The translations under genes and the position numbers were made by a program. From IMG/VR virus record IMGVR_UViG_3300042564_002819, positions 186,001 to 250,000 of that record: a DNA stretch of 64,000 nt. The stretch is one strand, 5' to 3'. Shown in pieces: positions 1 through 64,000 of the stretch (within the stretch, counting starts at the first letter, position 1; the number at the start of each line of letters is the position of its first letter). Below the pieces are notes generated by a model that was not told where the DNA came from, did not search any database, and saw only the letters and a program-made list of their open reading frames with translations.

Positions 1-1
1 C

Positions 2-349
2 GATCTCGGTGCTGAATTTTATAATATGGGACTAATGCTTTTTAATTCAAATAATTTTAAAAAGTACTTAAAAAATCAAACTCCAAGAGAATTTATATCT
101 AGACCGGAATTTAAAGATTTTGTTGACGGAGTTGGATTTTATAGATGGTCAACGGATCAAATGCTGTTAAACTGGTGGGTTAAAAAAGAATCCATGAATG
201 TTAAAAACTTAGATTGGCGATGGAACGGTTTGTACAAAGGTATTGATGATAAGTACTTACAAGATGCACATTTTGTACATTTCTTCTTAAAGGATCTATT
301 GCCCGACCGTGGTGAAAATGTAGACCAACTCATGAAAGCTATTCGATGA
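2..349 (+). CDS. glycosyltransferase, C-terminal part (5' truncated by window)
   Basis: Frame open from position 2; DQ..LN and WN...HF motifs of GT-A/GT8-like enzymes; in GT cluster. Confidence 0.65.
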   Translation, partial: DLGAEFYNMGLMLFNSNNFKKYLKNQTPREFISRPEFKDFVDGVGFYRWSTDQMLLNWWVKKESMNVKNLDWRWNGLYKGIDDKYLQDAHFVHFFLKDLLPDRGENVDQLMKAIR

Positions 350-1020
350 AGAATATTATCCTACAGCATTTTGACGGCGAACTGAGAGAACTGGATAAAC
401 TTTCAATCGACAATATTAGTCAATATGCTGACATGATTGGTGCAGAATATAAACTTATTAGAGGTAAACCCTTTGACGACAGTTTAACTTCTCCGTGCCA
501 AAAGGTCCATATGATTGCTGAAGAGTGGGACGAATACAGTAATGTTCTGATGTTAGACATTGACATGTTTGCTCCTATTGGAATGGATGTAAATGTTTTT
601 GAACAACCCGGTGTAGGTCTTTATGGAGATGTACAAAAAAAACTTCATAAAGAACTTGTCAAAAAATACAAGTTGTTAGGAAGCTATTCAGCACCGTACT
701 GGGGTGGTGCAATCTATAAAATGTCTAGACCCATGAGACAATCTTTAAGAAACGGCCTAAACACAGACACTTCCTGGATGTTAAATTTTAGTCAACCCTA
801 TCGGTTTGAAGACGAAGGAATTATACACGTTCTAGCATATCTAGCTGGATTACTATCCAGTGACGACATGTACCTAGAACCTAAGTGGTGTCAATGCAGT
901 TTTCTACCAAATCCCGAGCAGGCCGGTTTTATACATATTAGGACAAAGGTAACTCCGCAAGGTCCTAAAAGAGAAAAAATAGAAAATTATAACGCTTTAG
1001 TAGAAGCAGGTGTCCTATGA
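346..1020 (+). CDS. GT-A fold glycosyltransferase
   Basis: LMLDIDMF DxD motif; YADMIGAEY N-terminus shared with next gene; ATGA coupling. Confidence 0.65.
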   Translation: MKNIILQHFDGELRELDKLSIDNISQYADMIGAEYKLIRGKPFDDSLTSPCQKVHMIAEEWDEYSNVLMLDIDMFAPIGMDVNVFEQPGVGLYGDVQKKLHKELVKKYKLLGSYSAPYWGGAIYKMSRPMRQSLRNGLNTDTSWMLNFSQPYRFEDEGIIHVLAYLAGLLSSDDMYLEPKWCQCSFLPNPEQAGFIHIRTKVTPQGPKREKIENYNALVEAGVL

Positions 1021-1835
1021 AAAATTTAATCTATCAAGTTTGGGCAGGCAAATTAAGACCTGGATGTGAATATAGTGCTAAACTTGTAAAAGAATATGCC
1101 GATCGTATCGGAGCCGATTATCGTCTTGATATCGATCCTAATATTGCAAGTTCTAAATGTGACGTTCCAATGTATTTTGAGTGGCTGAATCCTCTTTTGG
1201 ATGATTCATTCCTTGAGTACGATAATGTTGCTGTACTAGACCTAGACGTATATCCTGTAGACGGGTTAACAGAAGATATTTTCCAAGTTAGCTTAGGATA
1301 TGACTGTGGTATTTGTACAGAACCTTTCCAGGGTAAGTATCGTGCTTCTACTACTATAGGCGGACATATTAATGCTCAGAATGACGATGCATGGGCAAAG
1401 TCTGTAAAGAAACTGTATGATGTAGATCTTCCGAGAGACAGCGACGGTTATCTAAAAGTTTATAATGCTGGTGTAGTAGTGTTCTCTAAAGAGGCACTTA
1501 ATATCGCTCGTCGTAGTTTTATTCCCTTTCAACAGTACATCAATGACATGCGTAAAGAAGGATTTAGACGATTCTATACAGTAGATCAAAACTATTTCCA
1601 CGTTATGATGTGTAAGTACTACAACTATATAGAAATGCACAAGGGTTGGAACAGCTATATTCATTACGTTCGTGGCCCGTTGGGTGTGAAAACTCCTATA
1701 CATGATGGAAGACCTTCTGGCGATGATGGAGAAACACGGTTGGTCCATATCCAGCTAAGTAATGCTGATTATTTCTCTGACGAAAAGCTTTATAACATCA
1801 CAAATAAGCCAATCTCTGAATGGAAGCTTGATTAA
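1017..1835 (+). CDS. GT8-like glycosyltransferase
   Basis: VLDLDVY DxD, YNAGVV, DQNYF, WN and H motifs. Confidence 0.7.
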   Translation: MKNLIYQVWAGKLRPGCEYSAKLVKEYADRIGADYRLDIDPNIASSKCDVPMYFEWLNPLLDDSFLEYDNVAVLDLDVYPVDGLTEDIFQVSLGYDCGICTEPFQGKYRASTTIGGHINAQNDDAWAKSVKKLYDVDLPRDSDGYLKVYNAGVVVFSKEALNIARRSFIPFQQYINDMRKEGFRRFYTVDQNYFHVMMCKYYNYIEMHKGWNSYIHYVRGPLGVKTPIHDGRPSGDDGETRLVHIQLSNADYFSDEKLYNITNKPISEWKLD

Positions 1836-1877
1836 AGAGTTTGATTGTTTTTGAGATTTAAATGGAGGTAAAAAAGA

Positions 1878-2456
1878 TTGATTAACGCAGAATTGGGTCA
1901 TGTAAAAAATTTAATAGAGTTCAATGAAGACATTCGTAAACAGCACGAAGAAGCTCACGGAGAAGATTATTGCCAAATCTTTGATGCTATTACCAAATAC
2001 ATGAAAGAATGCAAAACTTATATGGAACTCGGTACTCACCACGGCGGCACGGCATCTGCGGCAATGCTTACTAAACCAGATCGAGTTCTATTAGTTGATA
2101 TAGACATGTCAAGATATAATAAATTCTTAGCATCAATTGCACAAGAATGGTGCAATCAAAACAACATCGAATTGATTGTAAAAGAAGCAGATTCTACTTC
2201 CGTTGACACAACTAGTATAACTGATATGTTAGTTATTGATTCCTATCATCATCCAAAGCATATGAAAAAAGAATTAAATCTTCACGGTAGCAATGTTCGT
2301 AAGTACATTATTGCCCACGATACAAGTATTGTTAATGGCGAGCCAAATGATTCGCTTTATCAATGTATGAAACAATTTGCCGACGTAAACGGATGGGAAG
2401 TTGTGGAACGCGGCACTACTAATGTCGGTTATACTGTATTAAAGAAAATACAATAA
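1878..2456 (+). CDS. class I SAM-dependent methyltransferase (Methyltransf_24-like)
   Basis: MELGTHHGG motif I, IDSYH, IIAHDT. Confidence 0.7.
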   Translation: MINAELGHVKNLIEFNEDIRKQHEEAHGEDYCQIFDAITKYMKECKTYMELGTHHGGTASAAMLTKPDRVLLVDIDMSRYNKFLASIAQEWCNQNNIELIVKEADSTSVDTTSITDMLVIDSYHHPKHMKKELNLHGSNVRKYIIAHDTSIVNGEPNDSLYQCMKQFADVNGWEVVERGTTNVGYTVLKKIQ

Positions 2457-3193
2457 TGCTCTGGGATACACTTTTAATTGAGATAGAAGCTGAACTTAAG
2501 TCTAGAGAAGACGATTTCTTAAGAGGTCCTACTATAGCAAAAACTGTATGTCCTGTTGGTACAAAAACAGTTCCAGAATTATTAGAAACTCTTAGAATAA
2601 AAGATACAGATATATTAAGCGTAATGAAAGATACAAAATGGGGGAAACCCGTGTTGCATCCTGTATTTAAAGTTAGTCTTTCAACAGCACAAACAGGCCG
2701 TTATATCAAATTAATGAAAGACTATTTCAATATTATACCTTATACAGACTTGGATCATATCGTTGATCTCGGCGGCGGCTTCGGAAACATGTATAGGATA
2801 ATGAGCACACTAGGTTATAAGAAAAAATATCAAATAATTGATTTTCCTATAATGCACAAATTGCAAAGAAAATATTTGTCAAAAATTTGTACTGATATAT
2901 CGAACCTAGAACAAATCGATCTTGATATGGAAAAGGCCGTCCCAACAGGTAAATCTATGTTGATTGCTACGCATTCTGTAAACGAAATGCCCATGGATAC
3001 TAGAAAAAAGATAGAATCTTACTACAAGAATTATGATTATATATTCTTTAATCATAATAAAACGTTTGACGATATAGATAATATCCAGTATTTCCAAGAA
3101 TTAATGGACATGTTAAAATCTGACTATCGTATTCACGATTTTAATTGTAATATACACCAATCTCATCATTTTAAATTATTTCAAAGACTCTGA
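2456..3193 (+). CDS. putative sugar O-methyltransferase
   Basis: IVDLGGGFGN SAM motif, IIDFP...LQ.KYL, S.NEMP. Confidence 0.65.
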   Translation: MLWDTLLIEIEAELKSREDDFLRGPTIAKTVCPVGTKTVPELLETLRIKDTDILSVMKDTKWGKPVLHPVFKVSLSTAQTGRYIKLMKDYFNIIPYTDLDHIVDLGGGFGNMYRIMSTLGYKKKYQIIDFPIMHKLQRKYLSKICTDISNLEQIDLDMEKAVPTGKSMLIATHSVNEMPMDTRKKIESYYKNYDYIFFNHNKTFDDIDNIQYFQELMDMLKSDYRIHDFNCNIHQSHHFKLFQRL

Positions 3194-3194
3194 T

Positions 3195-3854
3195 ATGAAA
3201 GCATATATCATTACAATTTTTGATAATCAAGATAGTGTCAAACATGCAAATATCTGCCTACAGTCGATTAAAGATACAAACTCTGATCTTGATGCTCAAC
3301 TATTCTCAGCAATCACGCCGGATACTATGTTTAATGTAACCTGGACGTGGCCTGCACGTAAAAAACAAACGTGTAATAAAACTGGACTTATTTTAACCGC
3401 TTATAAAAATGCAGACATTAACAAAAGAATTGCCTGTGCTCAAAGTCATTATATGCTTTGGAAAAAATGTGTAGAATTAAACGAAACTATTTGTATTTTA
3501 GAGCATGATGCTTTTTTTATAAAAAAATTTAATTTAACAGATTTTTCTGGCGGTGCAATGTCAATAAACTCGCCGTTAGATGCTACATTTAAAGATCGAG
3601 AGTATGACTCTTTGTTAGAAAATAAAGAAAACGAAGTCCCGTGGGTCACTGAAATAAATATACCGCAAGGACTTCCTGGCAATAGTGCTTATATAATTAA
3701 ACCTTGGGCTGCTAAAAAAGCAATAGAATTACAAGACACCGTTGGATGGTGGCCAAATGATGCTATACTTTGTAAACAGTTATGTTCGTGGTTAACAGTT
3801 TATAAACCTTACTTTACTATATTACAGAATATCAAATCAACAACAGTGAATTAA
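3195..3854 (+). CDS. glycosyltransferase family 25
   Basis: AC..SH..LW.KC, ILEHDA, AYII.P.AA motifs. Confidence 0.8.
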   Translation: MKAYIITIFDNQDSVKHANICLQSIKDTNSDLDAQLFSAITPDTMFNVTWTWPARKKQTCNKTGLILTAYKNADINKRIACAQSHYMLWKKCVELNETICILEHDAFFIKKFNLTDFSGGAMSINSPLDATFKDREYDSLLENKENEVPWVTEINIPQGLPGNSAYIIKPWAAKKAIELQDTVGWWPNDAILCKQLCSWLTVYKPYFTILQNIKSTTVN

Positions 3855-4517
3855 ATGATAGATTTAAAAAAATATAAAGCAGATAGATCTGCAATGAATA
3901 TTACTGCGGAAGACGCATTGTGGGCCAGTAACATTCTTAATGATGATTTTATAAAAAATTGGATTGAACGTAATCCGGAAAATTATTTTGCAAGAGAAAA
4001 ATATTACCCACCTTTTGAAAAGAAAACCAATGAAAAGGTTGCAGTAATTAATTTTTTAAAATTAAAAAACTCTAGTCCAAAAACTGTGCTAGATATTAGT
4101 ACAGGTGCTGGACAGTTTATTAAACTATGTAAAGAATTAGGACACGATGTCGAAGGTACTGAAACACAGCAAAAGTTAGATACTACTGCTACAGAAATAC
4201 ACACCCACTATGGTGTAAACGTTTTTGAACTTACAATACAACACGGTAAAGAAATAAAGTTTGAAAAAAGCTACGACTATATTACATCTTTAAGAACACA
4301 ATTTAACGATCTTGGAGTTTTATGGACTAGTAATGATTGGAAAAACTTTAAAGAAAACATGTTTGATTATTTAAACCCTAACGGAACACTTTTTTTAAAA
4401 ACTAATTTAAAAATTCAAAAGCACGATGTTGGAAGAAAGCAGCAAGAAATGATAAACGCTTTCGGCCCACCTCTTCTTGGCTGGAATAGTTTTACATATT
4501 GTCTCAAAAAAGTATAA
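3855..4517 (+). CDS. SAM-dependent methyltransferase
   Basis: VLDISTGAG motif I; YD.I; LNPNG. Confidence 0.7.
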   Translation: MIDLKKYKADRSAMNITAEDALWASNILNDDFIKNWIERNPENYFAREKYYPPFEKKTNEKVAVINFLKLKNSSPKTVLDISTGAGQFIKLCKELGHDVEGTETQQKLDTTATEIHTHYGVNVFELTIQHGKEIKFEKSYDYITSLRTQFNDLGVLWTSNDWKNFKENMFDYLNPNGTLFLKTNLKIQKHDVGRKQQEMINAFGPPLLGWNSFTYCLKKV

Positions 4518-4533
4518 CCAGAAAAAAGCGGGT

Positions 4534-4541
4534 TATAAATA
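4534..4541 (+). promoter_or_regulatory. T4-type late promoter TATAAATA
   Basis: Exact T4 late consensus 5 nt upstream of ATG 4547. Confidence 0.6.
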
Positions 4542-4546
4542 GTTGC

Positions 4547-5314
4547 ATGGATAAACGAATTGTACTTATTACTGGCGGGTTCGACCCATTACACAGCGGA
4601 CACATTGCATATTTTAAAGCAGCAAAGTCTTTAGGAAATTATTTAATTGTCGGCGTTAACAGTGATGCATGGTTAACTAGAAAAAAAGGTAAACCTTTTA
4701 TGCCATGGACAGAACGAGCTGAGATTATAAAAGAGCTTGGTATGGTCGATGAAGTTATTGATTTTGATGACAACGATAACAGTGCAAATTTTGCAATATA
4801 TAAATGTTTACAAAAATATCCTAATCACAAAATTATTTTTGCAAATGGAGGGGATCGTGTTCCTGAAAACTGTCCAGAATACATTTATAAAAATACTCCG
4901 TGGGTAGAATTTGCTTTTGGTGTCGGTGGCGAAGACAAGAAAAATTCATCTAGTTGGATTTTAGAAGAATGGAAAAATCCAAAAACTTTAAGAGACTGGG
5001 GTTGGTATAGAGTACTTGACGACAAACCTGGATACAAAGTAAAAGAACTTGTTATCGAACCTGGAAAAAGTCTAAGTGATCAAAGACACTTTTTAAGATT
5101 AGAACATTGGTATGTTCTAAAAGGATCCTGTACTCTTAAAACAGAATATAAAAATATTACGCAAAAAATAGAATTAAATGAACTAACTTCCGGATATGTA
5201 ATAGGAAAAGAGGTATGGCATAAAGTTACTAATAATACAGAAAACTTTTGTCATATTTTAGAAGTACAATACGGCGAAAAATGTGTGGAGAATGATATTG
5301 AACGAAGAAATTAA
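4547..5314 (+). CDS. cytidylyltransferase-family domain fused to mannose-6-phosphate isomerase type II cupin
   Basis: TGGFDPLHSGH (HIGH-like), ANGGDR, KNSSS; C-terminal RDWG.Y, SLS.QRH..R.EHW cupin. Confidence 0.85.
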   Translation: MDKRIVLITGGFDPLHSGHIAYFKAAKSLGNYLIVGVNSDAWLTRKKGKPFMPWTERAEIIKELGMVDEVIDFDDNDNSANFAIYKCLQKYPNHKIIFANGGDRVPENCPEYIYKNTPWVEFAFGVGGEDKKNSSSWILEEWKNPKTLRDWGWYRVLDDKPGYKVKELVIEPGKSLSDQRHFLRLEHWYVLKGSCTLKTEYKNITQKIELNELTSGYVIGKEVWHKVTNNTENFCHILEVQYGEKCVENDIERRN

Positions 5315-6104
5315 ACCGTTAAAAATTTTTATAGGTTGGGATAGCAGAGAAGATATTGCATACCAAGTTGCTAGACAAAGCATCTTAGACCATGCAACTG
5401 TTCCTGTAGAAATTGTTCCTCTAAAACAAAAGCAACTTAAAAAAGAAGATTTATACTGGCGGGCAGTTGATAAACTAGCTGCAACAGAATTTACATATAC
5501 TCGATATCTAATTCCGGAACTTACTAATTTCGAAGGTTGGGCTCTCTTTATTGATTGTGACTTTTTATTTTTAGAAGATGTTGCTAAGTTATTTGAACTA
5601 GTAGATGACAAGTATGCAATAATGTGTGCTCAGCACGATTATAATCCTCCTACTGGTGTAAAGATGGATGGTAAATTGCAGACTCAATATCCTAGAAAGA
5701 ATTGGTCTAGCATGATGTTAATAAACTGCGGCCATCCAAAAAACAAAGTTTTAACAAAAGATCTTGTTAACAATCCTGCAAAAACTGGTGCTTATTTTCA
5801 TAGATTTTCTTGGCTAGATGACACTGATATTGGTTCTGTAAGTTACGAGTGGAACTGGCTTGTAAATTGGTATCAAGAACCCACTGACGGCAAACCAAAA
5901 GTATTACATTATACAGAAGGCGGCCCGTGGTTTGAAGAATATCAAGATTGCGAATACGCAGCAGAGTGGTGCAAAGTTGCTAATAGATGCTATGCATCTA
6001 TTGTTGATAACTTAACAAAAGAAATAAAGACAATCAGTAACCGACACATTGACATAGATGATATAACTTATACAAATCAAAAAAAAAATTATTTAAACAC
6101 ATAA
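5292..6104 (+). CDS. glycosyltransferase (GT-A), possibly frameshift-fused to next ORF
   Basis: IFIGWDSRE, TEFTYTR, FIDCDF, YPRKNWSS, HYTEGGPW; ends just after an A10 run. Confidence 0.8.
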   Translation: MILNEEIKPLKIFIGWDSREDIAYQVARQSILDHATVPVEIVPLKQKQLKKEDLYWRAVDKLAATEFTYTRYLIPELTNFEGWALFIDCDFLFLEDVAKLFELVDDKYAIMCAQHDYNPPTGVKMDGKLQTQYPRKNWSSMMLINCGHPKNKVLTKDLVNNPAKTGAYFHRFSWLDDTDIGSVSYEWNWLVNWYQEPTDGKPKVLHYTEGGPWFEEYQDCEYAAEWCKVANRCYASIVDNLTKEIKTISNRHIDIDDITYTNQKKNYLNT

Positions 6105-6181
6105 TACACTCTATAATAGATCCTAATGAAAAATATTATCCTTTATCGAAGGAAGAAGCACTAAAGTTATGGAATAACGAA

Positions 6182-6997
6182 ATGGGAAATAAAATTGCAG
6201 CAATCGACAGCGAAGGTGGCGTAAATTATAAATCAAAAGGCCATTTGTATGACCCGTATCTTACTAACTTTATTATAGGATCTGGTGGATATATTAGCAG
6301 TTGGTCAGAAGAAGAAAACACTGATACTTCGTTAGTTATACGAGGCCTCGGCGGCGGTAGCAGAAAAGCTATAAAACATTGCTGGAAAACAGGCCGAACA
6401 TTTTACGCTATCGACACTGGATATTTAGGAAATGTAAAGACTAAAATTTGGAATAGAGTTAGTAAAAATTCATTACAAAATTTAGGTCCTATCGTTAATA
6501 GACCAACTGATCGACTTAAACTGTTGAACTATAAATTTAATCAATTTACCCCGGGTAGAAAAATATTAATATGTCCACCTAGTGATAAAGTAATGGATCT
6601 TTGGGATCAACCATCCCCGCAACAATGGACAGAAAATGTTATAAAAGAATTAAAACAATACACAGACCGACCTATTGAAGTTCGACTTAAGCCGGATAGA
6701 ACCGAGCGTGTTAATAATAATTCTATTCAATCTGCATTAAGCGACGATGTTTACTGCTTGGTTACATATAATAGTATAGCAGCAACCGAGGCATTGTTAT
6801 TTGGAAAACCTGCAATTGCACTAGGACAAAACGCTGCACAAGTTTTGTGTAACAAAGAATTAAAAGACATAGAAAATCTAAAAATTCCAAAAAAGGATGA
6901 GATGTTAGCATTTGCTGCTCATTTAAGTTATTGTCAATTTAATCAGGCCGAATTTGCTAACGGTACAGCATGGCGTATAGTAAATGAGAGTCGTTAG
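6182..6997 (+). CDS. KpsS/KpsC-like capsule polysaccharide glycosyltransferase
   Basis: VRLKP, VTYNS.AA.EAL..GKP GT-B-type C-terminal motif. Confidence 0.55.
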   Translation: MGNKIAAIDSEGGVNYKSKGHLYDPYLTNFIIGSGGYISSWSEEENTDTSLVIRGLGGGSRKAIKHCWKTGRTFYAIDTGYLGNVKTKIWNRVSKNSLQNLGPIVNRPTDRLKLLNYKFNQFTPGRKILICPPSDKVMDLWDQPSPQQWTENVIKELKQYTDRPIEVRLKPDRTERVNNNSIQSALSDDVYCLVTYNSIAATEALLFGKPAIALGQNAAQVLCNKELKDIENLKIPKKDEMLAFAAHLSYCQFNQAEFANGTAWRIVNESR

Positions 6998-7919
6998 TTA
7001 TATTAATGTTGTACCTTTAAAAAATAAATCACAAGAGAAGTCTGATCTTTTAACAAAGTTTATTAAAGGTGTAAATGCATCAGGAGATACAGGAATTATA
7101 CATACTGGATATAATCTTGTAGATTCGGATGTTGCAATAATTCAAGGTTGGCAACACGAGAGGGGCAAAAATGCCCCTCATCTACAATTAAGACAACAGA
7201 TTATTGATACTCAAATATCTAAGAAAAAATTTGTATGTACTGCTGACAGTAATCTATTTCTTTACGCAAACAAGTCTAACGAACCTTATCATTATTTAAG
7301 ATACAGTTTAAACGGTGTTTTTCCTAATACAGGAATATATTTTGACAAAAATACTGATCCGTCGAGGTGGGATCAAATACAACGTGATACAAGTATAGCC
7401 CTACAATCTCAAAAAACAACAGGAAAAAATATTGTGCTGTTTTGTCAAAGAAACGGCGGATGGAGCATGGGATCTGAAAATGTAACCGATTGGGTTAAAA
7501 GCACTGTTTTTAAAATTAGAAAATATTCCGATAGACCCATTGTTGTTCGACCACATCCTGGAGACAAACAAGCTGCTGAATACTTTAATCCAAAAAAGAC
7601 TAGTTTAAGACATCTAAATAATGTAACTATTAGTAACTTTGATACTCCATTAGAAATAGATTTAAAGGATGCATGGTGTGTGGTTAACCATAACAGCAGT
7701 AGTATAGTTGGTCCTATAATAAAAGGATATCCAGCATTTATAACAGATCCTATCAAAAGTCAGTGTGCCGAAGTTACACACCATTCGTTTGAGTTTATAG
7801 AGAATCCTAAAGAGTTTGATAGACTATCGTGGTTACAAAGAATTTCCATGTTTCATTGGAAATTTAGCGAACTAGAAGATGGCAGTGCGTGGAAGCATAT
7901 ACGAAATTACTGCCAATAA
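6984..7919 (+). CDS. KpsS/KpsC-like glycosyltransferase
   Basis: FCQ, VRPHP, VV.HNSS...GYP motifs. Confidence 0.55.
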   Translation: MRVVSYINVVPLKNKSQEKSDLLTKFIKGVNASGDTGIIHTGYNLVDSDVAIIQGWQHERGKNAPHLQLRQQIIDTQISKKKFVCTADSNLFLYANKSNEPYHYLRYSLNGVFPNTGIYFDKNTDPSRWDQIQRDTSIALQSQKTTGKNIVLFCQRNGGWSMGSENVTDWVKSTVFKIRKYSDRPIVVRPHPGDKQAAEYFNPKKTSLRHLNNVTISNFDTPLEIDLKDAWCVVNHNSSSIVGPIIKGYPAFITDPIKSQCAEVTHHSFEFIENPKEFDRLSWLQRISMFHWKFSELEDGSAWKHIRNYCQ

Positions 7920-8743
7920 CTATTTTTATGTTGTGTGATTATATCTGTTTTTTTAGATTTTCCAAGTGACTTTCTGTCACCCTTCATATGATCCATCCAC
8001 TTACCTAGTTTACTGTTAATCAACGGATGGCCGCCACCACCTGATTTTGCACCAATCAATTTTAGTTCGGCTGTATAATCGATAACATTAGGATGTCTAA
8101 TTTTTAAAGAATTAAGAATCTTTCCAAATACAAATGAGTCATGCCATTCATCTAATTTAAAAATTCCATTTTCTGCATCTTCGTACATGCGTTCAAACTC
8201 TTGTAAAAATTCTTTACATGTTACATCGTGCAAGTTAAGTCCGTAGAAACCACATTCGGGCCATGACTGAGATTCCGAACCTCTTCCTACATAAGTAATC
8301 CAACTGGTTTTTGGCAATATTTCTAACCAATCATCATAATTCCAAGTTGAATGTATGAAGCTATCTGCATCCATCCACACAACCCAGTCGTCACCTTTTG
8401 TACATGCATCAAAAACTGCATATACTTTATTTGCAAATCTCACAGCATCCCATTTAAATTCTTTATGAAAATCTCTAGGACGACGTTCTGGCCACGGACA
8501 CTTACCATTTGCTTTTGGAACATTTTTCCACTTTTCTTTAAATTTAGATAATTTAGGAAGAACTTCTTTGGCGTTTAGTATAGTAATTTGATTTGTGTCT
8601 GGATTAATAGGAAAGCAGTCTTCTGCATACACAACTAATTTTATTTTTTTATCAACATTTTTTGAAAATGAATCAATGAATCGTTGACCATATAAATCCA
8701 TCCCGGGTTTATGAAAAGTTGTAATCACAGTTATGTTAGTCAT
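7907..8743 (-). CDS. GT-A glycosyltransferase
   Basis: RF..KVYA, WMDADS DxD, ECGF, WHDS, H.KG.RK. Confidence 0.7.
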   Translation of the reverse strand: MTNITVITTFHKPGMDLYGQRFIDSFSKNVDKKIKLVVYAEDCFPINPDTNQITILNAKEVLPKLSKFKEKWKNVPKANGKCPWPERRPRDFHKEFKWDAVRFANKVYAVFDACTKGDDWVVWMDADSFIHSTWNYDDWLEILPKTSWITYVGRGSESQSWPECGFYGLNLHDVTCKEFLQEFERMYEDAENGIFKLDEWHDSFVFGKILNSLKIRHPNVIDYTAELKLIGAKSGGGGHPLINSKLGKWMDHMKGDRKSLGKSKKTDIITQHKNSYWQ

Positions 8744-8779
8744 GAGTTGTCCTTATTAAATAGCTATAGGTATTTACAA

Positions 8780-9637
8780 ATGAAATTTAAACTATGGAGA
8801 GAATACGGTGCATTGAATTCAAAGCCAGTCTTTGATGCATTTGCCAAGGGGCTTGAAAATTTAGGCTACAAATCTGTAAATGATAACTCAGCCGATGTTG
8901 ATGTAATATGGAGTGTATTATTTCAGGGTCGCATGTTACTAAACAAAACTGTTTGGGATAATGCAAAACGAGCAGGAAGACCGGTAATTGTTTTAGAAGT
9001 AGGCGGAATATCAAGAGGAACAACGTGGAAAATTGGTCTAAACGGTATCAACAAAGGTTCGTACTTTAAACCCGAATCTGCTGACAATAGCAGAGCTGCA
9101 CAACTAGGACTAACCCTACAACCGTGGAGAATCAACGGAGAGTTCATCATTATCTGTGGTCAACATAACAAAAGTTTACAATGGCATAACATGCCGGCAA
9201 TGAGTAAGTGGGTTATGGATACCATAGACACTATTCAACAATTTTCAAAACGTACTATAATTATTAGACCACACCCTAGATGCCCGTTGCCGCATATTGA
9301 AAATCAATTTAAAAATGTTTACAATCAAACACCTATTCATATAAGCGGAACTTACGATAGCTTTAATCTAAACTTTTCGAACACGTGGGCAACTGTAAGT
9401 TGGAATTCAAATCCTGGATCTCAAAGTATAATTGCAGGTGTCCCTGCATTTGTAAGTGAAAGCAGTTTAGCTAGTCCGGTAGCAAATATAGATTTGTCAA
9501 ATATCGAAAATCCTTCAATGCCAGACAGACAACAGTGGCTTAACGAACTAGCATACACAGAATATACTATAAAAGAAATAGAAAACGGAATGCCTATAAA
9601 AAACTTGACACATATGATGCAACATGTTAAGTTTTAA
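8780..9637 (+). CDS. KpsS/KpsC-like glycosyltransferase
   Basis: ICGQ, IRPHPR, VSWNS.PG..S..AGVP; paralog of 6984..7919. Confidence 0.55.
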   Translation: MKFKLWREYGALNSKPVFDAFAKGLENLGYKSVNDNSADVDVIWSVLFQGRMLLNKTVWDNAKRAGRPVIVLEVGGISRGTTWKIGLNGINKGSYFKPESADNSRAAQLGLTLQPWRINGEFIIICGQHNKSLQWHNMPAMSKWVMDTIDTIQQFSKRTIIIRPHPRCPLPHIENQFKNVYNQTPIHISGTYDSFNLNFSNTWATVSWNSNPGSQSIIAGVPAFVSESSLASPVANIDLSNIENPSMPDRQQWLNELAYTEYTIKEIENGMPIKNLTHMMQHVKF

Positions 9638-9639
9638 AA

Positions 9640-10815
9640 ATGACCCAAACCATAGAAGATATTCTTAGCATAGTAGTGTCTGTTAGCGATGCAGTTCTGC
9701 CAACAGACAAAGGAATTCTGGCCAGCATTGACAGGCAAATCAAACGTGGATCTGCACTAACTGATCGTCAATACGAATTGGTTAGGACAAAACTACTAAC
9801 GTACAGAGATTTTTTGACTTCTGTTGGTGTCGCAGATCTAAACGAAACACTGGATAATCTAAAGTATCCTCTGCGGTCGGTGGATAGATCTAAGTCTGTT
9901 GTTATCAATAACAACCTAATCGAAGTCAGATTTCCTTTTAATAAAAAAACAATTTTGTTGCTAACCGAAGTAATCAAAAAATGTAAGCGGTTTTATCAAC
10001 ACGAAAAAGGAACAACTGTACACAAATTTAAAATTAACGAGACAACAGTTGACGAGATTGTAAGTGTGTTTATGTCGAAGAACTTTTACATAGATCCTAC
10101 AATTCTTGAAATCTACAAAAAAATCAACGAGGCCAAAATGGATAAAGAATCAATTCTTCCAGGAATCTATAATAACGAACTAAAGAATTTTAAAAAGTCG
10201 GCCCTTGACTTAATGAACCAAGAACTTGGACCTTTGACCAGCGAAAACTTAATTAAATTTTACGATCGCAGACGTCGTTACGGAATCTGCGAAATCGAGT
10301 GTTCTGCACACAGAAACACGTTAACCGAAACTATTGCATTCCGCGAAGAAACTGAAATTGCAGTTAATCCGGAAATTTATTCACTAGATTCTATAGTAGA
10401 CGCAGTGCTTAAACTTGAAAGATTTCCACTGTTGGTATTGGTTGATCCTGAAAATCCATTGCACGATGTTTCTAAAATCTATAACGCATTCAATGGAGTA
10501 GTTCCTAACGAAAAACAAACAGTATTGTTTAGAGTAGACAATACTGAAACTTATAACTTGAATAACTTTATTCATGACAACAAATTAAACAATTGGCTTG
10601 ACACAAGCACAGAAATTGTTTATATTAATAAGAATAAGCTTCCAAAATTGTTAGTTCGTGACAGTTGGAAACCTATGACCACGTTAGCATTATCAAGCTA
10701 TCGTTCTAATTCCCACGTTTCTCTGTATGTTAAGGACGTGTGTGATCTTATCATTTATCATGATAAGAGTATGAGTATTATCGGTAACAAACAAAAGTAT
10801 GGCAACTACTACTAA
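9640..10815 (+). CDS. hypothetical protein upstream of UvsW helicase
   Basis: 391-aa ORF coupled to helicase; no recognised motif. Confidence 0.6.
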   Translation: MTQTIEDILSIVVSVSDAVLPTDKGILASIDRQIKRGSALTDRQYELVRTKLLTYRDFLTSVGVADLNETLDNLKYPLRSVDRSKSVVINNNLIEVRFPFNKKTILLLTEVIKKCKRFYQHEKGTTVHKFKINETTVDEIVSVFMSKNFYIDPTILEIYKKINEAKMDKESILPGIYNNELKNFKKSALDLMNQELGPLTSENLIKFYDRRRRYGICEIECSAHRNTLTETIAFREETEIAVNPEIYSLDSIVDAVLKLERFPLLVLVDPENPLHDVSKIYNAFNGVVPNEKQTVLFRVDNTETYNLNNFIHDNKLNNWLDTSTEIVYINKNKLPKLLVRDSWKPMTTLALSSYRSNSHVSLYVKDVCDLIIYHDKSMSIIGNKQKYGNYY

Positions 10816-12262
10816 ACTAATAATCGAAGACGAAGTAAATATAAAATTCGAAGGCCTAAGTGTAGACGTAAGACGTAAACTTTCAAACGCATTAAAGTTT
10901 GATGTTCCGTATGCTCGCCATATGCCCCATTACAAACTAGGGCGTTGGGACGGTAAGGTTGGATTTTTTGGTATCGGCGGGTCTGGCTATCTAAATCATT
11001 TAGATGTTTTATTACCAATACTTGAACAAAGTAACGTCACTATCTCTGAGATTGAAGATAGAAGGCATCCAGTTAGTTTAAAGTTTGAACCGATTGCAGA
11101 AGACTTTTGGGGAGACATAAGCTGGCCCAAAGGACATCGCTTTGCGGGCGAACCGATCAGACTGCGTGATGACCAAGTAGAAGTTATTAATCGCTTCTTA
11201 GAAAATCCCCAAGCACTTCAGGAAGTTTCTACAGGTGCAGGTAAAACCATCACAACTGCTACACTGAGTAAACTGTGCGAACCGTACGGACGCACACTTG
11301 TGATTGTACCCAACAAAAGTCTTGTAGAACAAACACTTGACGACTACGTCAATTGTCAGTTGGACGTTGGCGTTTACTACGGCGACAGAAAAGATTTTGG
11401 CAAAATGCATACTATCTGTACTTGGCAAAGTCTTAACATTCTTGAAAAAAGATTCAAAGATCATGAAAGCACCTTCGGACTCGACGAGTTTTTAGAAGGT
11501 GTATCTGCGGTAATTGTTGATGAAGTGCATCAGGCAAAAGCAGAAGTACTAAAAACAATATTAACAAGAAATTTAAGTCATTGCCCCATACGTTGGGGTT
11601 TGACTGGAACAGTACCAAAAGAAGCATTTGAATTCCAAAGTATTTTAGCAAGTTTGGGTCCTGTAGTAGGATCAGTGACTGCTAAAGAATTACAAGACAA
11701 AGGAATTTTATCTTCATGTCATGTTAATATATGTCAGTTAATCGATATAAAAGAATTTAGAGATTATCAAGCTGAATTAAAATATCTTGTAACAGACGAA
11801 CAACGATTAAATTACATTAGCAAACTTTTATTAAAAATCAAAGATTCAGGCAACACACTTATTTTAGTAGATAGAATTACAGCAGGCGAACAACTACAAA
11901 AACTTATCCCGGGTTCCGTTTTTATTAACGGTTCAGTTAAAACTAAGGATCGTAAGGAAACATATGATGAAGTACAAGAAGCTGACGACATGGTTATTAT
12001 CGCTACCTACGGTGTGGCGGCTGTTGGTATTAATATACCTCGCATATTTAATCTTGTGCTTTTTGAGCCTGGTAAGTCTTTTGTACGTGTTATTCAAAGT
12101 ATAGGTCGCGGCGTTAGAAAAGCAAAAGACAAAGACTTTGTACAAATATGGGATATTACAAGCACTTGCAAGTACGCAAAAAAACATTTAACCGAGCGTA
12201 AAAAGTTTTACAAGGATGCACAATATCCATTTACAATAGAAAAAATAGACTGGAAAAAATAA
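10799..12262 (+). CDS. uvsW: UvsW-like SF2 DNA helicase
   Basis: TGAGKT, DEVH, GLTGT, QSIGRGVR; N-terminal WDGK typical of T4-like UvsW. Confidence 0.85.
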   Translation: MATTTKLIIEDEVNIKFEGLSVDVRRKLSNALKFDVPYARHMPHYKLGRWDGKVGFFGIGGSGYLNHLDVLLPILEQSNVTISEIEDRRHPVSLKFEPIAEDFWGDISWPKGHRFAGEPIRLRDDQVEVINRFLENPQALQEVSTGAGKTITTATLSKLCEPYGRTLVIVPNKSLVEQTLDDYVNCQLDVGVYYGDRKDFGKMHTICTWQSLNILEKRFKDHESTFGLDEFLEGVSAVIVDEVHQAKAEVLKTILTRNLSHCPIRWGLTGTVPKEAFEFQSILASLGPVVGSVTAKELQDKGILSSCHVNICQLIDIKEFRDYQAELKYLVTDEQRLNYISKLLLKIKDSGNTLILVDRITAGEQLQKLIPGSVFINGSVKTKDRKETYDEVQEADDMVIIATYGVAAVGINIPRIFNLVLFEPGKSFVRVIQSIGRGVRKAKDKDFVQIWDITSTCKYAKKHLTERKKFYKDAQYPFTIEKIDWKK

Positions 12263-12266
12263 TAAC

Positions 12267-12773
12267 ATGAGGATTTTAACCCTTGAAAATAAAACATTTG
12301 AACTAAATCACTTACCCGATACCGTAGAAGAAACTGTTAGATTTGCAGTTTTGGATAACAGCAATCCTGCAGATCCGGATTTCTTTTTTAATCCGCTGAT
12401 TTTTTTAGAAAGTTTTAACAGTCCTGCAATTGTACTTGAAATTGGAGGTCACGAAATCACCATGCCGTTGGACTGGTGTATTGCAGTAGGATGCAGCGAT
12501 GCAGGAAGTGACTTAGAAATACTTCCTCTTACTAGCTTAAACGACAGAGGTTTTGAAGCATTTTTATTCAATCCTCTAACTGGATCTTACCCACAATTTG
12601 GCAAGATCGAAATACTAAATTTTTACAATGACGTAAAGTGGTATTTTCCAAAAATGCGTAATGGACAATTGTTAAGTGTTCCTATAACAGATACTAAAAA
12701 CCCCCAGTGTGCATTTTTTGTAAAAGACATTAGTCGTCAAAGTGAAATTATTGACTTTGGAAAATTATTATAA
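12267..12773 (+). CDS. hypothetical protein
   Basis: 168-aa ORF in operon. Confidence 0.6.
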   Translation: MRILTLENKTFELNHLPDTVEETVRFAVLDNSNPADPDFFFNPLIFLESFNSPAIVLEIGGHEITMPLDWCIAVGCSDAGSDLEILPLTSLNDRGFEAFLFNPLTGSYPQFGKIEILNFYNDVKWYFPKMRNGQLLSVPITDTKNPQCAFFVKDISRQSEIIDFGKLL

Positions 12774-12800
12774 ATTAAGGCATAACGAAAGGTTTTAAAA

Positions 12801-13583
12801 ATGCTCATTCAAACTAACAAGGCCCCGTCTCTATTTATTACCAAAAAAAATACATTAAAAGGTAAAGTGTCCTACAGCGAATATGTAGAAAAGACAGAAT
12901 ATAATTCTGAAGTATTAAAAAGAATAGTTAAAAATAATGAACCTCTAAACTTATTGTTAACACAAGTTTATACTTACGACAACAACCCTGGAGACATCCA
13001 TTGGTCACTGTTGCAGCCAAAATGGGCCGACATTATACCAGCAACGTTCTTAGGTCATTTAGCTATTACAAATGATAACAACGGAGCCGACGGTATGCGT
13101 TATTGTAATAATAATAATTCGTTTGCTGAAACTGAATATAAGATTTGTACAGTTAGAAGTAGTAACATAAATGTAGGTCCAAAGGGTGGCTTGAATATTC
13201 CGTCAAGTAATAAAAGTACATACCCAACAGGTATTAGTAGTGCAATTTCGGCGGCATATTGCATTCACTCAAACGAAAATCTCGATACTAAAAACAGAGA
13301 AACTTATCTTTGCTTAACAGATGTTAATAACAAAGATTTTCATTTTATCGACTTTTGGAGATTGTCAGGCGAAGTGGCTCTTGCATCTTTACAAGAATCG
13401 GACAAAAAGCAGAGAATGATTTCTCTTGCAAAGTTTATAAATTACGGCGAAACTATCGAAGCAGTTGTTCCTACATATTCTTGGCAATTGTTTGAACTAG
13501 ATCAAAAAAGAAAAAAGCATCCTGATACAAAAGAACGAAAAAAATATGAAAAATTATACAAAGCTCTTAAGGATGCAAAATGA
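12801..13583 (+). CDS. hypothetical protein
   Basis: 260-aa ORF with AAGG upstream. Confidence 0.55.
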   Translation: MLIQTNKAPSLFITKKNTLKGKVSYSEYVEKTEYNSEVLKRIVKNNEPLNLLLTQVYTYDNNPGDIHWSLLQPKWADIIPATFLGHLAITNDNNGADGMRYCNNNNSFAETEYKICTVRSSNINVGPKGGLNIPSSNKSTYPTGISSAISAAYCIHSNENLDTKNRETYLCLTDVNNKDFHFIDFWRLSGEVALASLQESDKKQRMISLAKFINYGETIEAVVPTYSWQLFELDQKRKKHPDTKERKKYEKLYKALKDAK

Positions 13584-13699
13584 GTATCAGAGCAGGTTGG
13601 ATAGATATCATTAACGAACGTAAAGCATTGGTAAATGATATTATTAATTGGGCTCCTACAGCTGGTGTAAAAATTAAATCTATTAAAGTATATGTATAA
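13580..13699 (+). CDS. small hypothetical protein (39 aa)
   Basis: ATGA overlap with previous stop; fills gap before cupin gene; below ORF-track cutoff. Confidence 0.4.
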   Translation: MSIRAGWIDIINERKALVNDIINWAPTAGVKIKSIKVYV

Positions 13700-13708
13700 G
13701 GAGAACAC

Positions 13709-14068
13709 ATGGGAATACGTGCAGGAAAAATTTGGGGTAATACCGAACTAATACACGCCAATGGTGTATTAGAGTTTCACCGTATAGAATTTAAAGCAGG
13801 TTACAAATGTTCAGAACACGAACACAAATTTAAGTGGAATGGCTTCTTTGTTGAAAGTGGCAAGATGCTAATACGTGTTTGGCAAGACGGCGATCAAAAC
13901 GGTCTAGTTGATGAAACAATACTGGAAGCAGGACAATTTACTCAAGTAAAACCTGGCAAAATACATCAATTCGAAGGTCTTGAAGATGGCGTTGCTTTTG
14001 AACTTTATTGGGCAGAATTTAACCACGACGACATCGTAAGAAGAACAATAGGTAAAAAAATTGGGTAA
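13709..14068 (+). CDS. cupin-fold protein (sugar isomerase-like)
   Basis: K.WG, CSEH.H..K, F.V.SG, PG..HQF; SD AGGAG. Confidence 0.7.
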   Translation: MGIRAGKIWGNTELIHANGVLEFHRIEFKAGYKCSEHEHKFKWNGFFVESGKMLIRVWQDGDQNGLVDETILEAGQFTQVKPGKIHQFEGLEDGVAFELYWAEFNHDDIVRRTIGKKIG

Positions 14069-14297
14069 TCTAATTCCGGGTGAAAAATTAATTTACGAAC
14101 GTGTAGGTAAAGTTATCTATGCAAGATATTTTAATAGACCGGAAATACCCAGGTGGCCTATTGGCGGACAAGACATTGAAGAATACAGCGTTAAAGACTT
14201 GTCTAACATTGTTGAGTTAAGTAAAACAAATTTGACTCTTAAAAAAGAACTAGACAAACTAATGAATCTATATTATATTGTAAAGGATCACAAATGA
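14061..14297 (+). CDS. hypothetical protein
   Basis: Coupled ORF. Confidence 0.5.
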   Translation: MGNLIPGEKLIYERVGKVIYARYFNRPEIPRWPIGGQDIEEYSVKDLSNIVELSKTNLTLKKELDKLMNLYYIVKDHK

Positions 14298-15076
14298 AAA
14301 TAATTGCAGGCCCGTGTCAACATGAAACTTTAGCACAGAGTGCAGAAATTGCACGTGAATGCAAGCGTGTTTGTGAAAAATACGGCGTTGAATACTATTT
14401 TAAAGCTAGCTATGATAAGGCAAACAGAACTAGTATAAACGGACAACGCGGCGTAGGGCTCGAAGCTACAATGTACGATTTCAGAAGCCTTAAAGAAACT
14501 CTAGGCGTAAATACGTTAACAGATGTGCATGATATAAATCAACTAGTTTATATCAATACAGCTTGGGGTGATTATATAGATGTTTATCAAATCCCTGCTT
14601 TTCTTTGTCGCCAAACAGATCTTATCAGAGCTGCTGTGGAGACAGGCAAAACGGTCAACATTAAAAAAGGACAGTTTCTTGCGCCGTGGGATGTCTCGGG
14701 CATTCTATCGAAAACCCGAGGCGCCAAAGAAGTCTGGATAACTGAAAGAGGAACAAGTTTTGGCTATAACACCCTTGTTGTTGACTACACTGGTATGCAG
14801 TATATTATGGATAATTATGATGTTCCGTTTGTGTTCGATGCGACACATTCTGTTCAAAAGCCCGGCGGACAAGGAAACTCTAGTGGTGGTAACCGTAGTT
14901 ATGTTGCTGGCCTTTGCCGTGCTGCTAGTGCAATGGGTGTTGATAATTTCTTCTTAGAAGTTCACCCAGATCCAGACAATGCACCAAGCGACGGGCCTAA
15001 TATGTTACGTCTCGAAGACTTTGAACAAGTCGTAAAAGACATTTATGAATTTAATTATAACAGGAGAATACAATGA
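14294..15076 (+). CDS. kdsA: KDO8P synthase (3-deoxy-8-phosphooctulonate synthase)
   Basis: IAGPC, KASYDKANRTS, QIPAFLCRQTDL, KKGQFLAP, ERG.SFGY, DATHSVQ, A.SDG. Confidence 0.95.
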   Translation: MKIIAGPCQHETLAQSAEIARECKRVCEKYGVEYYFKASYDKANRTSINGQRGVGLEATMYDFRSLKETLGVNTLTDVHDINQLVYINTAWGDYIDVYQIPAFLCRQTDLIRAAVETGKTVNIKKGQFLAPWDVSGILSKTRGAKEVWITERGTSFGYNTLVVDYTGMQYIMDNYDVPFVFDATHSVQKPGGQGNSSGGNRSYVAGLCRAASAMGVDNFFLEVHPDPDNAPSDGPNMLRLEDFEQVVKDIYEFNYNRRIQ

Positions 15077-15585
15077 AGAAAATTACACTCATTGCAATGC
15101 TATTTGGTACCGCAGCATTTGCACAAACAACAACAACTACACCAGTTAATCCACAGATTACCGACGCAGTAACACAAGCACAACACGACGAACTTACTGC
15201 TAGAGTTTTAGAACTAGAATCAATAATGGACGAACTTTTTAGAAAAGATCAACTAGAACACACTAGAGCATTTTTTGCGTTTGATAGCTTTGTTGCAAAT
15301 GAACAAAGTAAACCAGTAGTAAACGAACTTGTTTCTTTTATGAAAGATTATCCTGCATACTTTCTCACTATCGAAGGACATGCCGACGAACGTGGCACAA
15401 GAGTATATAACTTGTCCATCGGCGAAAGACGTGCTAGTTGGATCAAACAAGAACTTGTAAAAAACGGAATTGATTCAAACAGAATTCAAACTGTTAGCTA
15501 CGGTAAGGAACGTCCAGCGGTAGTAGGATCAAATGAAGTTGCATGGTCACAAAACCGTCGCACTGTTTTTGTTTTGATCAAATGA
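15073..15585 (+). CDS. Pal/OmpA-family peptidoglycan-binding protein with signal peptide (no lipobox)
   Basis: IEGHADERGT..YNL..GERRA, VSYGKERP, QNRR; N-terminal AFA signal. Confidence 0.85.
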   Translation: MKKITLIAMLFGTAAFAQTTTTTPVNPQITDAVTQAQHDELTARVLELESIMDELFRKDQLEHTRAFFAFDSFVANEQSKPVVNELVSFMKDYPAYFLTIEGHADERGTRVYNLSIGERRASWIKQELVKNGIDSNRIQTVSYGKERPAVVGSNEVAWSQNRRTVFVLIK

Positions 15586-16256
15586 CTACTGCAATTTTAA
15601 TACCTGCTAGATTGTCTAGCACTAGATTTCCAAAAAAAATGCTAGCCAATCTCAACGGGCGTCCGTTAATACAACGTGTGTTTGAATCATGTTGGAACTC
15701 CGGATACGACACTTATGTTCTTACAGATAGTCAAGAAATTGCTGATATTCTTCCAACAAATCGAGTAATAATGACTAGAGAAGATCACGAGAACGGAACC
15801 AGCAGATGCATGGAAGTTATCGACGAAGTATTACAATATGACAGATATATTAACGTACAAGGCGACATGCCAGACGTTACTGCTGAAATGTTAATGAAAA
15901 TTGACATAGAATTAAAAACATATTCAGACGTTGCTACAGCATATTCTACTATGGACTTTAATGATCGTCAAAATCCAAATGTGGTCAAGATGATTCATAA
16001 CAGAGGCAGAGCTCATTGGTTTTTAAGAGCACCTCTGTCATATGGAGATAGACATTTAGGAATTTACGGTTATAATAGAATAGCAAAGTCATATTACACT
16101 GCAAGTAAGAAATATGTCGAAGAAGATATTGAAAAACTTGAACAACTTAGATGGATACAAAACGGTATTAAAATTGGTGTTGTTGAAGTTGAATTTAACG
16201 GCGTTGAAATCAATACTCCAGAGGATTTGGAATTATGGGAAAAAATAAAGAAGTAG
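15582..16256 (+). CDS. kdsB: CMP-Kdo synthetase (3-deoxy-manno-octulosonate cytidylyltransferase)
   Basis: IPARL.STRFP.K, NVQGD.P, H.GIYGY, E.LEQLR, INTPEDL. Confidence 0.9.
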   Translation: MTTAILIPARLSSTRFPKKMLANLNGRPLIQRVFESCWNSGYDTYVLTDSQEIADILPTNRVIMTREDHENGTSRCMEVIDEVLQYDRYINVQGDMPDVTAEMLMKIDIELKTYSDVATAYSTMDFNDRQNPNVVKMIHNRGRAHWFLRAPLSYGDRHLGIYGYNRIAKSYYTASKKYVEEDIEKLEQLRWIQNGIKIGVVEVEFNGVEINTPEDLELWEKIKK

Positions 16257-16705
16257 ACTTGTTCGAAGACATGATTCCTGCAATTGATCTCAATATAAAA
16301 GAGTTGTGGGATGCATCGAACGAAGCAGGTCAAAAAGAAATCAAAGGCGACATGTGGACTCTTAATCGCTACATCAGCAGCGTAAAAGGAAACAGAGAAA
16401 AGCAAGAGCTTGCTGTTTTTAAAACCAATGAGTATTATAATAAAAATTGGAATTCCATAGGACTGCGTCACCCAAAATTACAGTGGCAACTTTTGTGTAT
16501 TTCTGGAAATACAGGGAAAAAAGAATTCCATCCGTGGATAGGATTAAAACAAGCCAAAGGTGTAAACACTAAGGCTGTTAAATTTTTAGAAGAAATATAT
16601 CCAACTAAAAAAATAGACGAGATTGAATTAATTGCTAGAATATTTACAAAAACAGAACTTGAACAACTCGCTAGAGATCATGGCTACGAAAAAATTAGCT
16701 TTTGA
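16235..16705 (+). CDS. clamp loader small subunit (T4 gp62-like)
   Basis: LNRY.S, HP.LQW, K.FH.WI pattern; replication context. Confidence 0.5.
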   Translation: MGKNKEVDLFEDMIPAIDLNIKELWDASNEAGQKEIKGDMWTLNRYISSVKGNREKQELAVFKTNEYYNKNWNSIGLRHPKLQWQLLCISGNTGKKEFHPWIGLKQAKGVNTKAVKFLEEIYPTKKIDEIELIARIFTKTELEQLARDHGYEKISF

Positions 16706-17381
16706 TAAGCCTTTTGTATGCGAGTACTGTGGTACTGGATATGCAAAAGAAAAAACTCTTATGGTTCATATGTGTGAACAAAAAAGAAGGCACTTACAAA
16801 AGTCTGAGAAAAGAGTTCAACTTGGATATCAGACCTTTGTAAGATTTTATCAAAAATCGGCCGGACACAAGAATATAAAAACCTATGAAGAATTTTGCAA
16901 AAGTCCTTTCTACAATGCGTTTGTAAAATTTGGTTCATTTTTAAATAATGTAAAACCATTATACACCGAAAAGTATATTGACTACATTGTAACAAGCGGT
17001 GTTAAAATTGACCATTGGTGTAATGAAACACTTTATGAAAAATATGCTGTAGATTTAATAATGAAAGAAAATGTTGAAACAGCATTGGAAAGATCTGTTA
17101 ACACTATGATAGAATGGGGCGTAGCTCACAATGCACCTTGGAATCATTATTTCAATTATGTTTCTTTAAACAAAGCTACGTTTGATATCAAAGACGGAAA
17201 GATATCGCCGTGGCTTATATTAAATTGCAAGTCCGGCAAAGAAATGTTGTCTAAATTCAATGACGAACAGTTAAATATGATATATCATATAATGAACCCT
17301 GAACATTGGGCGTTGAGATTTAAACGCCAAAGTCGGGATGTTGAACTTGTAAAAAAAGTTGCTAAAGAAGGTAATTTGTAA
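16680..17381 (+). CDS. zinc-finger protein (C-x2-C...H-x-C)
   Basis: FVCEYCG.GY.KE.TL..HMCE. Confidence 0.6.
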   Translation: MATKKLAFDKPFVCEYCGTGYAKEKTLMVHMCEQKRRHLQKSEKRVQLGYQTFVRFYQKSAGHKNIKTYEEFCKSPFYNAFVKFGSFLNNVKPLYTEKYIDYIVTSGVKIDHWCNETLYEKYAVDLIMKENVETALERSVNTMIEWGVAHNAPWNHYFNYVSLNKATFDIKDGKISPWLILNCKSGKEMLSKFNDEQLNMIYHIMNPEHWALRFKRQSRDVELVKKVAKEGNL

Positions 17382-17936
17382 TTGGACGTTGACATAGACT
17401 TCGGTGATAGAGACGTTGTTCTCTCTAAAATTATGCATCATGTTGCTAAACTAGAAACCGGTAAAAAACATAATACTGGAATTTATGTTACTCCTATTCC
17501 TCACAATCCGATTACTAATATATCTACAATAGATTATAAAGATGCTGAAAGTAGAGGATATTTTAAATTAGACTTTCTTAACGTTTCATTATATAAGAAT
17601 GTTAAAGATGAATCGCATTTAATACATCTATCTAAAAAAGAACCAATGTGGGAATTGTTAGAACACAGCGAAGTGGTAGATCAACTATTTCACATTTCGG
17701 GTCACAGTGACATTTTAAAGAAACTAAAGCCCAAGTCTGTTTTAGAATTAGCATGTGTTCTTGCTATTATAAGACCTGCCAAGAGACATTTGTTAAACGA
17801 AAGCTGGGAGACTATACATCGTGAAGTGTGGACTAAACCGTCTAATGAACAATACTATTTTAAAAAATCTCATGCAGTGTCTTATGCATTAGCTGTAGTA
17901 GTTCATTTAAATTTGCTTTGTGAAAGCTTTACTTAA
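17382..17936 (+). CDS. miniature DNA polymerase III alpha (DnaE)-like protein
   Basis: DVDIDF, H.TGIY, KLDFL, LA.IRP, FKKSHA.SY in only 184 aa; TTG start. Confidence 0.75.
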   Translation: MDVDIDFGDRDVVLSKIMHHVAKLETGKKHNTGIYVTPIPHNPITNISTIDYKDAESRGYFKLDFLNVSLYKNVKDESHLIHLSKKEPMWELLEHSEVVDQLFHISGHSDILKKLKPKSVLELACVLAIIRPAKRHLLNESWETIHREVWTKPSNEQYYFKKSHAVSYALAVVVHLNLLCESFT

Positions 17937-18297
17937 CTTTTTTTATTAATTGAACGCTTTTGCGTTTTACTCTTTTTAGTGCAAGATTATTAAGATTAAC
18001 ACACGGGCCTATTACAATTTTAACATCTTTACTATTCATAGTCATCATACAATATCTTAGAGAGTCTATCTCTCGTCTTAAAAAGATGTTTATAGGAATC
18101 AATCTGTTTGACTCCCACCACCAAATTTCCCCAAGATCAAGCAGTAATCTTTTGTGGTCTTCGGTTTTTAAATTTGTGTATACAAACATTGTTGTAACAT
18201 ACTGATCTTGGTTTGAGATGATGCCGACGTATTCGCTGCCGCCATATGCAACCACACTTACGTAAGGGAATTGGTGTTCTATTTCTTTTAATAACAT
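17929..18297 (-). CDS. hypothetical protein
   Basis: 122-aa ORF (WWWESNR.IPI). Confidence 0.6.
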   Translation of the reverse strand: MLLKEIEHQFPYVSVVAYGGSEYVGIISNQDQYVTTMFVYTNLKTEDHKRLLLDLGEIWWWESNRLIPINIFLRREIDSLRYCMMTMNSKDVKIVIGPCVNLNNLALKRVKRKSVQLIKKVK

Positions 18298-18332
18298 TCT
18301 TGCAATAAATATAATATAGTTAAGGATTCGGT

Positions 18333-19127
18333 ATGCAACTAGCCCCTAGATATTTAGTCAACGAGAGAATAAATGTTATTACAAACGATGCCGGATTCTT
18401 TGTGGAGTATAGACCTGTGTATAGTAGAACCTTAAATGTGTATAAAAACATCGATAATACAATATCGTTTAGATTATTAAACGCAGATCAAAAACCTGTA
18501 CCAATAACAAACGGTGTTCCGTATATTGTAATATTTGATGAAAATCAAACAAAGATTCTAGAAAGAGAATGCACTGTAACTGACGACGGTTCTACAACAG
18601 CAACTAGAGGAATGTTTCAAGTTACTATAACAGAAACAGACATGCTGGATATAAAACAACAGTATTTACAATACAACATTTATATGTTAAATTCAAATAA
18701 TACAAAAACAGTTACATATGCAGGAAGAAATTTTTCAAGTGCAGGAAGAATCTTTTTAGATGCAGGAGCATACCCTGGACCAAAAGGCAGTATAGAAATC
18801 ACAAACTTTTTTGCCGAAGGACTATATTGGGTTGCAGGATCTGACACAGAAGACAAAATATCTGCCGAACCAGAAATCAATGGTGCAACTGCTTTACATA
18901 CTGTTGCAATCTACAACGACGGATATGCAGGCAATGTTGAAATACAAGCAACATTAGATAATCAACTTTCTATGTCAAGCAACTGGGCAACTGTTAGCAC
19001 TATCACACTAACTGGCGACGAAACAGAACCTGTGCCTGCTAACTTTAATGGATCATTCACATTCGTAAGATTTAAATTTAACAACGATCCAACAGCGACA
19101 ATTACTAGAATACTTCTAAGAAACTAA
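18333..19127 (+). CDS. probable virion structural protein
   Basis: Beta-rich, T/N-rich; ATAAATA late-type motif at ~18305. Confidence 0.5.
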   Translation: MQLAPRYLVNERINVITNDAGFFVEYRPVYSRTLNVYKNIDNTISFRLLNADQKPVPITNGVPYIVIFDENQTKILERECTVTDDGSTTATRGMFQVTITETDMLDIKQQYLQYNIYMLNSNNTKTVTYAGRNFSSAGRIFLDAGAYPGPKGSIEITNFFAEGLYWVAGSDTEDKISAEPEINGATALHTVAIYNDGYAGNVEIQATLDNQLSMSSNWATVSTITLTGDETEPVPANFNGSFTFVRFKFNNDPTATITRILLRN

Positions 19128-19162
19128 TTGACATTGAGATTCTAAAATGCTAGTATACTGAC

Positions 19163-20155
19163 ATGAGCATCGTGTCAGAAACAATATCCTCTTTTCTGCC
19201 GTCTAAGCGTAAACAAACGCCTAGTGGATGGTTGTCATTTAACGGTCCTTGTTGTGTACACAACGGTACTTCTGCTGATAACAGAATGCGGGCTGGTATT
19301 ATCGAAGAAGGTGAATCTGTATCCTACCACTGCTTTAACTGCGGATACAAAGCTTCGTGGCAACCCGGTCGACACATTTCTTTTAAACTAAAACAGTTAA
19401 TGATCTGGCTCGGTGTACCAGACGATGCTATTAACAAACTTGCAATAGAAGTTCTTAAAATTAACGAAGGTGTTGAAACACAGTATCGTTCAATTGAACT
19501 GCCAACTTTTGAAAGTGTTCCGTTACCAGAAAACGCTGTAAAAATACATGACGATCCCTGCGATGTTTCAACACAGTTAACCGAAGTTAAAGAATACATG
19601 TCCGGACGAAAACTCTGGATAGACGAAGGGTATGAATACTACTGGAGCTCTAGTTTAGCCTACAGAGATAGATTGATTATTCCTTTCTACTATGAAGGAA
19701 GAATTGTAGGGTGGACTGCTAGAACAGTAAAGTCTGATAAAAAACCAAAATACATTACAGAATCACAGCCGGGATTTGTTTTTAACTTAGATGAACAAAG
19801 ACCGCAAAAAGTATTTTGTATTGTAGTTGAAGGTCCTATTGACGCTATACACATAGACGGTGTTGCACTTATGCGGGCCGAAATAAACGATCAACAGGCA
19901 ATGTTAATTGATCGTTTAAACAGAGAAGTTATAGTGTTGCCCGACAGAGACAAAACAGGTGCAGCACTGATCGAACAAGCAATTGATCGCGGGTGGTCAG
20001 TATCTATGCCTGATTGGGCACCAGAAATCAAAGACGTAAATGATGCAGTTCTTAAATACGGTAGACTATATACACTGTATAGTATTGTTTCGGCAGCCGA
20101 AACATCTCCTTTAAAAATTAGATTGAGAGCGAAAAAATGGTACGTAAATTTGTAA
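19163..20155 (+). CDS. DNA primase (T4 gp61-like)
   Basis: Zn finger (CC.H...YHCFNCG), RLIIP, TOPRIM VEGPIDA, PDRD, KDVND; sigma70-like TTGACA...TAGTAT upstream. Confidence 0.9.
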   Translation: MSIVSETISSFLPSKRKQTPSGWLSFNGPCCVHNGTSADNRMRAGIIEEGESVSYHCFNCGYKASWQPGRHISFKLKQLMIWLGVPDDAINKLAIEVLKINEGVETQYRSIELPTFESVPLPENAVKIHDDPCDVSTQLTEVKEYMSGRKLWIDEGYEYYWSSSLAYRDRLIIPFYYEGRIVGWTARTVKSDKKPKYITESQPGFVFNLDEQRPQKVFCIVVEGPIDAIHIDGVALMRAEINDQQAMLIDRLNREVIVLPDRDKTGAALIEQAIDRGWSVSMPDWAPEIKDVNDAVLKYGRLYTLYSIVSAAETSPLKIRLRAKKWYVNL

Positions 20156-20253
20156 ACTTCGTAACTTGGCCTTATCGATATATTCGCGATGAGTTAGCTT
20201 TAAGAAAAAAAATTAAAGAATTGCGTAAACGTGATCCGTTCATATACAAATGA
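20137..20253 (+). CDS. small protein (38 aa, ...ELRKRDPFIYK) coupled to carbamoyltransferase
   Basis: Overlaps primase end and shares ATGA with 20250. Confidence 0.55.
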   Translation: MVRKFVNFVTWPYRYIRDELALRKKIKELRKRDPFIYK

Positions 20254-21734
20254 AAGTATGGGGTATTAGTGCAAACAGTCACGACGCTGCTCTGGCTGTT
20301 TTTGATAAAAACACACAAGGTAAACTAACACTGGAATTTGCTAGTCACAGTGAACGTTTCAGCGGAATAAAAAATGACCCGCACCTAAATGCTGAGATGA
20401 TTTCTTATGCAGCCAAAAACTATGGCAAACCAGATCGAGTAGTTTGGTATGAACAGCCTTTTAAAAAAACCATGCGACAATTTCTTGCCGGGCAAGGTTG
20501 GAATTATCAAGAAAACAATATACGAAAGTATTTGAAAAAATACAGCATAGATGCTCCTATTTCCTATGTGAGTCATCATCATGCCCACGCCGCAGCCGGT
20601 TATTATACCAGCCAGTTTGCTGATGCAACTATTATTGTGATAGACAGCATCGGCGAGTTTGAAACAATGACCATATGGGAAGCCGAAGGCACAACTCTTA
20701 AAAAGAAGTTTTCTCAAGGTTATCCTAACAGCATCGGATTGTGGTATAGTTCAATGACCGATCGTGTTGGTTTAAAAGCCAACGAAGACGAATATATCCT
20801 AATGGGCATGGCCGCATACGGAAATCCGTTAAAACATTATTGGGATATAACCGGAGACTTTTTTAAGTCATTTGGCAATGAATACGATATCAAAATCGAA
20901 TTTGCAAAAAATTTACACCGAGGTTGTAGAGATTGGCGTCCACAACTGAGAAGTCAACAAGACTATTTCAACATTGCTGCTGCTACTCAAGAAGTATATG
21001 AAGCACTGTTATTAAACATCAGCAGTTGGGCATTAAAAAATTGTAAATCAAAAAACCTAGTTCTCATGGGCGGATGTGCTTTAAACTGCAAAGCAAATTC
21101 TCGAATTAAAAACCATTGGGACAATGTATGGATAATGCCAAATCCGGGTGACGCTGGCAGTGCAATAGGTGCAGTGCTTGCACACTATAAACAACCTGTT
21201 GAATGGCCTGGACCTTATTTAGGATTCAACATCAATCGCCCTTACCCGGTTGACTCACTGATAAGAGAACTTAAAAGATCTGGCATAGCAGGTGTAGCCA
21301 ACGGTCGTGCTGAATTCGGCCCACGAGCTCTTGGCAATCGCAGCTTGCTTGCTGATCCACGCGGCCCTACCATCAAACATCGTGTAAACGAAATCAAAAG
21401 ACGTCAGCAGTTTAGACCTTTTGCTCCGGTTATACTGGCGGAGTTTGCTGAAGAGTATTTTAGTGGACCGGTCAGTTCTTATATGCAGTATACTGCCGTC
21501 TGCAAATTTCCGGATCAGTTTCCAGCTATTGTGCATCGAGATGGCACCAGTAGAGTGCAAACAGTTTCAGCAGCTGACAATTCTGGATTGAGACAACTGC
21601 TGGAACAGTGGTATGCAGAAACCGGCTGTCCTATGCTGCTAAACACCAGTTTGAATATCAAAGGACGACCTATGGTTAATACCTGGGAAGATGGCCAAAA
21701 ATTTGCTAGATATTATAATGTTAATGTTTATTGA
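20250..21734 (+). CDS. carbamoyltransferase (NodU/CmcH/TobZ family)
   Basis: HDAA, ERF...K, HH.AHA, GGCALN, PGDAG, EFGPRALGNRS, RPFAP, H.DGTSRVQ, LNTSLN. Confidence 0.95.
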   Translation: MKVWGISANSHDAALAVFDKNTQGKLTLEFASHSERFSGIKNDPHLNAEMISYAAKNYGKPDRVVWYEQPFKKTMRQFLAGQGWNYQENNIRKYLKKYSIDAPISYVSHHHAHAAAGYYTSQFADATIIVIDSIGEFETMTIWEAEGTTLKKKFSQGYPNSIGLWYSSMTDRVGLKANEDEYILMGMAAYGNPLKHYWDITGDFFKSFGNEYDIKIEFAKNLHRGCRDWRPQLRSQQDYFNIAAATQEVYEALLLNISSWALKNCKSKNLVLMGGCALNCKANSRIKNHWDNVWIMPNPGDAGSAIGAVLAHYKQPVEWPGPYLGFNINRPYPVDSLIRELKRSGIAGVANGRAEFGPRALGNRSLLADPRGPTIKHRVNEIKRRQQFRPFAPVILAEFAEEYFSGPVSSYMQYTAVCKFPDQFPAIVHRDGTSRVQTVSAADNSGLRQLLEQWYAETGCPMLLNTSLNIKGRPMVNTWEDGQKFARYYNVNVY

Positions 21735-21764
21735 CGTTTAAGAGTTTTATAGTATAATTAGAAT

Positions 21765-23189
21765 ATGACAACAAGACAAAATACAGACTACGGTTACGAT
21801 ATACAAAAGCTTTATTTGGAAATGATGCTAACCGACGCCGAAACATTCATTAGGTGTCAGAGTGTGTTTGATTCAAACAATTTTGATAGACGTCTGCAAC
21901 CAGCAGCACGGTTCATCAACGACTATGTAACCGAACACAATGCTATGCCCACCTTTGACATGGTAAATGCAACCACCAAGTCAGGACTAAACAATCCTGG
22001 CGAATTGCAAGAAGAACACTACGACTGGTTGTTGATAGAATTCGAAACATTCAGTAGACACAAAGCACTGGAAGCAGCAATCTTAAAAAGTGCAGACCTG
22101 TTGGAAAAAGGCGAATACGGTCCAGTAGAAGATCTTGTAAAACGTGCAGTGCAGATTGGTTTGCAAAAAGATCTGGGCACAGACTATTTTCGTGATCCTC
22201 GCAAAAGACTAGAAGCGATCAAAGATAAAAACGGACAGGTAAGCACTGGTTGGGCCAGTCTTGATCAAAAACTATTTGGCGGCTTCAACAGAGGCGAACT
22301 CAATATTTTTGCTGGCGGTTCCGGTGCAGGCAAAAGTTTGTTCTTGGCAAATCTAGGAGTCAACTGGGCTCTGGCTGGAATGAACGTGCTGTATCTAACT
22401 TTCGAACTCTCAGAAAACCTAGTCAGTATGCGTATTGACAGTATGGTTACAGGTGTTCCCACACGTGACGTTTTTAAAAGCATTGATGACGTAGAAATGC
22501 GAGTCCGGATGATTGGCAAAAAATCCGGTGCTATGCAGGTCAAATACATGCCCACTGGTAAAACAGCCAATGACCTTAGATCTTATGTTAAAGAATATGA
22601 AATCAAAACTGGCAAAAAGATAGACGCAGTATTGGTAGACTATCTCGATCTTATGATGCCAGTTTCAGTTAAGGTATCACCAGAAAATCTGTTTATCAAA
22701 GACAAGTATGTAAGTGAAGAACTGCGTAACCTAGCAATGGAATTGAACACAGTGTTTGTTACTGCAAGTCAGCTCAACAGAGGTGCAGTTGAAGAAATTG
22801 AATTTGACCATAGCCACATTAGTGGCGGCTTAAGTAAGATTCAAACCGCAGACAACGTATTTGGTATCTTCACCAGCAGAGCCATGCGAGAACGTGGACG
22901 CTATCAGCTACAGCTAATGAAAACACGTAGCAGTAGTGGTGTTAACAGCAAAATTGATCTAGAGTTTGATGTGGACACACTGCGTATTTCAGATACCGAA
23001 CAGGAAGAAGATTCAGCTGGTGCAGCACCACAATCTGCAGGATCTGCAATAGTTTCTGCTCTCAAGAGAAACAACACAGTGAACACTGCCCCGGATCATC
23101 CGGATCGCGGCCAATCTATGCCAAAAGTCTCCGCTGAAGTTGACAGCACTAGATTGAGAAACTTCATCAACAATCTGGGCAGCGAATAA
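21765..23189 (+). CDS. DnaB-like replicative helicase (T4 gp41-like)
   Basis: GGSGAGKS Walker A, VDYLDLM, TASQLNR, KTR. Confidence 0.92.
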   Translation: MTTRQNTDYGYDIQKLYLEMMLTDAETFIRCQSVFDSNNFDRRLQPAARFINDYVTEHNAMPTFDMVNATTKSGLNNPGELQEEHYDWLLIEFETFSRHKALEAAILKSADLLEKGEYGPVEDLVKRAVQIGLQKDLGTDYFRDPRKRLEAIKDKNGQVSTGWASLDQKLFGGFNRGELNIFAGGSGAGKSLFLANLGVNWALAGMNVLYLTFELSENLVSMRIDSMVTGVPTRDVFKSIDDVEMRVRMIGKKSGAMQVKYMPTGKTANDLRSYVKEYEIKTGKKIDAVLVDYLDLMMPVSVKVSPENLFIKDKYVSEELRNLAMELNTVFVTASQLNRGAVEEIEFDHSHISGGLSKIQTADNVFGIFTSRAMRERGRYQLQLMKTRSSSGVNSKIDLEFDVDTLRISDTEQEEDSAGAAPQSAGSAIVSALKRNNTVNTAPDHPDRGQSMPKVSAEVDSTRLRNFINNLGSE

Positions 23190-23190
23190 A

Positions 23191-23694
23191 CTAGCTGAGA
23201 TACAAACGCATCTGCACTGAACGAATCACTGGTCTAGTGCTGGAAGGATATCTTGGGTGCGGTGCTAGATCCAACACAACACCGAACCCAGATTCGGTAT
23301 AGGGCACAGCCCCCGAGATGCCCCAAGTGTTGTTTGCTGCCCCATAACGTTGTACAGAATCATAGCTGTCGCTGGCTAGGTTCTTGCCCAGCAAACCGTT
23401 GAAATACAGTTGCACCACAGAGTCACAGATGCGATTCAATCTCAACACATGTGTTTCCACTTCAATGCCCAACACTGTACCAGATTCAGTGATGCCAAAA
23501 CCACTGAACTGCAAACTGTTGCCACCGTACACATTCACTGCTGACTCCGCAGCAGACGTGCCTACTCCATAAAGAGGTGCTACAGAAATCAATTTTGACG
23601 GGCGATCCAATACAGAATCTCCATCGGTGTAATCTATTTCGTTTTGAGTTAAAACTGCGACCTGTTGAGGTCTATACCATTGTGTCCATGCCAT
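23191..23694 (-). CDS. hypothetical late protein, possibly structural
   Basis: ATG 4 nt after GTAAATA motif on minus strand. Confidence 0.55.
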   Translation of the reverse strand: MAWTQWYRPQQVAVLTQNEIDYTDGDSVLDRPSKLISVAPLYGVGTSAAESAVNVYGGNSLQFSGFGITESGTVLGIEVETHVLRLNRICDSVVQLYFNGLLGKNLASDSYDSVQRYGAANNTWGISGAVPYTESGFGVVLDLAPHPRYPSSTRPVIRSVQMRLYLS

Positions 23695-23856
23695 ACGGTA
23701 TTTACCACAGGCCCTGGCCGCGAAGCGGTGCGTAGCAAATTTTTTAAGCAAATTTTTTACCCTATAATATACTCAGTTAACGGTAGAACAACAGAAAATC
23801 TACTGTGCCAGCGACCAGAGTACTATTGCAACGTAAAATCGAAAAAAATGTAAGAC

Positions 23857-23905
23857 CACGTCATACGGCCCCGTATGACACGTCGTTAGCCACCGTATGA
23901 CACGG
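23857..23905. repeat. CCGTATGAC repeat and palindrome; left arm of 19-bp inverted repeat with 41299-41317
   Basis: GTCATACGG-CC-CCGTATGAC palindrome plus a further CCGTATGACAC copy. Confidence 0.8.
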
Positions 23906-23931
23906 TCTTGATTTTTAGCTCATTTTATATA

Positions 23932-24171
23932 TTAGACTACACGTTGTATAACAATGTTCGACCCACTGTAGCGAAGCAGGTAGAGTGTTATAGCACTGTC
24001 TGAACCATGACTCACTGACAATGCTGCCCGACCGGATTCGGGCATTGGGCAAACAGTGAATCCTAGACTTTCAAATTGTGCAGCCACAGGCCGGAGTATC
24101 AGTGCATGTAGAGCACGAGTATAACTGGAAGCCGTAACAGCAGGATCTACTGAGATGTGCCACGTTGCCAT
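23932..24171 (-). CDS. hypothetical protein, paralog of 24173..24418
   Basis: Shared TW.I...F...GFTV.P...V.H...SAIT pattern. Confidence 0.55.
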   Translation of the reverse strand: MATWHISVDPAVTASSYTRALHALILRPVAAQFESLGFTVCPMPESGRAALSVSHGSDSAITLYLLRYSGSNIVIQRVV

Positions 24172-24172
24172 G

Positions 24173-24418
24173 CTAGTCTGCTGACTCTGCTGTTATTTGT
24201 ATACTGCTGTTATCCCAAGACAGCATAAACACTGTGATAGCACTGGCTCGACTGTGCTGTACTGTAAACTGTCTACGTCGATGAGGATTGTAGTAAGAGT
24301 CCACTGGAGGCAGCACGGTAAACCCATGTTTTAAAAATGTTTGTTTAGCATATTCAATGCTGATGTTTTGATCTGACCATATATTACGAATATGAATCTG
24401 AATGTTCCAAGTGTACAT
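24173..24418 (-). CDS. hypothetical protein, paralog of 23932..24171
   Basis: Tandem paralogy. Confidence 0.55.
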   Translation of the reverse strand: MYTWNIQIHIRNIWSDQNISIEYAKQTFLKHGFTVLPPVDSYYNPHRRRQFTVQHSRASAITVFMLSWDNSSIQITAESAD

Positions 24419-24474
24419 ACAAATAAACTAACACAAACGTAGAGCAAGGTCAACCTGCCCTACGGGCAGTACCG

Positions 24475-24760
24475 GTACCCCGGAGGGGTACTCGTATGAT
24501 AAAAAAATTTGCTGCAAAAAAAATTACAGGAGTACTTACAGTACCACGGTGGTCAGTTTTTGGCCCAAGGGGTTCCTGGGTTGTAAAAAAATTCTGCCGA
24601 GAAAATTTATATAGAAGTACTTACAGTTTCAGGGTGGTGATTCGGCAACCCCAGGTTTGGCGTAGCGTGGGGGAAAGATTTGGCTGCCGCTGCGTTAAAA
24701 ACTGTGTCAAGCATAAAACGCATACGACCCCCCCGAGAAAAAAATATTTTTTTTATTTTA
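24475..24760. repeat. noncoding block: GTACCCC/GGGGTAC hairpin, ~85-bp imperfect direct repeat with A-tracts, C7 run and A/T tract
   Basis: AGTACTTACAGT at 24531 and 24616, each preceded by AAAAAATT.TGC and followed by GGTGGT. Confidence 0.65.
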
Positions 24761-24829
24761 CTATACGACACTTGACAAAAGTATTTTTGTTAGTGCAAGC
24801 ACAGCACTTGCACTAACAGTTAGCTTATG

Positions 24830-25192
24830 TTACGCTGCGTGTTGTTGCTGTGCAACACTAGCGTTTTTGTATGCTTGCAACACTTGCAAAGCACTATGCA
24901 AGCAAAAATTAGTGTGTTGCTGTGCATACTTTTGTTTGCTTTGTGCAACAAGTATTGCAGCATTAATTGCGTGTTGCATGTTGTGCTGTGTTGCACATTT
25001 GCAAACATGTGCTGTGCAAGTGCAGCGTGTAGCATTGTTTGCTTGTGCAGCATAGTGCATGTTAAGCTGCATAAGTGCAACACTGTGCTGCACATAAGCT
25101 TTTGTTGCATTGTATTTGTAATAGTTAGCTTTTGCAGTGCTGTTATGCTGCGTTTGCTTTTTTGCGTAAGTGTTAAGCAAGTTGTTAAGCAT
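24830..25192 (-). CDS. early protein lacking Asp, Glu, Gly, Pro and Trp
   Basis: 120-aa ORF with promoter upstream and hairpin (24791-24815) downstream. Confidence 0.6.
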   Translation of the reverse strand: MLNNLLNTYAKKQTQHNSTAKANYYKYNATKAYVQHSVALMQLNMHYAAQANNATRCTCTAHVCKCATQHNMQHAINAAILVAQSKQKYAQQHTNFCLHSALQVLQAYKNASVAQQQHAA

Positions 25193-25229
25193 GTTGTGCT
25201 ACTTTGCTGTTTGTGTTGCTGTTACATAC

Positions 25230-25258
25230 TGTTTACAGTATTGCGTTAGCTAATGCAA
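25230..25258 (-). promoter_or_regulatory. sigma70-type promoter TTGCAT-N17-TAAACA
   Basis: 17-bp spacing; same architecture as other early promoters. Confidence 0.55.
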
Positions 25259-25336
25259 GTAAAATAACGCATAATAAAATTGCTTTATTAGTGCAAACAA
25301 CGCAATATTATTACGTGCTTTTTTTGCATTTTGTTG

Positions 25337-25365
25337 TTGCGTTTGCTGTGCTGTGCTGCTATACA
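25337..25365 (+). promoter_or_regulatory. sigma70-type promoter TTGCGT-N17-TATACA with extended -10 TG
   Basis: 17-bp spacing, upstream of 25403. Confidence 0.6.
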
Positions 25366-25402
25366 GTATGCATACAGCAACTAACAGCAAAGTGTAACAC
25401 AC

Positions 25403-25705
25403 ATGCAATACGCAAACTATGCTAGCGTTGTTAACGCTATTAACTGTTATGACGACACTGTGCTTCGTGAAGCACAGCAGCTTGCACTAGCTATAGCACA
25501 GCACAACGAAGACTACTGCACAGACAGCTTGTTTGACGCAGTTAACGAAAGCGTTGACGACTTGGGTATGCAAGCTTGTTGGCAGCACACGGAAATGCGT
25601 AGTGCAATTGAACAGTATAACGACGAGTGCTACAGCACAGCAATTTACGAGCTTGTAATTGCAATGCTAAAGCGTAGCTCAGCATACGAGCAAGCGTTTA
25701 CGTAA
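25403..25705 (+). CDS. acidic early protein, candidate Ocr-like DNA mimic
   Basis: ~16 D/E versus 4 K/R; TDSLFDAVNESVDD and AIYELV resemble T7 Ocr segments. Confidence 0.5.
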   Translation: MQYANYASVVNAINCYDDTVLREAQQLALAIAQHNEDYCTDSLFDAVNESVDDLGMQACWQHTEMRSAIEQYNDECYSTAIYELVIAMLKRSSAYEQAFT

Positions 25706-25730
25706 CGCAAGCTTTTAAAAAAAACAAGCA

Positions 25731-25754
25731 CAGTGCAAGTGTAAGCTTGCACTG
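25731..25754. terminator. AGTGCAAG/CTTGCACT hairpin between convergent genes
   Basis: CAGTGCAAG-N6-CTTGCACTG; family copies at 24791, 25829, 26099, 26515, 26786. Confidence 0.5.
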
Positions 25755-25864
25755 TGTCGTCGTTTGTGCAGTTTGTTATTTTGTTATTTTGTTATTTTGG
25801 GGCGGGCCGGGGGATAGAACTTGGGGTAGCTAGTGCAAGCATTACACTTGCACTGGCTGTTTTT

Positions 25865-26047
25865 TTACAGTTTGTTTATGCGGCGCAGGCAGTAGGCGAA
25901 TTGACGTGCAGGACGGGTGCGAGTGCTAATAGACATGCTGTTAGCATAGTATTCGTAAACTTCGTTATAAAGGGCTCCGGAGCTGTCAAGTTCTTTTGTT
26001 TGTTTGTATACTGCAAGTTCCTGCTTTGCTGCGTTGCTAAGTTCCAT
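25865..26047 (-). CDS. small early hypothetical protein
   Basis: AGGA SD; promoter TTGCAC-N17-TATACA at ~26080-26108. Confidence 0.55.
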   Translation of the reverse strand: MELSNAAKQELAVYKQTKELDSSGALYNEVYEYYANSMSISTRTRPARQFAYCLRRINKL

Positions 26048-26162
26048 TTTGCAGTTTCCTTTTTGCTGTTTGTTTGTATTGTATAGCAGCTTGTATTAGC
26101 TAGTGCAAGCATTATTTTACTTGCACTAGCAATTAACAGCGGGGCCTTAGTAGACCCGTTTG

Positions 26163-26462
26163 TTACAAAACACAGTATTCCGTTTGAGGAACAAGTTCGT
26201 TTTCCTCAATGTAACGCAACACGCTAACAAACTGCTCCCGCATGTCAGTGTCAAAATACACAATTGTCGTGTGCAGTTCAACAGCGTCGCTCGTTGCAAT
26301 AAACGAAGCAAGTGCGTCAGCAGCACGGGCAATGTCGTTTGCAAACATTGCAATGTGTTCCTGAGGAATTGCAGTTGCAAAATAGTTTTGCGTGTAAGCT
26401 GCAATAGCGTCACGCATTGCTTTTACAGTGTAAAACTTACGCAGCACAGTCATTTTACGCAT
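26163..26462 (-). CDS. early hypothetical protein
   Basis: GAGGG SD; promoter TTGCAC-N17-TATACA at ~26496-26524. Confidence 0.6.
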   Translation of the reverse strand: MRKMTVLRKFYTVKAMRDAIAAYTQNYFATAIPQEHIAMFANDIARAADALASFIATSDAVELHTTIVYFDTDMREQFVSVLRYIEENELVPQTEYCVL

Positions 26463-26553
26463 TGTGTATTCCCTCTATGCGTTGCTTATGTGTACTGTAT
26501 AGCAGACAGTGTCGGCTAGTGCAAGCACAAAATGCACTTGCACCGGCAGTTTT

Positions 26554-26733
26554 TTAGTCTTGCAATTGCAATTGCAATGTGTTAAGCTTTTGCAGTGCAG
26601 CGTCTTCTTCTGCTAGTGCAAGCTTATAAACTGCATAGCTGCCGCCTTGCATAGCTTCTGCTCGGCACTGTGCAGTAAGTGCTACAGCGTTTGCGTAACG
26701 CTTTTGTGCATTAGCAAGTTTTTTGTTTTGCAT
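26554..26733 (-). CDS. small early protein (59 aa, MQNKKLANAQKRY...)
   Basis: GGAG SD; promoter TTGCAC-N17-TATAAA; below ORF-track cutoff. Confidence 0.55.
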   Translation of the reverse strand: MQNKKLANAQKRYANAVALTAQCRAEAMQGGSYAVYKLALAEEDAALQKLNTLQLQLQD

Positions 26734-26828
26734 AGCGTGTGCTCCGTTTTGCTACGTTATGCGTTGTTTATAGCAGCTTGTGTCTGCTAGTGCAAGCATT
26801 ATTTTACTTGCACTAGCAGTTTTTTGTG

Positions 26829-27020
26829 TTACGCTTCGTCTGCGTCTTCCTCAATTTGCTCCAACATAGCCGTAATGTCGTAGCCAACCGTCTGCATTGC
26901 AATAACAATCTGTTTCGCTGCTTCGTATGCATCCCAGCTTTGCACTTCGTCAGCATCCGTGCTGTCGTATGCATTAGCAGCAATTTGTGCAATGTTAGCA
27001 AACAGTTCTTCGCGTGTCAT
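26829..27020 (-). CDS. small acidic early protein
   Basis: GAGGG SD; TTGACA-N17-TATACA promoter. Confidence 0.6.
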   Translation of the reverse strand: MTREELFANIAQIAANAYDSTDADEVQSWDAYEAAKQIVIAMQTVGYDITAMLEQIEEDADEA

Positions 27021-27110
27021 GTGCAGTCCCTCTTGTGTTGCCCTATGTGTTATGTATAGCACAGCACACAGCACTTGTCAAGTAAAAAGTGCTGTGTGCT
27101 GCAAGTTTTT

Positions 27111-27377
27111 TTAAATATTACACGCTATAAGTGCTTCGTCAAGCATGTCGTGTACTGCACTGTCGTACGCATAGTTATACTCCGTAGCAAAATCCACGTC
27201 GCTGCTGCACATAATTGTGTCATATTTGTTAATGTTATACTGTTTAAATGCAGCAATTATGTCGTTTGCACTATTACAAAAAACGTCAACAGTTTTATTA
27301 ATACGCAGTACAATTGCGTTTGTAGCGTCGTCAAGCATTACAAAAACGTAATTAGTATTTGCTACAGTGTTTTGCAT
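27111..27377 (-). CDS. early protein (no Gly, Pro or Trp)
   Basis: GAGGAG SD; TTGCAA-N16-TATAAC promoter. Confidence 0.6.
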   Translation of the reverse strand: MQNTVANTNYVFVMLDDATNAIVLRINKTVDVFCNSANDIIAAFKQYNINKYDTIMCSSDVDFATEYNYAYDSAVHDMLDEALIACNI

Positions 27378-27504
27378 ATTGTGCTCCTCGCATATGCTGT
27401 GTTGCTTACAAATACAGTTATACACTATGCAGCACAGTTTGCAAGTAACGTTTTGTTACAGTTTTAGTGCGTGTTGTAACAATACGTTATCTCCTACCTC
27501 TGCC

Positions 27505-27852
27505 TCACTCTACACCCCAGCCACAGTATTTCTTCCCACGCACAATATCAAAAAACTCTGCACCTGCAACCGCACCAATCCAGTCGTAAATGTAGTCTCG
27601 TGCTGCCGTGTCCATCTCCCACAGCCGGTCTTCAACCAATCGCCAATCACCTTCGGCTAGCAGCACACAAACATCAAGCCCAGCACTGGCATCTCCCAAC
27701 AGCATAGCTCGCATAGAACGATCCGCTGCCCAACGCTCCTGGTCCGTCCGCATCTTTTCCATTACCAGCAGTTCCACTTGAAGTGCAAGTTCCTGCCAGT
27801 TGATGTGGACAGTGCCGGTAAGAGTGGGTTCATTTACAGTTACGATAGACAT
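27505..27852 (-). CDS. early hypothetical protein
   Basis: GAGG SD; TTGACC-N17-TATACA promoter. Confidence 0.6.
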   Translation of the reverse strand: MSIVTVNEPTLTGTVHINWQELALQVELLVMEKMRTDQERWAADRSMRAMLLGDASAGLDVCVLLAEGDWRLVEDRLWEMDTAARDYIYDWIGAVAGAEFFDIVRGKKYCGWGVE

Positions 27853-27900
27853 CTGTTTGTCCTCTGTGTTGCTGTCTGTTGTATGCTGTATACAGTGTTT

Positions 27901-28074
27901 TCAGCTTGGGGTCAACCCCAAACGATCGTTTAGGATTGAATTGATTTTACGGAGGATCATGTCTTTGATGCATGGCGGCGCAGGATCGTCCTCCAGCAGC
28001 ATAATTGCATCCAGCAGTTGCATATCCGTGCAGGCCTCAAGACGAGCCAGTTCTTCAGCCATTTCTTTTTGCAT
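27901..28074 (-). CDS. small early protein (57 aa)
   Basis: AGGAG SD; TTGCAT-N17-TATAAC promoter. Confidence 0.5.
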   Translation of the reverse strand: MQKEMAEELARLEACTDMQLLDAIMLLEDDPAPPCIKDMILRKINSILNDRLGLTPS

Positions 28075-28132
28075 TGCAGTTTCTCCTGTGCTGTGCCGTT
28101 GTTATACAGACTGTAGGAGCCGAATGCAACCG

Positions 28133-28405
28133 TTATTTTCGCCGGCCTGGGAACTGAATTACTGTGGCAGATTCTGCCACATCTGCTGGCATCAGATCAC
28201 TATACAGCGGGGCCGAATCCAGTGTATAGTCTTCAACAGCCATCAGTTGTGCTGTAACATCAAATACCGTTTCCAGGTTCTCTGGGTAGCTGTCGGTACC
28301 GTATGAGTCGATGGCTGTGTTGACCGCAGCACGTAGAGCTCGCAGCACAATCTCAGGTGCAGTGTAGCTCTCAAGAATTCTTCGCAGTTGTTCAGTAGGG
28401 TCCAC
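28133..28405 (-). CDS. acidic hypothetical protein
   Basis: AAGGA SD, GTG start. Confidence 0.55.
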   Translation of the reverse strand: MDPTEQLRRILESYTAPEIVLRALRAAVNTAIDSYGTDSYPENLETVFDVTAQLMAVEDYTLDSAPLYSDLMPADVAESATVIQFPGRRK

Positions 28406-28462
28406 AATCTGTTTCCTTGGGTTGGAGGTGTTCGCCTACTGTGGGCGAACACCCATTGTTGA

Positions 28463-28807
28463 TTAGTCCAGACGCGAGCCAGCGTAGGCAGTGAAGCCAT
28501 AACGCTTCAGCACTTCTGCGGCAGCACGAGCACCAGCTTCTTTGGTTTCGATGTTTTGTGCACCGTGACGGCTTGGGTTCCAGCATTCGTAAGCCTTGCC
28601 GGTCCAGTCTTTGCGGAAGCCCAGAGCTTCGATATCGCGACGTTCAATCTTACCATCGCGGGTGTTGCCCTTGTGCTTGGGATAGATCGTAACCCAAGCA
28701 AAGCCACACATGCCGCGGTCTACTCCGCCCATTTGTTCAGCAAAGAACTGGTTGGCAGCATCACGGGCAGCAGTTTCAAACTCTTCGCGGATTGCAGTGG
28801 TGTCCAT
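28463..28807 (-). CDS. phage protein (CGFAWV motif)
   Basis: AAGGAG SD; own promoter. Confidence 0.65.
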   Translation of the reverse strand: MDTTAIREEFETAARDAANQFFAEQMGGVDRGMCGFAWVTIYPKHKGNTRDGKIERRDIEALGFRKDWTGKAYECWNPSRHGAQNIETKEAGARAAAEVLKRYGFTAYAGSRLD

Positions 28808-28931
28808 CAGTGGTCTCCTTGTTTGCTCTATGCCTAATGTATAGCAGATCACAGTCTCGGGGTCAACAGGAAAAATAACCCGCACAATCAGATTGTGCAA
28901 ACCGTTTCGCATATCGTATACAGCGGGGCCA

Positions 28932-29237
28932 TCAGTTGTGGTAGGTCTTGGTTACGCGGAGAACTTCGCCATAGCAGTTGATCTCGTAGAGGTATGTCCA
29001 ATGACGACGATATTCAACTTCCTGACGGCATACACGGTAAGGATCTGGCTCTTGGTAATAAACCACAGGCGGCGGATATTCGGTTTGTGGATACACCACC
29101 TGCGGGCGTGGCGCCTTGAGTGCATCTACTACGATTGCACCCACAATGAATCCGCCGAGGATCTTTTCGAAGTCACCTGCGTGAACGGGTGCAGCAAATC
29201 CCAGTGCCACCATTGAGGCAAGAATCATTTTACGCAT
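28932..29237 (-). CDS. secreted or membrane hypothetical protein
   Basis: Signal peptide (VHA), glycine-zipper-like segment. Confidence 0.6.
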   Translation of the reverse strand: MRKMILASMVALGFAAPVHAGDFEKILGGFIVGAIVVDALKAPRPQVVYPQTEYPPPVVYYQEPDPYRVCRQEVEYRRHWTYLYEINCYGEVLRVTKTYHN

Positions 29238-29272
29238 GTTCGGTCTCCTTGTATGCTCTTACAGTATATATC

Positions 29273-29476
29273 TTAAGAGCAGATGTCAACCCTCTTTGAA
29301 CGAGCAAACCTAATTAGATCTCTGTCGACGGAGGTCAATCTTTGGACATCGTATCCAAAAGGTGTATTGACACTTTCCAATCGAGCTGCTAAGTTGGCTG
29401 CGGCATTAGCAATGGTGTCGTTCGAGGAATTCTCAGCTAGGTCTCTGAGATCTTGCATTATACTGTATAAGGTCAT
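29273..29476 (-). CDS. hypothetical protein
   Basis: ORF in early array. Confidence 0.45.
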   Translation of the reverse strand: MTLYSIMQDLRDLAENSSNDTIANAAANLAARLESVNTPFGYDVQRLTSVDRDLIRFARSKRVDICS

Positions 29477-29526
29477 TTTCTTCTTTTTGTTGACGGGCAG
29501 TTTAGTGTCTTGCCCAGGACACCGTC

Positions 29527-29700
29527 TCATTCGAGAGGTTCAGTGCAGTCGCAGTCCACAAACTCGTAGCGGCCTGCGTCAATCTTGGCTAGCCATTTGC
29601 CAAATCCTGTAGGATCTTCCAGTGCAATAATCAGTAGCACTATCGTAAACAACAGGAAAAAGCTCAGCAGCATATCGCGGATGTCGGCAAAAACGTTCAT
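29527..29700 (-). CDS. small membrane protein (57 aa)
   Basis: One hydrophobic helix; overlaps stop of upstream gene. Confidence 0.45.
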   Translation of the reverse strand: MNVFADIRDMLLSFFLLFTIVLLIIALEDPTGFGKWLAKIDAGRYEFVDCDCTEPLE

Positions 29701-29876
29701 TGGCATTCCTCTAGATTATAGTGTTCACAGTCAGCAAGGTACTCAGGATCCAATTGGGAAGCTAGGAAATTTTCGTGTGCAGCCCGGTCGGCCAATGCTT
29801 CGGCCGGTGAAGTTAATACAGGTACGTCGCCACAAGCAGCTAACGTCAGTGCGGAAATCAACATCATCCACTTCAT
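29697..29876 (-). CDS. small lipoprotein
   Basis: MKWMMLISALTLAAC lipobox; own promoter. Confidence 0.55.
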   Translation of the reverse strand: MKWMMLISALTLAACGDVPVLTSPAEALADRAAHENFLASQLDPEYLADCEHYNLEECQ

Positions 29877-29939
29877 CTGCAGGGCCCTTTCTCTTGCTCT
29901 GTATCTTTTTATAGCATCAAGCGACACTGAGGTCAACCA

Positions 29940-30308
29940 TTACCAGACGTGAATAGAAAGACTTTCTGTGTTGTGTTTCCAGTTCATTTCTTTGCCGCCT
30001 GCTGATTCAATGCTTTTGCGGAATGCCGTGCTGTCACGACGGCTCTTAAGCACATACCGTTGAACTTTGACTTCGGTGTGTGCAGGACGACGCTTGGTTG
30101 CAGGACGTGCAGTTTCATAGACTGCACCGTAGCTGGCAAAGTAGTCCTTGACACAGTCAACAACAGCGGCTACGGCTGTTTGGTGTGCAAACGATCCAAA
30201 CACATCCGGATGACGGTCCATGGCTGCTTCTGCACGACGATTGATGTCTTCGATAGCAAACCAACTGGAGCCGACACTGTGTGTCTCTTTGGTTTCTTCC
30301 TTAATCAT
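29940..30308 (-). CDS. hypothetical protein
   Basis: AGGAG SD. Confidence 0.55.
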   Translation of the reverse strand: MIKEETKETHSVGSSWFAIEDINRRAEAAMDRHPDVFGSFAHQTAVAAVVDCVKDYFASYGAVYETARPATKRRPAHTEVKVQRYVLKSRRDSTAFRKSIESAGGKEMNWKHNTESLSIHVW

Positions 30309-30588
30309 AGTAATCTCCTACTAAGATGTATGTTGCAGGTGCACATTCTTCATTATCATTAGCATAGAGCAATCCGTCCTCGCGGTCAAGGAAAAAGTCC
30401 TTGCTTTCAGGATCGATATCATCTACATCAACGAATTCAACCTGGCCGAGATAGGCAAAATCGTCGAGGCACCCGCAGCTTTGAACAAAGCGATACACTC
30501 CAGGCTTATCAACAGTCTTGCCGATAATATCACTGGCTTCTCTCTGCGAGAATTCGTTGAGGTAGTCGATGCTGACTTTAATCATCAC
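30301..30588 (-). CDS. acidic hypothetical protein
   Basis: Coupled ORF. Confidence 0.55.
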   Translation of the reverse strand: MMIKVSIDYLNEFSQREASDIIGKTVDKPGVYRFVQSCGCLDDFAYLGQVEFVDVDDIDPESKDFFLDREDGLLYANDNEECAPATYILVGDYYD

Positions 30589-30728
30589 AGCTCTCCCTTG
30601 CGATGCTTTTGTTTGCGGGTGTATTTGGTTTTGTCACGCACAGTGCGGACGCGGAACTGAGGTGTGGCAAGTTCACGTGCAACAGGGTTGCGACGCTGAA
30701 TGTCTTCTGCACGGATTTGGATTTTCAT
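30585..30728 (-). CDS. ArfA-like small basic protein (47 aa)
   Basis: NPVARELATPQFRVR...KYTRKQKH; GAGGAG SD; own promoter. Confidence 0.55.
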   Translation of the reverse strand: MKIQIRAEDIQRRNPVARELATPQFRVRTVRDKTKYTRKQKHRKGEL

Positions 30729-30773
30729 CGTGTTGCTCCTCGTTTGCCCTATACCGTTTATATAGCATTGAGT

Positions 30774-30980
30774 TCAGTTGGTGTCAACCATTATCTTCTC
30801 AAGTTCGTCGACGTGATACATATAGCGTTGGCGAGTCTTGAACCTTTTATCAAGCCGCACACGAAGCCAACCTTCAACAAAGCCTTCATCTTCAACAGTG
30901 CCCAACAGGCCCTGGGTGGGACGAAGTGCTGGAGCACGGACCTTCACACGGTCTCCAATTTGGATTGTCATCTCTTTCAA
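30774..30980 (-). CDS. small SH3-like protein
   Basis: IGDRVKV...GTV...VRLD. Confidence 0.45.
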   Translation of the reverse strand: MKEMTIQIGDRVKVRAPALRPTQGLLGTVEDEGFVEGWLRVRLDKRFKTRQRYMYHVDELEKIMVDTN

Positions 30981-30983
30981 CCT

Positions 30984-31241
30984 CTATTTGAACTCTACTC
31001 TAACCAAATCGCCTTGTGGATTGAACATGGTGCAGACTCTGTTGCCCACCGCCTTGACAGTGGTACGAGTTTGCCACCACAGTTCGGCTTCTGCCTCAGT
31101 GTCTACCAACACCGCATTCCACTCCAACGGTCCACCAGGATTATCTGCTGGTGGTTTGGAGAACTGTGTTCTTACTTGCCACATCTGAATTCTCCGTGTT
31201 GCCCTATGCTCGGTTATAGCATAGGGCAAGGGTGGTGTCAA
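30984..31241 (-). CDS. hypothetical protein (true start may be downstream)
   Basis: ORF; a promoter lies within its annotated 5' part. Confidence 0.45.
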   Translation of the reverse strand: MTPPLPYAITEHRATRRIQMWQVRTQFSKPPADNPGGPLEWNAVLVDTEAEAELWWQTRTTVKAVGNRVCTMFNPQGDLVRVEFK

Positions 31242-31825
31242 CCTCTGTCTGTGTAGAAGATGTGATTGTCGATACGCACCACACGTTCAAAACTCTTGGC
31301 CCAAGTGGGCTTGACAGATGCAGCGTGGAAGTAGGTCGCTCCCTCAGTGGGATCACGTTCTACTCCGTATGACTGTAGGACTTCTTCTGCAACGACTTGT
31401 GCAGTTGCCCAAGCGGCTTGGTCCTTAGGTCTATCGCTCTTGCCATCGTGTGTCCAGGAGAACTGTTGATCTTCCCACACTACAGCACAGATGGTATCGG
31501 GGAAGTCCGAGTCCATTACTCTGTTGAGTGTAACCCAGCCTACAAACTCCTGTCCTACCTTGCTCTCGCCACGAGATTCAAAATAGACATTCAGTGCTAG
31601 GCAGTGTCGGTCTTCTTTGCTGACCTCAGCAAAGATGGCTTCGGGATCAGGGCGTGGCTGCATAGGTACAGGCACATGAACAATCCGTTCTACCACTCTG
31701 TCGATATACACTACTTCTTTGGGTTCGACGGCCGCTTTTGCCTCATCTGCCGTCAAGTAAACCACTGCCATTGCAACGATCACGGCTGAAGAAGCAACGC
31801 CGCCGATGATGGTACTCATCCTCAT
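31238..31825 (-). CDS. cell wall hydrolase (SleB/Hydrolase_2 family)
   Basis: CLALNVYFESRGE, V.LNRV, FP.TIC.VV, QFSW, GATYFH, I.NHIFY; N-terminal anchor. Confidence 0.9.
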   Translation of the reverse strand: MRMSTIIGGVASSAVIVAMAVVYLTADEAKAAVEPKEVVYIDRVVERIVHVPVPMQPRPDPEAIFAEVSKEDRHCLALNVYFESRGESKVGQEFVGWVTLNRVMDSDFPDTICAVVWEDQQFSWTHDGKSDRPKDQAAWATAQVVAEEVLQSYGVERDPTEGATYFHAASVKPTWAKSFERVVRIDNHIFYTDRG

Positions 31826-31947
31826 TGGATTCTCCTTTTTGTCGTTCGTGTAATAGTTATACTGGTATTGCTCGGAGTAGTCAACGTATATAATAGGAGT
31901 CAGCGAGATCTTGCTGGTTCCTAAGCAGGTTCTTGCTTAGCCTAGAA

Positions 31948-32406
31948 TCAGAAGTTAGGCTCGTAGTCACCGAACTCTTTATGCGTCAGCATCACTTGTT
32001 TATACAGTTGCGCCGCAGTAAGCCCACGATGCAGTCGTGCTAGACGGCTCATCGCAACTTGAATACGCTCGTCTGTGGGCTCTACAAAGCCGTCGTCGTC
32101 CGCTGCTACAGCCGTCTGTGCAGGCTTTACAGCACGTTCTTTGGCTGCTTTAGGCTTAGGTGCAGCGGCAGGCTCTCGGGCTGCTACACGCTGCAACAGT
32201 GCTCGTGCATCAGGTGTGCAAAAGGGCGACTCCAGCAAGTGTGCAGCGGCTGCCTCTCGAGTCATTGCAGTGGGCAGCTGGATCAACTGGATGTCAGTGT
32301 TCTCGCAGCGTTCCAGCATAGCAATACGACCCGCAAGATCGTTTGCAACACGGAACTTAAGCTCACCATTTTCCTTGCTAGTGCCAGCAACAGTGAAAGT
32401 CTTCAT
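31948..32406 (-). CDS. phage protein, paralog of 33678..34145
   Basis: TFTVAG.S..NG..K.R.AN...R..ML......I....LP.AMT..AA..HL. Confidence 0.65.
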   Translation of the reverse strand: MKTFTVAGTSKENGELKFRVANDLAGRIAMLERCENTDIQLIQLPTAMTREAAAAHLLESPFCTPDARALLQRVAAREPAAAPKPKAAKERAVKPAQTAVAADDDGFVEPTDERIQVAMSRLARLHRGLTAAQLYKQVMLTHKEFGDYEPNF

Positions 32407-32417
32407 CTTGCATCTCC

Positions 32418-32540
32418 TTAGTCTGCATACTGAGCGTTGAACAATGCTGCCTTGAAGGTGCCACCGTGAACAATCTTGTTGTCTGCTAGGCGTTTGCCGA
32501 ACCAAACATTACCTGCATTCCAGAACGTCCAACCTTCCAT
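32418..32540 (-). CDS. small hypothetical protein (40 aa)
   Basis: RBS block identical to that of the next gene; own promoter. Confidence 0.45.
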   Translation of the reverse strand: MEGWTFWNAGNVWFGKRLADNKIVHGGTFKAALFNAQYAD

Positions 32541-32641
32541 CTTGCATCTCCTTGCGTTATGCACTGTGTATAGCAGAATCTTTCTGCCAGTGCAAGAGAA
32601 TAATTCCTCTTGATCCGGTGAGTTGTTTGTGTTATACAACT

Positions 32642-32745
32642 TGTGAGGCCGGAGAGTTCCGTACGGGAGGGCACGGAGCCCTGAACCTATGGTTTAATCA
32701 TTAAACCATTCAGTCAAGGGGAAAGGGTGCATTGCTGCACCCTTG
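32642..32745 (+). ncRNA. candidate small structured RNA, copy 1
   Basis: TTGATC-N17-TATACA promoter, GTGAGGCC start, CTGAACCTATGGTTTAATCATTAAACCA hairpin, terminator-like stem 32722-32743; related copy at 41020. Confidence 0.45.
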
Positions 32746-32752
32746 TTCTCGT

Positions 32753-33022
32753 TCACATCTGCCAATAAGCTTCGCTTGCGGGCGACATGTAGTTGGGCGT
32801 ATTCACCGACTCCATGTATGACTGTCCAGTCATCAAGTTAGTGCGTTCTACTTGACGCTCGATGTTGTCTTGGAAGTAGGTGTATTCAGCAACCGCATAG
32901 TCGTTCCAGTTCAGGTAGCGTGTCACATGACGCTTTGCTGCCTGCTCAGTTGCAAAGAACTCGTCGCCGTTTGCACGACGTGCGGTACGAGTAGTATCTT
33001 TACGGTAAACCACATAAGCCAT
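32753..33022 (-). CDS. phage hypothetical protein
   Basis: AAGGAG SD; NLMTG..Y.E..NTP....P.SE.YW C-terminus. Confidence 0.65.
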   Translation of the reverse strand: MAYVVYRKDTTRTARRANGDEFFATEQAAKRHVTRYLNWNDYAVAEYTYFQDNIERQVERTNLMTGQSYMESVNTPNYMSPASEAYWQM

Positions 33023-33084
33023 TGTGTCTCTCCTTGTTGCTTACAGTTACACAATATAGAAAAAGCGATAAGGGGTCAAGCCCC

Positions 33085-33588
33085 TTATTTCCACTCTTGT
33101 CCATCGGCACGGAGTGCAACAATACTGTCCATTGCGAACGTGCGGATAACAACCTTGTTCTCAAGTCCGCCTTGCTCGCCTTCACGCTTTTCCGGAAGAC
33201 CATCGATTGCCGATTCGTCAACCGGTTTTCCGTCGAGCAGGTATTGCACGTCGCCAGCACGGAGGAAGATTACTTCCAAGTAATGAGTACCTTTGTGTTC
33301 CACAAACGGCGTGCCTGCAATACGCTCGCCCCATGCACGAGGGCTGAGTTCAAAGCCGGCAGGGTCCTTGCCTTCTTGCTCCAAACGACGCAGCACCATT
33401 GCGTTATATGCACTGCCGTTGGTGTTGCTGAAGCACATAACAGTGGCACCAGTCATTGCCTTTGTAACACGGCCCTGCTGCGGGTTCTTCTTGCCACCTT
33501 TGAGCACAACCGAAGTCACAGTGTCCATGCCAACGAACGTGCCGCCTGCAAGTGTGTCGAACGCAGTCTTTACAGTTTGGAAGTCCAT
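33085..33588 (-). CDS. phage hypothetical protein
   Basis: AAGGA SD; own promoter. Confidence 0.65.
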   Translation of the reverse strand: MDFQTVKTAFDTLAGGTFVGMDTVTSVVLKGGKKNPQQGRVTKAMTGATVMCFSNTNGSAYNAMVLRRLEQEGKDPAGFELSPRAWGERIAGTPFVEHKGTHYLEVIFLRAGDVQYLLDGKPVDESAIDGLPEKREGEQGGLENKVVIRTFAMDSIVALRADGQEWK

Positions 33589-33677
33589 TGCGTAGTCCTT
33601 TCTGTTTGTCTATGCTCTAGTTATAGCACCTAAGAGAAAGCGGTGCAAGCGTTATTTTGCCTGTACCGCCATTTTTT

Positions 33678-34145
33678 TTAGGCAGCAACTTCGGTCTGCT
33701 CAGCAGCCTTTGCAGCAATACGAGCAGCCAGTTTGGCTTTCTGCTCTGCCTTCTTTGCAAGCGTTTCAGCAATCAGCTGATCCAGCAACGCTTGACGAGC
33801 TTCTTTGGAAAGGAACTTGCCGCCTTCGCCGTGCGTCGGAATTTCAGCAATGGTGGGCAGCTTCATCGGACGGCCACGCTTGCCAGCAGCCTTCGGAGCA
33901 TTCTTCTCAACGTAGGCTTCCAGTGCAGCCATCGCAAGTTCGGTTTGGAAAGCGGGCAGCGTCTTAAGGTGTGCCACAGCCGCCAGCTTGGTCATAGCTT
34001 CGGGCAGCTCAACGATCGCAATGTTCTCGTGGCCGGTGTATTCAAGCATATACAAACGAGTGTCAAAGCCATTGCTGAAGCGAGCTTTGGTCTTGCCGTT
34101 CAAAGTCGAAACGCCAGCAACAGTGTAGGTCTTGGTGTTGGTCAT
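33678..34145 (-). CDS. phage protein with Lys/Ala-rich tail and GRP (AT-hook-like) motif, paralog of 31948..32406
   Basis: Shared N-terminal domain; KRGRP. Confidence 0.65.
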   Translation of the reverse strand: MTNTKTYTVAGVSTLNGKTKARFSNGFDTRLYMLEYTGHENIAIVELPEAMTKLAAVAHLKTLPAFQTELAMAALEAYVEKNAPKAAGKRGRPMKLPTIAEIPTHGEGGKFLSKEARQALLDQLIAETLAKKAEQKAKLAARIAAKAAEQTEVAA

Positions 34146-34353
34146 TTTACAGTTCCTTTGTGTGTGTTTGTGTGTGTTTCTGTTGTTTAGTATTAGCATC
34201 ATTGCTAACACAAGTCTAGTTCTTTTTTTAGGCAGCCTGCAATTTTTTTGCGTCTTGCTTGCTGTCTATGTGTTGTTTATAGTTCCTATCGTTGTGTGTT
34301 GCAACCGAAAAGTTGTCTATATCTAAACTTTTTTTCGGTTGCATCTTTTTCTA

Positions 34354-34827
34354 TTACCAGCTAGAACAGTAATAAAATTCCCAATGTTTGGTAATCTCCT
34401 CGTTGCCAAGGATCTCTTCCAGGCCCTTTACAGTGTCTTCCAGGTCCCGCCAGTAATACTCGTCGTATTCAGTGCCGCCAAAGAAAAAGCCGCTTTGGGT
34501 AGGCAACAGTGCTTGGGCATTGGCAATTGCATTAGGGCCGTTGCGGCCTGCAAGAACAGAACGGCAAGTATTCAGCAGTTCGTTCAGCTGTTCATCAGAA
34601 ACGAAAGTCTCTTGACATTCGTCTTTGCCTTCCTGCACGTTATCAACGAACCATTTGTGGATCTGGTTCGACTTGCGCCAATACATCATCTCGCAGCTGA
34701 CTTCTTTGATGCGGCGGCCTTTGAGCTCGGGGAACAGCGGCTCTACCGCAGCTTGGATGTGCTGGTCCGGGCTGTCAGAGAAGCCCCAGATATAGCGACG
34801 TCCGGTAAGATACATATCAAGTCCCAT
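34354..34827 (-). CDS. phage protein (MGLDMY...YWRK.N.IH.WF)
   Basis: GAGGA SD; own promoter. Confidence 0.65.
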   Translation of the reverse strand: MGLDMYLTGRRYIWGFSDSPDQHIQAAVEPLFPELKGRRIKEVSCEMMYWRKSNQIHKWFVDNVQEGKDECQETFVSDEQLNELLNTCRSVLAGRNGPNAIANAQALLPTQSGFFFGGTEYDEYYWRDLEDTVKGLEEILGNEEITKHWEFYYCSSW

Positions 34828-34900
34828 GTGCATCCTCTTTTGCTGTTTGTGTTTACAAGTTAGCAGAATCAAAAAGCATGGTCAACCTAATAAATGAAAA

Positions 34901-34932
34901 TGCCCTAGCAGGGAGGGCATCCTGCTAGGGCA
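34901..34932 (-). terminator. intrinsic terminator-like hairpin
   Basis: TGCCCTAGCAGG/CCTGCTAGGGCA 12-bp stem followed by a T-run on the minus strand. Confidence 0.5.
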
Positions 34933-35056
34933 GTAAGCGAAGCGTTGAGAGGGCACCAACAACTTCGAAAGTGACAGGTTGACGAGGGCAGTCTTCCTGT
35001 CTTATACGCCCGAACAATGAGGGCAACTGCCCGGGCGACTTGACCGTAGTGCGGAG

Positions 35057-36055
35057 TTAGACTCGACGCATTACGGTGTTCTCTGCTATAGCTTCCCAAT
35101 CGTTCGGGAAAGCCTGGGCCAGATCTGCAACCTTAAGAACGGTTCGCAAGCTGAGCTCACGCAGTCGTTCACGGTTCTGATCCACAAACTCAACCACATC
35201 ATCTTTGATCTCGTCTGTGAGTTTGTAGTCATTGAGCATACCGTCACCAACCAATTGACGAATACGCAACATCTTTTCACGATCAGTATCGATGGTCAAG
35301 TCAATATAATGACAGCGTGATTCCAATGCAGTCAAGTGTTCACGCAGACGTCCACGCACCTTGCTGAACTTGATGTTGGTGATAAAGATCGCAGAACCTT
35401 CAAAGCGGAACGAATCCGGAATACCTTCTTCACGCAGCTTGCGGCTATCCGAGTTCCAGTGCAGTGTCCTGGTTTTCTTCGAATCCAGTGCAGCTTTGAG
35501 CAGGTTCAACGACGTTTCGTCTGTGAAGATGCTGTCGCAGTCATCGAACACAACCACACAGTCTTTGTCTGCATACTTGTAGAGCTTGCAATAAAGACCC
35601 AGCGGGCTTACAGCACCTTTGATCACTTCGTACTTCTTAGCACCGCCCATGTCTTCCAAAAGCTTGTGCCGATCCAGAACTTCTTCTACACCGTAGCTTT
35701 TGCCAACACCTGGAGGTCCTGACACGATCATTGCTCGCACATCACCACGCTTAACAGCTTTGGTCATTTCGGTAAGCATGTTAAAGCGGCTACGCATACG
35801 ATCAACAATCTCTTCGTCGGTTTCCTCGACCGTAACAGCGGGGCCTTCTGCGTCAGCAACTTCGACGCTTTCAGGTCCTGACACATATACCTTGATTGCA
35901 CGATCCGGAAAGCCCGGAACAGCTTTACCATTTACCATTACGTACCCACCACGAACTCCAACTCGGTAGCCACCGACCAACGGCATAACCTGGTTGGTCA
36001 TGTCAAAGTCTTTGCCACGAAGTTTAAATGTTCCTTCCAGAAATTTTACCTGCAT
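35057..36055 (-). CDS. AAA+ ATPase
   Basis: GPPGVGKS Walker A, VVVFDDCD Walker B, ALESR arginine finger. Confidence 0.85.
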   Translation of the reverse strand: MQVKFLEGTFKLRGKDFDMTNQVMPLVGGYRVGVRGGYVMVNGKAVPGFPDRAIKVYVSGPESVEVADAEGPAVTVEETDEEIVDRMRSRFNMLTEMTKAVKRGDVRAMIVSGPPGVGKSYGVEEVLDRHKLLEDMGGAKKYEVIKGAVSPLGLYCKLYKYADKDCVVVFDDCDSIFTDETSLNLLKAALDSKKTRTLHWNSDSRKLREEGIPDSFRFEGSAIFITNIKFSKVRGRLREHLTALESRCHYIDLTIDTDREKMLRIRQLVGDGMLNDYKLTDEIKDDVVEFVDQNRERLRELSLRTVLKVADLAQAFPNDWEAIAENTVMRRV

Positions 36056-36108
36056 GTTTGCCCTCTTCTTGTTCTTGCAGTTTACTAGTACACAGACCAG
36101 TTGTCAAC

Positions 36109-36285
36109 CTAAAGTTTCAGCGTTGTGAAGTGTAGGAATATCCCAAGAACGGCCAGAACGATCGCAATAGCAACCGGCGTATTGATCACAGCCCAAAGCT
36201 GCTTAACCAACCACAGTGCTACACTCAAACCTACTAGGCCGACCAAGATCAGCAGTATTAGTGTTTGAATATCTTCTGAAGTCAT
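36109..36285 (-). CDS. small two-helix membrane protein
   Basis: Two hydrophobic segments; AAGGAG SD. Confidence 0.5.
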   Translation of the reverse strand: MTSEDIQTLILLILVGLVGLSVALWLVKQLWAVINTPVAIAIVLAVLGIFLHFTTLKL

Positions 36286-36343
36286 TGGAACTCTCCTTAT
36301 ACTCCAACTTAACACAAACGCTCTACAGTGTCAACGAAAAAAA

Positions 36344-36420
36344 TGGTAGCCCCTGCAGGACTCGAACCTGCGACCCACCGCTTAGAAGGCGGTTGCTCTG
36401 ATCCGCTGAGCTAAGGAGCC
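36344..36420 (-). tRNA. tRNA-Arg(TCT)
   Basis: Cloverleaf; ACCGC-CTTCTAA-GCGGT anticodon arm; GTTCGA; encoded CCA. Confidence 0.92.
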
Positions 36421-36464
36421 ATTATTGTATCTTAAGCTGAGCTACGGAACCAGCAAAAGAAGTT

Positions 36465-36541
36465 TGGTAGGGGATACCGGACTTGAACCGATAACCTGCG
36501 GATTATGAGTCCGACGCTCTAACCAATTGAGCTAATCCCCC
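36465..36541 (-). tRNA. tRNA with CAT anticodon (Ile2 or elongator Met)
   Basis: CGGA-CTCATAA-TCCG; GTTCAA; CCA; lacks initiator GGG/CCC stem. Confidence 0.88.
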
Positions 36542-36548
36542 GAAACTT

Positions 36549-36630
36549 TGGTACCCGCTGCCGGACTCGAACCGGCACGCACTAGCGGGAGATTTTAAGT
36601 CTCCTGTGTCTACCATTCCACCAAGCGGGC
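36549..36630 (-). tRNA. tRNA-Leu(TAA)
   Basis: GGAGA-CTTAAAA-TCTCC; variable arm; GTTCGA; CCA. Confidence 0.92.
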
Positions 36631-36649
36631 ATCTCTTATTTATACTGGC

Positions 36650-36850
36650 TTAGACAGGCCAGTTGTCAAACTCAACACCACGTCCGACTGTAACGCTCAT
36701 GTCAACCATGCTGATGTCACGCATCAGATTGATCGCAACCTCTTCGTGCCGGCGATGCAACACAGTTGCAAGTCGTTCACGATCACCTTCGCTAAGATTA
36801 GCAATAGATTCAGCTACTTGTTCGACAACGGTTTTCACGTTCTGCTCCAT
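36650..36850 (-). CDS. hypothetical protein
   Basis: ORF directly after TTGACA-N17-TAAGAT promoter. Confidence 0.45.
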   Translation of the reverse strand: MEQNVKTVVEQVAESIANLSEGDRERLATVLHRRHEEVAINLMRDISMVDMSVTVGRGVEFDNWPV

Positions 36851-36887
36851 TTGTTATACAGTATCTTAACACTTTTGTCTGTGAGTG

Positions 36888-37178
36888 TCAACCGGTAATT
36901 GACAGTTCTTTTACCGGTTGCAACAGGCTTGCGTGGACCTTCCACACCGTAGCAGCGTTGCTCTGGCGCACTTGAATGGTCTTGATGTTGACTTTGGTCA
37001 CAGTGCCAACGACCTGCATCCCGCGAGCAGCAAAGCTAACACGGTCGCCTACTTGGAACGTAGCAGTCTTTTGACGTGCAAGGTAAGTGCGACGCAGCTT
37101 GATCGCTTCAACAACACGGTTGAGTTCGTCGTTGTCCATCTTGTGAATCGCAGTGACGGCAGTTGCAAAGTTGTTCAT
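36888..37178 (-). CDS. phage protein with SH3-like C-terminus
   Basis: VGDRVSF...GTVTKVN.KT....W.V..SLL; GAGG SD. Confidence 0.6.
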   Translation of the reverse strand: MNNFATAVTAIHKMDNDELNRVVEAIKLRRTYLARQKTATFQVGDRVSFAARGMQVVGTVTKVNIKTIQVRQSNAATVWKVHASLLQPVKELSITG

Positions 37179-37317
37179 CTTGTGGTCCTCTTGTTGCCCT
37201 ATGTGTTACTTGTAGCACCAATAGACAGGCTCGTCAACAGGAATCTCTTCATCTTCTTCTGCTTGCTTGAGCAGATGCTGTTCAAACTCCAGATATTCTT
37301 CCAGTGTCAAATCCATA

Positions 37318-37506
37318 TTATTTCTTCACCCGCACATAAGCTTTGCCAAAGAACGCAGTGAGCACAACCACAGCCAACCAGTTCCAGAAGGTGTAAGCGA
37401 TAGCAAAGCCGAACAGCGTGTTCACAGCCCAGATCGCAGCCAAGGGCCACAGTATGATCCAGGTAATCAGGAACACGACAATTCCGGCCTTGGTTAGATT
37501 TTTCAT
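37318..37506 (-). CDS. small membrane protein
   Basis: IWAVNTLF..I.YT...WLA; AGGAG SD. Confidence 0.6.
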   Translation of the reverse strand: MKNLTKAGIVVFLITWIILWPLAAIWAVNTLFGFAIAYTFWNWLAVVVLTAFFGKAYVRVKK

Positions 37507-37516
37507 TTCACTTCTC

Positions 37517-37723
37517 CTATTTGACAAAGTATTCACGACGGCTACCTGCGCCATCTGTTTGATTTGTAGGCAGATAACTGAAGCCTGCATAGCGTCCAGC
37601 TTCAAACAATACTGCTTCGATCATGCCGCAAACCGATTCGCGACCATCCGCAGTGCTGCTATCACTGGCAAGATAACTATTTGCACACTTCAGCACAAAT
37701 TCGACATCAACAGTTTTACGCAT
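37517..37723 (-). CDS. hypothetical protein
   Basis: AGGAGG SD; own promoter. Confidence 0.6.
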   Translation of the reverse strand: MRKTVDVEFVLKCANSYLASDSSTADGRESVCGMIEAVLFEAGRYAGFSYLPTNQTDGAGSRREYFVK

Positions 37724-37790
37724 CTTTGCAGCCCTCCTATTGCCCTATGCCGTGTTATAGCATAGGGCATGATTCGGTGTCAACCAGTTA

Positions 37791-38204
37791 TTAGTCTTCT
37801 TCTGTTTCAGTTTCCAGTGCAGTAGAAAGTTCGTAGATGCCGTTGTAGGTGTGAACTTGCCAGACAGCACCAGGAGTGAACAGGTAGTCGTATTCTTGCC
37901 CGTGTTCTGCACGGAACTGACGCCAGTTGTGCTCAGTGCAAGCATCAACATTATGCTCGCCGCGATCACGCCCGTATGCATTGCACTCGCCATCGGGAGC
38001 CGCATCAAAGTCGTGGGCAGTGCCAATCTCAGCACCAAGCGACGAAATGTTGCCAAGAGCAATCAGTTCACGCACCTTGGCTTCGTCAGCGTAGTGGTCT
38101 TGCAGGATTTGACCGTTGTGGCTGAGGTAGCCGTCCCAGTGGCAGTAGATGCCAGAGACAGTGCCGTCAGCGTTCTGGATTGCAATAGTCGAACGAGTTC
38201 CCAT
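37791..38204 (-). CDS. phage protein (MGTRS...YCHWDGY)
   Basis: GAGGG SD; own promoter. Confidence 0.65.
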   Translation of the reverse strand: MGTRSTIAIQNADGTVSGIYCHWDGYLSHNGQILQDHYADEAKVRELIALGNISSLGAEIGTAHDFDAAPDGECNAYGRDRGEHNVDACTEHNWRQFRAEHGQEYDYLFTPGAVWQVHTYNGIYELSTALETETEED

Positions 38205-38257
38205 TGTGTGTATCCCTCTACACAGTGTTGCGTTGTGTGTTAGTTATATGACAAGCC

Positions 38258-38539
38258 TTACGGCTTGTCAACCTTTTCCGGAAACATTGCTGCGACTTTT
38301 TCAACGCCAGCAGCAGTCAGATACAGCACACGATTGCGGGTAGCAGTCTCAACATACACGCAGCCAGCATCGTCGCCGCGGCCCTGGTTCCAAGTCTGCA
38401 GACGCATATCCGGGTTCTTCAGCAGTTGCGTTATAGCCCGTTTGCGAGCCAGCTCACCTTCGTTATAGTTGCCATTGCAGCCACACATGCAGCCAGGACG
38501 ACCCGAGTAAGCACGAACAGTATCCATAACAGTCAGCAT
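38258..38539 (-). CDS. hypothetical protein (YSG..GC.CGC.G.Y motif)
   Basis: GAGGG SD; own promoter. Confidence 0.6.
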   Translation of the reverse strand: MLTVMDTVRAYSGRPGCMCGCNGNYNEGELARKRAITQLLKNPDMRLQTWNQGRGDDAGCVYVETATRNRVLYLTAAGVEKVAAMFPEKVDKP

Positions 38540-38590
38540 CTTGTTTCCCTCTTCGTTGCTGTCTATGTGTTAGTTATAGCAATCATTGAC

Positions 38591-38989
38591 TCAAGCGTCA
38601 ACCACTTTCTCCATCTCAGCGAGCAGATTTTTCAGAGCAGCGATACGCTCTTGCGTAGGGAAGAAGCGACCCGAGTAGCTGTAGCCATCATTGAGTTCTT
38701 TCTCCATAGCACGAGCAATCCGCACCTGCTCCTTGCGACGAGCTTCACTGTCCTGGATGCTACGCAGTTTGGCGGCATGCATCAAGCTAGGACCATAATC
38801 GTCCTTGTATGCTGCGCCACGCTTGTTGAACACGAACTCACGATCATCGCTCTGGACAAAGATGTGCCCATGTCCGTTGATCTTAGTCACAGTGCCAAAG
38901 CGGGCAGTCAACAGCGTTCCGCTGTTGCGATGCTGCCGAGCAATACCAACTGTTTCACCAACTGCGGTAACGAAATCACCGTATGCCAT
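38591..38989 (-). CDS. hypothetical protein
   Basis: GAGGG SD; own promoter. Confidence 0.6.
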   Translation of the reverse strand: MAYGDFVTAVGETVGIARQHRNSGTLLTARFGTVTKINGHGHIFVQSDDREFVFNKRGAAYKDDYGPSLMHAAKLRSIQDSEARRKEQVRIARAMEKELNDGYSYSGRFFPTQERIAALKNLLAEMEKVVDA

Positions 38990-39054
38990 AGCGTGTATCC
39001 CTCTCTGCTATGTTTCTGTCTATGTGTTAGTTATAGCACCAGTACCAAGTGCTG

Positions 39055-39249
39055 TCAAGCAATCTTTTCGCCAGTGCGTAGATTGTATACAAAGCAGATA
39101 CCGCCCAGGGCATCACGAACTTTGATAACGTCGTAGAAGCCCTGCTCCTTCATCAATTGGTGAGCAATTTTGCCTTCAGCGGCGTTGTAAACTGTGGTTA
39201 CAAAAGTCTCAACTTGATTGCGGATGCCATAAACAGAATAGGAACGCAT
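39055..39249 (-). CDS. hypothetical protein
   Basis: GGAG SD; own promoter. Confidence 0.55.
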   Translation of the reverse strand: MRSYSVYGIRNQVETFVTTVYNAAEGKIAHQLMKEQGFYDVIKVRDALGGICFVYNLRTGEKIA

Positions 39250-39314
39250 AGCCTGTCTCCGTTGTGTTGCTCTACTCCAATACACTAGCATCAGAGTAGA
39301 GCCGTGTCAACCAG

Positions 39315-39782
39315 TTAGGCAAAAGTATAATTTTCTTCTGCTACACCGTTCACAGTGCCGTCCAACGAGCGACCAGTGCAGACATAAGGCCGGTTCCATT
39401 TGCCCACATTGATGTGCAGGTAGTAGGCTGTGTCGAAGTAGTCCGTCATGATGTCCGAACGATCATACCACAGGTTGCCACACATAGCAGCAGTCAGTTC
39501 GCGGAAGAACTGACCAACAGTATTGTCTGCATATTGATCCGGACGATAGGCGTTGGCCTGGTAGTAGTCCTTAACTTCGTGGAAACGCTGTCCGGTGCGT
39601 TCTGCATATTCACGATTGAAACGGTTTGCTTCGCCAATCAGATCCAGCTTGCCAGACTTGATTGTAACAACCAGACTGGAATAGTTATCTACTGAAATGG
39701 ACCCTTTCATGCCATACCGCTTGAACACGGCTTTGATAGCCGGTGCCAACTGTGCCTTCTGCTCTTGATTCATGTAAGCCAT
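39315..39782 (-). CDS. phage protein, LPD29-like C-terminal D.MTDYFD motif
   Basis: SDIMTDYFDTAYY; GAGGG SD; own promoter. Confidence 0.55.
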   Translation of the reverse strand: MAYMNQEQKAQLAPAIKAVFKRYGMKGSISVDNYSSLVVTIKSGKLDLIGEANRFNREYAERTGQRFHEVKDYYQANAYRPDQYADNTVGQFFRELTAAMCGNLWYDRSDIMTDYFDTAYYLHINVGKWNRPYVCTGRSLDGTVNGVAEENYTFA

Positions 39783-39846
39783 AACCGTTATCCCTCTTTG
39801 CTCGGTTGCGTCTATGTTCTAATTATAGCACCAGCTGACAGTGCTG

Positions 39847-40026
39847 TCAACAGATTTCAACACCTTCTGAGTTGGCAAAGTCAGTAAACTCGTCTGCTAT
39901 GTTGTTCAGCTGGTTGTGGAACTCGTAGCAGGCAGCAGGATGCCGCTCGCCCAGCAACGATTGCTGAATTGCATCTGCTTCATCCAGCAGGTCGATCAAC
40001 CGCTGCCATTTTTCTTGTTGGGTCAT
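39847..40026 (-). CDS. small acidic protein
   Basis: GGAGG SD; own promoter. Confidence 0.55.
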   Translation of the reverse strand: MTQQEKWQRLIDLLDEADAIQQSLLGERHPAACYEFHNQLNNIADEFTDFANSEGVEIC

Positions 40027-40090
40027 TGTTTCCTCCATTGTGTTGCCCTACTCCACATACATAGCATGTAGAGCAGGGCAGGTCAACCAG

Positions 40091-40330
40091 TTAGTAGATG
40101 AAATCCAACTCGCCGCGGATCACAGAGATCAGGTCGTAACCGTCACGGCTAGGCATATACTCTGCAATCTCTTCCGCACTCCAGTCGCTGTGATCGCACT
40201 CAGCAGCATAGGCAAGGTCTGCCCACTCGTTGGTATCCATTTGACGTGCATCAACTGCATCGCCCAACTCAACCAACGTGACCATATAGTCGTCGTCTTG
40301 GCCACGCCAGATAACAGTATACAGAGCCAT
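40091..40330 (-). CDS. highly acidic small protein
   Basis: ~19 D/E in 79 aa; GAGGAG SD. Confidence 0.6.
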   Translation of the reverse strand: MALYTVIWRGQDDDYMVTLVELGDAVDARQMDTNEWADLAYAAECDHSDWSAEEIAEYMPSRDGYDLISVIRGELDFIY

Positions 40331-40473
40331 TATTCTGTCTCCTCATATGCACCAGCTTCGATGTCAGCTTCGATTTCGTCTGCAATACCACGCAGGATCA
40401 TTACAATTTCCTGAGGATCCAGATTGCCTTCATTCAGCAAGTGCTCCACAGTCGCTTGCAGCATCGTGTCCAT
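40330..40473 (-). CDS. small acidic protein (47 aa)
   Basis: AAGGAG SD; TAATG coupling; below ORF-track cutoff. Confidence 0.5.
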   Translation of the reverse strand: MDTMLQATVEHLLNEGNLDPQEIVMILRGIADEIEADIEAGAYEETE

Positions 40474-40534
40474 TGTTTGCTCCTTGTTGCCCTACTCCAC
40501 ATACATAGCACATGGAGCAGGGCAGGTCAACAGT

Positions 40535-40903
40535 TTATTCAGGAAATTCCAAACGCAGTCGATCCTGCAAACGACGAACTTCTTGACGAGCTTGATCCAC
40601 GGCTTCTGCAAGCATGTCTTCAAGATAACCACCAATGCCCGACTCAATGTCATCAGCAGGATCACAGTTCACAGCATAGCAAGATCCCAACGACTCAGAT
40701 CCTACAAGATGCCCTGCATAGAACACTCGAACTCGTGCGATGTAATGAGTGTCAATGCCACGATTGCAACGATCAATCATGCTGTCGAGATCTGATACAG
40801 TCTCATCAAAGCAATCGCCTAATGCAGCCTGTTCGTAGGTCCAGTCTACAGTTACATCAAACTGATCCTTGCGGAAACGCTTGGCTTCGTAGTAATGGTT
40901 CAC
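40535..40903 (-). CDS. acidic hypothetical protein
   Basis: GGAGGG SD, GTG start; own promoter. Confidence 0.6.
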   Translation of the reverse strand: MNHYYEAKRFRKDQFDVTVDWTYEQAALGDCFDETVSDLDSMIDRCNRGIDTHYIARVRVFYAGHLVGSESLGSCYAVNCDPADDIESGIGGYLEDMLAEAVDQARQEVRRLQDRLRLEFPE

Positions 40904-41019
40904 AGTGTCCCTCCAGTGTTGCCCTATATCCAGACAATATAATACTGCCTACAGTGTGTCAACTGGAAAAAACTTTCAAAATCAGTATTGACCACAAGAA
41001 CAGAATTTGCTATACAACA

Positions 41020-41112
41020 AGTGAGGCCAGGAAAGGTTCACGGACATGAACTGAGTAGGGAACGCGAGGGTCGCCGAAATCTGAACCTACGGTTTAATGA
41101 TTAAACCATACA
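41020..41112 (+). ncRNA. candidate small structured RNA, copy 2
   Basis: TTGACC-N17-TATACA promoter; GTGAGGCC start; CTGAACCTACGGTTTAATGATTAAACCA hairpin. Confidence 0.45.
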
Positions 41113-41298
41113 ACCACCAAGTGTATAGTTGAACAGTAAACCACCCAGACTGAGATGGTTTAACGTTAAACTATCAAAGTGAATCCACCGAGATAACACC
41201 ACCACCACGGCCACCACCACAGTGGCCAAATCATACAAAATGAAATTCCGGTTTTCGAAATGAGATTAACCTTCCGTACGGTGGTTATCGGGACGCCG

Positions 41299-41364
41299 TA
41301 CGGGGCCGTATGACGTGTCGTTTGAGGCCGTTTGACGTGTCGTTTGAGGCCATATGACGTGGTT
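41299..41364. repeat. 22-bp tandem repeat (about 2.7 copies) and right arm of 19-bp inverted repeat
   Basis: GGCCGTATGACGTGTCGTTTGA units at 41304, 41326, 41348. Confidence 0.85.
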
Positions 41365-41690
41365 TTGAAAGGAAAAATTTTAAAGGTCCAAAATCTTATA
41401 TAAGAATTTTTTCGGTTGAGGCAGGTGATGAGAGGCATAGTGTAAATACTCTCGCCTCATCTTTTGTTTTTTCTCACCTTTCGGTTTTCTCACCCCATGT
41501 TCACGGTTCTATTCTCACAAACAGTTCTTCTATTCTATACAAGTGTTTGATATTGTTAAGTTTTCTTTACAGTATAAAAGATTGACATTTATCTTTAAAT
41601 CGTTTATATTAGCGTTATTGATACAGTCTGTTCTAGCAGGATTCGTACCGTAACGCAGTTGCAGTCTGTATTATCTTTTATGATTGTTCT

Positions 41691-41882
41691 ATGATAGTAT
41701 GCCAATGTAATAAGCTCACAACAGATCAGATAGTCACAGCTATTCGATCAATATCATCAGCTGGATCACAGCCTACTCCACAGTCTGTGGTTTCTCATTT
41801 GGGTTGCAGTTTCGATTGTGCCAACGATGTGCCATTGATATTGGGTATAACCAAAACGATACAGCGGGGCCGCACTGTATAG
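41691..41882 (+). CDS. bacterioferritin-associated ferredoxin (Bfd)-like protein
   Basis: MIVC.CN...I..AI...LGC..DC; fourth Cys appears replaced by Asp. Confidence 0.65.
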   Translation: MIVCQCNKLTTDQIVTAIRSISSAGSQPTPQSVVSHLGCSFDCANDVPLILGITKTIQRGRTV

Positions 41883-42031
41883 CGTAGTAGCTATAAAATA
41901 ATTTTAACCTTGAACAGTAACAGCGGGGCCACACTGCGGCTATATACTATTATGTATAGCGTAGATCAAATAGTCGCTGTTGCTATCTTTGTTATGATTC
42001 TTTTAACTGTGTGTATAGGGATCTCTGTATA

Positions 42032-42322
42032 GTGTATCTCTATATCATCTGTGACAGTTCAGAGTCGGTAGTAAAGATCGGATACAGTCGTGATCCGGAT
42101 TCTCGTTTACGATCATTACAAACAGGTCATCCTCTACCATTGCGTGTATATCATAGTGTATTGGTTTCAGAGGATCGTGTGCGTTTATTAGAGCGTCAGT
42201 TACATGCGGAGATGAATCACTATAGAACTCGCGGGGAGTGGTTTCGTATACCAGCAGGTCAGGCTCGTTTGTTATTAGATCACTGTGTAATACGTTGGTC
42301 GGATGATCCTCTGCTGGAGTAA
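42032..42322 (+). CDS. GIY-YIG (T5orf172/MUG113-like) nuclease family protein
   Basis: YLYII...VKIGYS.DP..RL..LQTG.P...E..LH...GEWF. Confidence 0.8.
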   Translation: MYLYIICDSSESVVKIGYSRDPDSRLRSLQTGHPLPLRVYHSVLVSEDRVRLLERQLHAEMNHYRTRGEWFRIPAGQARLLLDHCVIRWSDDPLLE

Positions 42323-42380
42323 CAGCGGGGCCTTTAGATCCGTTTGTTTTAATAAATATCTAAAACAATTGAGACAGTGA

Positions 42381-42689
42381 ATGGCATTTACACAGACCAC
42401 ATTAGACATCACTTCGGTGGAGATATTTACTGCTGACCGTACAGTAGCGATCACAGCATTATATTTGGTCAACACCAGCAGCAGTGCAGTCACGGTCACA
42501 GTGTATCTGGTTCCACCTGCTGGGTCGGCCAGTTCCAATCGAATAGTTTATTCAAACCTAAACTGTAATTCTGATGAAACAGTTGCAGTGCTCACAGAGC
42601 GTATAGTATTAACTGCTGGGGATAGTATCTGGGCTGAGTGTAGCAGTCAGTTTGCTGTGGTAGCCACTGTAGCAAGTGTAGCAGTATAA
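42381..42689 (+). CDS. small beta-rich late protein, probably structural
   Basis: ATAAATA upstream; T/V/S-rich. Confidence 0.5.
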   Translation: MAFTQTTLDITSVEIFTADRTVAITALYLVNTSSSAVTVTVYLVPPAGSASSNRIVYSNLNCNSDETVAVLTERIVLTAGDSIWAECSSQFAVVATVASVAV

Positions 42690-42692
42690 TTT

Positions 42693-42974
42693 TTAAAATA
42701 GCAGGTGTATCACTGTCCAGTCCGATTCAGTGAGTTCATGTTCATCTACGTATACTTCAACAGTAGGGCTATGTCTCGGATGTGGTCTGAATACAGTAAT
42801 TCTTTTTTCAATAAAACCAAACTGAGGTGGTGTTAGAGCAGCTCGTAACCACGCATCGTGCTGGTGAGCATTACGTGTGTTGGGTCGGCGTGTGTATGCT
42901 CTTGGTCCTAGGTGACTGAATACGCCACTGCGGCTGTATACCGCTACACTATTGATTTCTGATATCTTACGCAT
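42693..42974 (-). CDS. hypothetical protein
   Basis: ORF. Confidence 0.45.
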   Translation of the reverse strand: MRKISEINSVAVYSRSGVFSHLGPRAYTRRPNTRNAHQHDAWLRAALTPPQFGFIEKRITVFRPHPRHSPTVEVYVDEHELTESDWTVIHLLF

Positions 42975-43012
42975 TGCCGTTCTCTTAATCTCACAGGGTT
43001 AACAGCGGGGCC

Positions 43013-43330
43013 TTACACAGCTAACTGTAGCAGTGTTAGGTGTCGTTCTGAACGTAAGAACAAGCGTTCTTCTACCGTTTCTTGTATGCTGTTTTTAGAT
43101 GTATAGCGGCGGTACTGTGAACTCCACGTGCCCTCGGGGTTGCCGTACCGATAATAACGGTCCCCCAGTACTGAACCGGCTGCACGTTCGTATCGGGTTT
43201 TTTCTTGCCAAGGGTGACCCGGTTCAAATGCATTGCTGCTGGCTGGCCAACTCCACATCAGCATCAATTCAAAGCCTGCTCTGTGCATTCGATATCTACG
43301 ATCCAGTCGGACTGTTCTATATTGGCTCAT
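43013..43330 (-). CDS. hypothetical protein
   Basis: ATGA-coupled ORF. Confidence 0.5.
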   Translation of the reverse strand: MSQYRTVRLDRRYRMHRAGFELMLMWSWPASSNAFEPGHPWQEKTRYERAAGSVLGDRYYRYGNPEGTWSSQYRRYTSKNSIQETVEERLFLRSERHLTLLQLAV

Positions 43331-43563
43331 TCCAGTAACTCTCCTGAACTCACTATCAACTGCATAGCAAAACGTTGTCGCTCTGTCAACTCCGGTAGGT
43401 GTATCCAGTATTCACCGTCTGACACGCAGTAGAGGTGGTCGTCTCTCACAAAGTCGGGGTCGATGCCGGAACTGCGTAACCATGCAGCTAACTGATCCAA
43501 CTCACGATCAATCTGTGTGCCTTCGAACTGTGCTATCTCGCCGTAGTATATTCTATAACGCAT
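43327..43563 (-). CDS. hypothetical protein
   Basis: Coupled ORF. Confidence 0.5.
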   Translation of the reverse strand: MRYRIYYGEIAQFEGTQIDRELDQLAAWLRSSGIDPDFVRDDHLYCVSDGEYWIHLPELTERQRFAMQLIVSSGELLE

Positions 43564-43958
43564 CAGCGGCTCACAAGGTATAACAAAGCCAAAGCTGCCA
43601 GTATCCAAAAGCCCGGGGTCACAGTGCTGCTGGTGTTGCGAGGTCCTCTGCGTCGTTGGCGTTTTTTTGTACCAAATAGCAGGTTTCTCCAAAACTGTTG
43701 TGCTCGTCGGGCTTCTCTACGCCGCTGTGCTTCGGTAGGTGTACTGTTTCTAGAAATGGTCTTAGTGTGAACGAATCCAGCACCATCACGCCAGGTTTGT
43801 GTAATTTTACTACCGGTCTTGGAGTTACTGGTATAGGTAGTGCGAAAGTTTTTACTTCCGTTAGAAACAGAATTGGTAATGCTGCTGTTGCTGTTATTAA
43901 CAGTAGTGGTTCTTCTTGAACCCACGCCGGTTTTTTTAGAAGTTCTCTTGTATGCCAT
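43563..43958 (-). CDS. basic Ser/Thr-rich protein with C-terminal membrane anchor
   Basis: GAGG SD; TTGACA promoter at ~44007; hydrophobic C-terminus. Confidence 0.5.
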   Translation of the reverse strand: MAYKRTSKKTGVGSRRTTTVNNSNSSITNSVSNGSKNFRTTYTSNSKTGSKITQTWRDGAGFVHTKTISRNSTPTEAQRRREARRAQQFWRNLLFGTKKRQRRRGPRNTSSTVTPGFWILAALALLYLVSR

Positions 43959-44025
43959 TGATGCCTCGTTTGATTGCAGTCTAGCATAAACTGGTCTGGG
44001 TTGTCAACAGTAGATAAATATTCAC

Positions 44026-45186
44026 ATGCGATTTAATGAAATTTCAGTGACCGAAGCCACAGTAGACAACATTAGAGTGATAAGACAGCTGACCAATGCT
44101 ATTTGGAGCAGTATACCTGAAGTGCCTGAAGGTACAGTTCGTGATGTGTATCTAAGTCAACTCAGTGGCTTTGATAGAATATACAACATGTATAAGGATC
44201 ACAGTAAGTTCAGTAAGCCGTTTGCTGTTATGGAAACTACAAAGCTTCGCATTGTTAATGATCCTGAATACCAAGATCGTTACTACAAAAAGGAGCAAGG
44301 TGTTTGGGGATATCACAGTTCAAACGATAACCTATTGTTGGTGTGGTTAGACAATATAAGAGACAGTCTGGGCTACTCACCGGACAGTCATGCTCGCAGT
44401 ACACTGGCACACGAAATACGACATCTGTTCCAGTACGCACTGTATCCCAAGTACTTTAACGATCGTCAAGCGTTTTCTAAACCCTATGAAAGTCAGCAGA
44501 TTGAAATTGATGCTGTGTGGAGTCAGCTGTTAGGATCCGAACTTGACGTAGAAGATTATAGAGGTTATCCTCAAGACTTTGTTGAAGAAGTAATCAATCA
44601 GCTAACAGCTAGAAAAAAATTGAGTAATCGAGAAATCGAACACTACCGACGCAAAACTATAAAATACTATCGTCAGTTCTTTGACGAGAATACCGAAGCA
44701 GAATGGCGTAGGCTAATTGCTAACTGGGGCCGAGAAGTACAAAAGCACAGCCACTATTCAGTTGAAAACTTTGTTGGCGATGTAATGCAAGAGCTAGATG
44801 ACTACATTGAATACAAAATCAACAATCCAAAAATCAAACAACAGGTATTAGATTACTACGCTGGCGAAACACGCAAAGAATATAAAAAGCTATCGTCAGG
44901 TCACAGACAGAATCGCAAGAGAATGGCTGCAATTGAACGTTTAGTTCCTGTATGGCAAAAAATTGTTGATCAGTATCATGATCAATGGTTTGACCCTAAG
45001 GTCAGCAGTGTTAAACTAACGATGCAGATACTCGGTGACATGAGAGACAGCATGGACCAGATTGCCGGCTCGGATTATGATTTGAGAGGTAAACTTTCAG
45101 CATGGTTTGGCAACATGACTAGAGAAAGAATTGCTAACTCACGTGAATGGTCTAAGGCACCACCGACTCCGGGAAACAGTCAATGA
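44026..45186 (+). CDS. putative Zn metallopeptidase, probable internal virion protein
   Basis: LAHEIRH...EIDA (HExxH plus E); MRFNEI N-terminus; GATAAATA at 44013. Confidence 0.6.
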   Translation: MRFNEISVTEATVDNIRVIRQLTNAIWSSIPEVPEGTVRDVYLSQLSGFDRIYNMYKDHSKFSKPFAVMETTKLRIVNDPEYQDRYYKKEQGVWGYHSSNDNLLLVWLDNIRDSLGYSPDSHARSTLAHEIRHLFQYALYPKYFNDRQAFSKPYESQQIEIDAVWSQLLGSELDVEDYRGYPQDFVEEVINQLTARKKLSNREIEHYRRKTIKYYRQFFDENTEAEWRRLIANWGREVQKHSHYSVENFVGDVMQELDDYIEYKINNPKIKQQVLDYYAGETRKEYKKLSSGHRQNRKRMAAIERLVPVWQKIVDQYHDQWFDPKVSSVKLTMQILGDMRDSMDQIAGSDYDLRGKLSAWFGNMTRERIANSREWSKAPPTPGNSQ

Positions 45187-46040
45187 GATACAGTGAAATT
45201 GCAGAACGCAAACAGCAACGCACAGAAATTATGTATCACGGTACCAGCAGTAATCTTGTGCCCAGCATACTAAAGAATGGGCTGTTGGCTGCTCCACCAA
45301 AGAAAACATATGATATTGATACCTACGGTGCTTCGACTGCTAGTATGGGCGGAGTATATGTTACGCCCTCGAGAGAATACGCAGAGGAAATATCAAGAGA
45401 GTCTGCAGAAACACACGGCGGCAAACCTGCAATGGTAACCATACAGTATGTTAGAGGCAGTGCTGATCTTGACGAGGATGATATTGTTGCTGCAATAAGT
45501 CAAGCTGCTAGTGATGTAATGCGTCGTCTTTCTCAGAAAGCACCTGCCCAAGCTGCAACTAGAGATTTTGATACACAACAGACTGCACAGCCCGATCCGC
45601 TGTCACAGTACAGTTCGTTGAGTTATCCACAAGAAGGTTGGGCGACTGACCGAATGATACGTAACAAGAAAGCGTATGCTGTGGAGATAGCAAAACAATC
45701 AATACAGCAATTAAGCAAGAAGTCAAAGCCAAGACGCACTGCATATGATTTAATTGTACAGATTGCCGCAGGATTGCTTGACCAAGCTGCACAGGAATCG
45801 GATGTGAGAGAACGTTGGAATATGATACGTTTTGGTGCGTATGACGTAGTAAGACAAAACATGGAAGAGCCATTAGGACAACTAATGCGACAGATATCTC
45901 CAGATGTGGCAGGACAGGATAGTGAAGCACCTAGAAGAATCAACAGAGACGTTAAGTTCAGCGGCAAGACCAAGATAGTTAAAATAGAAGTAGGTGATCA
46001 AGTGATTTACCCAAGAGGACAACGTAATGAGATACAATGA
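45183..46040 (+). CDS. ADP-ribosyltransferase-fold protein
   Basis: YHGTS....SIL.NGL, GVYVT; MRYSEI N-terminus. Confidence 0.55.
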   Translation: MRYSEIAERKQQRTEIMYHGTSSNLVPSILKNGLLAAPPKKTYDIDTYGASTASMGGVYVTPSREYAEEISRESAETHGGKPAMVTIQYVRGSADLDEDDIVAAISQAASDVMRRLSQKAPAQAATRDFDTQQTAQPDPLSQYSSLSYPQEGWATDRMIRNKKAYAVEIAKQSIQQLSKKSKPRRTAYDLIVQIAAGLLDQAAQESDVRERWNMIRFGAYDVVRQNMEEPLGQLMRQISPDVAGQDSEAPRRINRDVKFSGKTKIVKIEVGDQVIYPRGQRNEIQ

Positions 46041-47292
46041 TATTAAAATCATATTAGAATACGATAGATCTCGAACTGTGCAACGCTTTGGTGATAAAAT
46101 CTCTGCAAGGGCAAAGTCAGAACCTACACTGCGTGGAATAAACCCTGATTCAGTAATAGATACTGTTATGCAGGAAATAGAACAAAGTGATCCTACAGCC
46201 AATAAACAATACGTTGTGTGGATGGCCACACAGTATATAAAAGGACAACTAAAGTTTGAAGACATCTACAAACTCAAAGCGGACCTAACACAGTTTTCTG
46301 ATCCTAAGTTTAGATCAGAAATGAAACGTAGAAACATCACAGCCGACATCAATCAGTATACTCCTAGAGGATTAGCGGATCTTGTTACAAAACTATCCTC
46401 TACAGATATTGCACAACCAGATGACACTGACACCGCAGTCGAAGGTGCAAAAGTATTGTATGATGGACCGTTGGGCAAGCTGGTCATTCCGGAAACTGAA
46501 GCGGCCAGTTGTGCTTTGGGTAGCGGAACTCGTTGGTGCACCGCAGCAGACAAAAACAACATGTTCAATACCTACAGCAGTCAAGGTCCGTTGTACATTT
46601 GGTTTGAACGTAAGAATAAAAGCATTGGCAAGAAGTTTCAGTTTCATTTTGAAAGTGGCCAGTTTATGGACGCACAGGATTCACCTATCAGTGGGGAAAT
46701 ATTAGATTACTTTGCTAATCAGAATCCGGTAACTGCTAAACTGTTCAAGCAAAAGAATCCGCAGATGTATGAGTTGGTGCAGGATTGGGCTGACTATCAA
46801 GAGCGTGAACCAGATGATGATGGCGATCGTCCGTACGACGACGCACTGGAAGATCTAGAAGTAGAAAATTTCATTCCAATGCTAACAGACGAACAGTTGT
46901 TGGCACTGTTGAAAAAATATCGTTACGTTACTGATCTAAGAAAAATGGTATTGCGTGTAATTGACAGCAGCAGGCCTGCATTATCAATGGAATTGAGTAC
47001 AAAATCTCCTGCCTCGGCATATGACTACGCAAAACGCAATCCTGGAAAGGTTTCGGATGAACACATTAAGCTGATAGCCAGCGATCCGAAAACTGCTTAT
47101 TTCTATGCACAGTACGAACTCAAAGGGCCTTTTCCTGAGGGCGAAGCTGCTATTGCAACAGAACCTTCTTACTCATTCTATTATGCAGATAAGGTATTGA
47201 ATGGCAGATTCCCTGCAGGAGAACCAGCAATGAAGACTAGACCCGAGACTTGGAATCAATATCAAAAGTATATTGCTAAGTCTGGTTCTTAG
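46027..47292 (+). CDS. probable internal virion protein (G.GTRWCTA domain plus AY.YA..L.G.FP.GE repeats)
   Basis: Motifs visible in translation; MRYNDI N-terminus. Confidence 0.55.
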   Translation: MRYNDIKIILEYDRSRTVQRFGDKISARAKSEPTLRGINPDSVIDTVMQEIEQSDPTANKQYVVWMATQYIKGQLKFEDIYKLKADLTQFSDPKFRSEMKRRNITADINQYTPRGLADLVTKLSSTDIAQPDDTDTAVEGAKVLYDGPLGKLVIPETEAASCALGSGTRWCTAADKNNMFNTYSSQGPLYIWFERKNKSIGKKFQFHFESGQFMDAQDSPISGEILDYFANQNPVTAKLFKQKNPQMYELVQDWADYQEREPDDDGDRPYDDALEDLEVENFIPMLTDEQLLALLKKYRYVTDLRKMVLRVIDSSRPALSMELSTKSPASAYDYAKRNPGKVSDEHIKLIASDPKTAYFYAQYELKGPFPEGEAAIATEPSYSFYYADKVLNGRFPAGEPAMKTRPETWNQYQKYIAKSGS

Positions 47293-47623
47293 GACTTAAT
47301 GGAAGTATTCCTGAGCTAGCTCTGTTAATAAGATCATAGTAGGATTGTTTTAGAGGAATACCGGCTGCATCTAAGTGATAGGCAGCTTCTTTAAGTGCAG
47401 CTAGCAGTTCTGGAGCACAAGCTATTAATTTTATATTGGCTTCTTGGTATTCGTTGGACAGCACGGGTTTGATATTGCTGTCACGCAATATTCCGGGCAT
47501 AACAGAAGTTGAATCCACAGTTAGTCGAGGATATGCCAATGGTATTACTGCAACCAAGTATCCTTCTCTGTCTACTATTACTCCGTTTTCTTGATCAATA
47601 ATAGTCCATGGCAACGGACTCAT
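47276..47623 (-). CDS. phage protein (P.PW...AN..LIA.APELL.AL family)
   Basis: Common phage motif. Confidence 0.5.
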   Translation of the reverse strand: MSPLPWTIIDQENGVIVDREGYLVAVIPLAYPRLTVDSTSVMPGILRDSNIKPVLSNEYQEANIKLIACAPELLAALKEAAYHLDAAGIPLKQSYYDLINRASSGILPLSPKNQT

Positions 47624-47696
47624 AGTATTGTTCTGAATAAAAAACATACAATATTTATAGCGATAAATATGTGTACTCAACAAAGGAGATCTTATC

Positions 47697-47909
47697 ATGA
47701 GCACACTTAATCGCATCACAGTAGACCTTGAACTTGGACAAACAATTCTAGTAGGACCAAACAACAAGCCTGCACAGATTACTAAGATTGAATATCATCC
47801 AAAGTCTGGCGAGATCTCCCTTAACACAACTCGCGGACCCCGCAATGCTTTAACTTTTAAATTGCCCCTGGCTGAAGAGCTCGAAGACCCTGCGGATCGA
47901 TTTAGATAA
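47697..47909 (+). CDS. hypothetical protein
   Basis: GATAAATA promoter; AAGGAG SD. Confidence 0.6.
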   Translation: MSTLNRITVDLELGQTILVGPNNKPAQITKIEYHPKSGEISLNTTRGPRNALTFKLPLAEELEDPADRFR

Positions 47910-47921
47910 GGTAAATACACT

Positions 47922-48167
47922 ATGAGAGTAGATGAAGTATTAACCCGTGAAGATGACGTAGAAGAATGGAAAGCCAGTAAAGAGCTTTGCAAATCTAGTC
48001 GTGGAAACAACTCTTTGGGTGCTTCAGCTTTGGCCAGCTGTAAGTCGCAAGGATATCGAAGACGAGATAGCAAAGTTAAACATACCATTGGTAAAAAGCG
48101 TCAGAATATATCCGGGCGAAAAATAAAAGGCAAAGCCTATGGCGGTCCGCTGCCTGACTGGAGTTAA
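47922..48167 (+). CDS. small basic late protein
   Basis: GTAAATA 4 nt before ATG; MRVDEV N-terminus. Confidence 0.6.
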   Translation: MRVDEVLTREDDVEEWKASKELCKSSRGNNSLGASALASCKSQGYRRRDSKVKHTIGKKRQNISGRKIKGKAYGGPLPDWS

Positions 48168-48169
48168 CT

Positions 48170-48697
48170 GTGAGCCGGGTCGGAAAATTCTTAATAACAC
48201 GGCCCACAGTTGATTTAGGATTTTTTAAACAGCAGGTTATATTGCTGTATGAAGAAACTCAAGCTGGTACTGCTGGTGTTTGCCTAACTTACCCTACTCA
48301 TCTTTGTTTAAAAGATATAGCATTGCAAATGGGAGTTGACTATCCTACAAAGCTTCATCCGATTTACAAAGGTGGTCCGATTGCTCAGTCATCGATAGTA
48401 ATGATTCACACAGATGAATTTATTACTGCTAACACTTTGCATACAGGTAAGGGTATAGACATATCATCAGACGACCTAATGATTCTAAAACTTTTGGAAG
48501 GCAACGAGCCAAAAAAGTTTAGATTGATTGCAGGAGGATGTCGATGGTTACCAGGACAGCTTGATCGAGAAATTGAAAGAGGATTTTGGTTAGTATCTAA
48601 TTTAAAAAAAGAAATAGCATTTGACTTAGATAAAGAACAACAGTGGAAGGCCGCAATCGAACATGCAAGTAGTGAGTTGGTTGCACAGTATTTTTAG
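48170..48697 (+). CDS. YqgE/AlgH (DUF179) family protein
   Basis: F...VILL, G..G..L, GGP, G...W..GQL..EI..G.W. Confidence 0.8.
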   Translation: MSRVGKFLITRPTVDLGFFKQQVILLYEETQAGTAGVCLTYPTHLCLKDIALQMGVDYPTKLHPIYKGGPIAQSSIVMIHTDEFITANTLHTGKGIDISSDDLMILKLLEGNEPKKFRLIAGGCRWLPGQLDREIERGFWLVSNLKKEIAFDLDKEQQWKAAIEHASSELVAQYF

Positions 48698-48705
48698 AGG
48701 TAATT

Positions 48706-49056
48706 ATGAAAAAAACAATAGCAGCACTACTAATAGCAACATCACCTGCACTAGCCCAAGAAGAAGAAAATCCATTTGGCACTGTACTGGAAGTACATGT
48801 TAAAGGATATTGTGCAACCAAGGGCGTGGGATATCTAAATGAAAGAAAGATATCTTACGGGGAAACACCTTTATTTTATGCAAATGGTGCATCAATTTTA
48901 GTCAACGAAGACAATTCAACGGTTGACTCACCCGGTACTCTCATAGTATTATCTAACCAAAGCACAGGAACAATGAGTGTTGCTATGCTTTACCCAGATG
49001 GAGTAGCTTGTGAGATATTAACTGGAATAGATTTCACACCGTACATAGAAAAATGA
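48706..49056 (+). CDS. secreted hypothetical protein
   Basis: Signal peptide ALA; two Cys. Confidence 0.55.
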   Translation: MKKTIAALLIATSPALAQEEENPFGTVLEVHVKGYCATKGVGYLNERKISYGETPLFYANGASILVNEDNSTVDSPGTLIVLSNQSTGTMSVAMLYPDGVACEILTGIDFTPYIEK

Positions 49057-49075
49057 AATAGAAAGAACTTAAAAA

Positions 49076-49606
49076 ATGTCAGACACATTGCTTATTAACG
49101 CAGACGGCCAGCCAGTTAGTCTAGTGCCTCTAAGTGCGGTAAGCTGGAAAGAAGCAATCCTATATATGTACCACGACAAGTGCGATGTATTGGAATGGTA
49201 CGACGATTGGGTTGTGCATTCGGCTAATTGGGAAACAAAAGTCCCGGCGGTAATCATGCTACGTGATTACCTACGCAGAAACACATCACCACGCTTCTCG
49301 AAGAGCAATGTGTATCTGCGTGACCTTTATACTTGCCAATACTGCAATACTAAAGTGACCAACAAGACTGCAACCATGGACCACGTAATTCCTTTGAGTC
49401 GTGGCGGAAAAACCAGTTGGGAAAATATTATCACAGCTTGTGCTCCGTGCAACAGTCGCAAAGCTAACTTTAGTCGCATGAAGCCTAACTACAAGCCGTA
49501 TCAACCGGGCTACTACGAATTAGTTCGCAAGCGTAAGCAAATGCCATTTGATGTCAAGCACGAAAGCTGGTATCAATGGTTAGGGCTTGATGACGTAATA
49601 GCGTAG
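49076..49606 (+). CDS. HNH endonuclease
   Basis: RD.Y.CQYC, DHVIP.SRGG...WEN...AC..CN..K. Confidence 0.9.
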   Translation: MSDTLLINADGQPVSLVPLSAVSWKEAILYMYHDKCDVLEWYDDWVVHSANWETKVPAVIMLRDYLRRNTSPRFSKSNVYLRDLYTCQYCNTKVTNKTATMDHVIPLSRGGKTSWENIITACAPCNSRKANFSRMKPNYKPYQPGYYELVRKRKQMPFDVKHESWYQWLGLDDVIA

Positions 49607-49608
49607 AA

Positions 49609-50019
49609 TCAACGCATCCAGGCAACACGCTTGCCGGATGCAACTCTACGATCATATTCTTCAGCTGACGACGGAAATCTCCAAGCCCAAATAGCTACCA
49701 ACGCTAAGAATATACCTGAATAAATTACAGCCTTGATGTTCCCTGTTGATAGCCAAGTTATCAACAGGGTGCTTCCCATTGTGACCAACATAAAGTATTT
49801 TAATTTCTGCGGGAATATTCTTTTTTCTTCCCATCCTCGCAGGAATGGTCCAAACAGTTTATGACTGTATATCCAACGATGCATACGATCACTGCTACGA
49901 GCAAAACAATATGCAGCACCAACAGCAGGTGTACTCCAAGGAATGCCGGGTGTAACCACACCAATATATGCAATTCCTAGTAATAATATCCCTAGACTAA
50001 ACCACAGTGTTTTTTTCAT
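49609..50019 (-). CDS. YbaN/DUF454 family membrane protein
   Basis: G.IG..PG.P.TP....AAYCFARSS.R...W...H..FGP. Confidence 0.8.
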   Translation of the reverse strand: MKKTLWFSLGILLLGIAYIGVVTPGIPWSTPAVGAAYCFARSSDRMHRWIYSHKLFGPFLRGWEEKRIFPQKLKYFMLVTMGSTLLITWLSTGNIKAVIYSGIFLALVAIWAWRFPSSAEEYDRRVASGKRVAWMR

Positions 50020-50201
50020 TGTTATTTTTTTCTTTTCGATGAACTGTGGTATCGTAATAATCAAATACACCGTAAACTGTGTATATTCTAATAATGCCCA
50101 TCTCAGCAAAAGATTCTTCTGCTAAAATCCAATCATTCCAACATTCTTTAATAAATTTCCACATACTGTATTTAACATAAATAATTCATAGGAGAGTTGT
50201 T

Positions 50202-50432
50202 ATGGAAGATGATGTAATCAAGGTTAATGTTGCACTTTTTATGCGTTTGTTAGAGCTTGCTAGAGAAGATGTCAAAGATGATATGAGTTTGCATTTTGTT
50301 ACTGAAATAGTCACACGACTCAGTCAAGACCGTGTTGTAACCATGGATGATTATGATAACATTCTTGCTTACATGAACAAGAATAAAAAGAGTGATGAAT
50401 TAGAGACTATCAAGCGACTAGGCGGAATATAA
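50202..50432 (+). CDS. hypothetical late protein
   Basis: ATAAATA; AGGAG SD. Confidence 0.6.
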   Translation: MEDDVIKVNVALFMRLLELAREDVKDDMSLHFVTEIVTRLSQDRVVTMDDYDNILAYMNKNKKSDELETIKRLGGI

Positions 50433-50737
50433 TGAGAGCAACTGATGTAATTAGAAGTGTATTAGATTTAATTGATCAAATGGATACAGGTAGTGGTCAT
50501 CGTCAGAACCCTCCCGAACTGTTACCCACATACAACGATGATGGAGAATTGGTATCTCGATTCCGTCAAATATATCAAATACTGGACAATCGAGATTCAC
50601 CAACACAGTACAGCAATACACCTAATGAGGTTGTAACTGATGTTGCTAGTGTAACAACTGATGTAGGCGGCGGTCCTAACGGTATCAAACATCCAGATGA
50701 TATACGTGTTAAAGATCCACAAGGATACAGACAATGA
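50432..50737 (+). CDS. hypothetical late protein
   Basis: Coupled ORF; MRATDV N-terminus. Confidence 0.6.
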   Translation: MRATDVIRSVLDLIDQMDTGSGHRQNPPELLPTYNDDGELVSRFRQIYQILDNRDSPTQYSNTPNEVVTDVASVTTDVGGGPNGIKHPDDIRVKDPQGYRQ

Positions 50738-51654
50738 GTGCAAACGGAATTAGCAATCTTGCAACAAAAGAACTAAGACAAAAAGCCAAACTTGAATTAG
50801 CTGCCGTTGAACGTGCTGCTGACGGTCGTAGATCAGTCTATGATTTATCCGAATTGCCTACAAAATATGTTGGAAACACTGTGGTAAACAATCTCAACAG
50901 TGGCGGACTAGTACTAGGACGTCCTTGGAGTTCTACTGAAACTCCTAACTTGTTCTCAGGGTTGGCCATATGGTATGACACAGCTACAGCATCAACTATC
51001 AACGGTGGTACATTCTCAGATGGCACTACTGTTACCGCATTAACCAACAGAGCAACTGGTACAAATGGTGCTGGAGGTGGTACTGGACGAGAGCCAACAG
51101 TGCAGAATGGTGTGGGTGATACACTCAACGGTTATCCTGTGATTAGATTTGCCACAGCCACTACATACGATAATATTAGATTTACCACCAATGCCTTTGA
51201 CAATGCCACAGGATGGACTGTGGTTATGTTAGCAAAAACAGTTATCACAGGGGGATTCAACCCTGCCTTGTTTATGATAACTGATTCTTCACAAGTCAGT
51301 ATAACTGGAGTTAGATATTTTGGCGGCAGTCAATTTATATTCTATACCCCTGCGGGATCAGCCAATGTAGCCAGCAGTATAGATCCAGACGGCACTTGGA
51401 AGATTATCACAATGCGTTACGATAGCACAGCAGCCGTGGCCAGTAGATGTACGTTTAGATGGGCTAAGGTAGCAAGAACTGTGACCAACGGTGGCACACC
51501 ACCAAGTGGAACTGTTCCGGCCACAGCGACCTATGTTGAAACTATGAGTGCATTTGACGGCGACCTTGCAGAACAAGTAGCTTACAACCGTGCGTTGTCA
51601 GACGCAGAAATCACAGCCCTAGAAGACTACCTCAGCAGCAAATGGGGAGTATAA
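50734..51654 (+). CDS. virion protein with LamG/lectin-like C-terminal domain
   Basis: L..WYD, NG.P.IRF, F.GDLAE...YNRALS..EI..LE.YL..KWG. Confidence 0.6.
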   Translation: MSANGISNLATKELRQKAKLELAAVERAADGRRSVYDLSELPTKYVGNTVVNNLNSGGLVLGRPWSSTETPNLFSGLAIWYDTATASTINGGTFSDGTTVTALTNRATGTNGAGGGTGREPTVQNGVGDTLNGYPVIRFATATTYDNIRFTTNAFDNATGWTVVMLAKTVITGGFNPALFMITDSSQVSITGVRYFGGSQFIFYTPAGSANVASSIDPDGTWKIITMRYDSTAAVASRCTFRWAKVARTVTNGGTPPSGTVPATATYVETMSAFDGDLAEQVAYNRALSDAEITALEDYLSSKWGV

Positions 51655-51657
51655 CCT

Positions 51658-53502
51658 GTGCCTAATTTAAATCCCAACAGCACCAACTACGTTCACAGTT
51701 ACGAGCCAAACACCAATGACCTTACCATGGCCATGGACTACAACACCAACGGCGAACCAGTCATACGCACCATTGTCGAAGGTGTTACCATTGAAGGTGA
51801 TGTTACTGTAGACAAAGTTAGACTGTGGGACGGCACCAACGATCTGTTCTTTGATTCAACAGTCAACGACGGAGAATCATCTCCTACCGCGGTATTGCCC
51901 ACAGAAAGTCACAGCATGGTTTACAACGGTTCGACTTGGGACCGCTTGCGTGGCAATATCACAGATGGTGTACTTACACAGATCAGCAACGATTACCTAG
52001 CCATCAGCAAAGACACCAATGCCAACAGCGACAGCAATCGCATCTTTGTTAATGCTACGGGCACTGTAGAACTAGGTACCACAACACTGGCAGCATTGGA
52101 AACAATCACAGTTAACCAAGGTACCAATCCATGGACTGTAAACGGCAATATCAATGCTACCATCGACGGCGAAGTATCAGTAGCAGGATCCAATCCAGAC
52201 GCATTTGGTCGTGCTAGAATCAGCGAACTGTTTACTCTAGGCGACTACAAACATATCTATGCTGTAGATCCAAACTTCCTTGACGGGTTAGCCAATGGCG
52301 GTTCTGTGACATTTCTTCCTGATCAAGCCGCTTGTGTGTTAGCCACCAGCAGCAACTCTGCTAGTTCTGCCATACACCAAACCAAATTCTATCATCACTA
52401 CCAACCAGGCAAGAGTCAGTTAATCTACAGCAGTTTCAACTTCCGTGCTCCTAATCGCAATGTGACCAAACGCACAGGATACTTTGATGCCAACGACGGT
52501 ATCTATTTTGAACAGGTGGGCAGTGACACAGCAGATGGAAGTACTGTAAGTCCTACTACGCAAACATTGAACTGGGTTATAAGATCTTATGTGGGCGGAA
52601 GTCCTAGCGAAGCAACTTTTAATACAACTGTTAATGGATTGGCCTATGTATATAAACGCCGTGTACCGCAAAGTGAATGGAACGTAGACAAATGTGATGG
52701 CACAGGACCTAGTGGATTTAAATTAGATATTACCAAAACACAGTTAGCCTGGATAGATTTCCAATGGTTGGGTGTAGGCCGTGTTCGTTGCGGATTCGCC
52801 CACCAAGGAGAACTGATCACCGCACACGAATACTATCACGACAATGTTTTGCCCACAGTCTATTTGAGCAATCCTAACCTTCCTGTTCGCTGTGAAATAC
52901 GCAATACTGGAACAACCCCAGGAGGTGCCTTTGATCAGATCTGTGCCACTGTGATGAGTGAAGGCGGCTATGTGGAATCGGGCATTGACTGGAGCGTGTA
53001 TACCGCACCTCGTACTACACCTACTCCAGGACAGACACGTTTTCCTTTGATTGCTATTAGATTGAAAAACACATTTAATGGTTATCCTAATAGATTGAGT
53101 GTGCGTCCTAACAGCCTAGGATTGTATGCTGAAACCAACAGTATCTTATTTGAAGTAGTTAAGTTCCCTAATGCTGCTAGTCTTAGCACCACCGATCCTG
53201 GGGGGCTGGTGTGGACATCGGCAGATGCTGACAGTGGCGTAGAATACTGTGTAAATGCCACAAGTTTCACAGCCGCAAATGGTGATCGATTTGCTTCTGG
53301 ATATGTGCCTAGCGGATCAAGTCAAAACAGTCTAAGTCCGGTGGCTACCGGTACTCTGACTGCGGCAAAGAAAAATATCATCAGTCAAAACATTGACAGC
53401 ACCAATTCTGAAGTATATTGTGTATTAGTCAGCACAGTTAATGCTGGCAATCAAACTACAGCCACAGTGGCCGCAACTATACAGTGGCGAGAGATTTATT
53501 AA
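51658..53502 (+). CDS. virion structural protein (tail or fibre-associated)
   Basis: DAFGR.R.S, YQPGKS, DFQWLGVGRVR.G motifs; T/S/N-rich. Confidence 0.6.
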   Translation: MPNLNPNSTNYVHSYEPNTNDLTMAMDYNTNGEPVIRTIVEGVTIEGDVTVDKVRLWDGTNDLFFDSTVNDGESSPTAVLPTESHSMVYNGSTWDRLRGNITDGVLTQISNDYLAISKDTNANSDSNRIFVNATGTVELGTTTLAALETITVNQGTNPWTVNGNINATIDGEVSVAGSNPDAFGRARISELFTLGDYKHIYAVDPNFLDGLANGGSVTFLPDQAACVLATSSNSASSAIHQTKFYHHYQPGKSQLIYSSFNFRAPNRNVTKRTGYFDANDGIYFEQVGSDTADGSTVSPTTQTLNWVIRSYVGGSPSEATFNTTVNGLAYVYKRRVPQSEWNVDKCDGTGPSGFKLDITKTQLAWIDFQWLGVGRVRCGFAHQGELITAHEYYHDNVLPTVYLSNPNLPVRCEIRNTGTTPGGAFDQICATVMSEGGYVESGIDWSVYTAPRTTPTPGQTRFPLIAIRLKNTFNGYPNRLSVRPNSLGLYAETNSILFEVVKFPNAASLSTTDPGGLVWTSADADSGVEYCVNATSFTAANGDRFASGYVPSGSSQNSLSPVATGTLTAAKKNIISQNIDSTNSEVYCVLVSTVNAGNQTTATVAATIQWREIY

Positions 53503-53517
53503 GAGATAAATAACATT

Positions 53518-53808
53518 ATGCGTATGGACGAGATCACAATAAACATTCCGATTACCATTGATCTAGATGGGGTTAAACCACGTGTGAATGTTGCAGGCAA
53601 GGATGCCAAGGACGATGAAGAACTTGATCAAAATCCTGTGATGATGAATCCACTACAACAAGAACTAGAACTCAAGAAAGCAGAGTTGGGCAAAAAGTCA
53701 CCGGTTATCAATAAAATGATCGATGACGAAACTATAGGCGAAGAACCAGCAGATGATCAAGAAGATAGCATTGCTAATCTAAAAACACTAGCAGGTTTGC
53801 AACGATAA
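53518..53808 (+). CDS. acidic late protein
   Basis: GATAAATA 5 nt before ATG; MRMDEI. Confidence 0.6.
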   Translation: MRMDEITINIPITIDLDGVKPRVNVAGKDAKDDEELDQNPVMMNPLQQELELKKAELGKKSPVINKMIDDETIGEEPADDQEDSIANLKTLAGLQR

Positions 53809-53830
53809 ATACTCTAACTAGGGTATTTAG

Positions 53831-56467
53831 ATGGCATTCACACAAGATTTTCGCACTCAAAGACGCAATTACAATGACGGCGATACTCGCTTAGGCGAAA
53901 AGGATCGTCTGTGGTATGATAGTATTACCAACAGCATACGCATCGGCGACGGCGAAACTCCTGGCGGTGTAGCAGTCGGAGGAGCAGGTGGTAGCAGCTA
54001 CACATTGCCTACTGCAACTACCACAGTCAAAGGTGGTGTTAAAATCGATGGCACCACTATCACAATCAACAACCAAGTTATAAGTGGATTCAGTGGCAGT
54101 TACAACGACCTAACCAACAAGCCCACAATACCCACAAACACCAATCAGTTGACCAACGGTGCTGGATTTATTACCGGTTATACAGAAACTGATCCGGTGT
54201 TTGTAGGACATGCGTCCTACAATATAACCAGCACACAGATAACAAACTGGGATACAGCATATGGGTGGGGTGATCATGCCGGCGCAGGATACTTAACATC
54301 AGTTGGTACAATCAGTTACAACGATTTATCAAACAAACCCACACTATTCTCAGGTAGTTATACTGATTTGTCTAATAAGCCTACACTGTTCTCGGGTAGT
54401 TATAATGACCTAACAGATAAACCTAATCTCAGTAGCACATATCAATTTTCAGTTGCAGGCGACGATTCGACTCAACGACTAATAAGCACAGGCGAAACAG
54501 TTAAATTTATAGGCGCAGGCGGAATCACCACCAGTAGCGATGCAGAAGGTGCTGTTACAATTACCCAGGGTAGCACAGATAACATAATTAAGGTTGCTGG
54601 ATCATTCGGGACTGAAAGCCCATTCAAGTCTGAAGTTGTTGCTGATCTTGCCACTGGTGTTAGAATTAGCACTTGGTGGGGTCTTCCAGCATTTGCTACT
54701 GAAGAACGCTGGCAGTTTGACTATGACGGGATACTAACATTCCCGGACGGTACAGAACAAGCAACCGCCTGGACTGGTACAAGCACCACCCTACAATGGA
54801 CTGCCGCTGAATTTTTCCCAAGTGCCCCTGCACAAACAACTATAACGGCCGGCGATGGTGCTGTTGATATCAATTTAGTAACAGGTATACCTGGTTCATC
54901 AACTTCGGTAAACTGGTCTTTCACTAATCAAGGTACTATTGAGTTCCCAGACAGCACTACACAATACTCTGCCTACACTGGCGATAGTTCTACCACTGAA
55001 GCACTGACTATTGGCACAGGACTGAGTGGAACAAGTTTCAACGGCAGCACCGCAGTTACTATTGCACTGGATGATAACTATGGCGACACAAAGAATCCTT
55101 ATGCCAGCAAGACGGCAAAATATTTCCTAGCTGCACCAAATGCAGACAACGGTGCTCCAACATTCCGTGCTATTGTTGCTTCAGATATACCTACACTAAA
55201 TCAAAACACCACAGGATCTGCCGCAACATTGACTACAGCCCGTGCTATCAATGGCGTAGACTTTGATGGTAGTGCGGCTATTACTATAACAGCCGCCGCA
55301 GGAACACTAACTGGCACAACATTAAACTCAACAGTAGTATCTAGTAGTTTAACCAGTGTAGGTACACTTACATCGTTGACTTCTAGTGGATTAGTAAGAT
55401 TCAACAATGCTGGAGTAGGCGCATCATATAATGCCGCTGGTAACTCTGTTAACATTGGCGGAGTATTAGGTGTCGCTTCAAACATCTATGCTAATGGTAA
55501 CATAGACATTGTTGCCGGTAGTGCTTACTACATAGGTGGTAATACTGTATTGAACGGCAACACATTAGGCAGTAACATTGTTAATAGTAGTTTAACATCA
55601 GTTGGAACACTAACAAGTTTAAGCAGTGGTGCTATCACAACAACAGGTACACTAGCACTAAATGCCAGTGGCGGTATTACTACCAATCAAACTACATTCC
55701 CGTTAGTTAACACAACGGCAACTACAGTAAACTTTGCCGGTGCAGCCACAGCATTGAATATGGGCGCAAGCACTGGTACTACCACAATCAACAATAACTT
55801 GTCAATGGCCAGTGGCAAAACTATAGGTACAACTGCTAGTATCACAAGTAATGCCGCAACAGCGTTCATTGCTGGTACTGCCGCTGAAAGTGGTGTAGCA
55901 TTACAAATGCCGCTTGAAGGTGCTCTACGTAATCTTACTAACGGACTTACTAATATGTATTTCGATGTTAGCACTGGCGGAACAACTCAGGGACAGTTCC
56001 AGTTCCGTAGTAGCAACGCATTCACCAATGTGTTGACTATGAGTCCTACTGCGTTTAATGTTAACACTGGCGCAACTGTAACAGCAAGAACACCTAGTCT
56101 TGGTAGACTGCCATTCAATTCTGCAATCGACACTGAACTAACCATTGATGATATGCGTTTCCGCATCAGCAACCAAGGCGGTATATTTCCGCAGGTTATT
56201 GGCAACGGTTCATCAAGGAATCTTGCCTGGACAGTAGTAGCCGCAAGAAACGGTAGTGCAATTCAACAAACAGGTAGCACCGGTACTATTGTATCAAGCA
56301 GTGCTTGGACTAGTTTATATACTGCTGCCGGCATGGACGCCTCTGGCGATACTTATACAGCTACACTACAGGATAAAGCAGCAGGTCGTATCTATCGTGT
56401 GACATTTATGCGTAGCGACAACGGTACTACAACAGGTTACAATATTATAGCCGAACGTATATTATAA
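53831..56467 (+). CDS. tail fibre protein
   Basis: 878 aa, T/G/S-rich; IGDG.TPGG, FSGSYNDL.NKP repeats, FPD.T.Q, SSLTSVGTLTSL twice. Confidence 0.8.
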   Translation: MAFTQDFRTQRRNYNDGDTRLGEKDRLWYDSITNSIRIGDGETPGGVAVGGAGGSSYTLPTATTTVKGGVKIDGTTITINNQVISGFSGSYNDLTNKPTIPTNTNQLTNGAGFITGYTETDPVFVGHASYNITSTQITNWDTAYGWGDHAGAGYLTSVGTISYNDLSNKPTLFSGSYTDLSNKPTLFSGSYNDLTDKPNLSSTYQFSVAGDDSTQRLISTGETVKFIGAGGITTSSDAEGAVTITQGSTDNIIKVAGSFGTESPFKSEVVADLATGVRISTWWGLPAFATEERWQFDYDGILTFPDGTEQATAWTGTSTTLQWTAAEFFPSAPAQTTITAGDGAVDINLVTGIPGSSTSVNWSFTNQGTIEFPDSTTQYSAYTGDSSTTEALTIGTGLSGTSFNGSTAVTIALDDNYGDTKNPYASKTAKYFLAAPNADNGAPTFRAIVASDIPTLNQNTTGSAATLTTARAINGVDFDGSAAITITAAAGTLTGTTLNSTVVSSSLTSVGTLTSLTSSGLVRFNNAGVGASYNAAGNSVNIGGVLGVASNIYANGNIDIVAGSAYYIGGNTVLNGNTLGSNIVNSSLTSVGTLTSLSSGAITTTGTLALNASGGITTNQTTFPLVNTTATTVNFAGAATALNMGASTGTTTINNNLSMASGKTIGTTASITSNAATAFIAGTAAESGVALQMPLEGALRNLTNGLTNMYFDVSTGGTTQGQFQFRSSNAFTNVLTMSPTAFNVNTGATVTARTPSLGRLPFNSAIDTELTIDDMRFRISNQGGIFPQVIGNGSSRNLAWTVVAARNGSAIQQTGSTGTIVSSSAWTSLYTAAGMDASGDTYTATLQDKAAGRIYRVTFMRSDNGTTTGYNIIAERIL
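54313..54423 (+). repeat. 42-bp (14-aa) coding tandem repeat SY.DL.NKPTLFSG
   Basis: Three units; a fourth related unit near 54090. Confidence 0.8.
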
Positions 56468-56591
56468 GCGGATGCATGATTAGAGGTGCGTAAAACGTTT
56501 AACCCCTGCTAGCATTACACTAACAGGGGCTTTCTATAATATATAATAAACAGGCTATGCCCGGATCTTTAATAATAAGTTTACAGTTTAT

Positions 56592-56903
56592 TTAATCTTT
56601 TTTACCAACATTACCGTTTACAAAGTTGTAGAACTTTTCAGCAGCTTCCAGCACTTGGTCAGCACCAGGTACTTGCGGCATTTCTACTTTGGTTACAACT
56701 TCCTTGCCATCTTTTGAAACACTGGTTTCATACTGGCCCCACTTGGTGTGGTAGTCTTGCCAGACTTGGCTTTGAGCCATTTCAAGGACCTGGGCTCTAA
56801 TTTCATATCCATTTTTATTAAAAGTTACTCGAGGCATTGCTGCCTTTAGTTGTTCGCCGAATGCCTGTGCGGCTTCTTGCATTTGTTTCGCGTAATCGTT
56901 CAT
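56592..56903 (-). CDS. hypothetical protein
   Basis: AGGAG SD; KNGYEIR..VL.MA. Confidence 0.6.
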   Translation of the reverse strand: MNDYAKQMQEAAQAFGEQLKAAMPRVTFNKNGYEIRAQVLEMAQSQVWQDYHTKWGQYETSVSKDGKEVVTKVEMPQVPGADQVLEAAEKFYNFVNGNVGKKD

Positions 56904-57034
56904 TTTGTGTTCTCCTGTATCTGTGTGTTTGTGTTACGTGTTGTTAATGTAACAGAGTATTTACTGTTTGTCAACTGGTTTAGATTCCTTTGTAGGAATC
57001 TTTTCTTCTTCGTTGTAGTATGGTATGTGAGCCA

Positions 57035-57154
57035 TTATTCAATCTCCAAAATTAGTTTTCTAGCAAGATCATGATATCCTTGTCTTGCAAGTTCAGCAGA
57101 TGCTCTAGTACGGCCAACACGTTCAAAGAAGTTGGCAATACGATGCCACATCAT
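57035..57154 (-). CDS. small protein (39 aa)
   Basis: GR.RA.AELARQGY; coupled within small-ORF chain. Confidence 0.5.
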   Translation of the reverse strand: MMWHRIANFFERVGRTRASAELARQGYHDLARKLILEIE

Positions 57155-57212
57155 TTGCCGCCTTTTTTCTTTTCGCTGTAATCGCGATAGTAACTGTGAT
57201 CTGGATCTATCA

Positions 57213-57377
57213 TCATGTCCACCCTGCTAGATTTTGATTTGCTCGGATCTGCCACGGTGCTTCGTGACGATCGATTCTTCTAATACGATTCTCTAAATCA
57301 ACAAGATCAACTGCCTCAGCTAGGTATTCTTCGATCTGATCTTTTTCAGTTCTTGCTTTGAATAGATTTTTAAACAT
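57213..57377 (-). CDS. DUF3563-like small protein
   Basis: EEYLAEAVDL.DLE.R.R..D; AAGGAGG SD. Confidence 0.6.
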   Translation of the reverse strand: MFKNLFKARTEKDQIEEYLAEAVDLVDLENRIRRIDRHEAPWQIRANQNLAGWT

Positions 57378-57540
57378 AGCGAGCCTCCTTGCCATAAGCA
57401 GCCTCTAATGCAATTTGCTCAATCGAACTATGACTTAATCCCAAGTCCTTGAGTTGATGCACAGTCAACGAACTGAGTTCTTTGTAGGTTTTTCTGTAGG
57501 TTCGGTTTCTAGCATACCATTCTGTCAACAGTGATATCAT
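57370..57540 (-). CDS. DUF1127 (YjiS-like) small protein (56 aa)
   Basis: R.YR.T..EL..L...QL.DLGL....I; not in ORF track. Confidence 0.7.
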   Translation of the reverse strand: MISLLTEWYARNRTYRKTYKELSSLTVHQLKDLGLSHSSIEQIALEAAYGKEARYV

Positions 57541-57707
57541 CGTGTTACTCCAAATTTAGGAGCAACCCCGTACTGCTTCATATGAAAGTATGCGTATTCA
57601 GCATCCTTCTTGTATTCGGTGCGAGCCCATATGGCCAGATCACGATCTGACATAGTGGGTTTAGTGATTTTGGTTATACTATCAAAAAGTTTTAGTGTTA
57701 ACATCAT
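57537..57707 (-). CDS. small protein (56 aa, WARTEY..D..YAY)
   Basis: ATGA coupling to DUF1127 gene. Confidence 0.5.
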   Translation of the reverse strand: MMLTLKLFDSITKITKPTMSDRDLAIWARTEYKKDAEYAYFHMKQYGVAPKFGVTR

Positions 57708-57899
57708 TTCTCTCTTTTGTTCTGTGTGTTTGTATATCTGTGTTCAAATGCAGAATTATGCTGCACTTGCACACTATATTTACTATAAAATGTTGACAAA
57801 AACGAGCGTGATTATTGCAAAGACGATATGCGTGTAGTGCATAGCACAAAAACTTCTTGACAAATGCTACTACATAATAAATACTATAAGGACAAGGCA

Positions 57900-58154
57900 A
57901 TGAAGAAAAAAACACGTGGTATCTTAGAAGAACTTTCCAGTGTAGGTCGAAAAACTTACACTGATGAATTCATACAAACTACTGGAAGCAACCTTATTGA
58001 AAGTGCTGTTAATCTTTTGACAAAGATACATGAGACATATCCTGAAGAAGTTGCTATAGATTTGGAAAGACGTTTTCTAAATGCAATACGGGGGTCCAAT
58101 CCTCGTAAGTTTAGATACGGTGTTGAAAAAATAATAGAATCAAAAAAGAAGTAA
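57900..58154 (+). CDS. late hypothetical protein
   Basis: ATAAATA; AAGG SD. Confidence 0.6.
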   Translation: MKKKTRGILEELSSVGRKTYTDEFIQTTGSNLIESAVNLLTKIHETYPEEVAIDLERRFLNAIRGSNPRKFRYGVEKIIESKKK

Positions 58155-58156
58155 AA

Positions 58157-58837
58157 ATGGGCGGAAATGTATTCATAGATGTTGTGCCATTTGACCATTC
58201 TCAAATAGGTGCAATTGCAGAACATTTAGATTCTGTACTGTCTCAGATTGGAGTTTCTGTTATTCCAATTGGTAGTACAGCCAATCCGGTTGTAGGTAAA
58301 AAAAGCGGAGACTTCGACGTTCTTGTTGAAGAAAGAATCCTAGCACAGGTTTTCAATGAAGACAATCCTAGAAACATTAGAAAAAAATTAAAAGACTTAT
58401 TTGATAAGTCTGGCGATACAACTACATTAAATGGAATTGCCGTTCATGTACGAGTTCCAATTAACAACGAAGCTTATCAAGCAGATATATTAGTCACACC
58501 TCAGGCAAAAGAAGTAAGCAAGTTTCACATACACAAAATACCTGCCAATTCTAAGTACAAAGGTGTACATAAGCATCTTGCTATGATGTACCTTGCAAAA
58601 TCAAAAGGTTTGCTTTGGAGTGCGTTTCAAGGTTTGTTTAATAGAAACAAAGAAGGAAAACGTGGAGACTTTATAACTAACAAATTAGATACAATTGCTT
58701 ACTTGTTGATCGGAGTAAACGGTAAAGAACAAGACTTTGATTGTTTTGAAAGTATTGTAGCAGCACTTCCTGTTGATGTTGCAAATAAAATGATTGCAGA
58801 CTTGAAAGAAGATCCTAGCTGGAAAGAAATTGCATGA
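58157..58837 (+). CDS. Pol-beta-superfamily nucleotidyltransferase-like protein
   Basis: IGS.......SGDFDVLV and later QAD. Confidence 0.6.
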   Translation: MGGNVFIDVVPFDHSQIGAIAEHLDSVLSQIGVSVIPIGSTANPVVGKKSGDFDVLVEERILAQVFNEDNPRNIRKKLKDLFDKSGDTTTLNGIAVHVRVPINNEAYQADILVTPQAKEVSKFHIHKIPANSKYKGVHKHLAMMYLAKSKGLLWSAFQGLFNRNKEGKRGDFITNKLDTIAYLLIGVNGKEQDFDCFESIVAALPVDVANKMIADLKEDPSWKEIA

Positions 58838-59769
58838 AAATTTTTGAAGTAATTAGAAGTAATGAAATAAATCCTAACATGGCCAGAACAGCAGAGTTGA
58901 CAGCTGACTATGCTGACCGAGTAACACCAACCAATCACAAAATTGGCAACTGGAATATATTTGAAATTAAGCCTGGAGTACGTAGCCGTGCTGAATTAAT
59001 GCTATTTGTTGGGGTCGAAGACGGACCTAATGAATTACCTGAATTGTACGGACAGCTTGCATTACTAAAGCAACCGCACCAAGGCAAAGACTTTGTGTTT
59101 TCCGAAATATACTTTGATCCTGTTTTACAAGGAAAAGGAATTGCATTACAGTTGTACAAACTGGCTATAGAAAAATATGGATACACAATTGTAAGCGACA
59201 CCAGTCAAACAAAGGGCAGTGAAAAACTTTGGAATTCTCTTGCAAGAGATCCACGCATTAATGTTTATGCATGGGAAACCGATAGCGATTCTTTTAGAGA
59301 ATTTGACCCAGATGATCCAGACGATGTGTATTATGATCCTAGCGAAATAAACATACTTAAAAAAGAACTATCAGACATACAAGATCGTCTACATCAGCAA
59401 TACATGTCTGGCAATATCGACGACGATGAATACGGAAATTTATTAAAACAGTATGCTGATCCGATATATGACGACCTAGAAGCAATGGAAAGAGCACAAG
59501 ACACTCGTTTGGTTGCAACAGCAAAAAATATAAAGACAACAGTATCTGAGGCTGTACTCAACGAACAGCCAGTTCTTTCTAGTTGGATAACTGACATTAC
59601 CTTACAAAAAAATGAACGTGATGTCACAATGACATTGGGCAACGGACGTAGATATAAGGTTGCAAGTGTTGGCAGACCTGTGTATACTGCTTGGGTAAAC
59701 AGCAACTCTAAGGGAAAATTTTGGCACACAAATATCAAACGTCGTCATCGAGTATTGAGACTTTTGTAA
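58834..59769 (+). CDS. GNAT-like domain plus C-terminal KTSC-like domain protein
   Basis: LQGKGIA..LY, SD..QT.G...LW..L; C-terminal SS.I...Y.....VY..W..S.SKGKF...NIK. Confidence 0.55.
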   Translation: MKIFEVIRSNEINPNMARTAELTADYADRVTPTNHKIGNWNIFEIKPGVRSRAELMLFVGVEDGPNELPELYGQLALLKQPHQGKDFVFSEIYFDPVLQGKGIALQLYKLAIEKYGYTIVSDTSQTKGSEKLWNSLARDPRINVYAWETDSDSFREFDPDDPDDVYYDPSEINILKKELSDIQDRLHQQYMSGNIDDDEYGNLLKQYADPIYDDLEAMERAQDTRLVATAKNIKTTVSEAVLNEQPVLSSWITDITLQKNERDVTMTLGNGRRYKVASVGRPVYTAWVNSNSKGKFWHTNIKRRHRVLRLL

Positions 59770-60803
59770 AACCAAGAGTAGGCAGAGAATTTCAGCACCT
59801 TGAAGACCTGGTCTTTATTGAAGGGAGTGCGGGTGCAGAACGTGCATTGCATGTAATTAAAAATCTAAGAGAAGCTTCGGTTAAGTGGGACGGAAATCCT
59901 ACGATATATTGGGGACGCAATGCACTTGGACAGTTTGTACTTGTAAATAAAAATGCATGGGGCAAAGCTGAATGCACTAGCCCGGATATGCTAGAAGAAT
60001 TTATTCTAACTAGTGGCCGAGGAGAACCCTGGCGTCCTGCATTTGCAGAAAGTCTTGTGCGTATTTGGCCACTTTTAGAAGCAGCTACTCCAAAATGGAC
60101 ACAAGGATATGTGTACGGGGATTTGCTTTTCTATCCTAATCGCCCTGCACAAATTGCAAACGAGTCTGTAGAGTTTACTCCAAACAAAGTAACTTACAAA
60201 GTTAATACAAACACAGCATTGGGTGCAAAACTAGATGAAGCAAAAGTATGCATTGCTGCCCACAAGTTTTATCGCAAATTTGGAGATGCAGATGGTGTAT
60301 TCTTTCAGCATGAAAATGTGTATGAAAGCACAAGTGTATCTGTAATTACACAAACTAGAATTAAATCTAACATTGTAGTTGAGCAAAACAAAATTGCAAA
60401 ATTGCAAAACATAATTTCAGAGTCGGATATAGACAGTTTTCTTGCACCTATAGCAGGATTAGGCGATCTTAAAAATATTATCTATACATATGTAAATCAA
60501 ACAAGTAAAGCAGGAAAGTTAGATACACTAGGAGAAACTTTTTTTGATTGGCTAGCAACTTCAAAGGTGAGTCATCCAAAACAATCTAAGATCGCTAAAT
60601 TAGCTGAAGAGCATCCTTATGCATTGCCCACTATCTTTAATTTAGTAAAAGGTATCATGGAATTAAAAAATAATATAATCGAGCAGTTTGACTCTGTGTC
60701 AGAAATACAGTCGTACACACTAAACGAAAGCGGCGGCGAAGGATATATGATTCTTGATGAACAAATTAAGCTAGTGCCCAGACATCGATGGGTTCCTGAT
60801 TAA
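59721..60803 (+). CDS. ATP-dependent ligase-fold protein (DUF6267-like); start uncertain
   Basis: HLEDL, KWDG (motif I), YGDL, GEGY (IV), IKLV (V). Confidence 0.6.
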   Translation: MAHKYQTSSSSIETFVKPRVGREFQHLEDLVFIEGSAGAERALHVIKNLREASVKWDGNPTIYWGRNALGQFVLVNKNAWGKAECTSPDMLEEFILTSGRGEPWRPAFAESLVRIWPLLEAATPKWTQGYVYGDLLFYPNRPAQIANESVEFTPNKVTYKVNTNTALGAKLDEAKVCIAAHKFYRKFGDADGVFFQHENVYESTSVSVITQTRIKSNIVVEQNKIAKLQNIISESDIDSFLAPIAGLGDLKNIIYTYVNQTSKAGKLDTLGETFFDWLATSKVSHPKQSKIAKLAEEHPYALPTIFNLVKGIMELKNNIIEQFDSVSEIQSYTLNESGGEGYMILDEQIKLVPRHRWVPD

Positions 60804-60911
60804 TTCGTGTTTTAACCCCATTATCATAAGTATTTTTGCTTCTATGGTAAATAATAATAACAATACTTACGGAGCGTAAGTTTGTTGCCATAGAGTACAA
60901 GGAGATTTAAA

Positions 60912-61322
60912 ATGGCAGACGTATATTCAGTATCAGTTGGCGCAACTACAGTTGGCGCAAACGCTCGTGTAGCAAAAGCAAATTATGCATTTGGTACACC
61001 AAACCTAAAGTTCGTTAAAGTTGCAGCAGTTAACAGTGCCGCAGCAGTTAACTTTTCAGCAGAAACTGCAAACAGCAACTTCTACAAAGCACTAAATGCT
61101 CTACAAGGTTTTGCTGAAATTTATTGGGCAGATGGCGGCACTGAAGGTTTCATCGTAGCATACAATGAAAACACTGCAAACAGTGGTTCAGCAGCAACAC
61201 CATCAGTAAGCAACGGCTCATGGGGTGCAGCAGAAGCAGCAATTCTAGCAGCAATTGGTGCAGACACTTCATGCACAATCACAGCAGTTGATTTGGCAAC
61301 TAACGGTCTATCGATCGACTAA
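60912..61322 (+). CDS. abundant small virion protein
   Basis: GTAAATA promoter, AAGGAG SD, strong GCA/AAC codon bias, terminator after. Confidence 0.6.
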   Translation: MADVYSVSVGATTVGANARVAKANYAFGTPNLKFVKVAAVNSAAAVNFSAETANSNFYKALNALQGFAEIYWADGGTEGFIVAYNENTANSGSAATPSVSNGSWGAAEAAILAAIGADTSCTITAVDLATNGLSID

Positions 61323-61341
61323 TAGTTGTAAAACTAAAATC

Positions 61342-61372
61342 AAAGGGTTCGCGTTTTGCGGACCCTTTTTTT
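61342..61372 (+). terminator. rho-independent terminator
   Basis: AAAGGGTTCGC-GTTTT-GCGGACCC-TTTTTTT. Confidence 0.85.
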
Positions 61373-61391
61373 ATGACCGATAAGTAATGTT

Positions 61392-61793
61392 ATGAGATTT
61401 CAGTTATTAACACTTATAGATATTACACAGACTCGTGCTCGAAAAGGTGACGACAGTTTTTTACAAAAGCAACAGCAAAACTATCTTACTGCCATACAAA
61501 CTATAAGTATGCGAGCAAATCCAGAAATACGCACAACAACTAGTTGTGATGACAGAGATATAACAGGATTAGGTTTTGGCACATTGTATAAAGGCAACCA
61601 TCGAGTATGGAAACTAAATTTTAATTTTGAGTTTGACAACAGTCATTCAATTGACACATTAAAGTTTGATTTTAATTTAGTCCCTGTTATTAAAAACTTA
61701 AACGAAACAGTTGACTTAGAAGATGCTGCGTTTATAACAAGCTCAGAAGAACTCAACAACATAGTGTTTCTCAACTTAGACGATTTTACATAA
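61392..61793 (+). CDS. hypothetical late protein
   Basis: TLIDIT.T motif; GATAAGTA before ATG. Confidence 0.6.
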   Translation: MRFQLLTLIDITQTRARKGDDSFLQKQQQNYLTAIQTISMRANPEIRTTTSCDDRDITGLGFGTLYKGNHRVWKLNFNFEFDNSHSIDTLKFDFNLVPVIKNLNETVDLEDAAFITSSEELNNIVFLNLDDFT

Positions 61794-61866
61794 TATGATA
61801 AATATACAAAAGGCAAGAACAAAGGCATTTAAAAATATTCATTACTGTCGCAAAATGGAGAAATAA

Positions 61867-62106
61867 ATGTCGACTGCCTTAACAACTGACTTAGAAAAAG
61901 AAAGCCTTGAAGCACACGTTGATTTATGTGCATTAAGATATCAACAACTAGATAATCGTTTGACCAAGGTAGAAGGAAAACTTGATAGTATTTCTGCAGA
62001 AATGAAATCAGCCAACCAATCATTAGTCAAGGTTATAATCGGTGCCGCTGCTACTATTAGTTCTGGCTTGCTCGGAACAATCGTAGTAATGTTAATGAAA
62101 TTCTAA
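61867..62106 (+). CDS. coiled-coil protein with C-terminal membrane helix
   Basis: LEAHVDLCA.RY; hydrophobic C-terminus; GGAG SD. Confidence 0.6.
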   Translation: MSTALTTDLEKESLEAHVDLCALRYQQLDNRLTKVEGKLDSISAEMKSANQSLVKVIIGAAATISSGLLGTIVVMLMKF

Positions 62107-62123
62107 ACACGATAAATAACTTT

Positions 62124-62399
62124 ATGTTATTGCGTGAATTATTTGATCAACCTGTAAATGAAAAAGTAGTGTGGGGGAGAACTGGTAAATCAGTTGTTCG
62201 CAAATATCGTTGCTCCGGCGGGAAACGACACGGTCGTGTTGTTAGCAAAATGGCACAATGTTTTGCTCCACTTGACTTTAAACAGAGTGCAAGTTTTAAG
62301 CGAACCAAATCGAGATTTGGCAGACGCATGGCTAGAAAAGCTGGAAGAACAAAGCGTGTAAATCCTGCTAGTCGTAGAATACAAGCGTTGAACAGATAA
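62124..62399 (+). CDS. small basic late protein
   Basis: GATAAATA 5 nt before ATG; MLLREL. Confidence 0.6.
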   Translation: MLLRELFDQPVNEKVVWGRTGKSVVRKYRCSGGKRHGRVVSKMAQCFAPLDFKQSASFKRTKSRFGRRMARKAGRTKRVNPASRRIQALNR

Positions 62400-62428
62400 C
62401 AAACAGCGGACAGAAAGAAAATAAGATA

Positions 62429-62860
62429 ATGCGAGCAGATGAATTTATTAACAGCGACGAAAAGCTAGACGAAATATTACCTCTTATTGGAATGGCTGCC
62501 GGGGCGGCTGCTAGATCAGTAGCAGGCATGGCTGCTAAACAGGTTGGAAAAGCTGTAGCAGGCGCCGCTGCACAGAAAATAGGACAAAAAGTTGCCGGAA
62601 TGGCAGGCTCGCAAAAACAACCAACATTGCCCGGCGATAACACAGCCTATGCAGACGTTGATAGAGCAAAAGATGCTTTATTGCAACCGGGAAAAAAGTT
62701 AGTGCTTCCAACTCAAGCCGGAACCCCTCAAGCATTCAAGATTACAAAAGTAGCAGGCGATGAAGTAGAAATAGAAAACCCGGATGCAATTAAAGATCCT
62801 AGCCAGCCAGATAAAATTACTTATAACAAGCAAGATATTAAGAAATCGATATCAATATGA
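62429..62860 (+). CDS. probable internal head protein
   Basis: MRADEF...LDEILP, Ala/Gly-rich. Confidence 0.55.
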   Translation: MRADEFINSDEKLDEILPLIGMAAGAAARSVAGMAAKQVGKAVAGAAAQKIGQKVAGMAGSQKQPTLPGDNTAYADVDRAKDALLQPGKKLVLPTQAGTPQAFKITKVAGDEVEIENPDAIKDPSQPDKITYNKQDIKKSISI

Positions 62861-63063
62861 AATTTAATGAGTTAATTAAAGAATTTTCAATACAGATGAG
62901 CAATGAAGAAAAAACATTGCTTGACAAGATATCAAAACCGTGTTATGTTGAGTCATTCTCACAGAGAGAACAATATGTGATTGAAAACTTAATTAAAAAA
63001 AGTTTGCTTTCAAAGGTATATTATAAAGGTAGCACGGTAGTAATTCCAAATGAAAGACCTTGA
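62857..63063 (+). CDS. hypothetical protein
   Basis: Coupled ORF; MKFNEL. Confidence 0.55.
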   Translation: MKFNELIKEFSIQMSNEEKTLLDKISKPCYVESFSQREQYVIENLIKKSLLSKVYYKGSTVVIPNERP

Positions 63064-63478
63064 CATAGCTATTCAGGAACTTGAAGACATAATCGACTCT
63101 AAAATGAACAATTTTTCGTTGCCTTATAAAAAGGGCAACAGTGTCAGACTCGGACATATTGTCATAAGAAAAAGCAAAAATCTCGGATATATAGTATTCG
63201 ATACTAAACTAAACAAACCCATAACAACTACTTTTAGTATAACAGGGGCTCTTGCCGTAGCAAAAGCTTCTATTAAAAAGTCTCCAATTTATACTATTAT
63301 GAAATACGATAACATAATAGAAAAAAATTATAATGACAGTCAATTTTATTCTCACATCATACATGGAAACGCCAGCGAGTCTCGCAAAAAAGCAGTAGCT
63401 TCTCGTCTTGAAATATCGAAGACAAAAATCGATGCTGCAAAAAATGCTCTTGATGAGTTCATTATGAAAGATATGTGA
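63050..63478 (+). CDS. hypothetical protein
   Basis: Coupled ORF. Confidence 0.55.
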   Translation: MKDLDIAIQELEDIIDSKMNNFSLPYKKGNSVRLGHIVIRKSKNLGYIVFDTKLNKPITTTFSITGALAVAKASIKKSPIYTIMKYDNIIEKNYNDSQFYSHIIHGNASESRKKAVASRLEISKTKIDAAKNALDEFIMKDM

Positions 63479-63510
63479 TAAATAAATTAAACAATTCCAG
63501 GAACCCAACC

Positions 63511-64000
63511 ATGAACATAAGAGAATTTGCTAAACCAGTTACTGCTAAGTCGTTAAACGAAAGCCTTGCTGCTCGATTCGGACAAAAGATTAATTTAGAG
63601 CGTTTTACAATAGAACAGCTTCAAGATGCACGTAATAGATTGCGTACAAAACTAAGTCAAGTAGAAACAAACGAATCGTTTGACGCTGTTCATAATGAAA
63701 CTTATCAAAAATCAAAAATGATGCTTGATGTATTAAATGCTGCTCTTTCCGAAAGAGGACATGTTGAAGAAGACACTTCAACTAAGCGTTTAAGAGAAGG
63801 CGAAGAAGACAAAGCTGAATTGGTAATGTCAGCTAAAGACATGGTTGATCGTCTAACTGGTTGGATGGAAGATGTAGCAGAAATGCAAACAGAATCTATG
63901 CTTGAACTTGCTGACGCAATTCGCGACGAGCTAGGACAAGAATCTTCAGAAGCATTTGTTGGATTGGTAAAGCCTGCACTTGACAGCCTCTACCAAGCTA
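63511..64000 (+). CDS. acidic helical late protein, possibly prohead core (3' truncated by window)
   Basis: MNIREF...; GATAAATA and AGGA upstream; frame open to the window end. Confidence 0.55.
   Translation, partial: MNIREFAKPVTAKSLNESLAARFGQKINLERFTIEQLQDARNRLRTKLSQVETNESFDAVHNETYQKSKMMLDVLNAALSERGHVEEDTSTKRLREGEEDKAELVMSAKDMVDRLTGWMEDVAEMQTESMLELADAIRDELGQESSEAFVGLVKPALDSLYQA

What the first reader, a model, noticed from the sequence alone, without database searches (positions are those of the whole stretch)
44026..63530. Shared N-terminal M(R/K)xx(E/D)-hydrophobic tag marks putative injected cargo
MRFNEI, MRYSEI, MRYNDI, MRVDEV, MRATDV, MRMDEI, MKIFEV, MLLREL, MRADEF, MKFNEL and MNIREF begin otherwise unrelated late proteins, often with a later xxE site (VTEA, ILEY, VNE, LDE, LNE). 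This resembles the T4 capsid-targeting sequence MKTYQEFIAE, which the prohead protease removes after Glu. It predicts a set of head-packaged proteins.
Basis: partly seen in the sequence, partly recalled or inferred. Interest (0 to 1): 0.6.

Follow-up and report, generated by a model that had tools for sequence, protein, structure and literature searches.

The report
Capsid-targeting tag on jumbo-phage cargo
A short N-terminal peptide, M-R/K-(Y/F)-x-E/D-hydrophobic followed by a hydrophobic-x-Glu site, heads about a dozen unrelated late proteins of this 330-kb T4-related jumbo phage and most likely loads them into the phage head and is then cut off, as the capsid-targeting sequence of phage T4 is, which gives a readable list of the proteins the phage probably injects.

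Summary
All 11 quoted N-termini lie at + strand ORF starts. The motif M[RK]xx[ED]h heads 9 of 25 genes in 44026-63530 against 6 of 404 elsewhere in the genome (p = 7e-9). It is encoded by varying synonymous codons, and the proteins are otherwise unrelated.

The genome is a Rak2/PA5oct-like jumbo myovirus with a T4 gp21-type prohead protease.

In three protein families (46, 107 and 16 homologues) the tag is kept. It is followed, after a spacer of variable length, by an invariant (I/L/V)-x-Glu at the junction with the conserved mature domain. That is the T4 gp21 cleavage rule.

The tag reads like the T4 internal-protein sequence MKT(Y/F)xEF, one residue shorter.

In Pseudomonas phage PA5oct, 7 of 11 tag-bearing proteins were detected in virions by mass spectrometry, against 86 of 434 others (p = 0.002). 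These include the orthologues of two window proteins.

The tagged proteins include an ADP-ribosyltransferase-fold enzyme (as T4 Alt is) and two proteins that would be very basic once cut.

Packaging, cleavage and injection remain untested for this phage. I rate it a new variant of a known kind, with interest about 0.6.

The parts
44026..45186 (+). 386-aa tagged protein of unknown function. Tag and predicted propeptide MRFNEISVTE|A occupy 44026-44055.
   Evidence: In 16 full-length homologues the junction is always (L/V/I)-x-E followed by A or S. The orthologue in L010 begins MKYQDLVVSE|A.
44013..44020 (+). GATAAATA, a T4-late-promoter-like motif 5 nt upstream of the ATG. The same arrangement occurs at 53505-53512 and 62111-62118.
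   Evidence: That it is a late promoter is inferred from the T4 consensus TATAAATA.
45183..46040 (+). 285-aa protein with an ADP-ribosyltransferase fold (PARP/Tpt1-like). Tag and predicted propeptide MRYSEIAE|R occupy 45183-45206.
   Evidence: Pfam PARP E = 1.7e-5, below the cut-off. AF2 with alignment gives pLDDT 82 with residues 1-10 disordered. Foldseek hits are Tpt1/KptA and PARP14/15. In 46 homologues P3 is I/L/V, P1 is E and P1' is R/K without exception, with propeptide lengths of 8-14.
46027..47292 (+). 421-aa tagged protein, orthologue of PA5oct virion protein EST35_0205. Tag and predicted propeptide MRYNDIKIILE|Y occupy 46027-46059.
   Evidence: Of 120 homologues, 92 begin with the strict tag, and 107 have (L/I/M)-x-E|Y before the conserved YDRSKT.
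47922..48167 (+). 81-aa tagged protein. The acidic predicted propeptide MRVDEVLTREDDVEE|W occupies 47922-47966. The mature 66 aa are very basic (pI 10.7), like a T4 internal protein.
   Evidence: Orthologues keep (V/I)-E-E|WKAS.
50432..50737 (+). 101-aa acidic protein with tag MRATDV. No canonical cleavage site was found.
   Evidence: The orthologue in L021 begins MRATEI.
53518..53808 (+). 96-aa acidic protein with tag MRMDEI. It has a late-promoter-like motif 5 nt upstream and no early hydrophobic-x-Glu site.
58834..59769 (+). 311-aa protein with tag MKIFEV and a C-terminal KTSC-like domain. The only early site is SNE11, which is non-canonical.
   Evidence: The orthologue in L010 has an identical N-terminus.
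62124..62399 (+). 91-aa protein. The predicted propeptide MLLRELFDQPVNE|K occupies 62124-62162. The mature 78 aa have pI 12.0 (25 K+R, 1 D+E), like a T4 internal protein. The N-terminus resembles T4 Alt MELITELFD.
   Evidence: The orthologue in L021 begins MLLRELSSVNE|K.
62429..62860 (+). 143-aa protein with tag MRADEF and candidate site LDE15.
62857..63063 (+). 68-aa protein with tag MKFNEL. Candidate site IKE9 is not conserved in the L021 orthologue.
63050..63478 (+). 142-aa protein beginning MKDLDIAIQE. A weaker candidate: it fits the strict pattern and has IQE10.
63511..64000 (+). 311-aa protein that runs off the window to genome 250446. Tag MNIREF, candidate site LNE17. Orthologue of PA5oct virion protein EST35_0237.
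   Evidence: phrog_14154, virion structural protein.
50734..56467 (+). Context: untagged virion structural genes lying between the tagged ones. These are 50734-51654, 51658-53502 (phrog_1645) and 53831-56467 (tail-fibre-like).

Best explanation
The tag is the capsid-targeting propeptide of this phage lineage. It is an unstructured N-terminal peptide of 8-17 residues, M-(R/K)-(Y/F)-x-(E/D)-(I/F/V/L), followed after a short variable spacer by (I/L/V)-x-Glu.

Proposed mechanism:
1. The tagged proteins are made late.
2. The tag binds the scaffolding core while the prohead is built, so the protein is enclosed.
3. The gp21-type prohead protease (genome 139582-140208) then cuts after the Glu. This frees the mature protein inside the head.
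4. The mature protein leaves the head with the DNA at infection.

The cargo in this window is:
- an ADP-ribosyltransferase-fold enzyme (45183);
- two small proteins that become extremely basic once the acidic propeptide is gone (47922, 62124), comparable to T4 internal proteins;
- several proteins of unknown function, two of which (46027, 63511) have orthologues found in PA5oct virions.

What is shown: the tag, its enrichment, its conservation at the peptide level, the invariant cleavage-type site, the protease homologue, and the virion association in PA5oct.

What is inferred: binding to the core, cleavage, location in the head rather than elsewhere in the virion, and ejection.
For: 1. The tag heads 9 of 25 genes in the region against 6 of 404 elsewhere, p = 6.6e-9. 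Codons vary synonymously. The proteins are unrelated beyond the tag.

2. Conservation in homologues:
- ART family: 47 of 51 begin with the strict tag. At the junction P3 is I/L/V in 46 of 46 and P1 is E in 46 of 46. P2 takes 8 different residues, and the propeptide is 8-14 residues long because of indels.
- gp205-like family: 92 of 120 carry the strict tag. P3 is L/I/M in 107 of 107 before E|Y, with lengths of mostly 9-17.
- 44026 family: (L/V/I)-x-E|A/S is kept even where the tag itself is shortened.
This matches the T4 gp21 rule of cleavage after Glu in L/I-x-E (PMC9026906, PMC5694885).

3. The genome has a gp21 homologue: Peptidase_S77, 90.8 bits, and 34% identity to T4 gp21. It lies in the gene order portal, protease, phrog_10922 protein in the scaffold position, major capsid protein.

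4. Likeness to the real T4 tags. T4 residues 4 and 7 carry targeting and residues 8 and 10 carry processing (PMC9026906). They map onto tag positions 3 (Y/F) and 6 (I/F), with the same i to i+3 spacing, and onto the hydrophobic-x-Glu site.

5. PA5oct (major capsid protein 67% identical, syntenic). The strict tag is on 7 of 93 mass-spectrometry-positive and 4 of 352 mass-spectrometry-negative CDS: odds ratio 7.1, p = 0.002, or p = 0.005 counting only ORFs of 60 aa or more. The orthologues of 46027 and 63511 are mass-spectrometry-positive and tagged (MKLFEV, MFLKDV). The tagged EST35_0150 lies between portal and protease, where T4 has the core genes 67 and 68.

6. In the AF2 model of the ART, residues 1-10 are disordered before the first strand.

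7. In related contigs the tag sits only on genes of the structural-gene strand: 10 of 26 + strand genes in L021 and 2 of 14 in L020, against 0 of 32 minus-strand genes in the two loci. There it heads a Phage_lysozyme2 protein, a weak Peptidase_M15_3 hit and a weak NT5C hit.
Against: - There are no proteomic or cleavage data for this phage or a close relative.
- The PA5oct 'virion' list also contains obvious non-structural enzymes (ribonucleotide reductase, ClpP, FtsH). Mass-spectrometry-positive is therefore an imperfect proxy, and it says nothing about head against tail.
- Four tagged PA5oct proteins were not detected.
- Three or four of the eleven window proteins lack a conserved canonical site (50432, 53518, 58834, 62857).
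- Some tagged proteins elsewhere in the genome look like ordinary enzymes. One is the cytidylyltransferase-like protein at genome 10369, whose PA5oct orthologue is untagged and was not detected in virions.
- The register differs from T4 by one residue.
- The complex prediction of protease with the tagged N-terminus gave no verdict.
Confidence: 0.7

Rival explanations
1. The tag directs proteins into the virion, but not as cleaved, ejected head cargo. It could be an assembly handle for neck, tail or decoration proteins, or it could stay uncleaved.
For: - The tagged genes are interleaved with tail-fibre-like and other structural genes.
- The PA5oct mass spectrometry does not localise proteins within the particle.
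- Several tagged proteins have no canonical site.
Against: - The invariant (I/L/V)-x-Glu at the junction in three families is the signature of the head protease, which acts inside proheads.
- The sequence resembles the T4 head tags.
- A tagged PA5oct protein lies between portal and protease.
Confidence: 0.13
2. The shared N-terminus is a recognition signal for regulated proteolysis or another N-terminus-reading factor, for example ClpX-type N-terminal motifs of the form Met-basic-hydrophobic. It would set the lifetime of these proteins and would not serve packaging.
For: - PA5oct is annotated with ClpX, ClpA, ClpS and ClpP, and L011 carries a ClpS gene.
- The tag begins Met-basic-aromatic.
- The resemblance to ClpX N-motifs is from my own knowledge and was not tested.
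Against: - It does not explain the conserved hydrophobic-x-Glu junction or the enrichment among virion proteins.
- Positions 4-5 of the tag are polar and acidic, not hydrophobic.
Confidence: 0.05
3. The tag is a relic of shared ancestry or of recombination. A common 5' module would have spread among cassette genes in a plastic region and would have no present function.
For: - The tagged genes cluster in two plastic-looking regions.
- Cargo sets differ between related contigs.
Against: - There is no DNA-level conservation at the 5' ends.
- The pattern is held by purifying selection at the amino-acid level in families at 30-60% identity.
Confidence: 0.05
4. The tag is an effect of translation initiation or of leaderless mRNA, such as A-rich second codons or constraints on the first transcribed bases.
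For: - K and R are common at position 2 genome-wide.
- Four tagged genes have ATAAATA 4-5 nt before the ATG.
Against: - Eight of the thirteen genes with that promoter arrangement have no tag.
- Synonymous codons vary.
- Positions 3, 5 and 6 and the distal Glu site are conserved as amino acids.
Confidence: 0.03

Closest known systems
[quoted passage not shown]
   Same: - An N-terminal propeptide of 10-19 residues on otherwise unrelated proteins.
- The same order of residues: Met, basic, aromatic, polar, acidic, hydrophobic, ending in L/I-x-Glu (MKTYQEFIAE|A and MKTFKEF...ITE|A).
- A gp21-type protease is present.
- Small basic mature proteins are among the cargo.
   Different: - One residue shorter before the Glu (MRYxEF against MKTYxEF), with Arg preferred over Lys.
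- Many more tagged genes per genome (about 20 against 3-4).
- Larger enzymes are tagged.
- The lineage is the Rak2/PA5oct-like jumbo clade, not Tevenvirinae.
- Function is untested.
T4 Alt, the head-packaged and injected ADP-ribosyltransferase with a short N-terminal propeptide
   Same: - An ART-fold enzyme behind a short N-terminal tag that ends in hydrophobic-x-Glu.
- The Alt N-terminus MELITELFD resembles MLLRELFD at 62124.
   Different: The 45183 protein has 285 aa and its fold matches the PARP/Tpt1 side of the ART superfamily. It is not detectably related to Alt (682 aa). Its target is unknown.
Propeptides of the ejection proteins of phiKZ, 201phi2-1 and SPN3US
   Same: - Jumbo phages that pack many proteins into the head.
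- A related prohead protease that cuts after Glu (PMC5694885).
   Different: Their cleavage motif is A/S/G-x-E, most propeptides exceed 100 residues, and no short common N-terminal tag is reported.
Dar (defence against restriction) head proteins of phage P1
   Same: Anti-defence cargo loaded into heads during assembly and injected.
   Different: Loading depends on partner proteins and ordered incorporation. No common cleavable N-terminal tag of this type was compared here. This comparison rests on my own knowledge and on the titles and abstracts listed.

Membership tests
T4-type capsid-targeting sequence (CTS) propeptide | A short (about 10-20 aa) extension at the extreme N-terminus of otherwise unrelated proteins | tested here: met
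   Residues 1-10 are disordered in the ART model.
T4-type capsid-targeting sequence (CTS) propeptide | It ends in a gp21-type cleavage site, L/I-x-Glu | tested here: met
   (I/L/V)-x-E is invariant at the junction in three families despite indels. This is sequence evidence only. It is not met for 50432, 53518 and 58834.
T4-type capsid-targeting sequence (CTS) propeptide | The phage encodes a gp21-family (S77) prohead protease within a portal/scaffold/capsid module | tested here: met
T4-type capsid-targeting sequence (CTS) propeptide | Sequence likeness to MKT(Y/F)xEF, with the targeting residues (T4 positions 4 and 7) conserved | tested here: inconclusive
   The residue order and the aromatic-to-hydrophobic i to i+3 spacing are the same, but the tag is one residue shorter. 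The sequences are too short for a homology statistic.
T4-type capsid-targeting sequence (CTS) propeptide | The tagged proteins are present in virions | tested here: inconclusive
   Only by proxy. PA5oct orthologues EST35_0205 and EST35_0237 are flagged ESI-MS/MS, and the tag is enriched among the 93 mass-spectrometry-positive proteins, p = 0.002. There are no data for this phage.
T4-type capsid-targeting sequence (CTS) propeptide | The tag is cut off in the mature head, and it is sufficient to package a foreign protein | not testable with these tools
   Needs a semi-tryptic mass-spectrometry search and a tag-GFP fusion.
ADP-ribosyltransferase superfamily (for the 45183 protein) | ART fold with an NAD-binding His-containing motif | tested here: inconclusive
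   Pfam PARP 24.8 bits, below the 26.7 cut-off. Foldseek finds Tpt1/KptA and PARP14/15 at E about 0.01, probability 1.0, over 73-95 columns. The motif MYHGTS is invariant in 46 homologues. The catalytic residues were not mapped.

The most novel reading that the evidence does not exclude
The tag is a clade-wide cargo-loading code of the Rak2/PA5oct-like jumbo phages and their marine relatives. From sequence alone it would spell out each phage's injected arsenal: 10-20 proteins per genome, differing between relatives. These include an ART, cell-wall hydrolases, a 5'-nucleotidase-like protein, a zeta-toxin-like kinase and basic DNA-binding proteins. These phages would then deliver a sizeable enzyme cocktail for takeover and counter-defence, and the tag could be reused to load chosen proteins into jumbo capsids.
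Probability: 0.4. Interest if true: 0.72.

Novelty: new variant of a known kind. Interest (0 to 1): 0.6.

Why it matters
Head-packaged, injected proteins are a phage's first move against host defences, but outside T4 and the phiKZ group they can rarely be predicted from sequence. This tag is simple and conserved, sits at the very N-terminus and ends in a cleavage-type site. If it is what it appears to be, it turns a long list of 'hypothetical proteins' in a widespread jumbo-phage clade into a testable catalogue of injected cargo. That clade includes isolates on Pseudomonas, Vibrio, Erwinia, Serratia, Cronobacter and Sinorhizobium, plus many marine contigs. The finding also extends the T4 capsid-targeting principle to a distant lineage with a different consensus. 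That is useful for understanding how the tag binds the scaffolding core, and for loading foreign proteins into large capsids.

Tried and rejected
- Megablast of the region against GenBank phages: no match.
- The search for related loci in viral contigs with the 46027 protein alone: nothing confirmed.
- PDB sequence search with the 45183 protein: nothing.
- Single-sequence AF2 of the 45183 protein: useless, pLDDT 38. It was repeated with a 46-row alignment.
- Complex prediction of the prohead protease with residues 1-40 of the ART: 'no answer', score 0.00. This is evidence neither for nor against binding.
- PA5oct peptide-level data: no supplementary files are held, so N-terminal coverage could not be checked. 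The main text of the PA5oct paper does not mention N-terminal processing.
- Literature searches for a capsid-targeting sequence in jumbo, Rak2-like or cyanophage contexts found only T4, SPN3US/phiKZ and P1 work. This is an absence in the held library, not proof of novelty.
- Rejected: a DNA-level cassette or promoter explanation, a leaderless-mRNA effect, and a shared paralogous domain.
- First impression corrected: the best hits of one neighbouring gene were T4-like cyanophages, but the capsid protein and synteny place the genome with the Rak2/PA5oct-like jumbo phages.
- No alternative genetic code was used, and read laying and the look-up of sequencing runs were not used.

Full report
**What the window is.** The window is bases 186001-250000 of a 330,024-bp virus record that is about 93% complete. 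The record encodes a T4 gp21-type prohead protease: Pfam Peptidase_S77, 90.8 bits, at genome 139639-140079. That protease is 34% identical to T4 gp21 over the catalytic core, including the ...HP... and GVSSRG motifs. It lies in a T4-like head module of portal, protease, a phrog_10922 protein in the scaffold position, and major capsid protein.

One neighbouring gene has its best hits in T4-like cyanophages. The capsid protein, however, is 67-71% identical to those of Vibrio phage 2.275.O, Sinorhizobium phage Phosso, Pseudomonas phage PA5oct, Serratia phage BF, Pectobacterium phage CBB and Cronobacter phage GAP32. By N-terminal sequences and gene order, genome 175204-183562 looks collinear with PA5oct EST35_0200-0209. 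The genome is therefore a marine-type member of the Rak2/PA5oct-like jumbo myoviruses, which keep a T4-type head-assembly machinery.

**The observation.** I made a simple gene call of the whole genome (429 ORFs). The pattern M[RK]xx[ED][IVLFM] heads 9 of 25 genes in 44026-63530 and 6 of 404 elsewhere (Fisher p = 6.6e-9). After internal methionines it occurs in 0.4% of cases.

The conservation is at the peptide level. Arg is CGA, AGA or CGT, Glu is GAA or GAG, and the upstream DNA differs between genes. With the first 20 residues removed, the tagged proteins show no similarity to each other, apart from one paralogous pair outside the window.

A second cluster of tagged genes lies at genome 10369-13611. 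Isolated cases head a zeta-toxin-like P-loop kinase (genome 302593) and a 268-aa protein (genome 55444).

**Conservation in homologues.** The word-based protein search was run for three tagged proteins.

- *46027 family.* Of the 120 listed homologues (27-79% identical), 92 begin with the strict tag, typically MR(Y/F)x(E/D)(F/I). A spacer of variable length follows, and then an invariant (L/I/M)-x-E|Y before the conserved YDRSKT.
- *45183 family.* Of 51 homologues, 47 begin with the tag. I anchored on the invariant MYHG motif, so the Glu was not imposed by the method. The junction residue is Glu in 46 of 46, P3 is I/L/V in 46 of 46, and P2 takes eight different residues. The propeptide is 8, 9, 11, 13 or 14 residues long because of indels.
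- *44026 family.* The 16 full-length homologues all have (L/V/I)-x-E followed by A or S. This holds even where the tag itself is shortened, as in MYKKLNE|AS and MRTQPLHE|AS.

The small proteins at 47922 and 62124 keep (V/I)-E-E|WKAS and V-N-E|K in their orthologues. An invariant hydrophobic-x-Glu at a junction that tolerates insertions is what a protease site looks like. It matches the T4 gp21 rule of cleavage after Glu in L/I-x-E (PMC9026906, PMC5694885).

**Comparison with T4, from the T4 record itself.**

| T4 protein | N-terminus |
|---|---|
| IPII, IPIII | MKTYQEFIAE\|A |
| IPI | MKTFKEFTSTTTPVSTITE\|A |
| Alt | MELITELFDED |
| gp24 | MAKINELLRE\|S |
| gp22 | MLKEQLIAE\|A |

The tag here has the same order of residue types (Met, basic, aromatic, polar, acidic, hydrophobic), one residue shorter. 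According to the review of Black's work, targeting in the T4 sequence depends mainly on residues 4 and 7 and processing on residues 8 and 10. These map onto the two best-conserved hydrophobic positions of the tag, 3 (Y/F) and 6 (I/F), and onto P3 and P1 of the site. MLLRELFD (62124) resembles Alt's MELITELFD, and VTE|AT (44026) resembles IPI's ITE|AT.

**Experimental proxy.** PA5oct has a published virion proteome. Its GenBank record flags 93 of 445 CDS as 'ESI-MS/MS' (the count agrees with the abstract of PMC7318152). The strict tag stands at the annotated start of 11 CDS.

- Seven are mass-spectrometry-positive: EST35_0150, 0175, 0205, 0230, 0238, 0380 and 0381.
- Four are not: 0075, 0264, 0382 and 0422.

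This gives an odds ratio of 7.1, p = 0.002, or p = 0.005 if only ORFs of 60 aa or more are counted. EST35_0205 (MKLFEV) is the orthologue of the 46027 protein, and EST35_0237 (MFLKDV) is the orthologue of the 63511 protein. EST35_0150 (MKINDIITE|G, 73 aa) lies between portal and protease, where T4 has the prohead-core genes 67 and 68. Most of these PA5oct proteins have a hydrophobic-x-Glu at residues 8-11.

This proxy has two limits. The PA5oct list also contains plain metabolic enzymes. It also does not say where in the particle a protein sits.

**The cargo.**
- *45183.* This protein folds well with an alignment (pLDDT 82), and residues 1-10 are disordered. Its N-terminal domain matches Tpt1/KptA and PARP14/15 catalytic domains (Foldseek probability 1.0, E about 0.01). 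Pfam PARP scores just under its cut-off. This makes it a functional parallel to T4 Alt, though it is not a relative of Alt.
- *47922 and 62124.* After the predicted cut, the 47922 protein has 66 aa with pI 10.7, and the 62124 protein has 78 aa with pI 12.0 and a single acidic residue. Almost all their acidic residues are in the predicted propeptide, as with the small basic T4 internal proteins.
- *Related contigs.* The tag heads a Phage_lysozyme2 protein, a protein with a weak Peptidase_M15_3 hit and one with a weak NT5C hit. None of 32 minus-strand genes in L020 and L021 carries it.

**Timing.** GATAAATA lies exactly 5 nt before the ATG of 44026, 53518 and 62124. This resembles the T4 late promoter TATAAATA (established knowledge). 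The tagged genes lie among virion structural genes. 'Late' is therefore inferred, not shown.

**Rivals.** The main rival is a virion-assembly handle without head location or cleavage. I give it about 0.13, because the mass spectrometry does not localise proteins and three or four of the window proteins lack a canonical site. A degradation signal, a recombination relic and a translation or leaderless-mRNA effect fit the data poorly. Each is set out with its evidence in the Rival explanations section.

**Verdict.** It is a new variant of a known kind: the T4 capsid-targeting principle, in a distant jumbo-phage clade, with its own consensus and a much larger, enzyme-rich set of tagged proteins. 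I found no description of it in the held literature. The decisive tests are a semi-specific re-search of virion mass-spectrometry data and a tag-GFP packaging test.

Noticed in passing
genome-wide; in the window at 44014-44020, 53506-53512 and 62112-62118: ATAAATA (T4-late-promoter-like) sits exactly 4 or 5 nt upstream of the start codon of 13 genes, out of 43 occurrences within 60 nt upstream of a gene. There is no room for a Shine-Dalgarno sequence. This suggests leaderless or near-leaderless late mRNAs. Only 4-5 of these genes carry the tag.
   Followed up: partly
window 24000-43000, mostly the minus strand: A block with 43-52% G+C between flanks of 33-38% and 37-45% G+C. It is filled with small minus-strand ORFs, most without a Pfam match, plus an AAA-ATPase-like protein (35057-36055) and a cell-wall hydrolase (31238-31825). 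Related contigs also have a run of small minus-strand genes just upstream of the tagged cluster.
   Followed up: partly
window 1-23200, + strand: A low-G+C block holds sugar and envelope-type biosynthesis genes: glycosyltransferase families 25 and 8, a DAHP_synth_1 (KdsA-like) enzyme and a carbamoyltransferase. Beside them are a ResIII/DEAD helicase and a DnaB-like helicase.
   Followed up: partly
window 48170-48697 and 49076-49606: An AlgH-like DUF179 protein and an HNH endonuclease sit inside the tagged cluster. Both recur at the same place in related contigs L010, L020 and L021.
   Followed up: no
genome 11959-12186 (outside the window) and PA5oct EST35_0203: A related N-terminus, MNIEDLKRLAGI, and MFNINDILRLAGV in a PA5oct virion protein. 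They share a '(D)(I/L)xRLAG(I/V)' continuation, which may be a sub-type of the tag.
   Followed up: no
genome 302593-303324 (minus strand) and genome 10369-11886: Outside the main cluster the tag heads a zeta-toxin-like P-loop kinase (MKINEI, with ATAAATA 4 nt upstream) and a cytidylyltransferase-like protein (MQLREL). The PA5oct orthologue of the second is untagged and was not detected in virions.
   Followed up: partly
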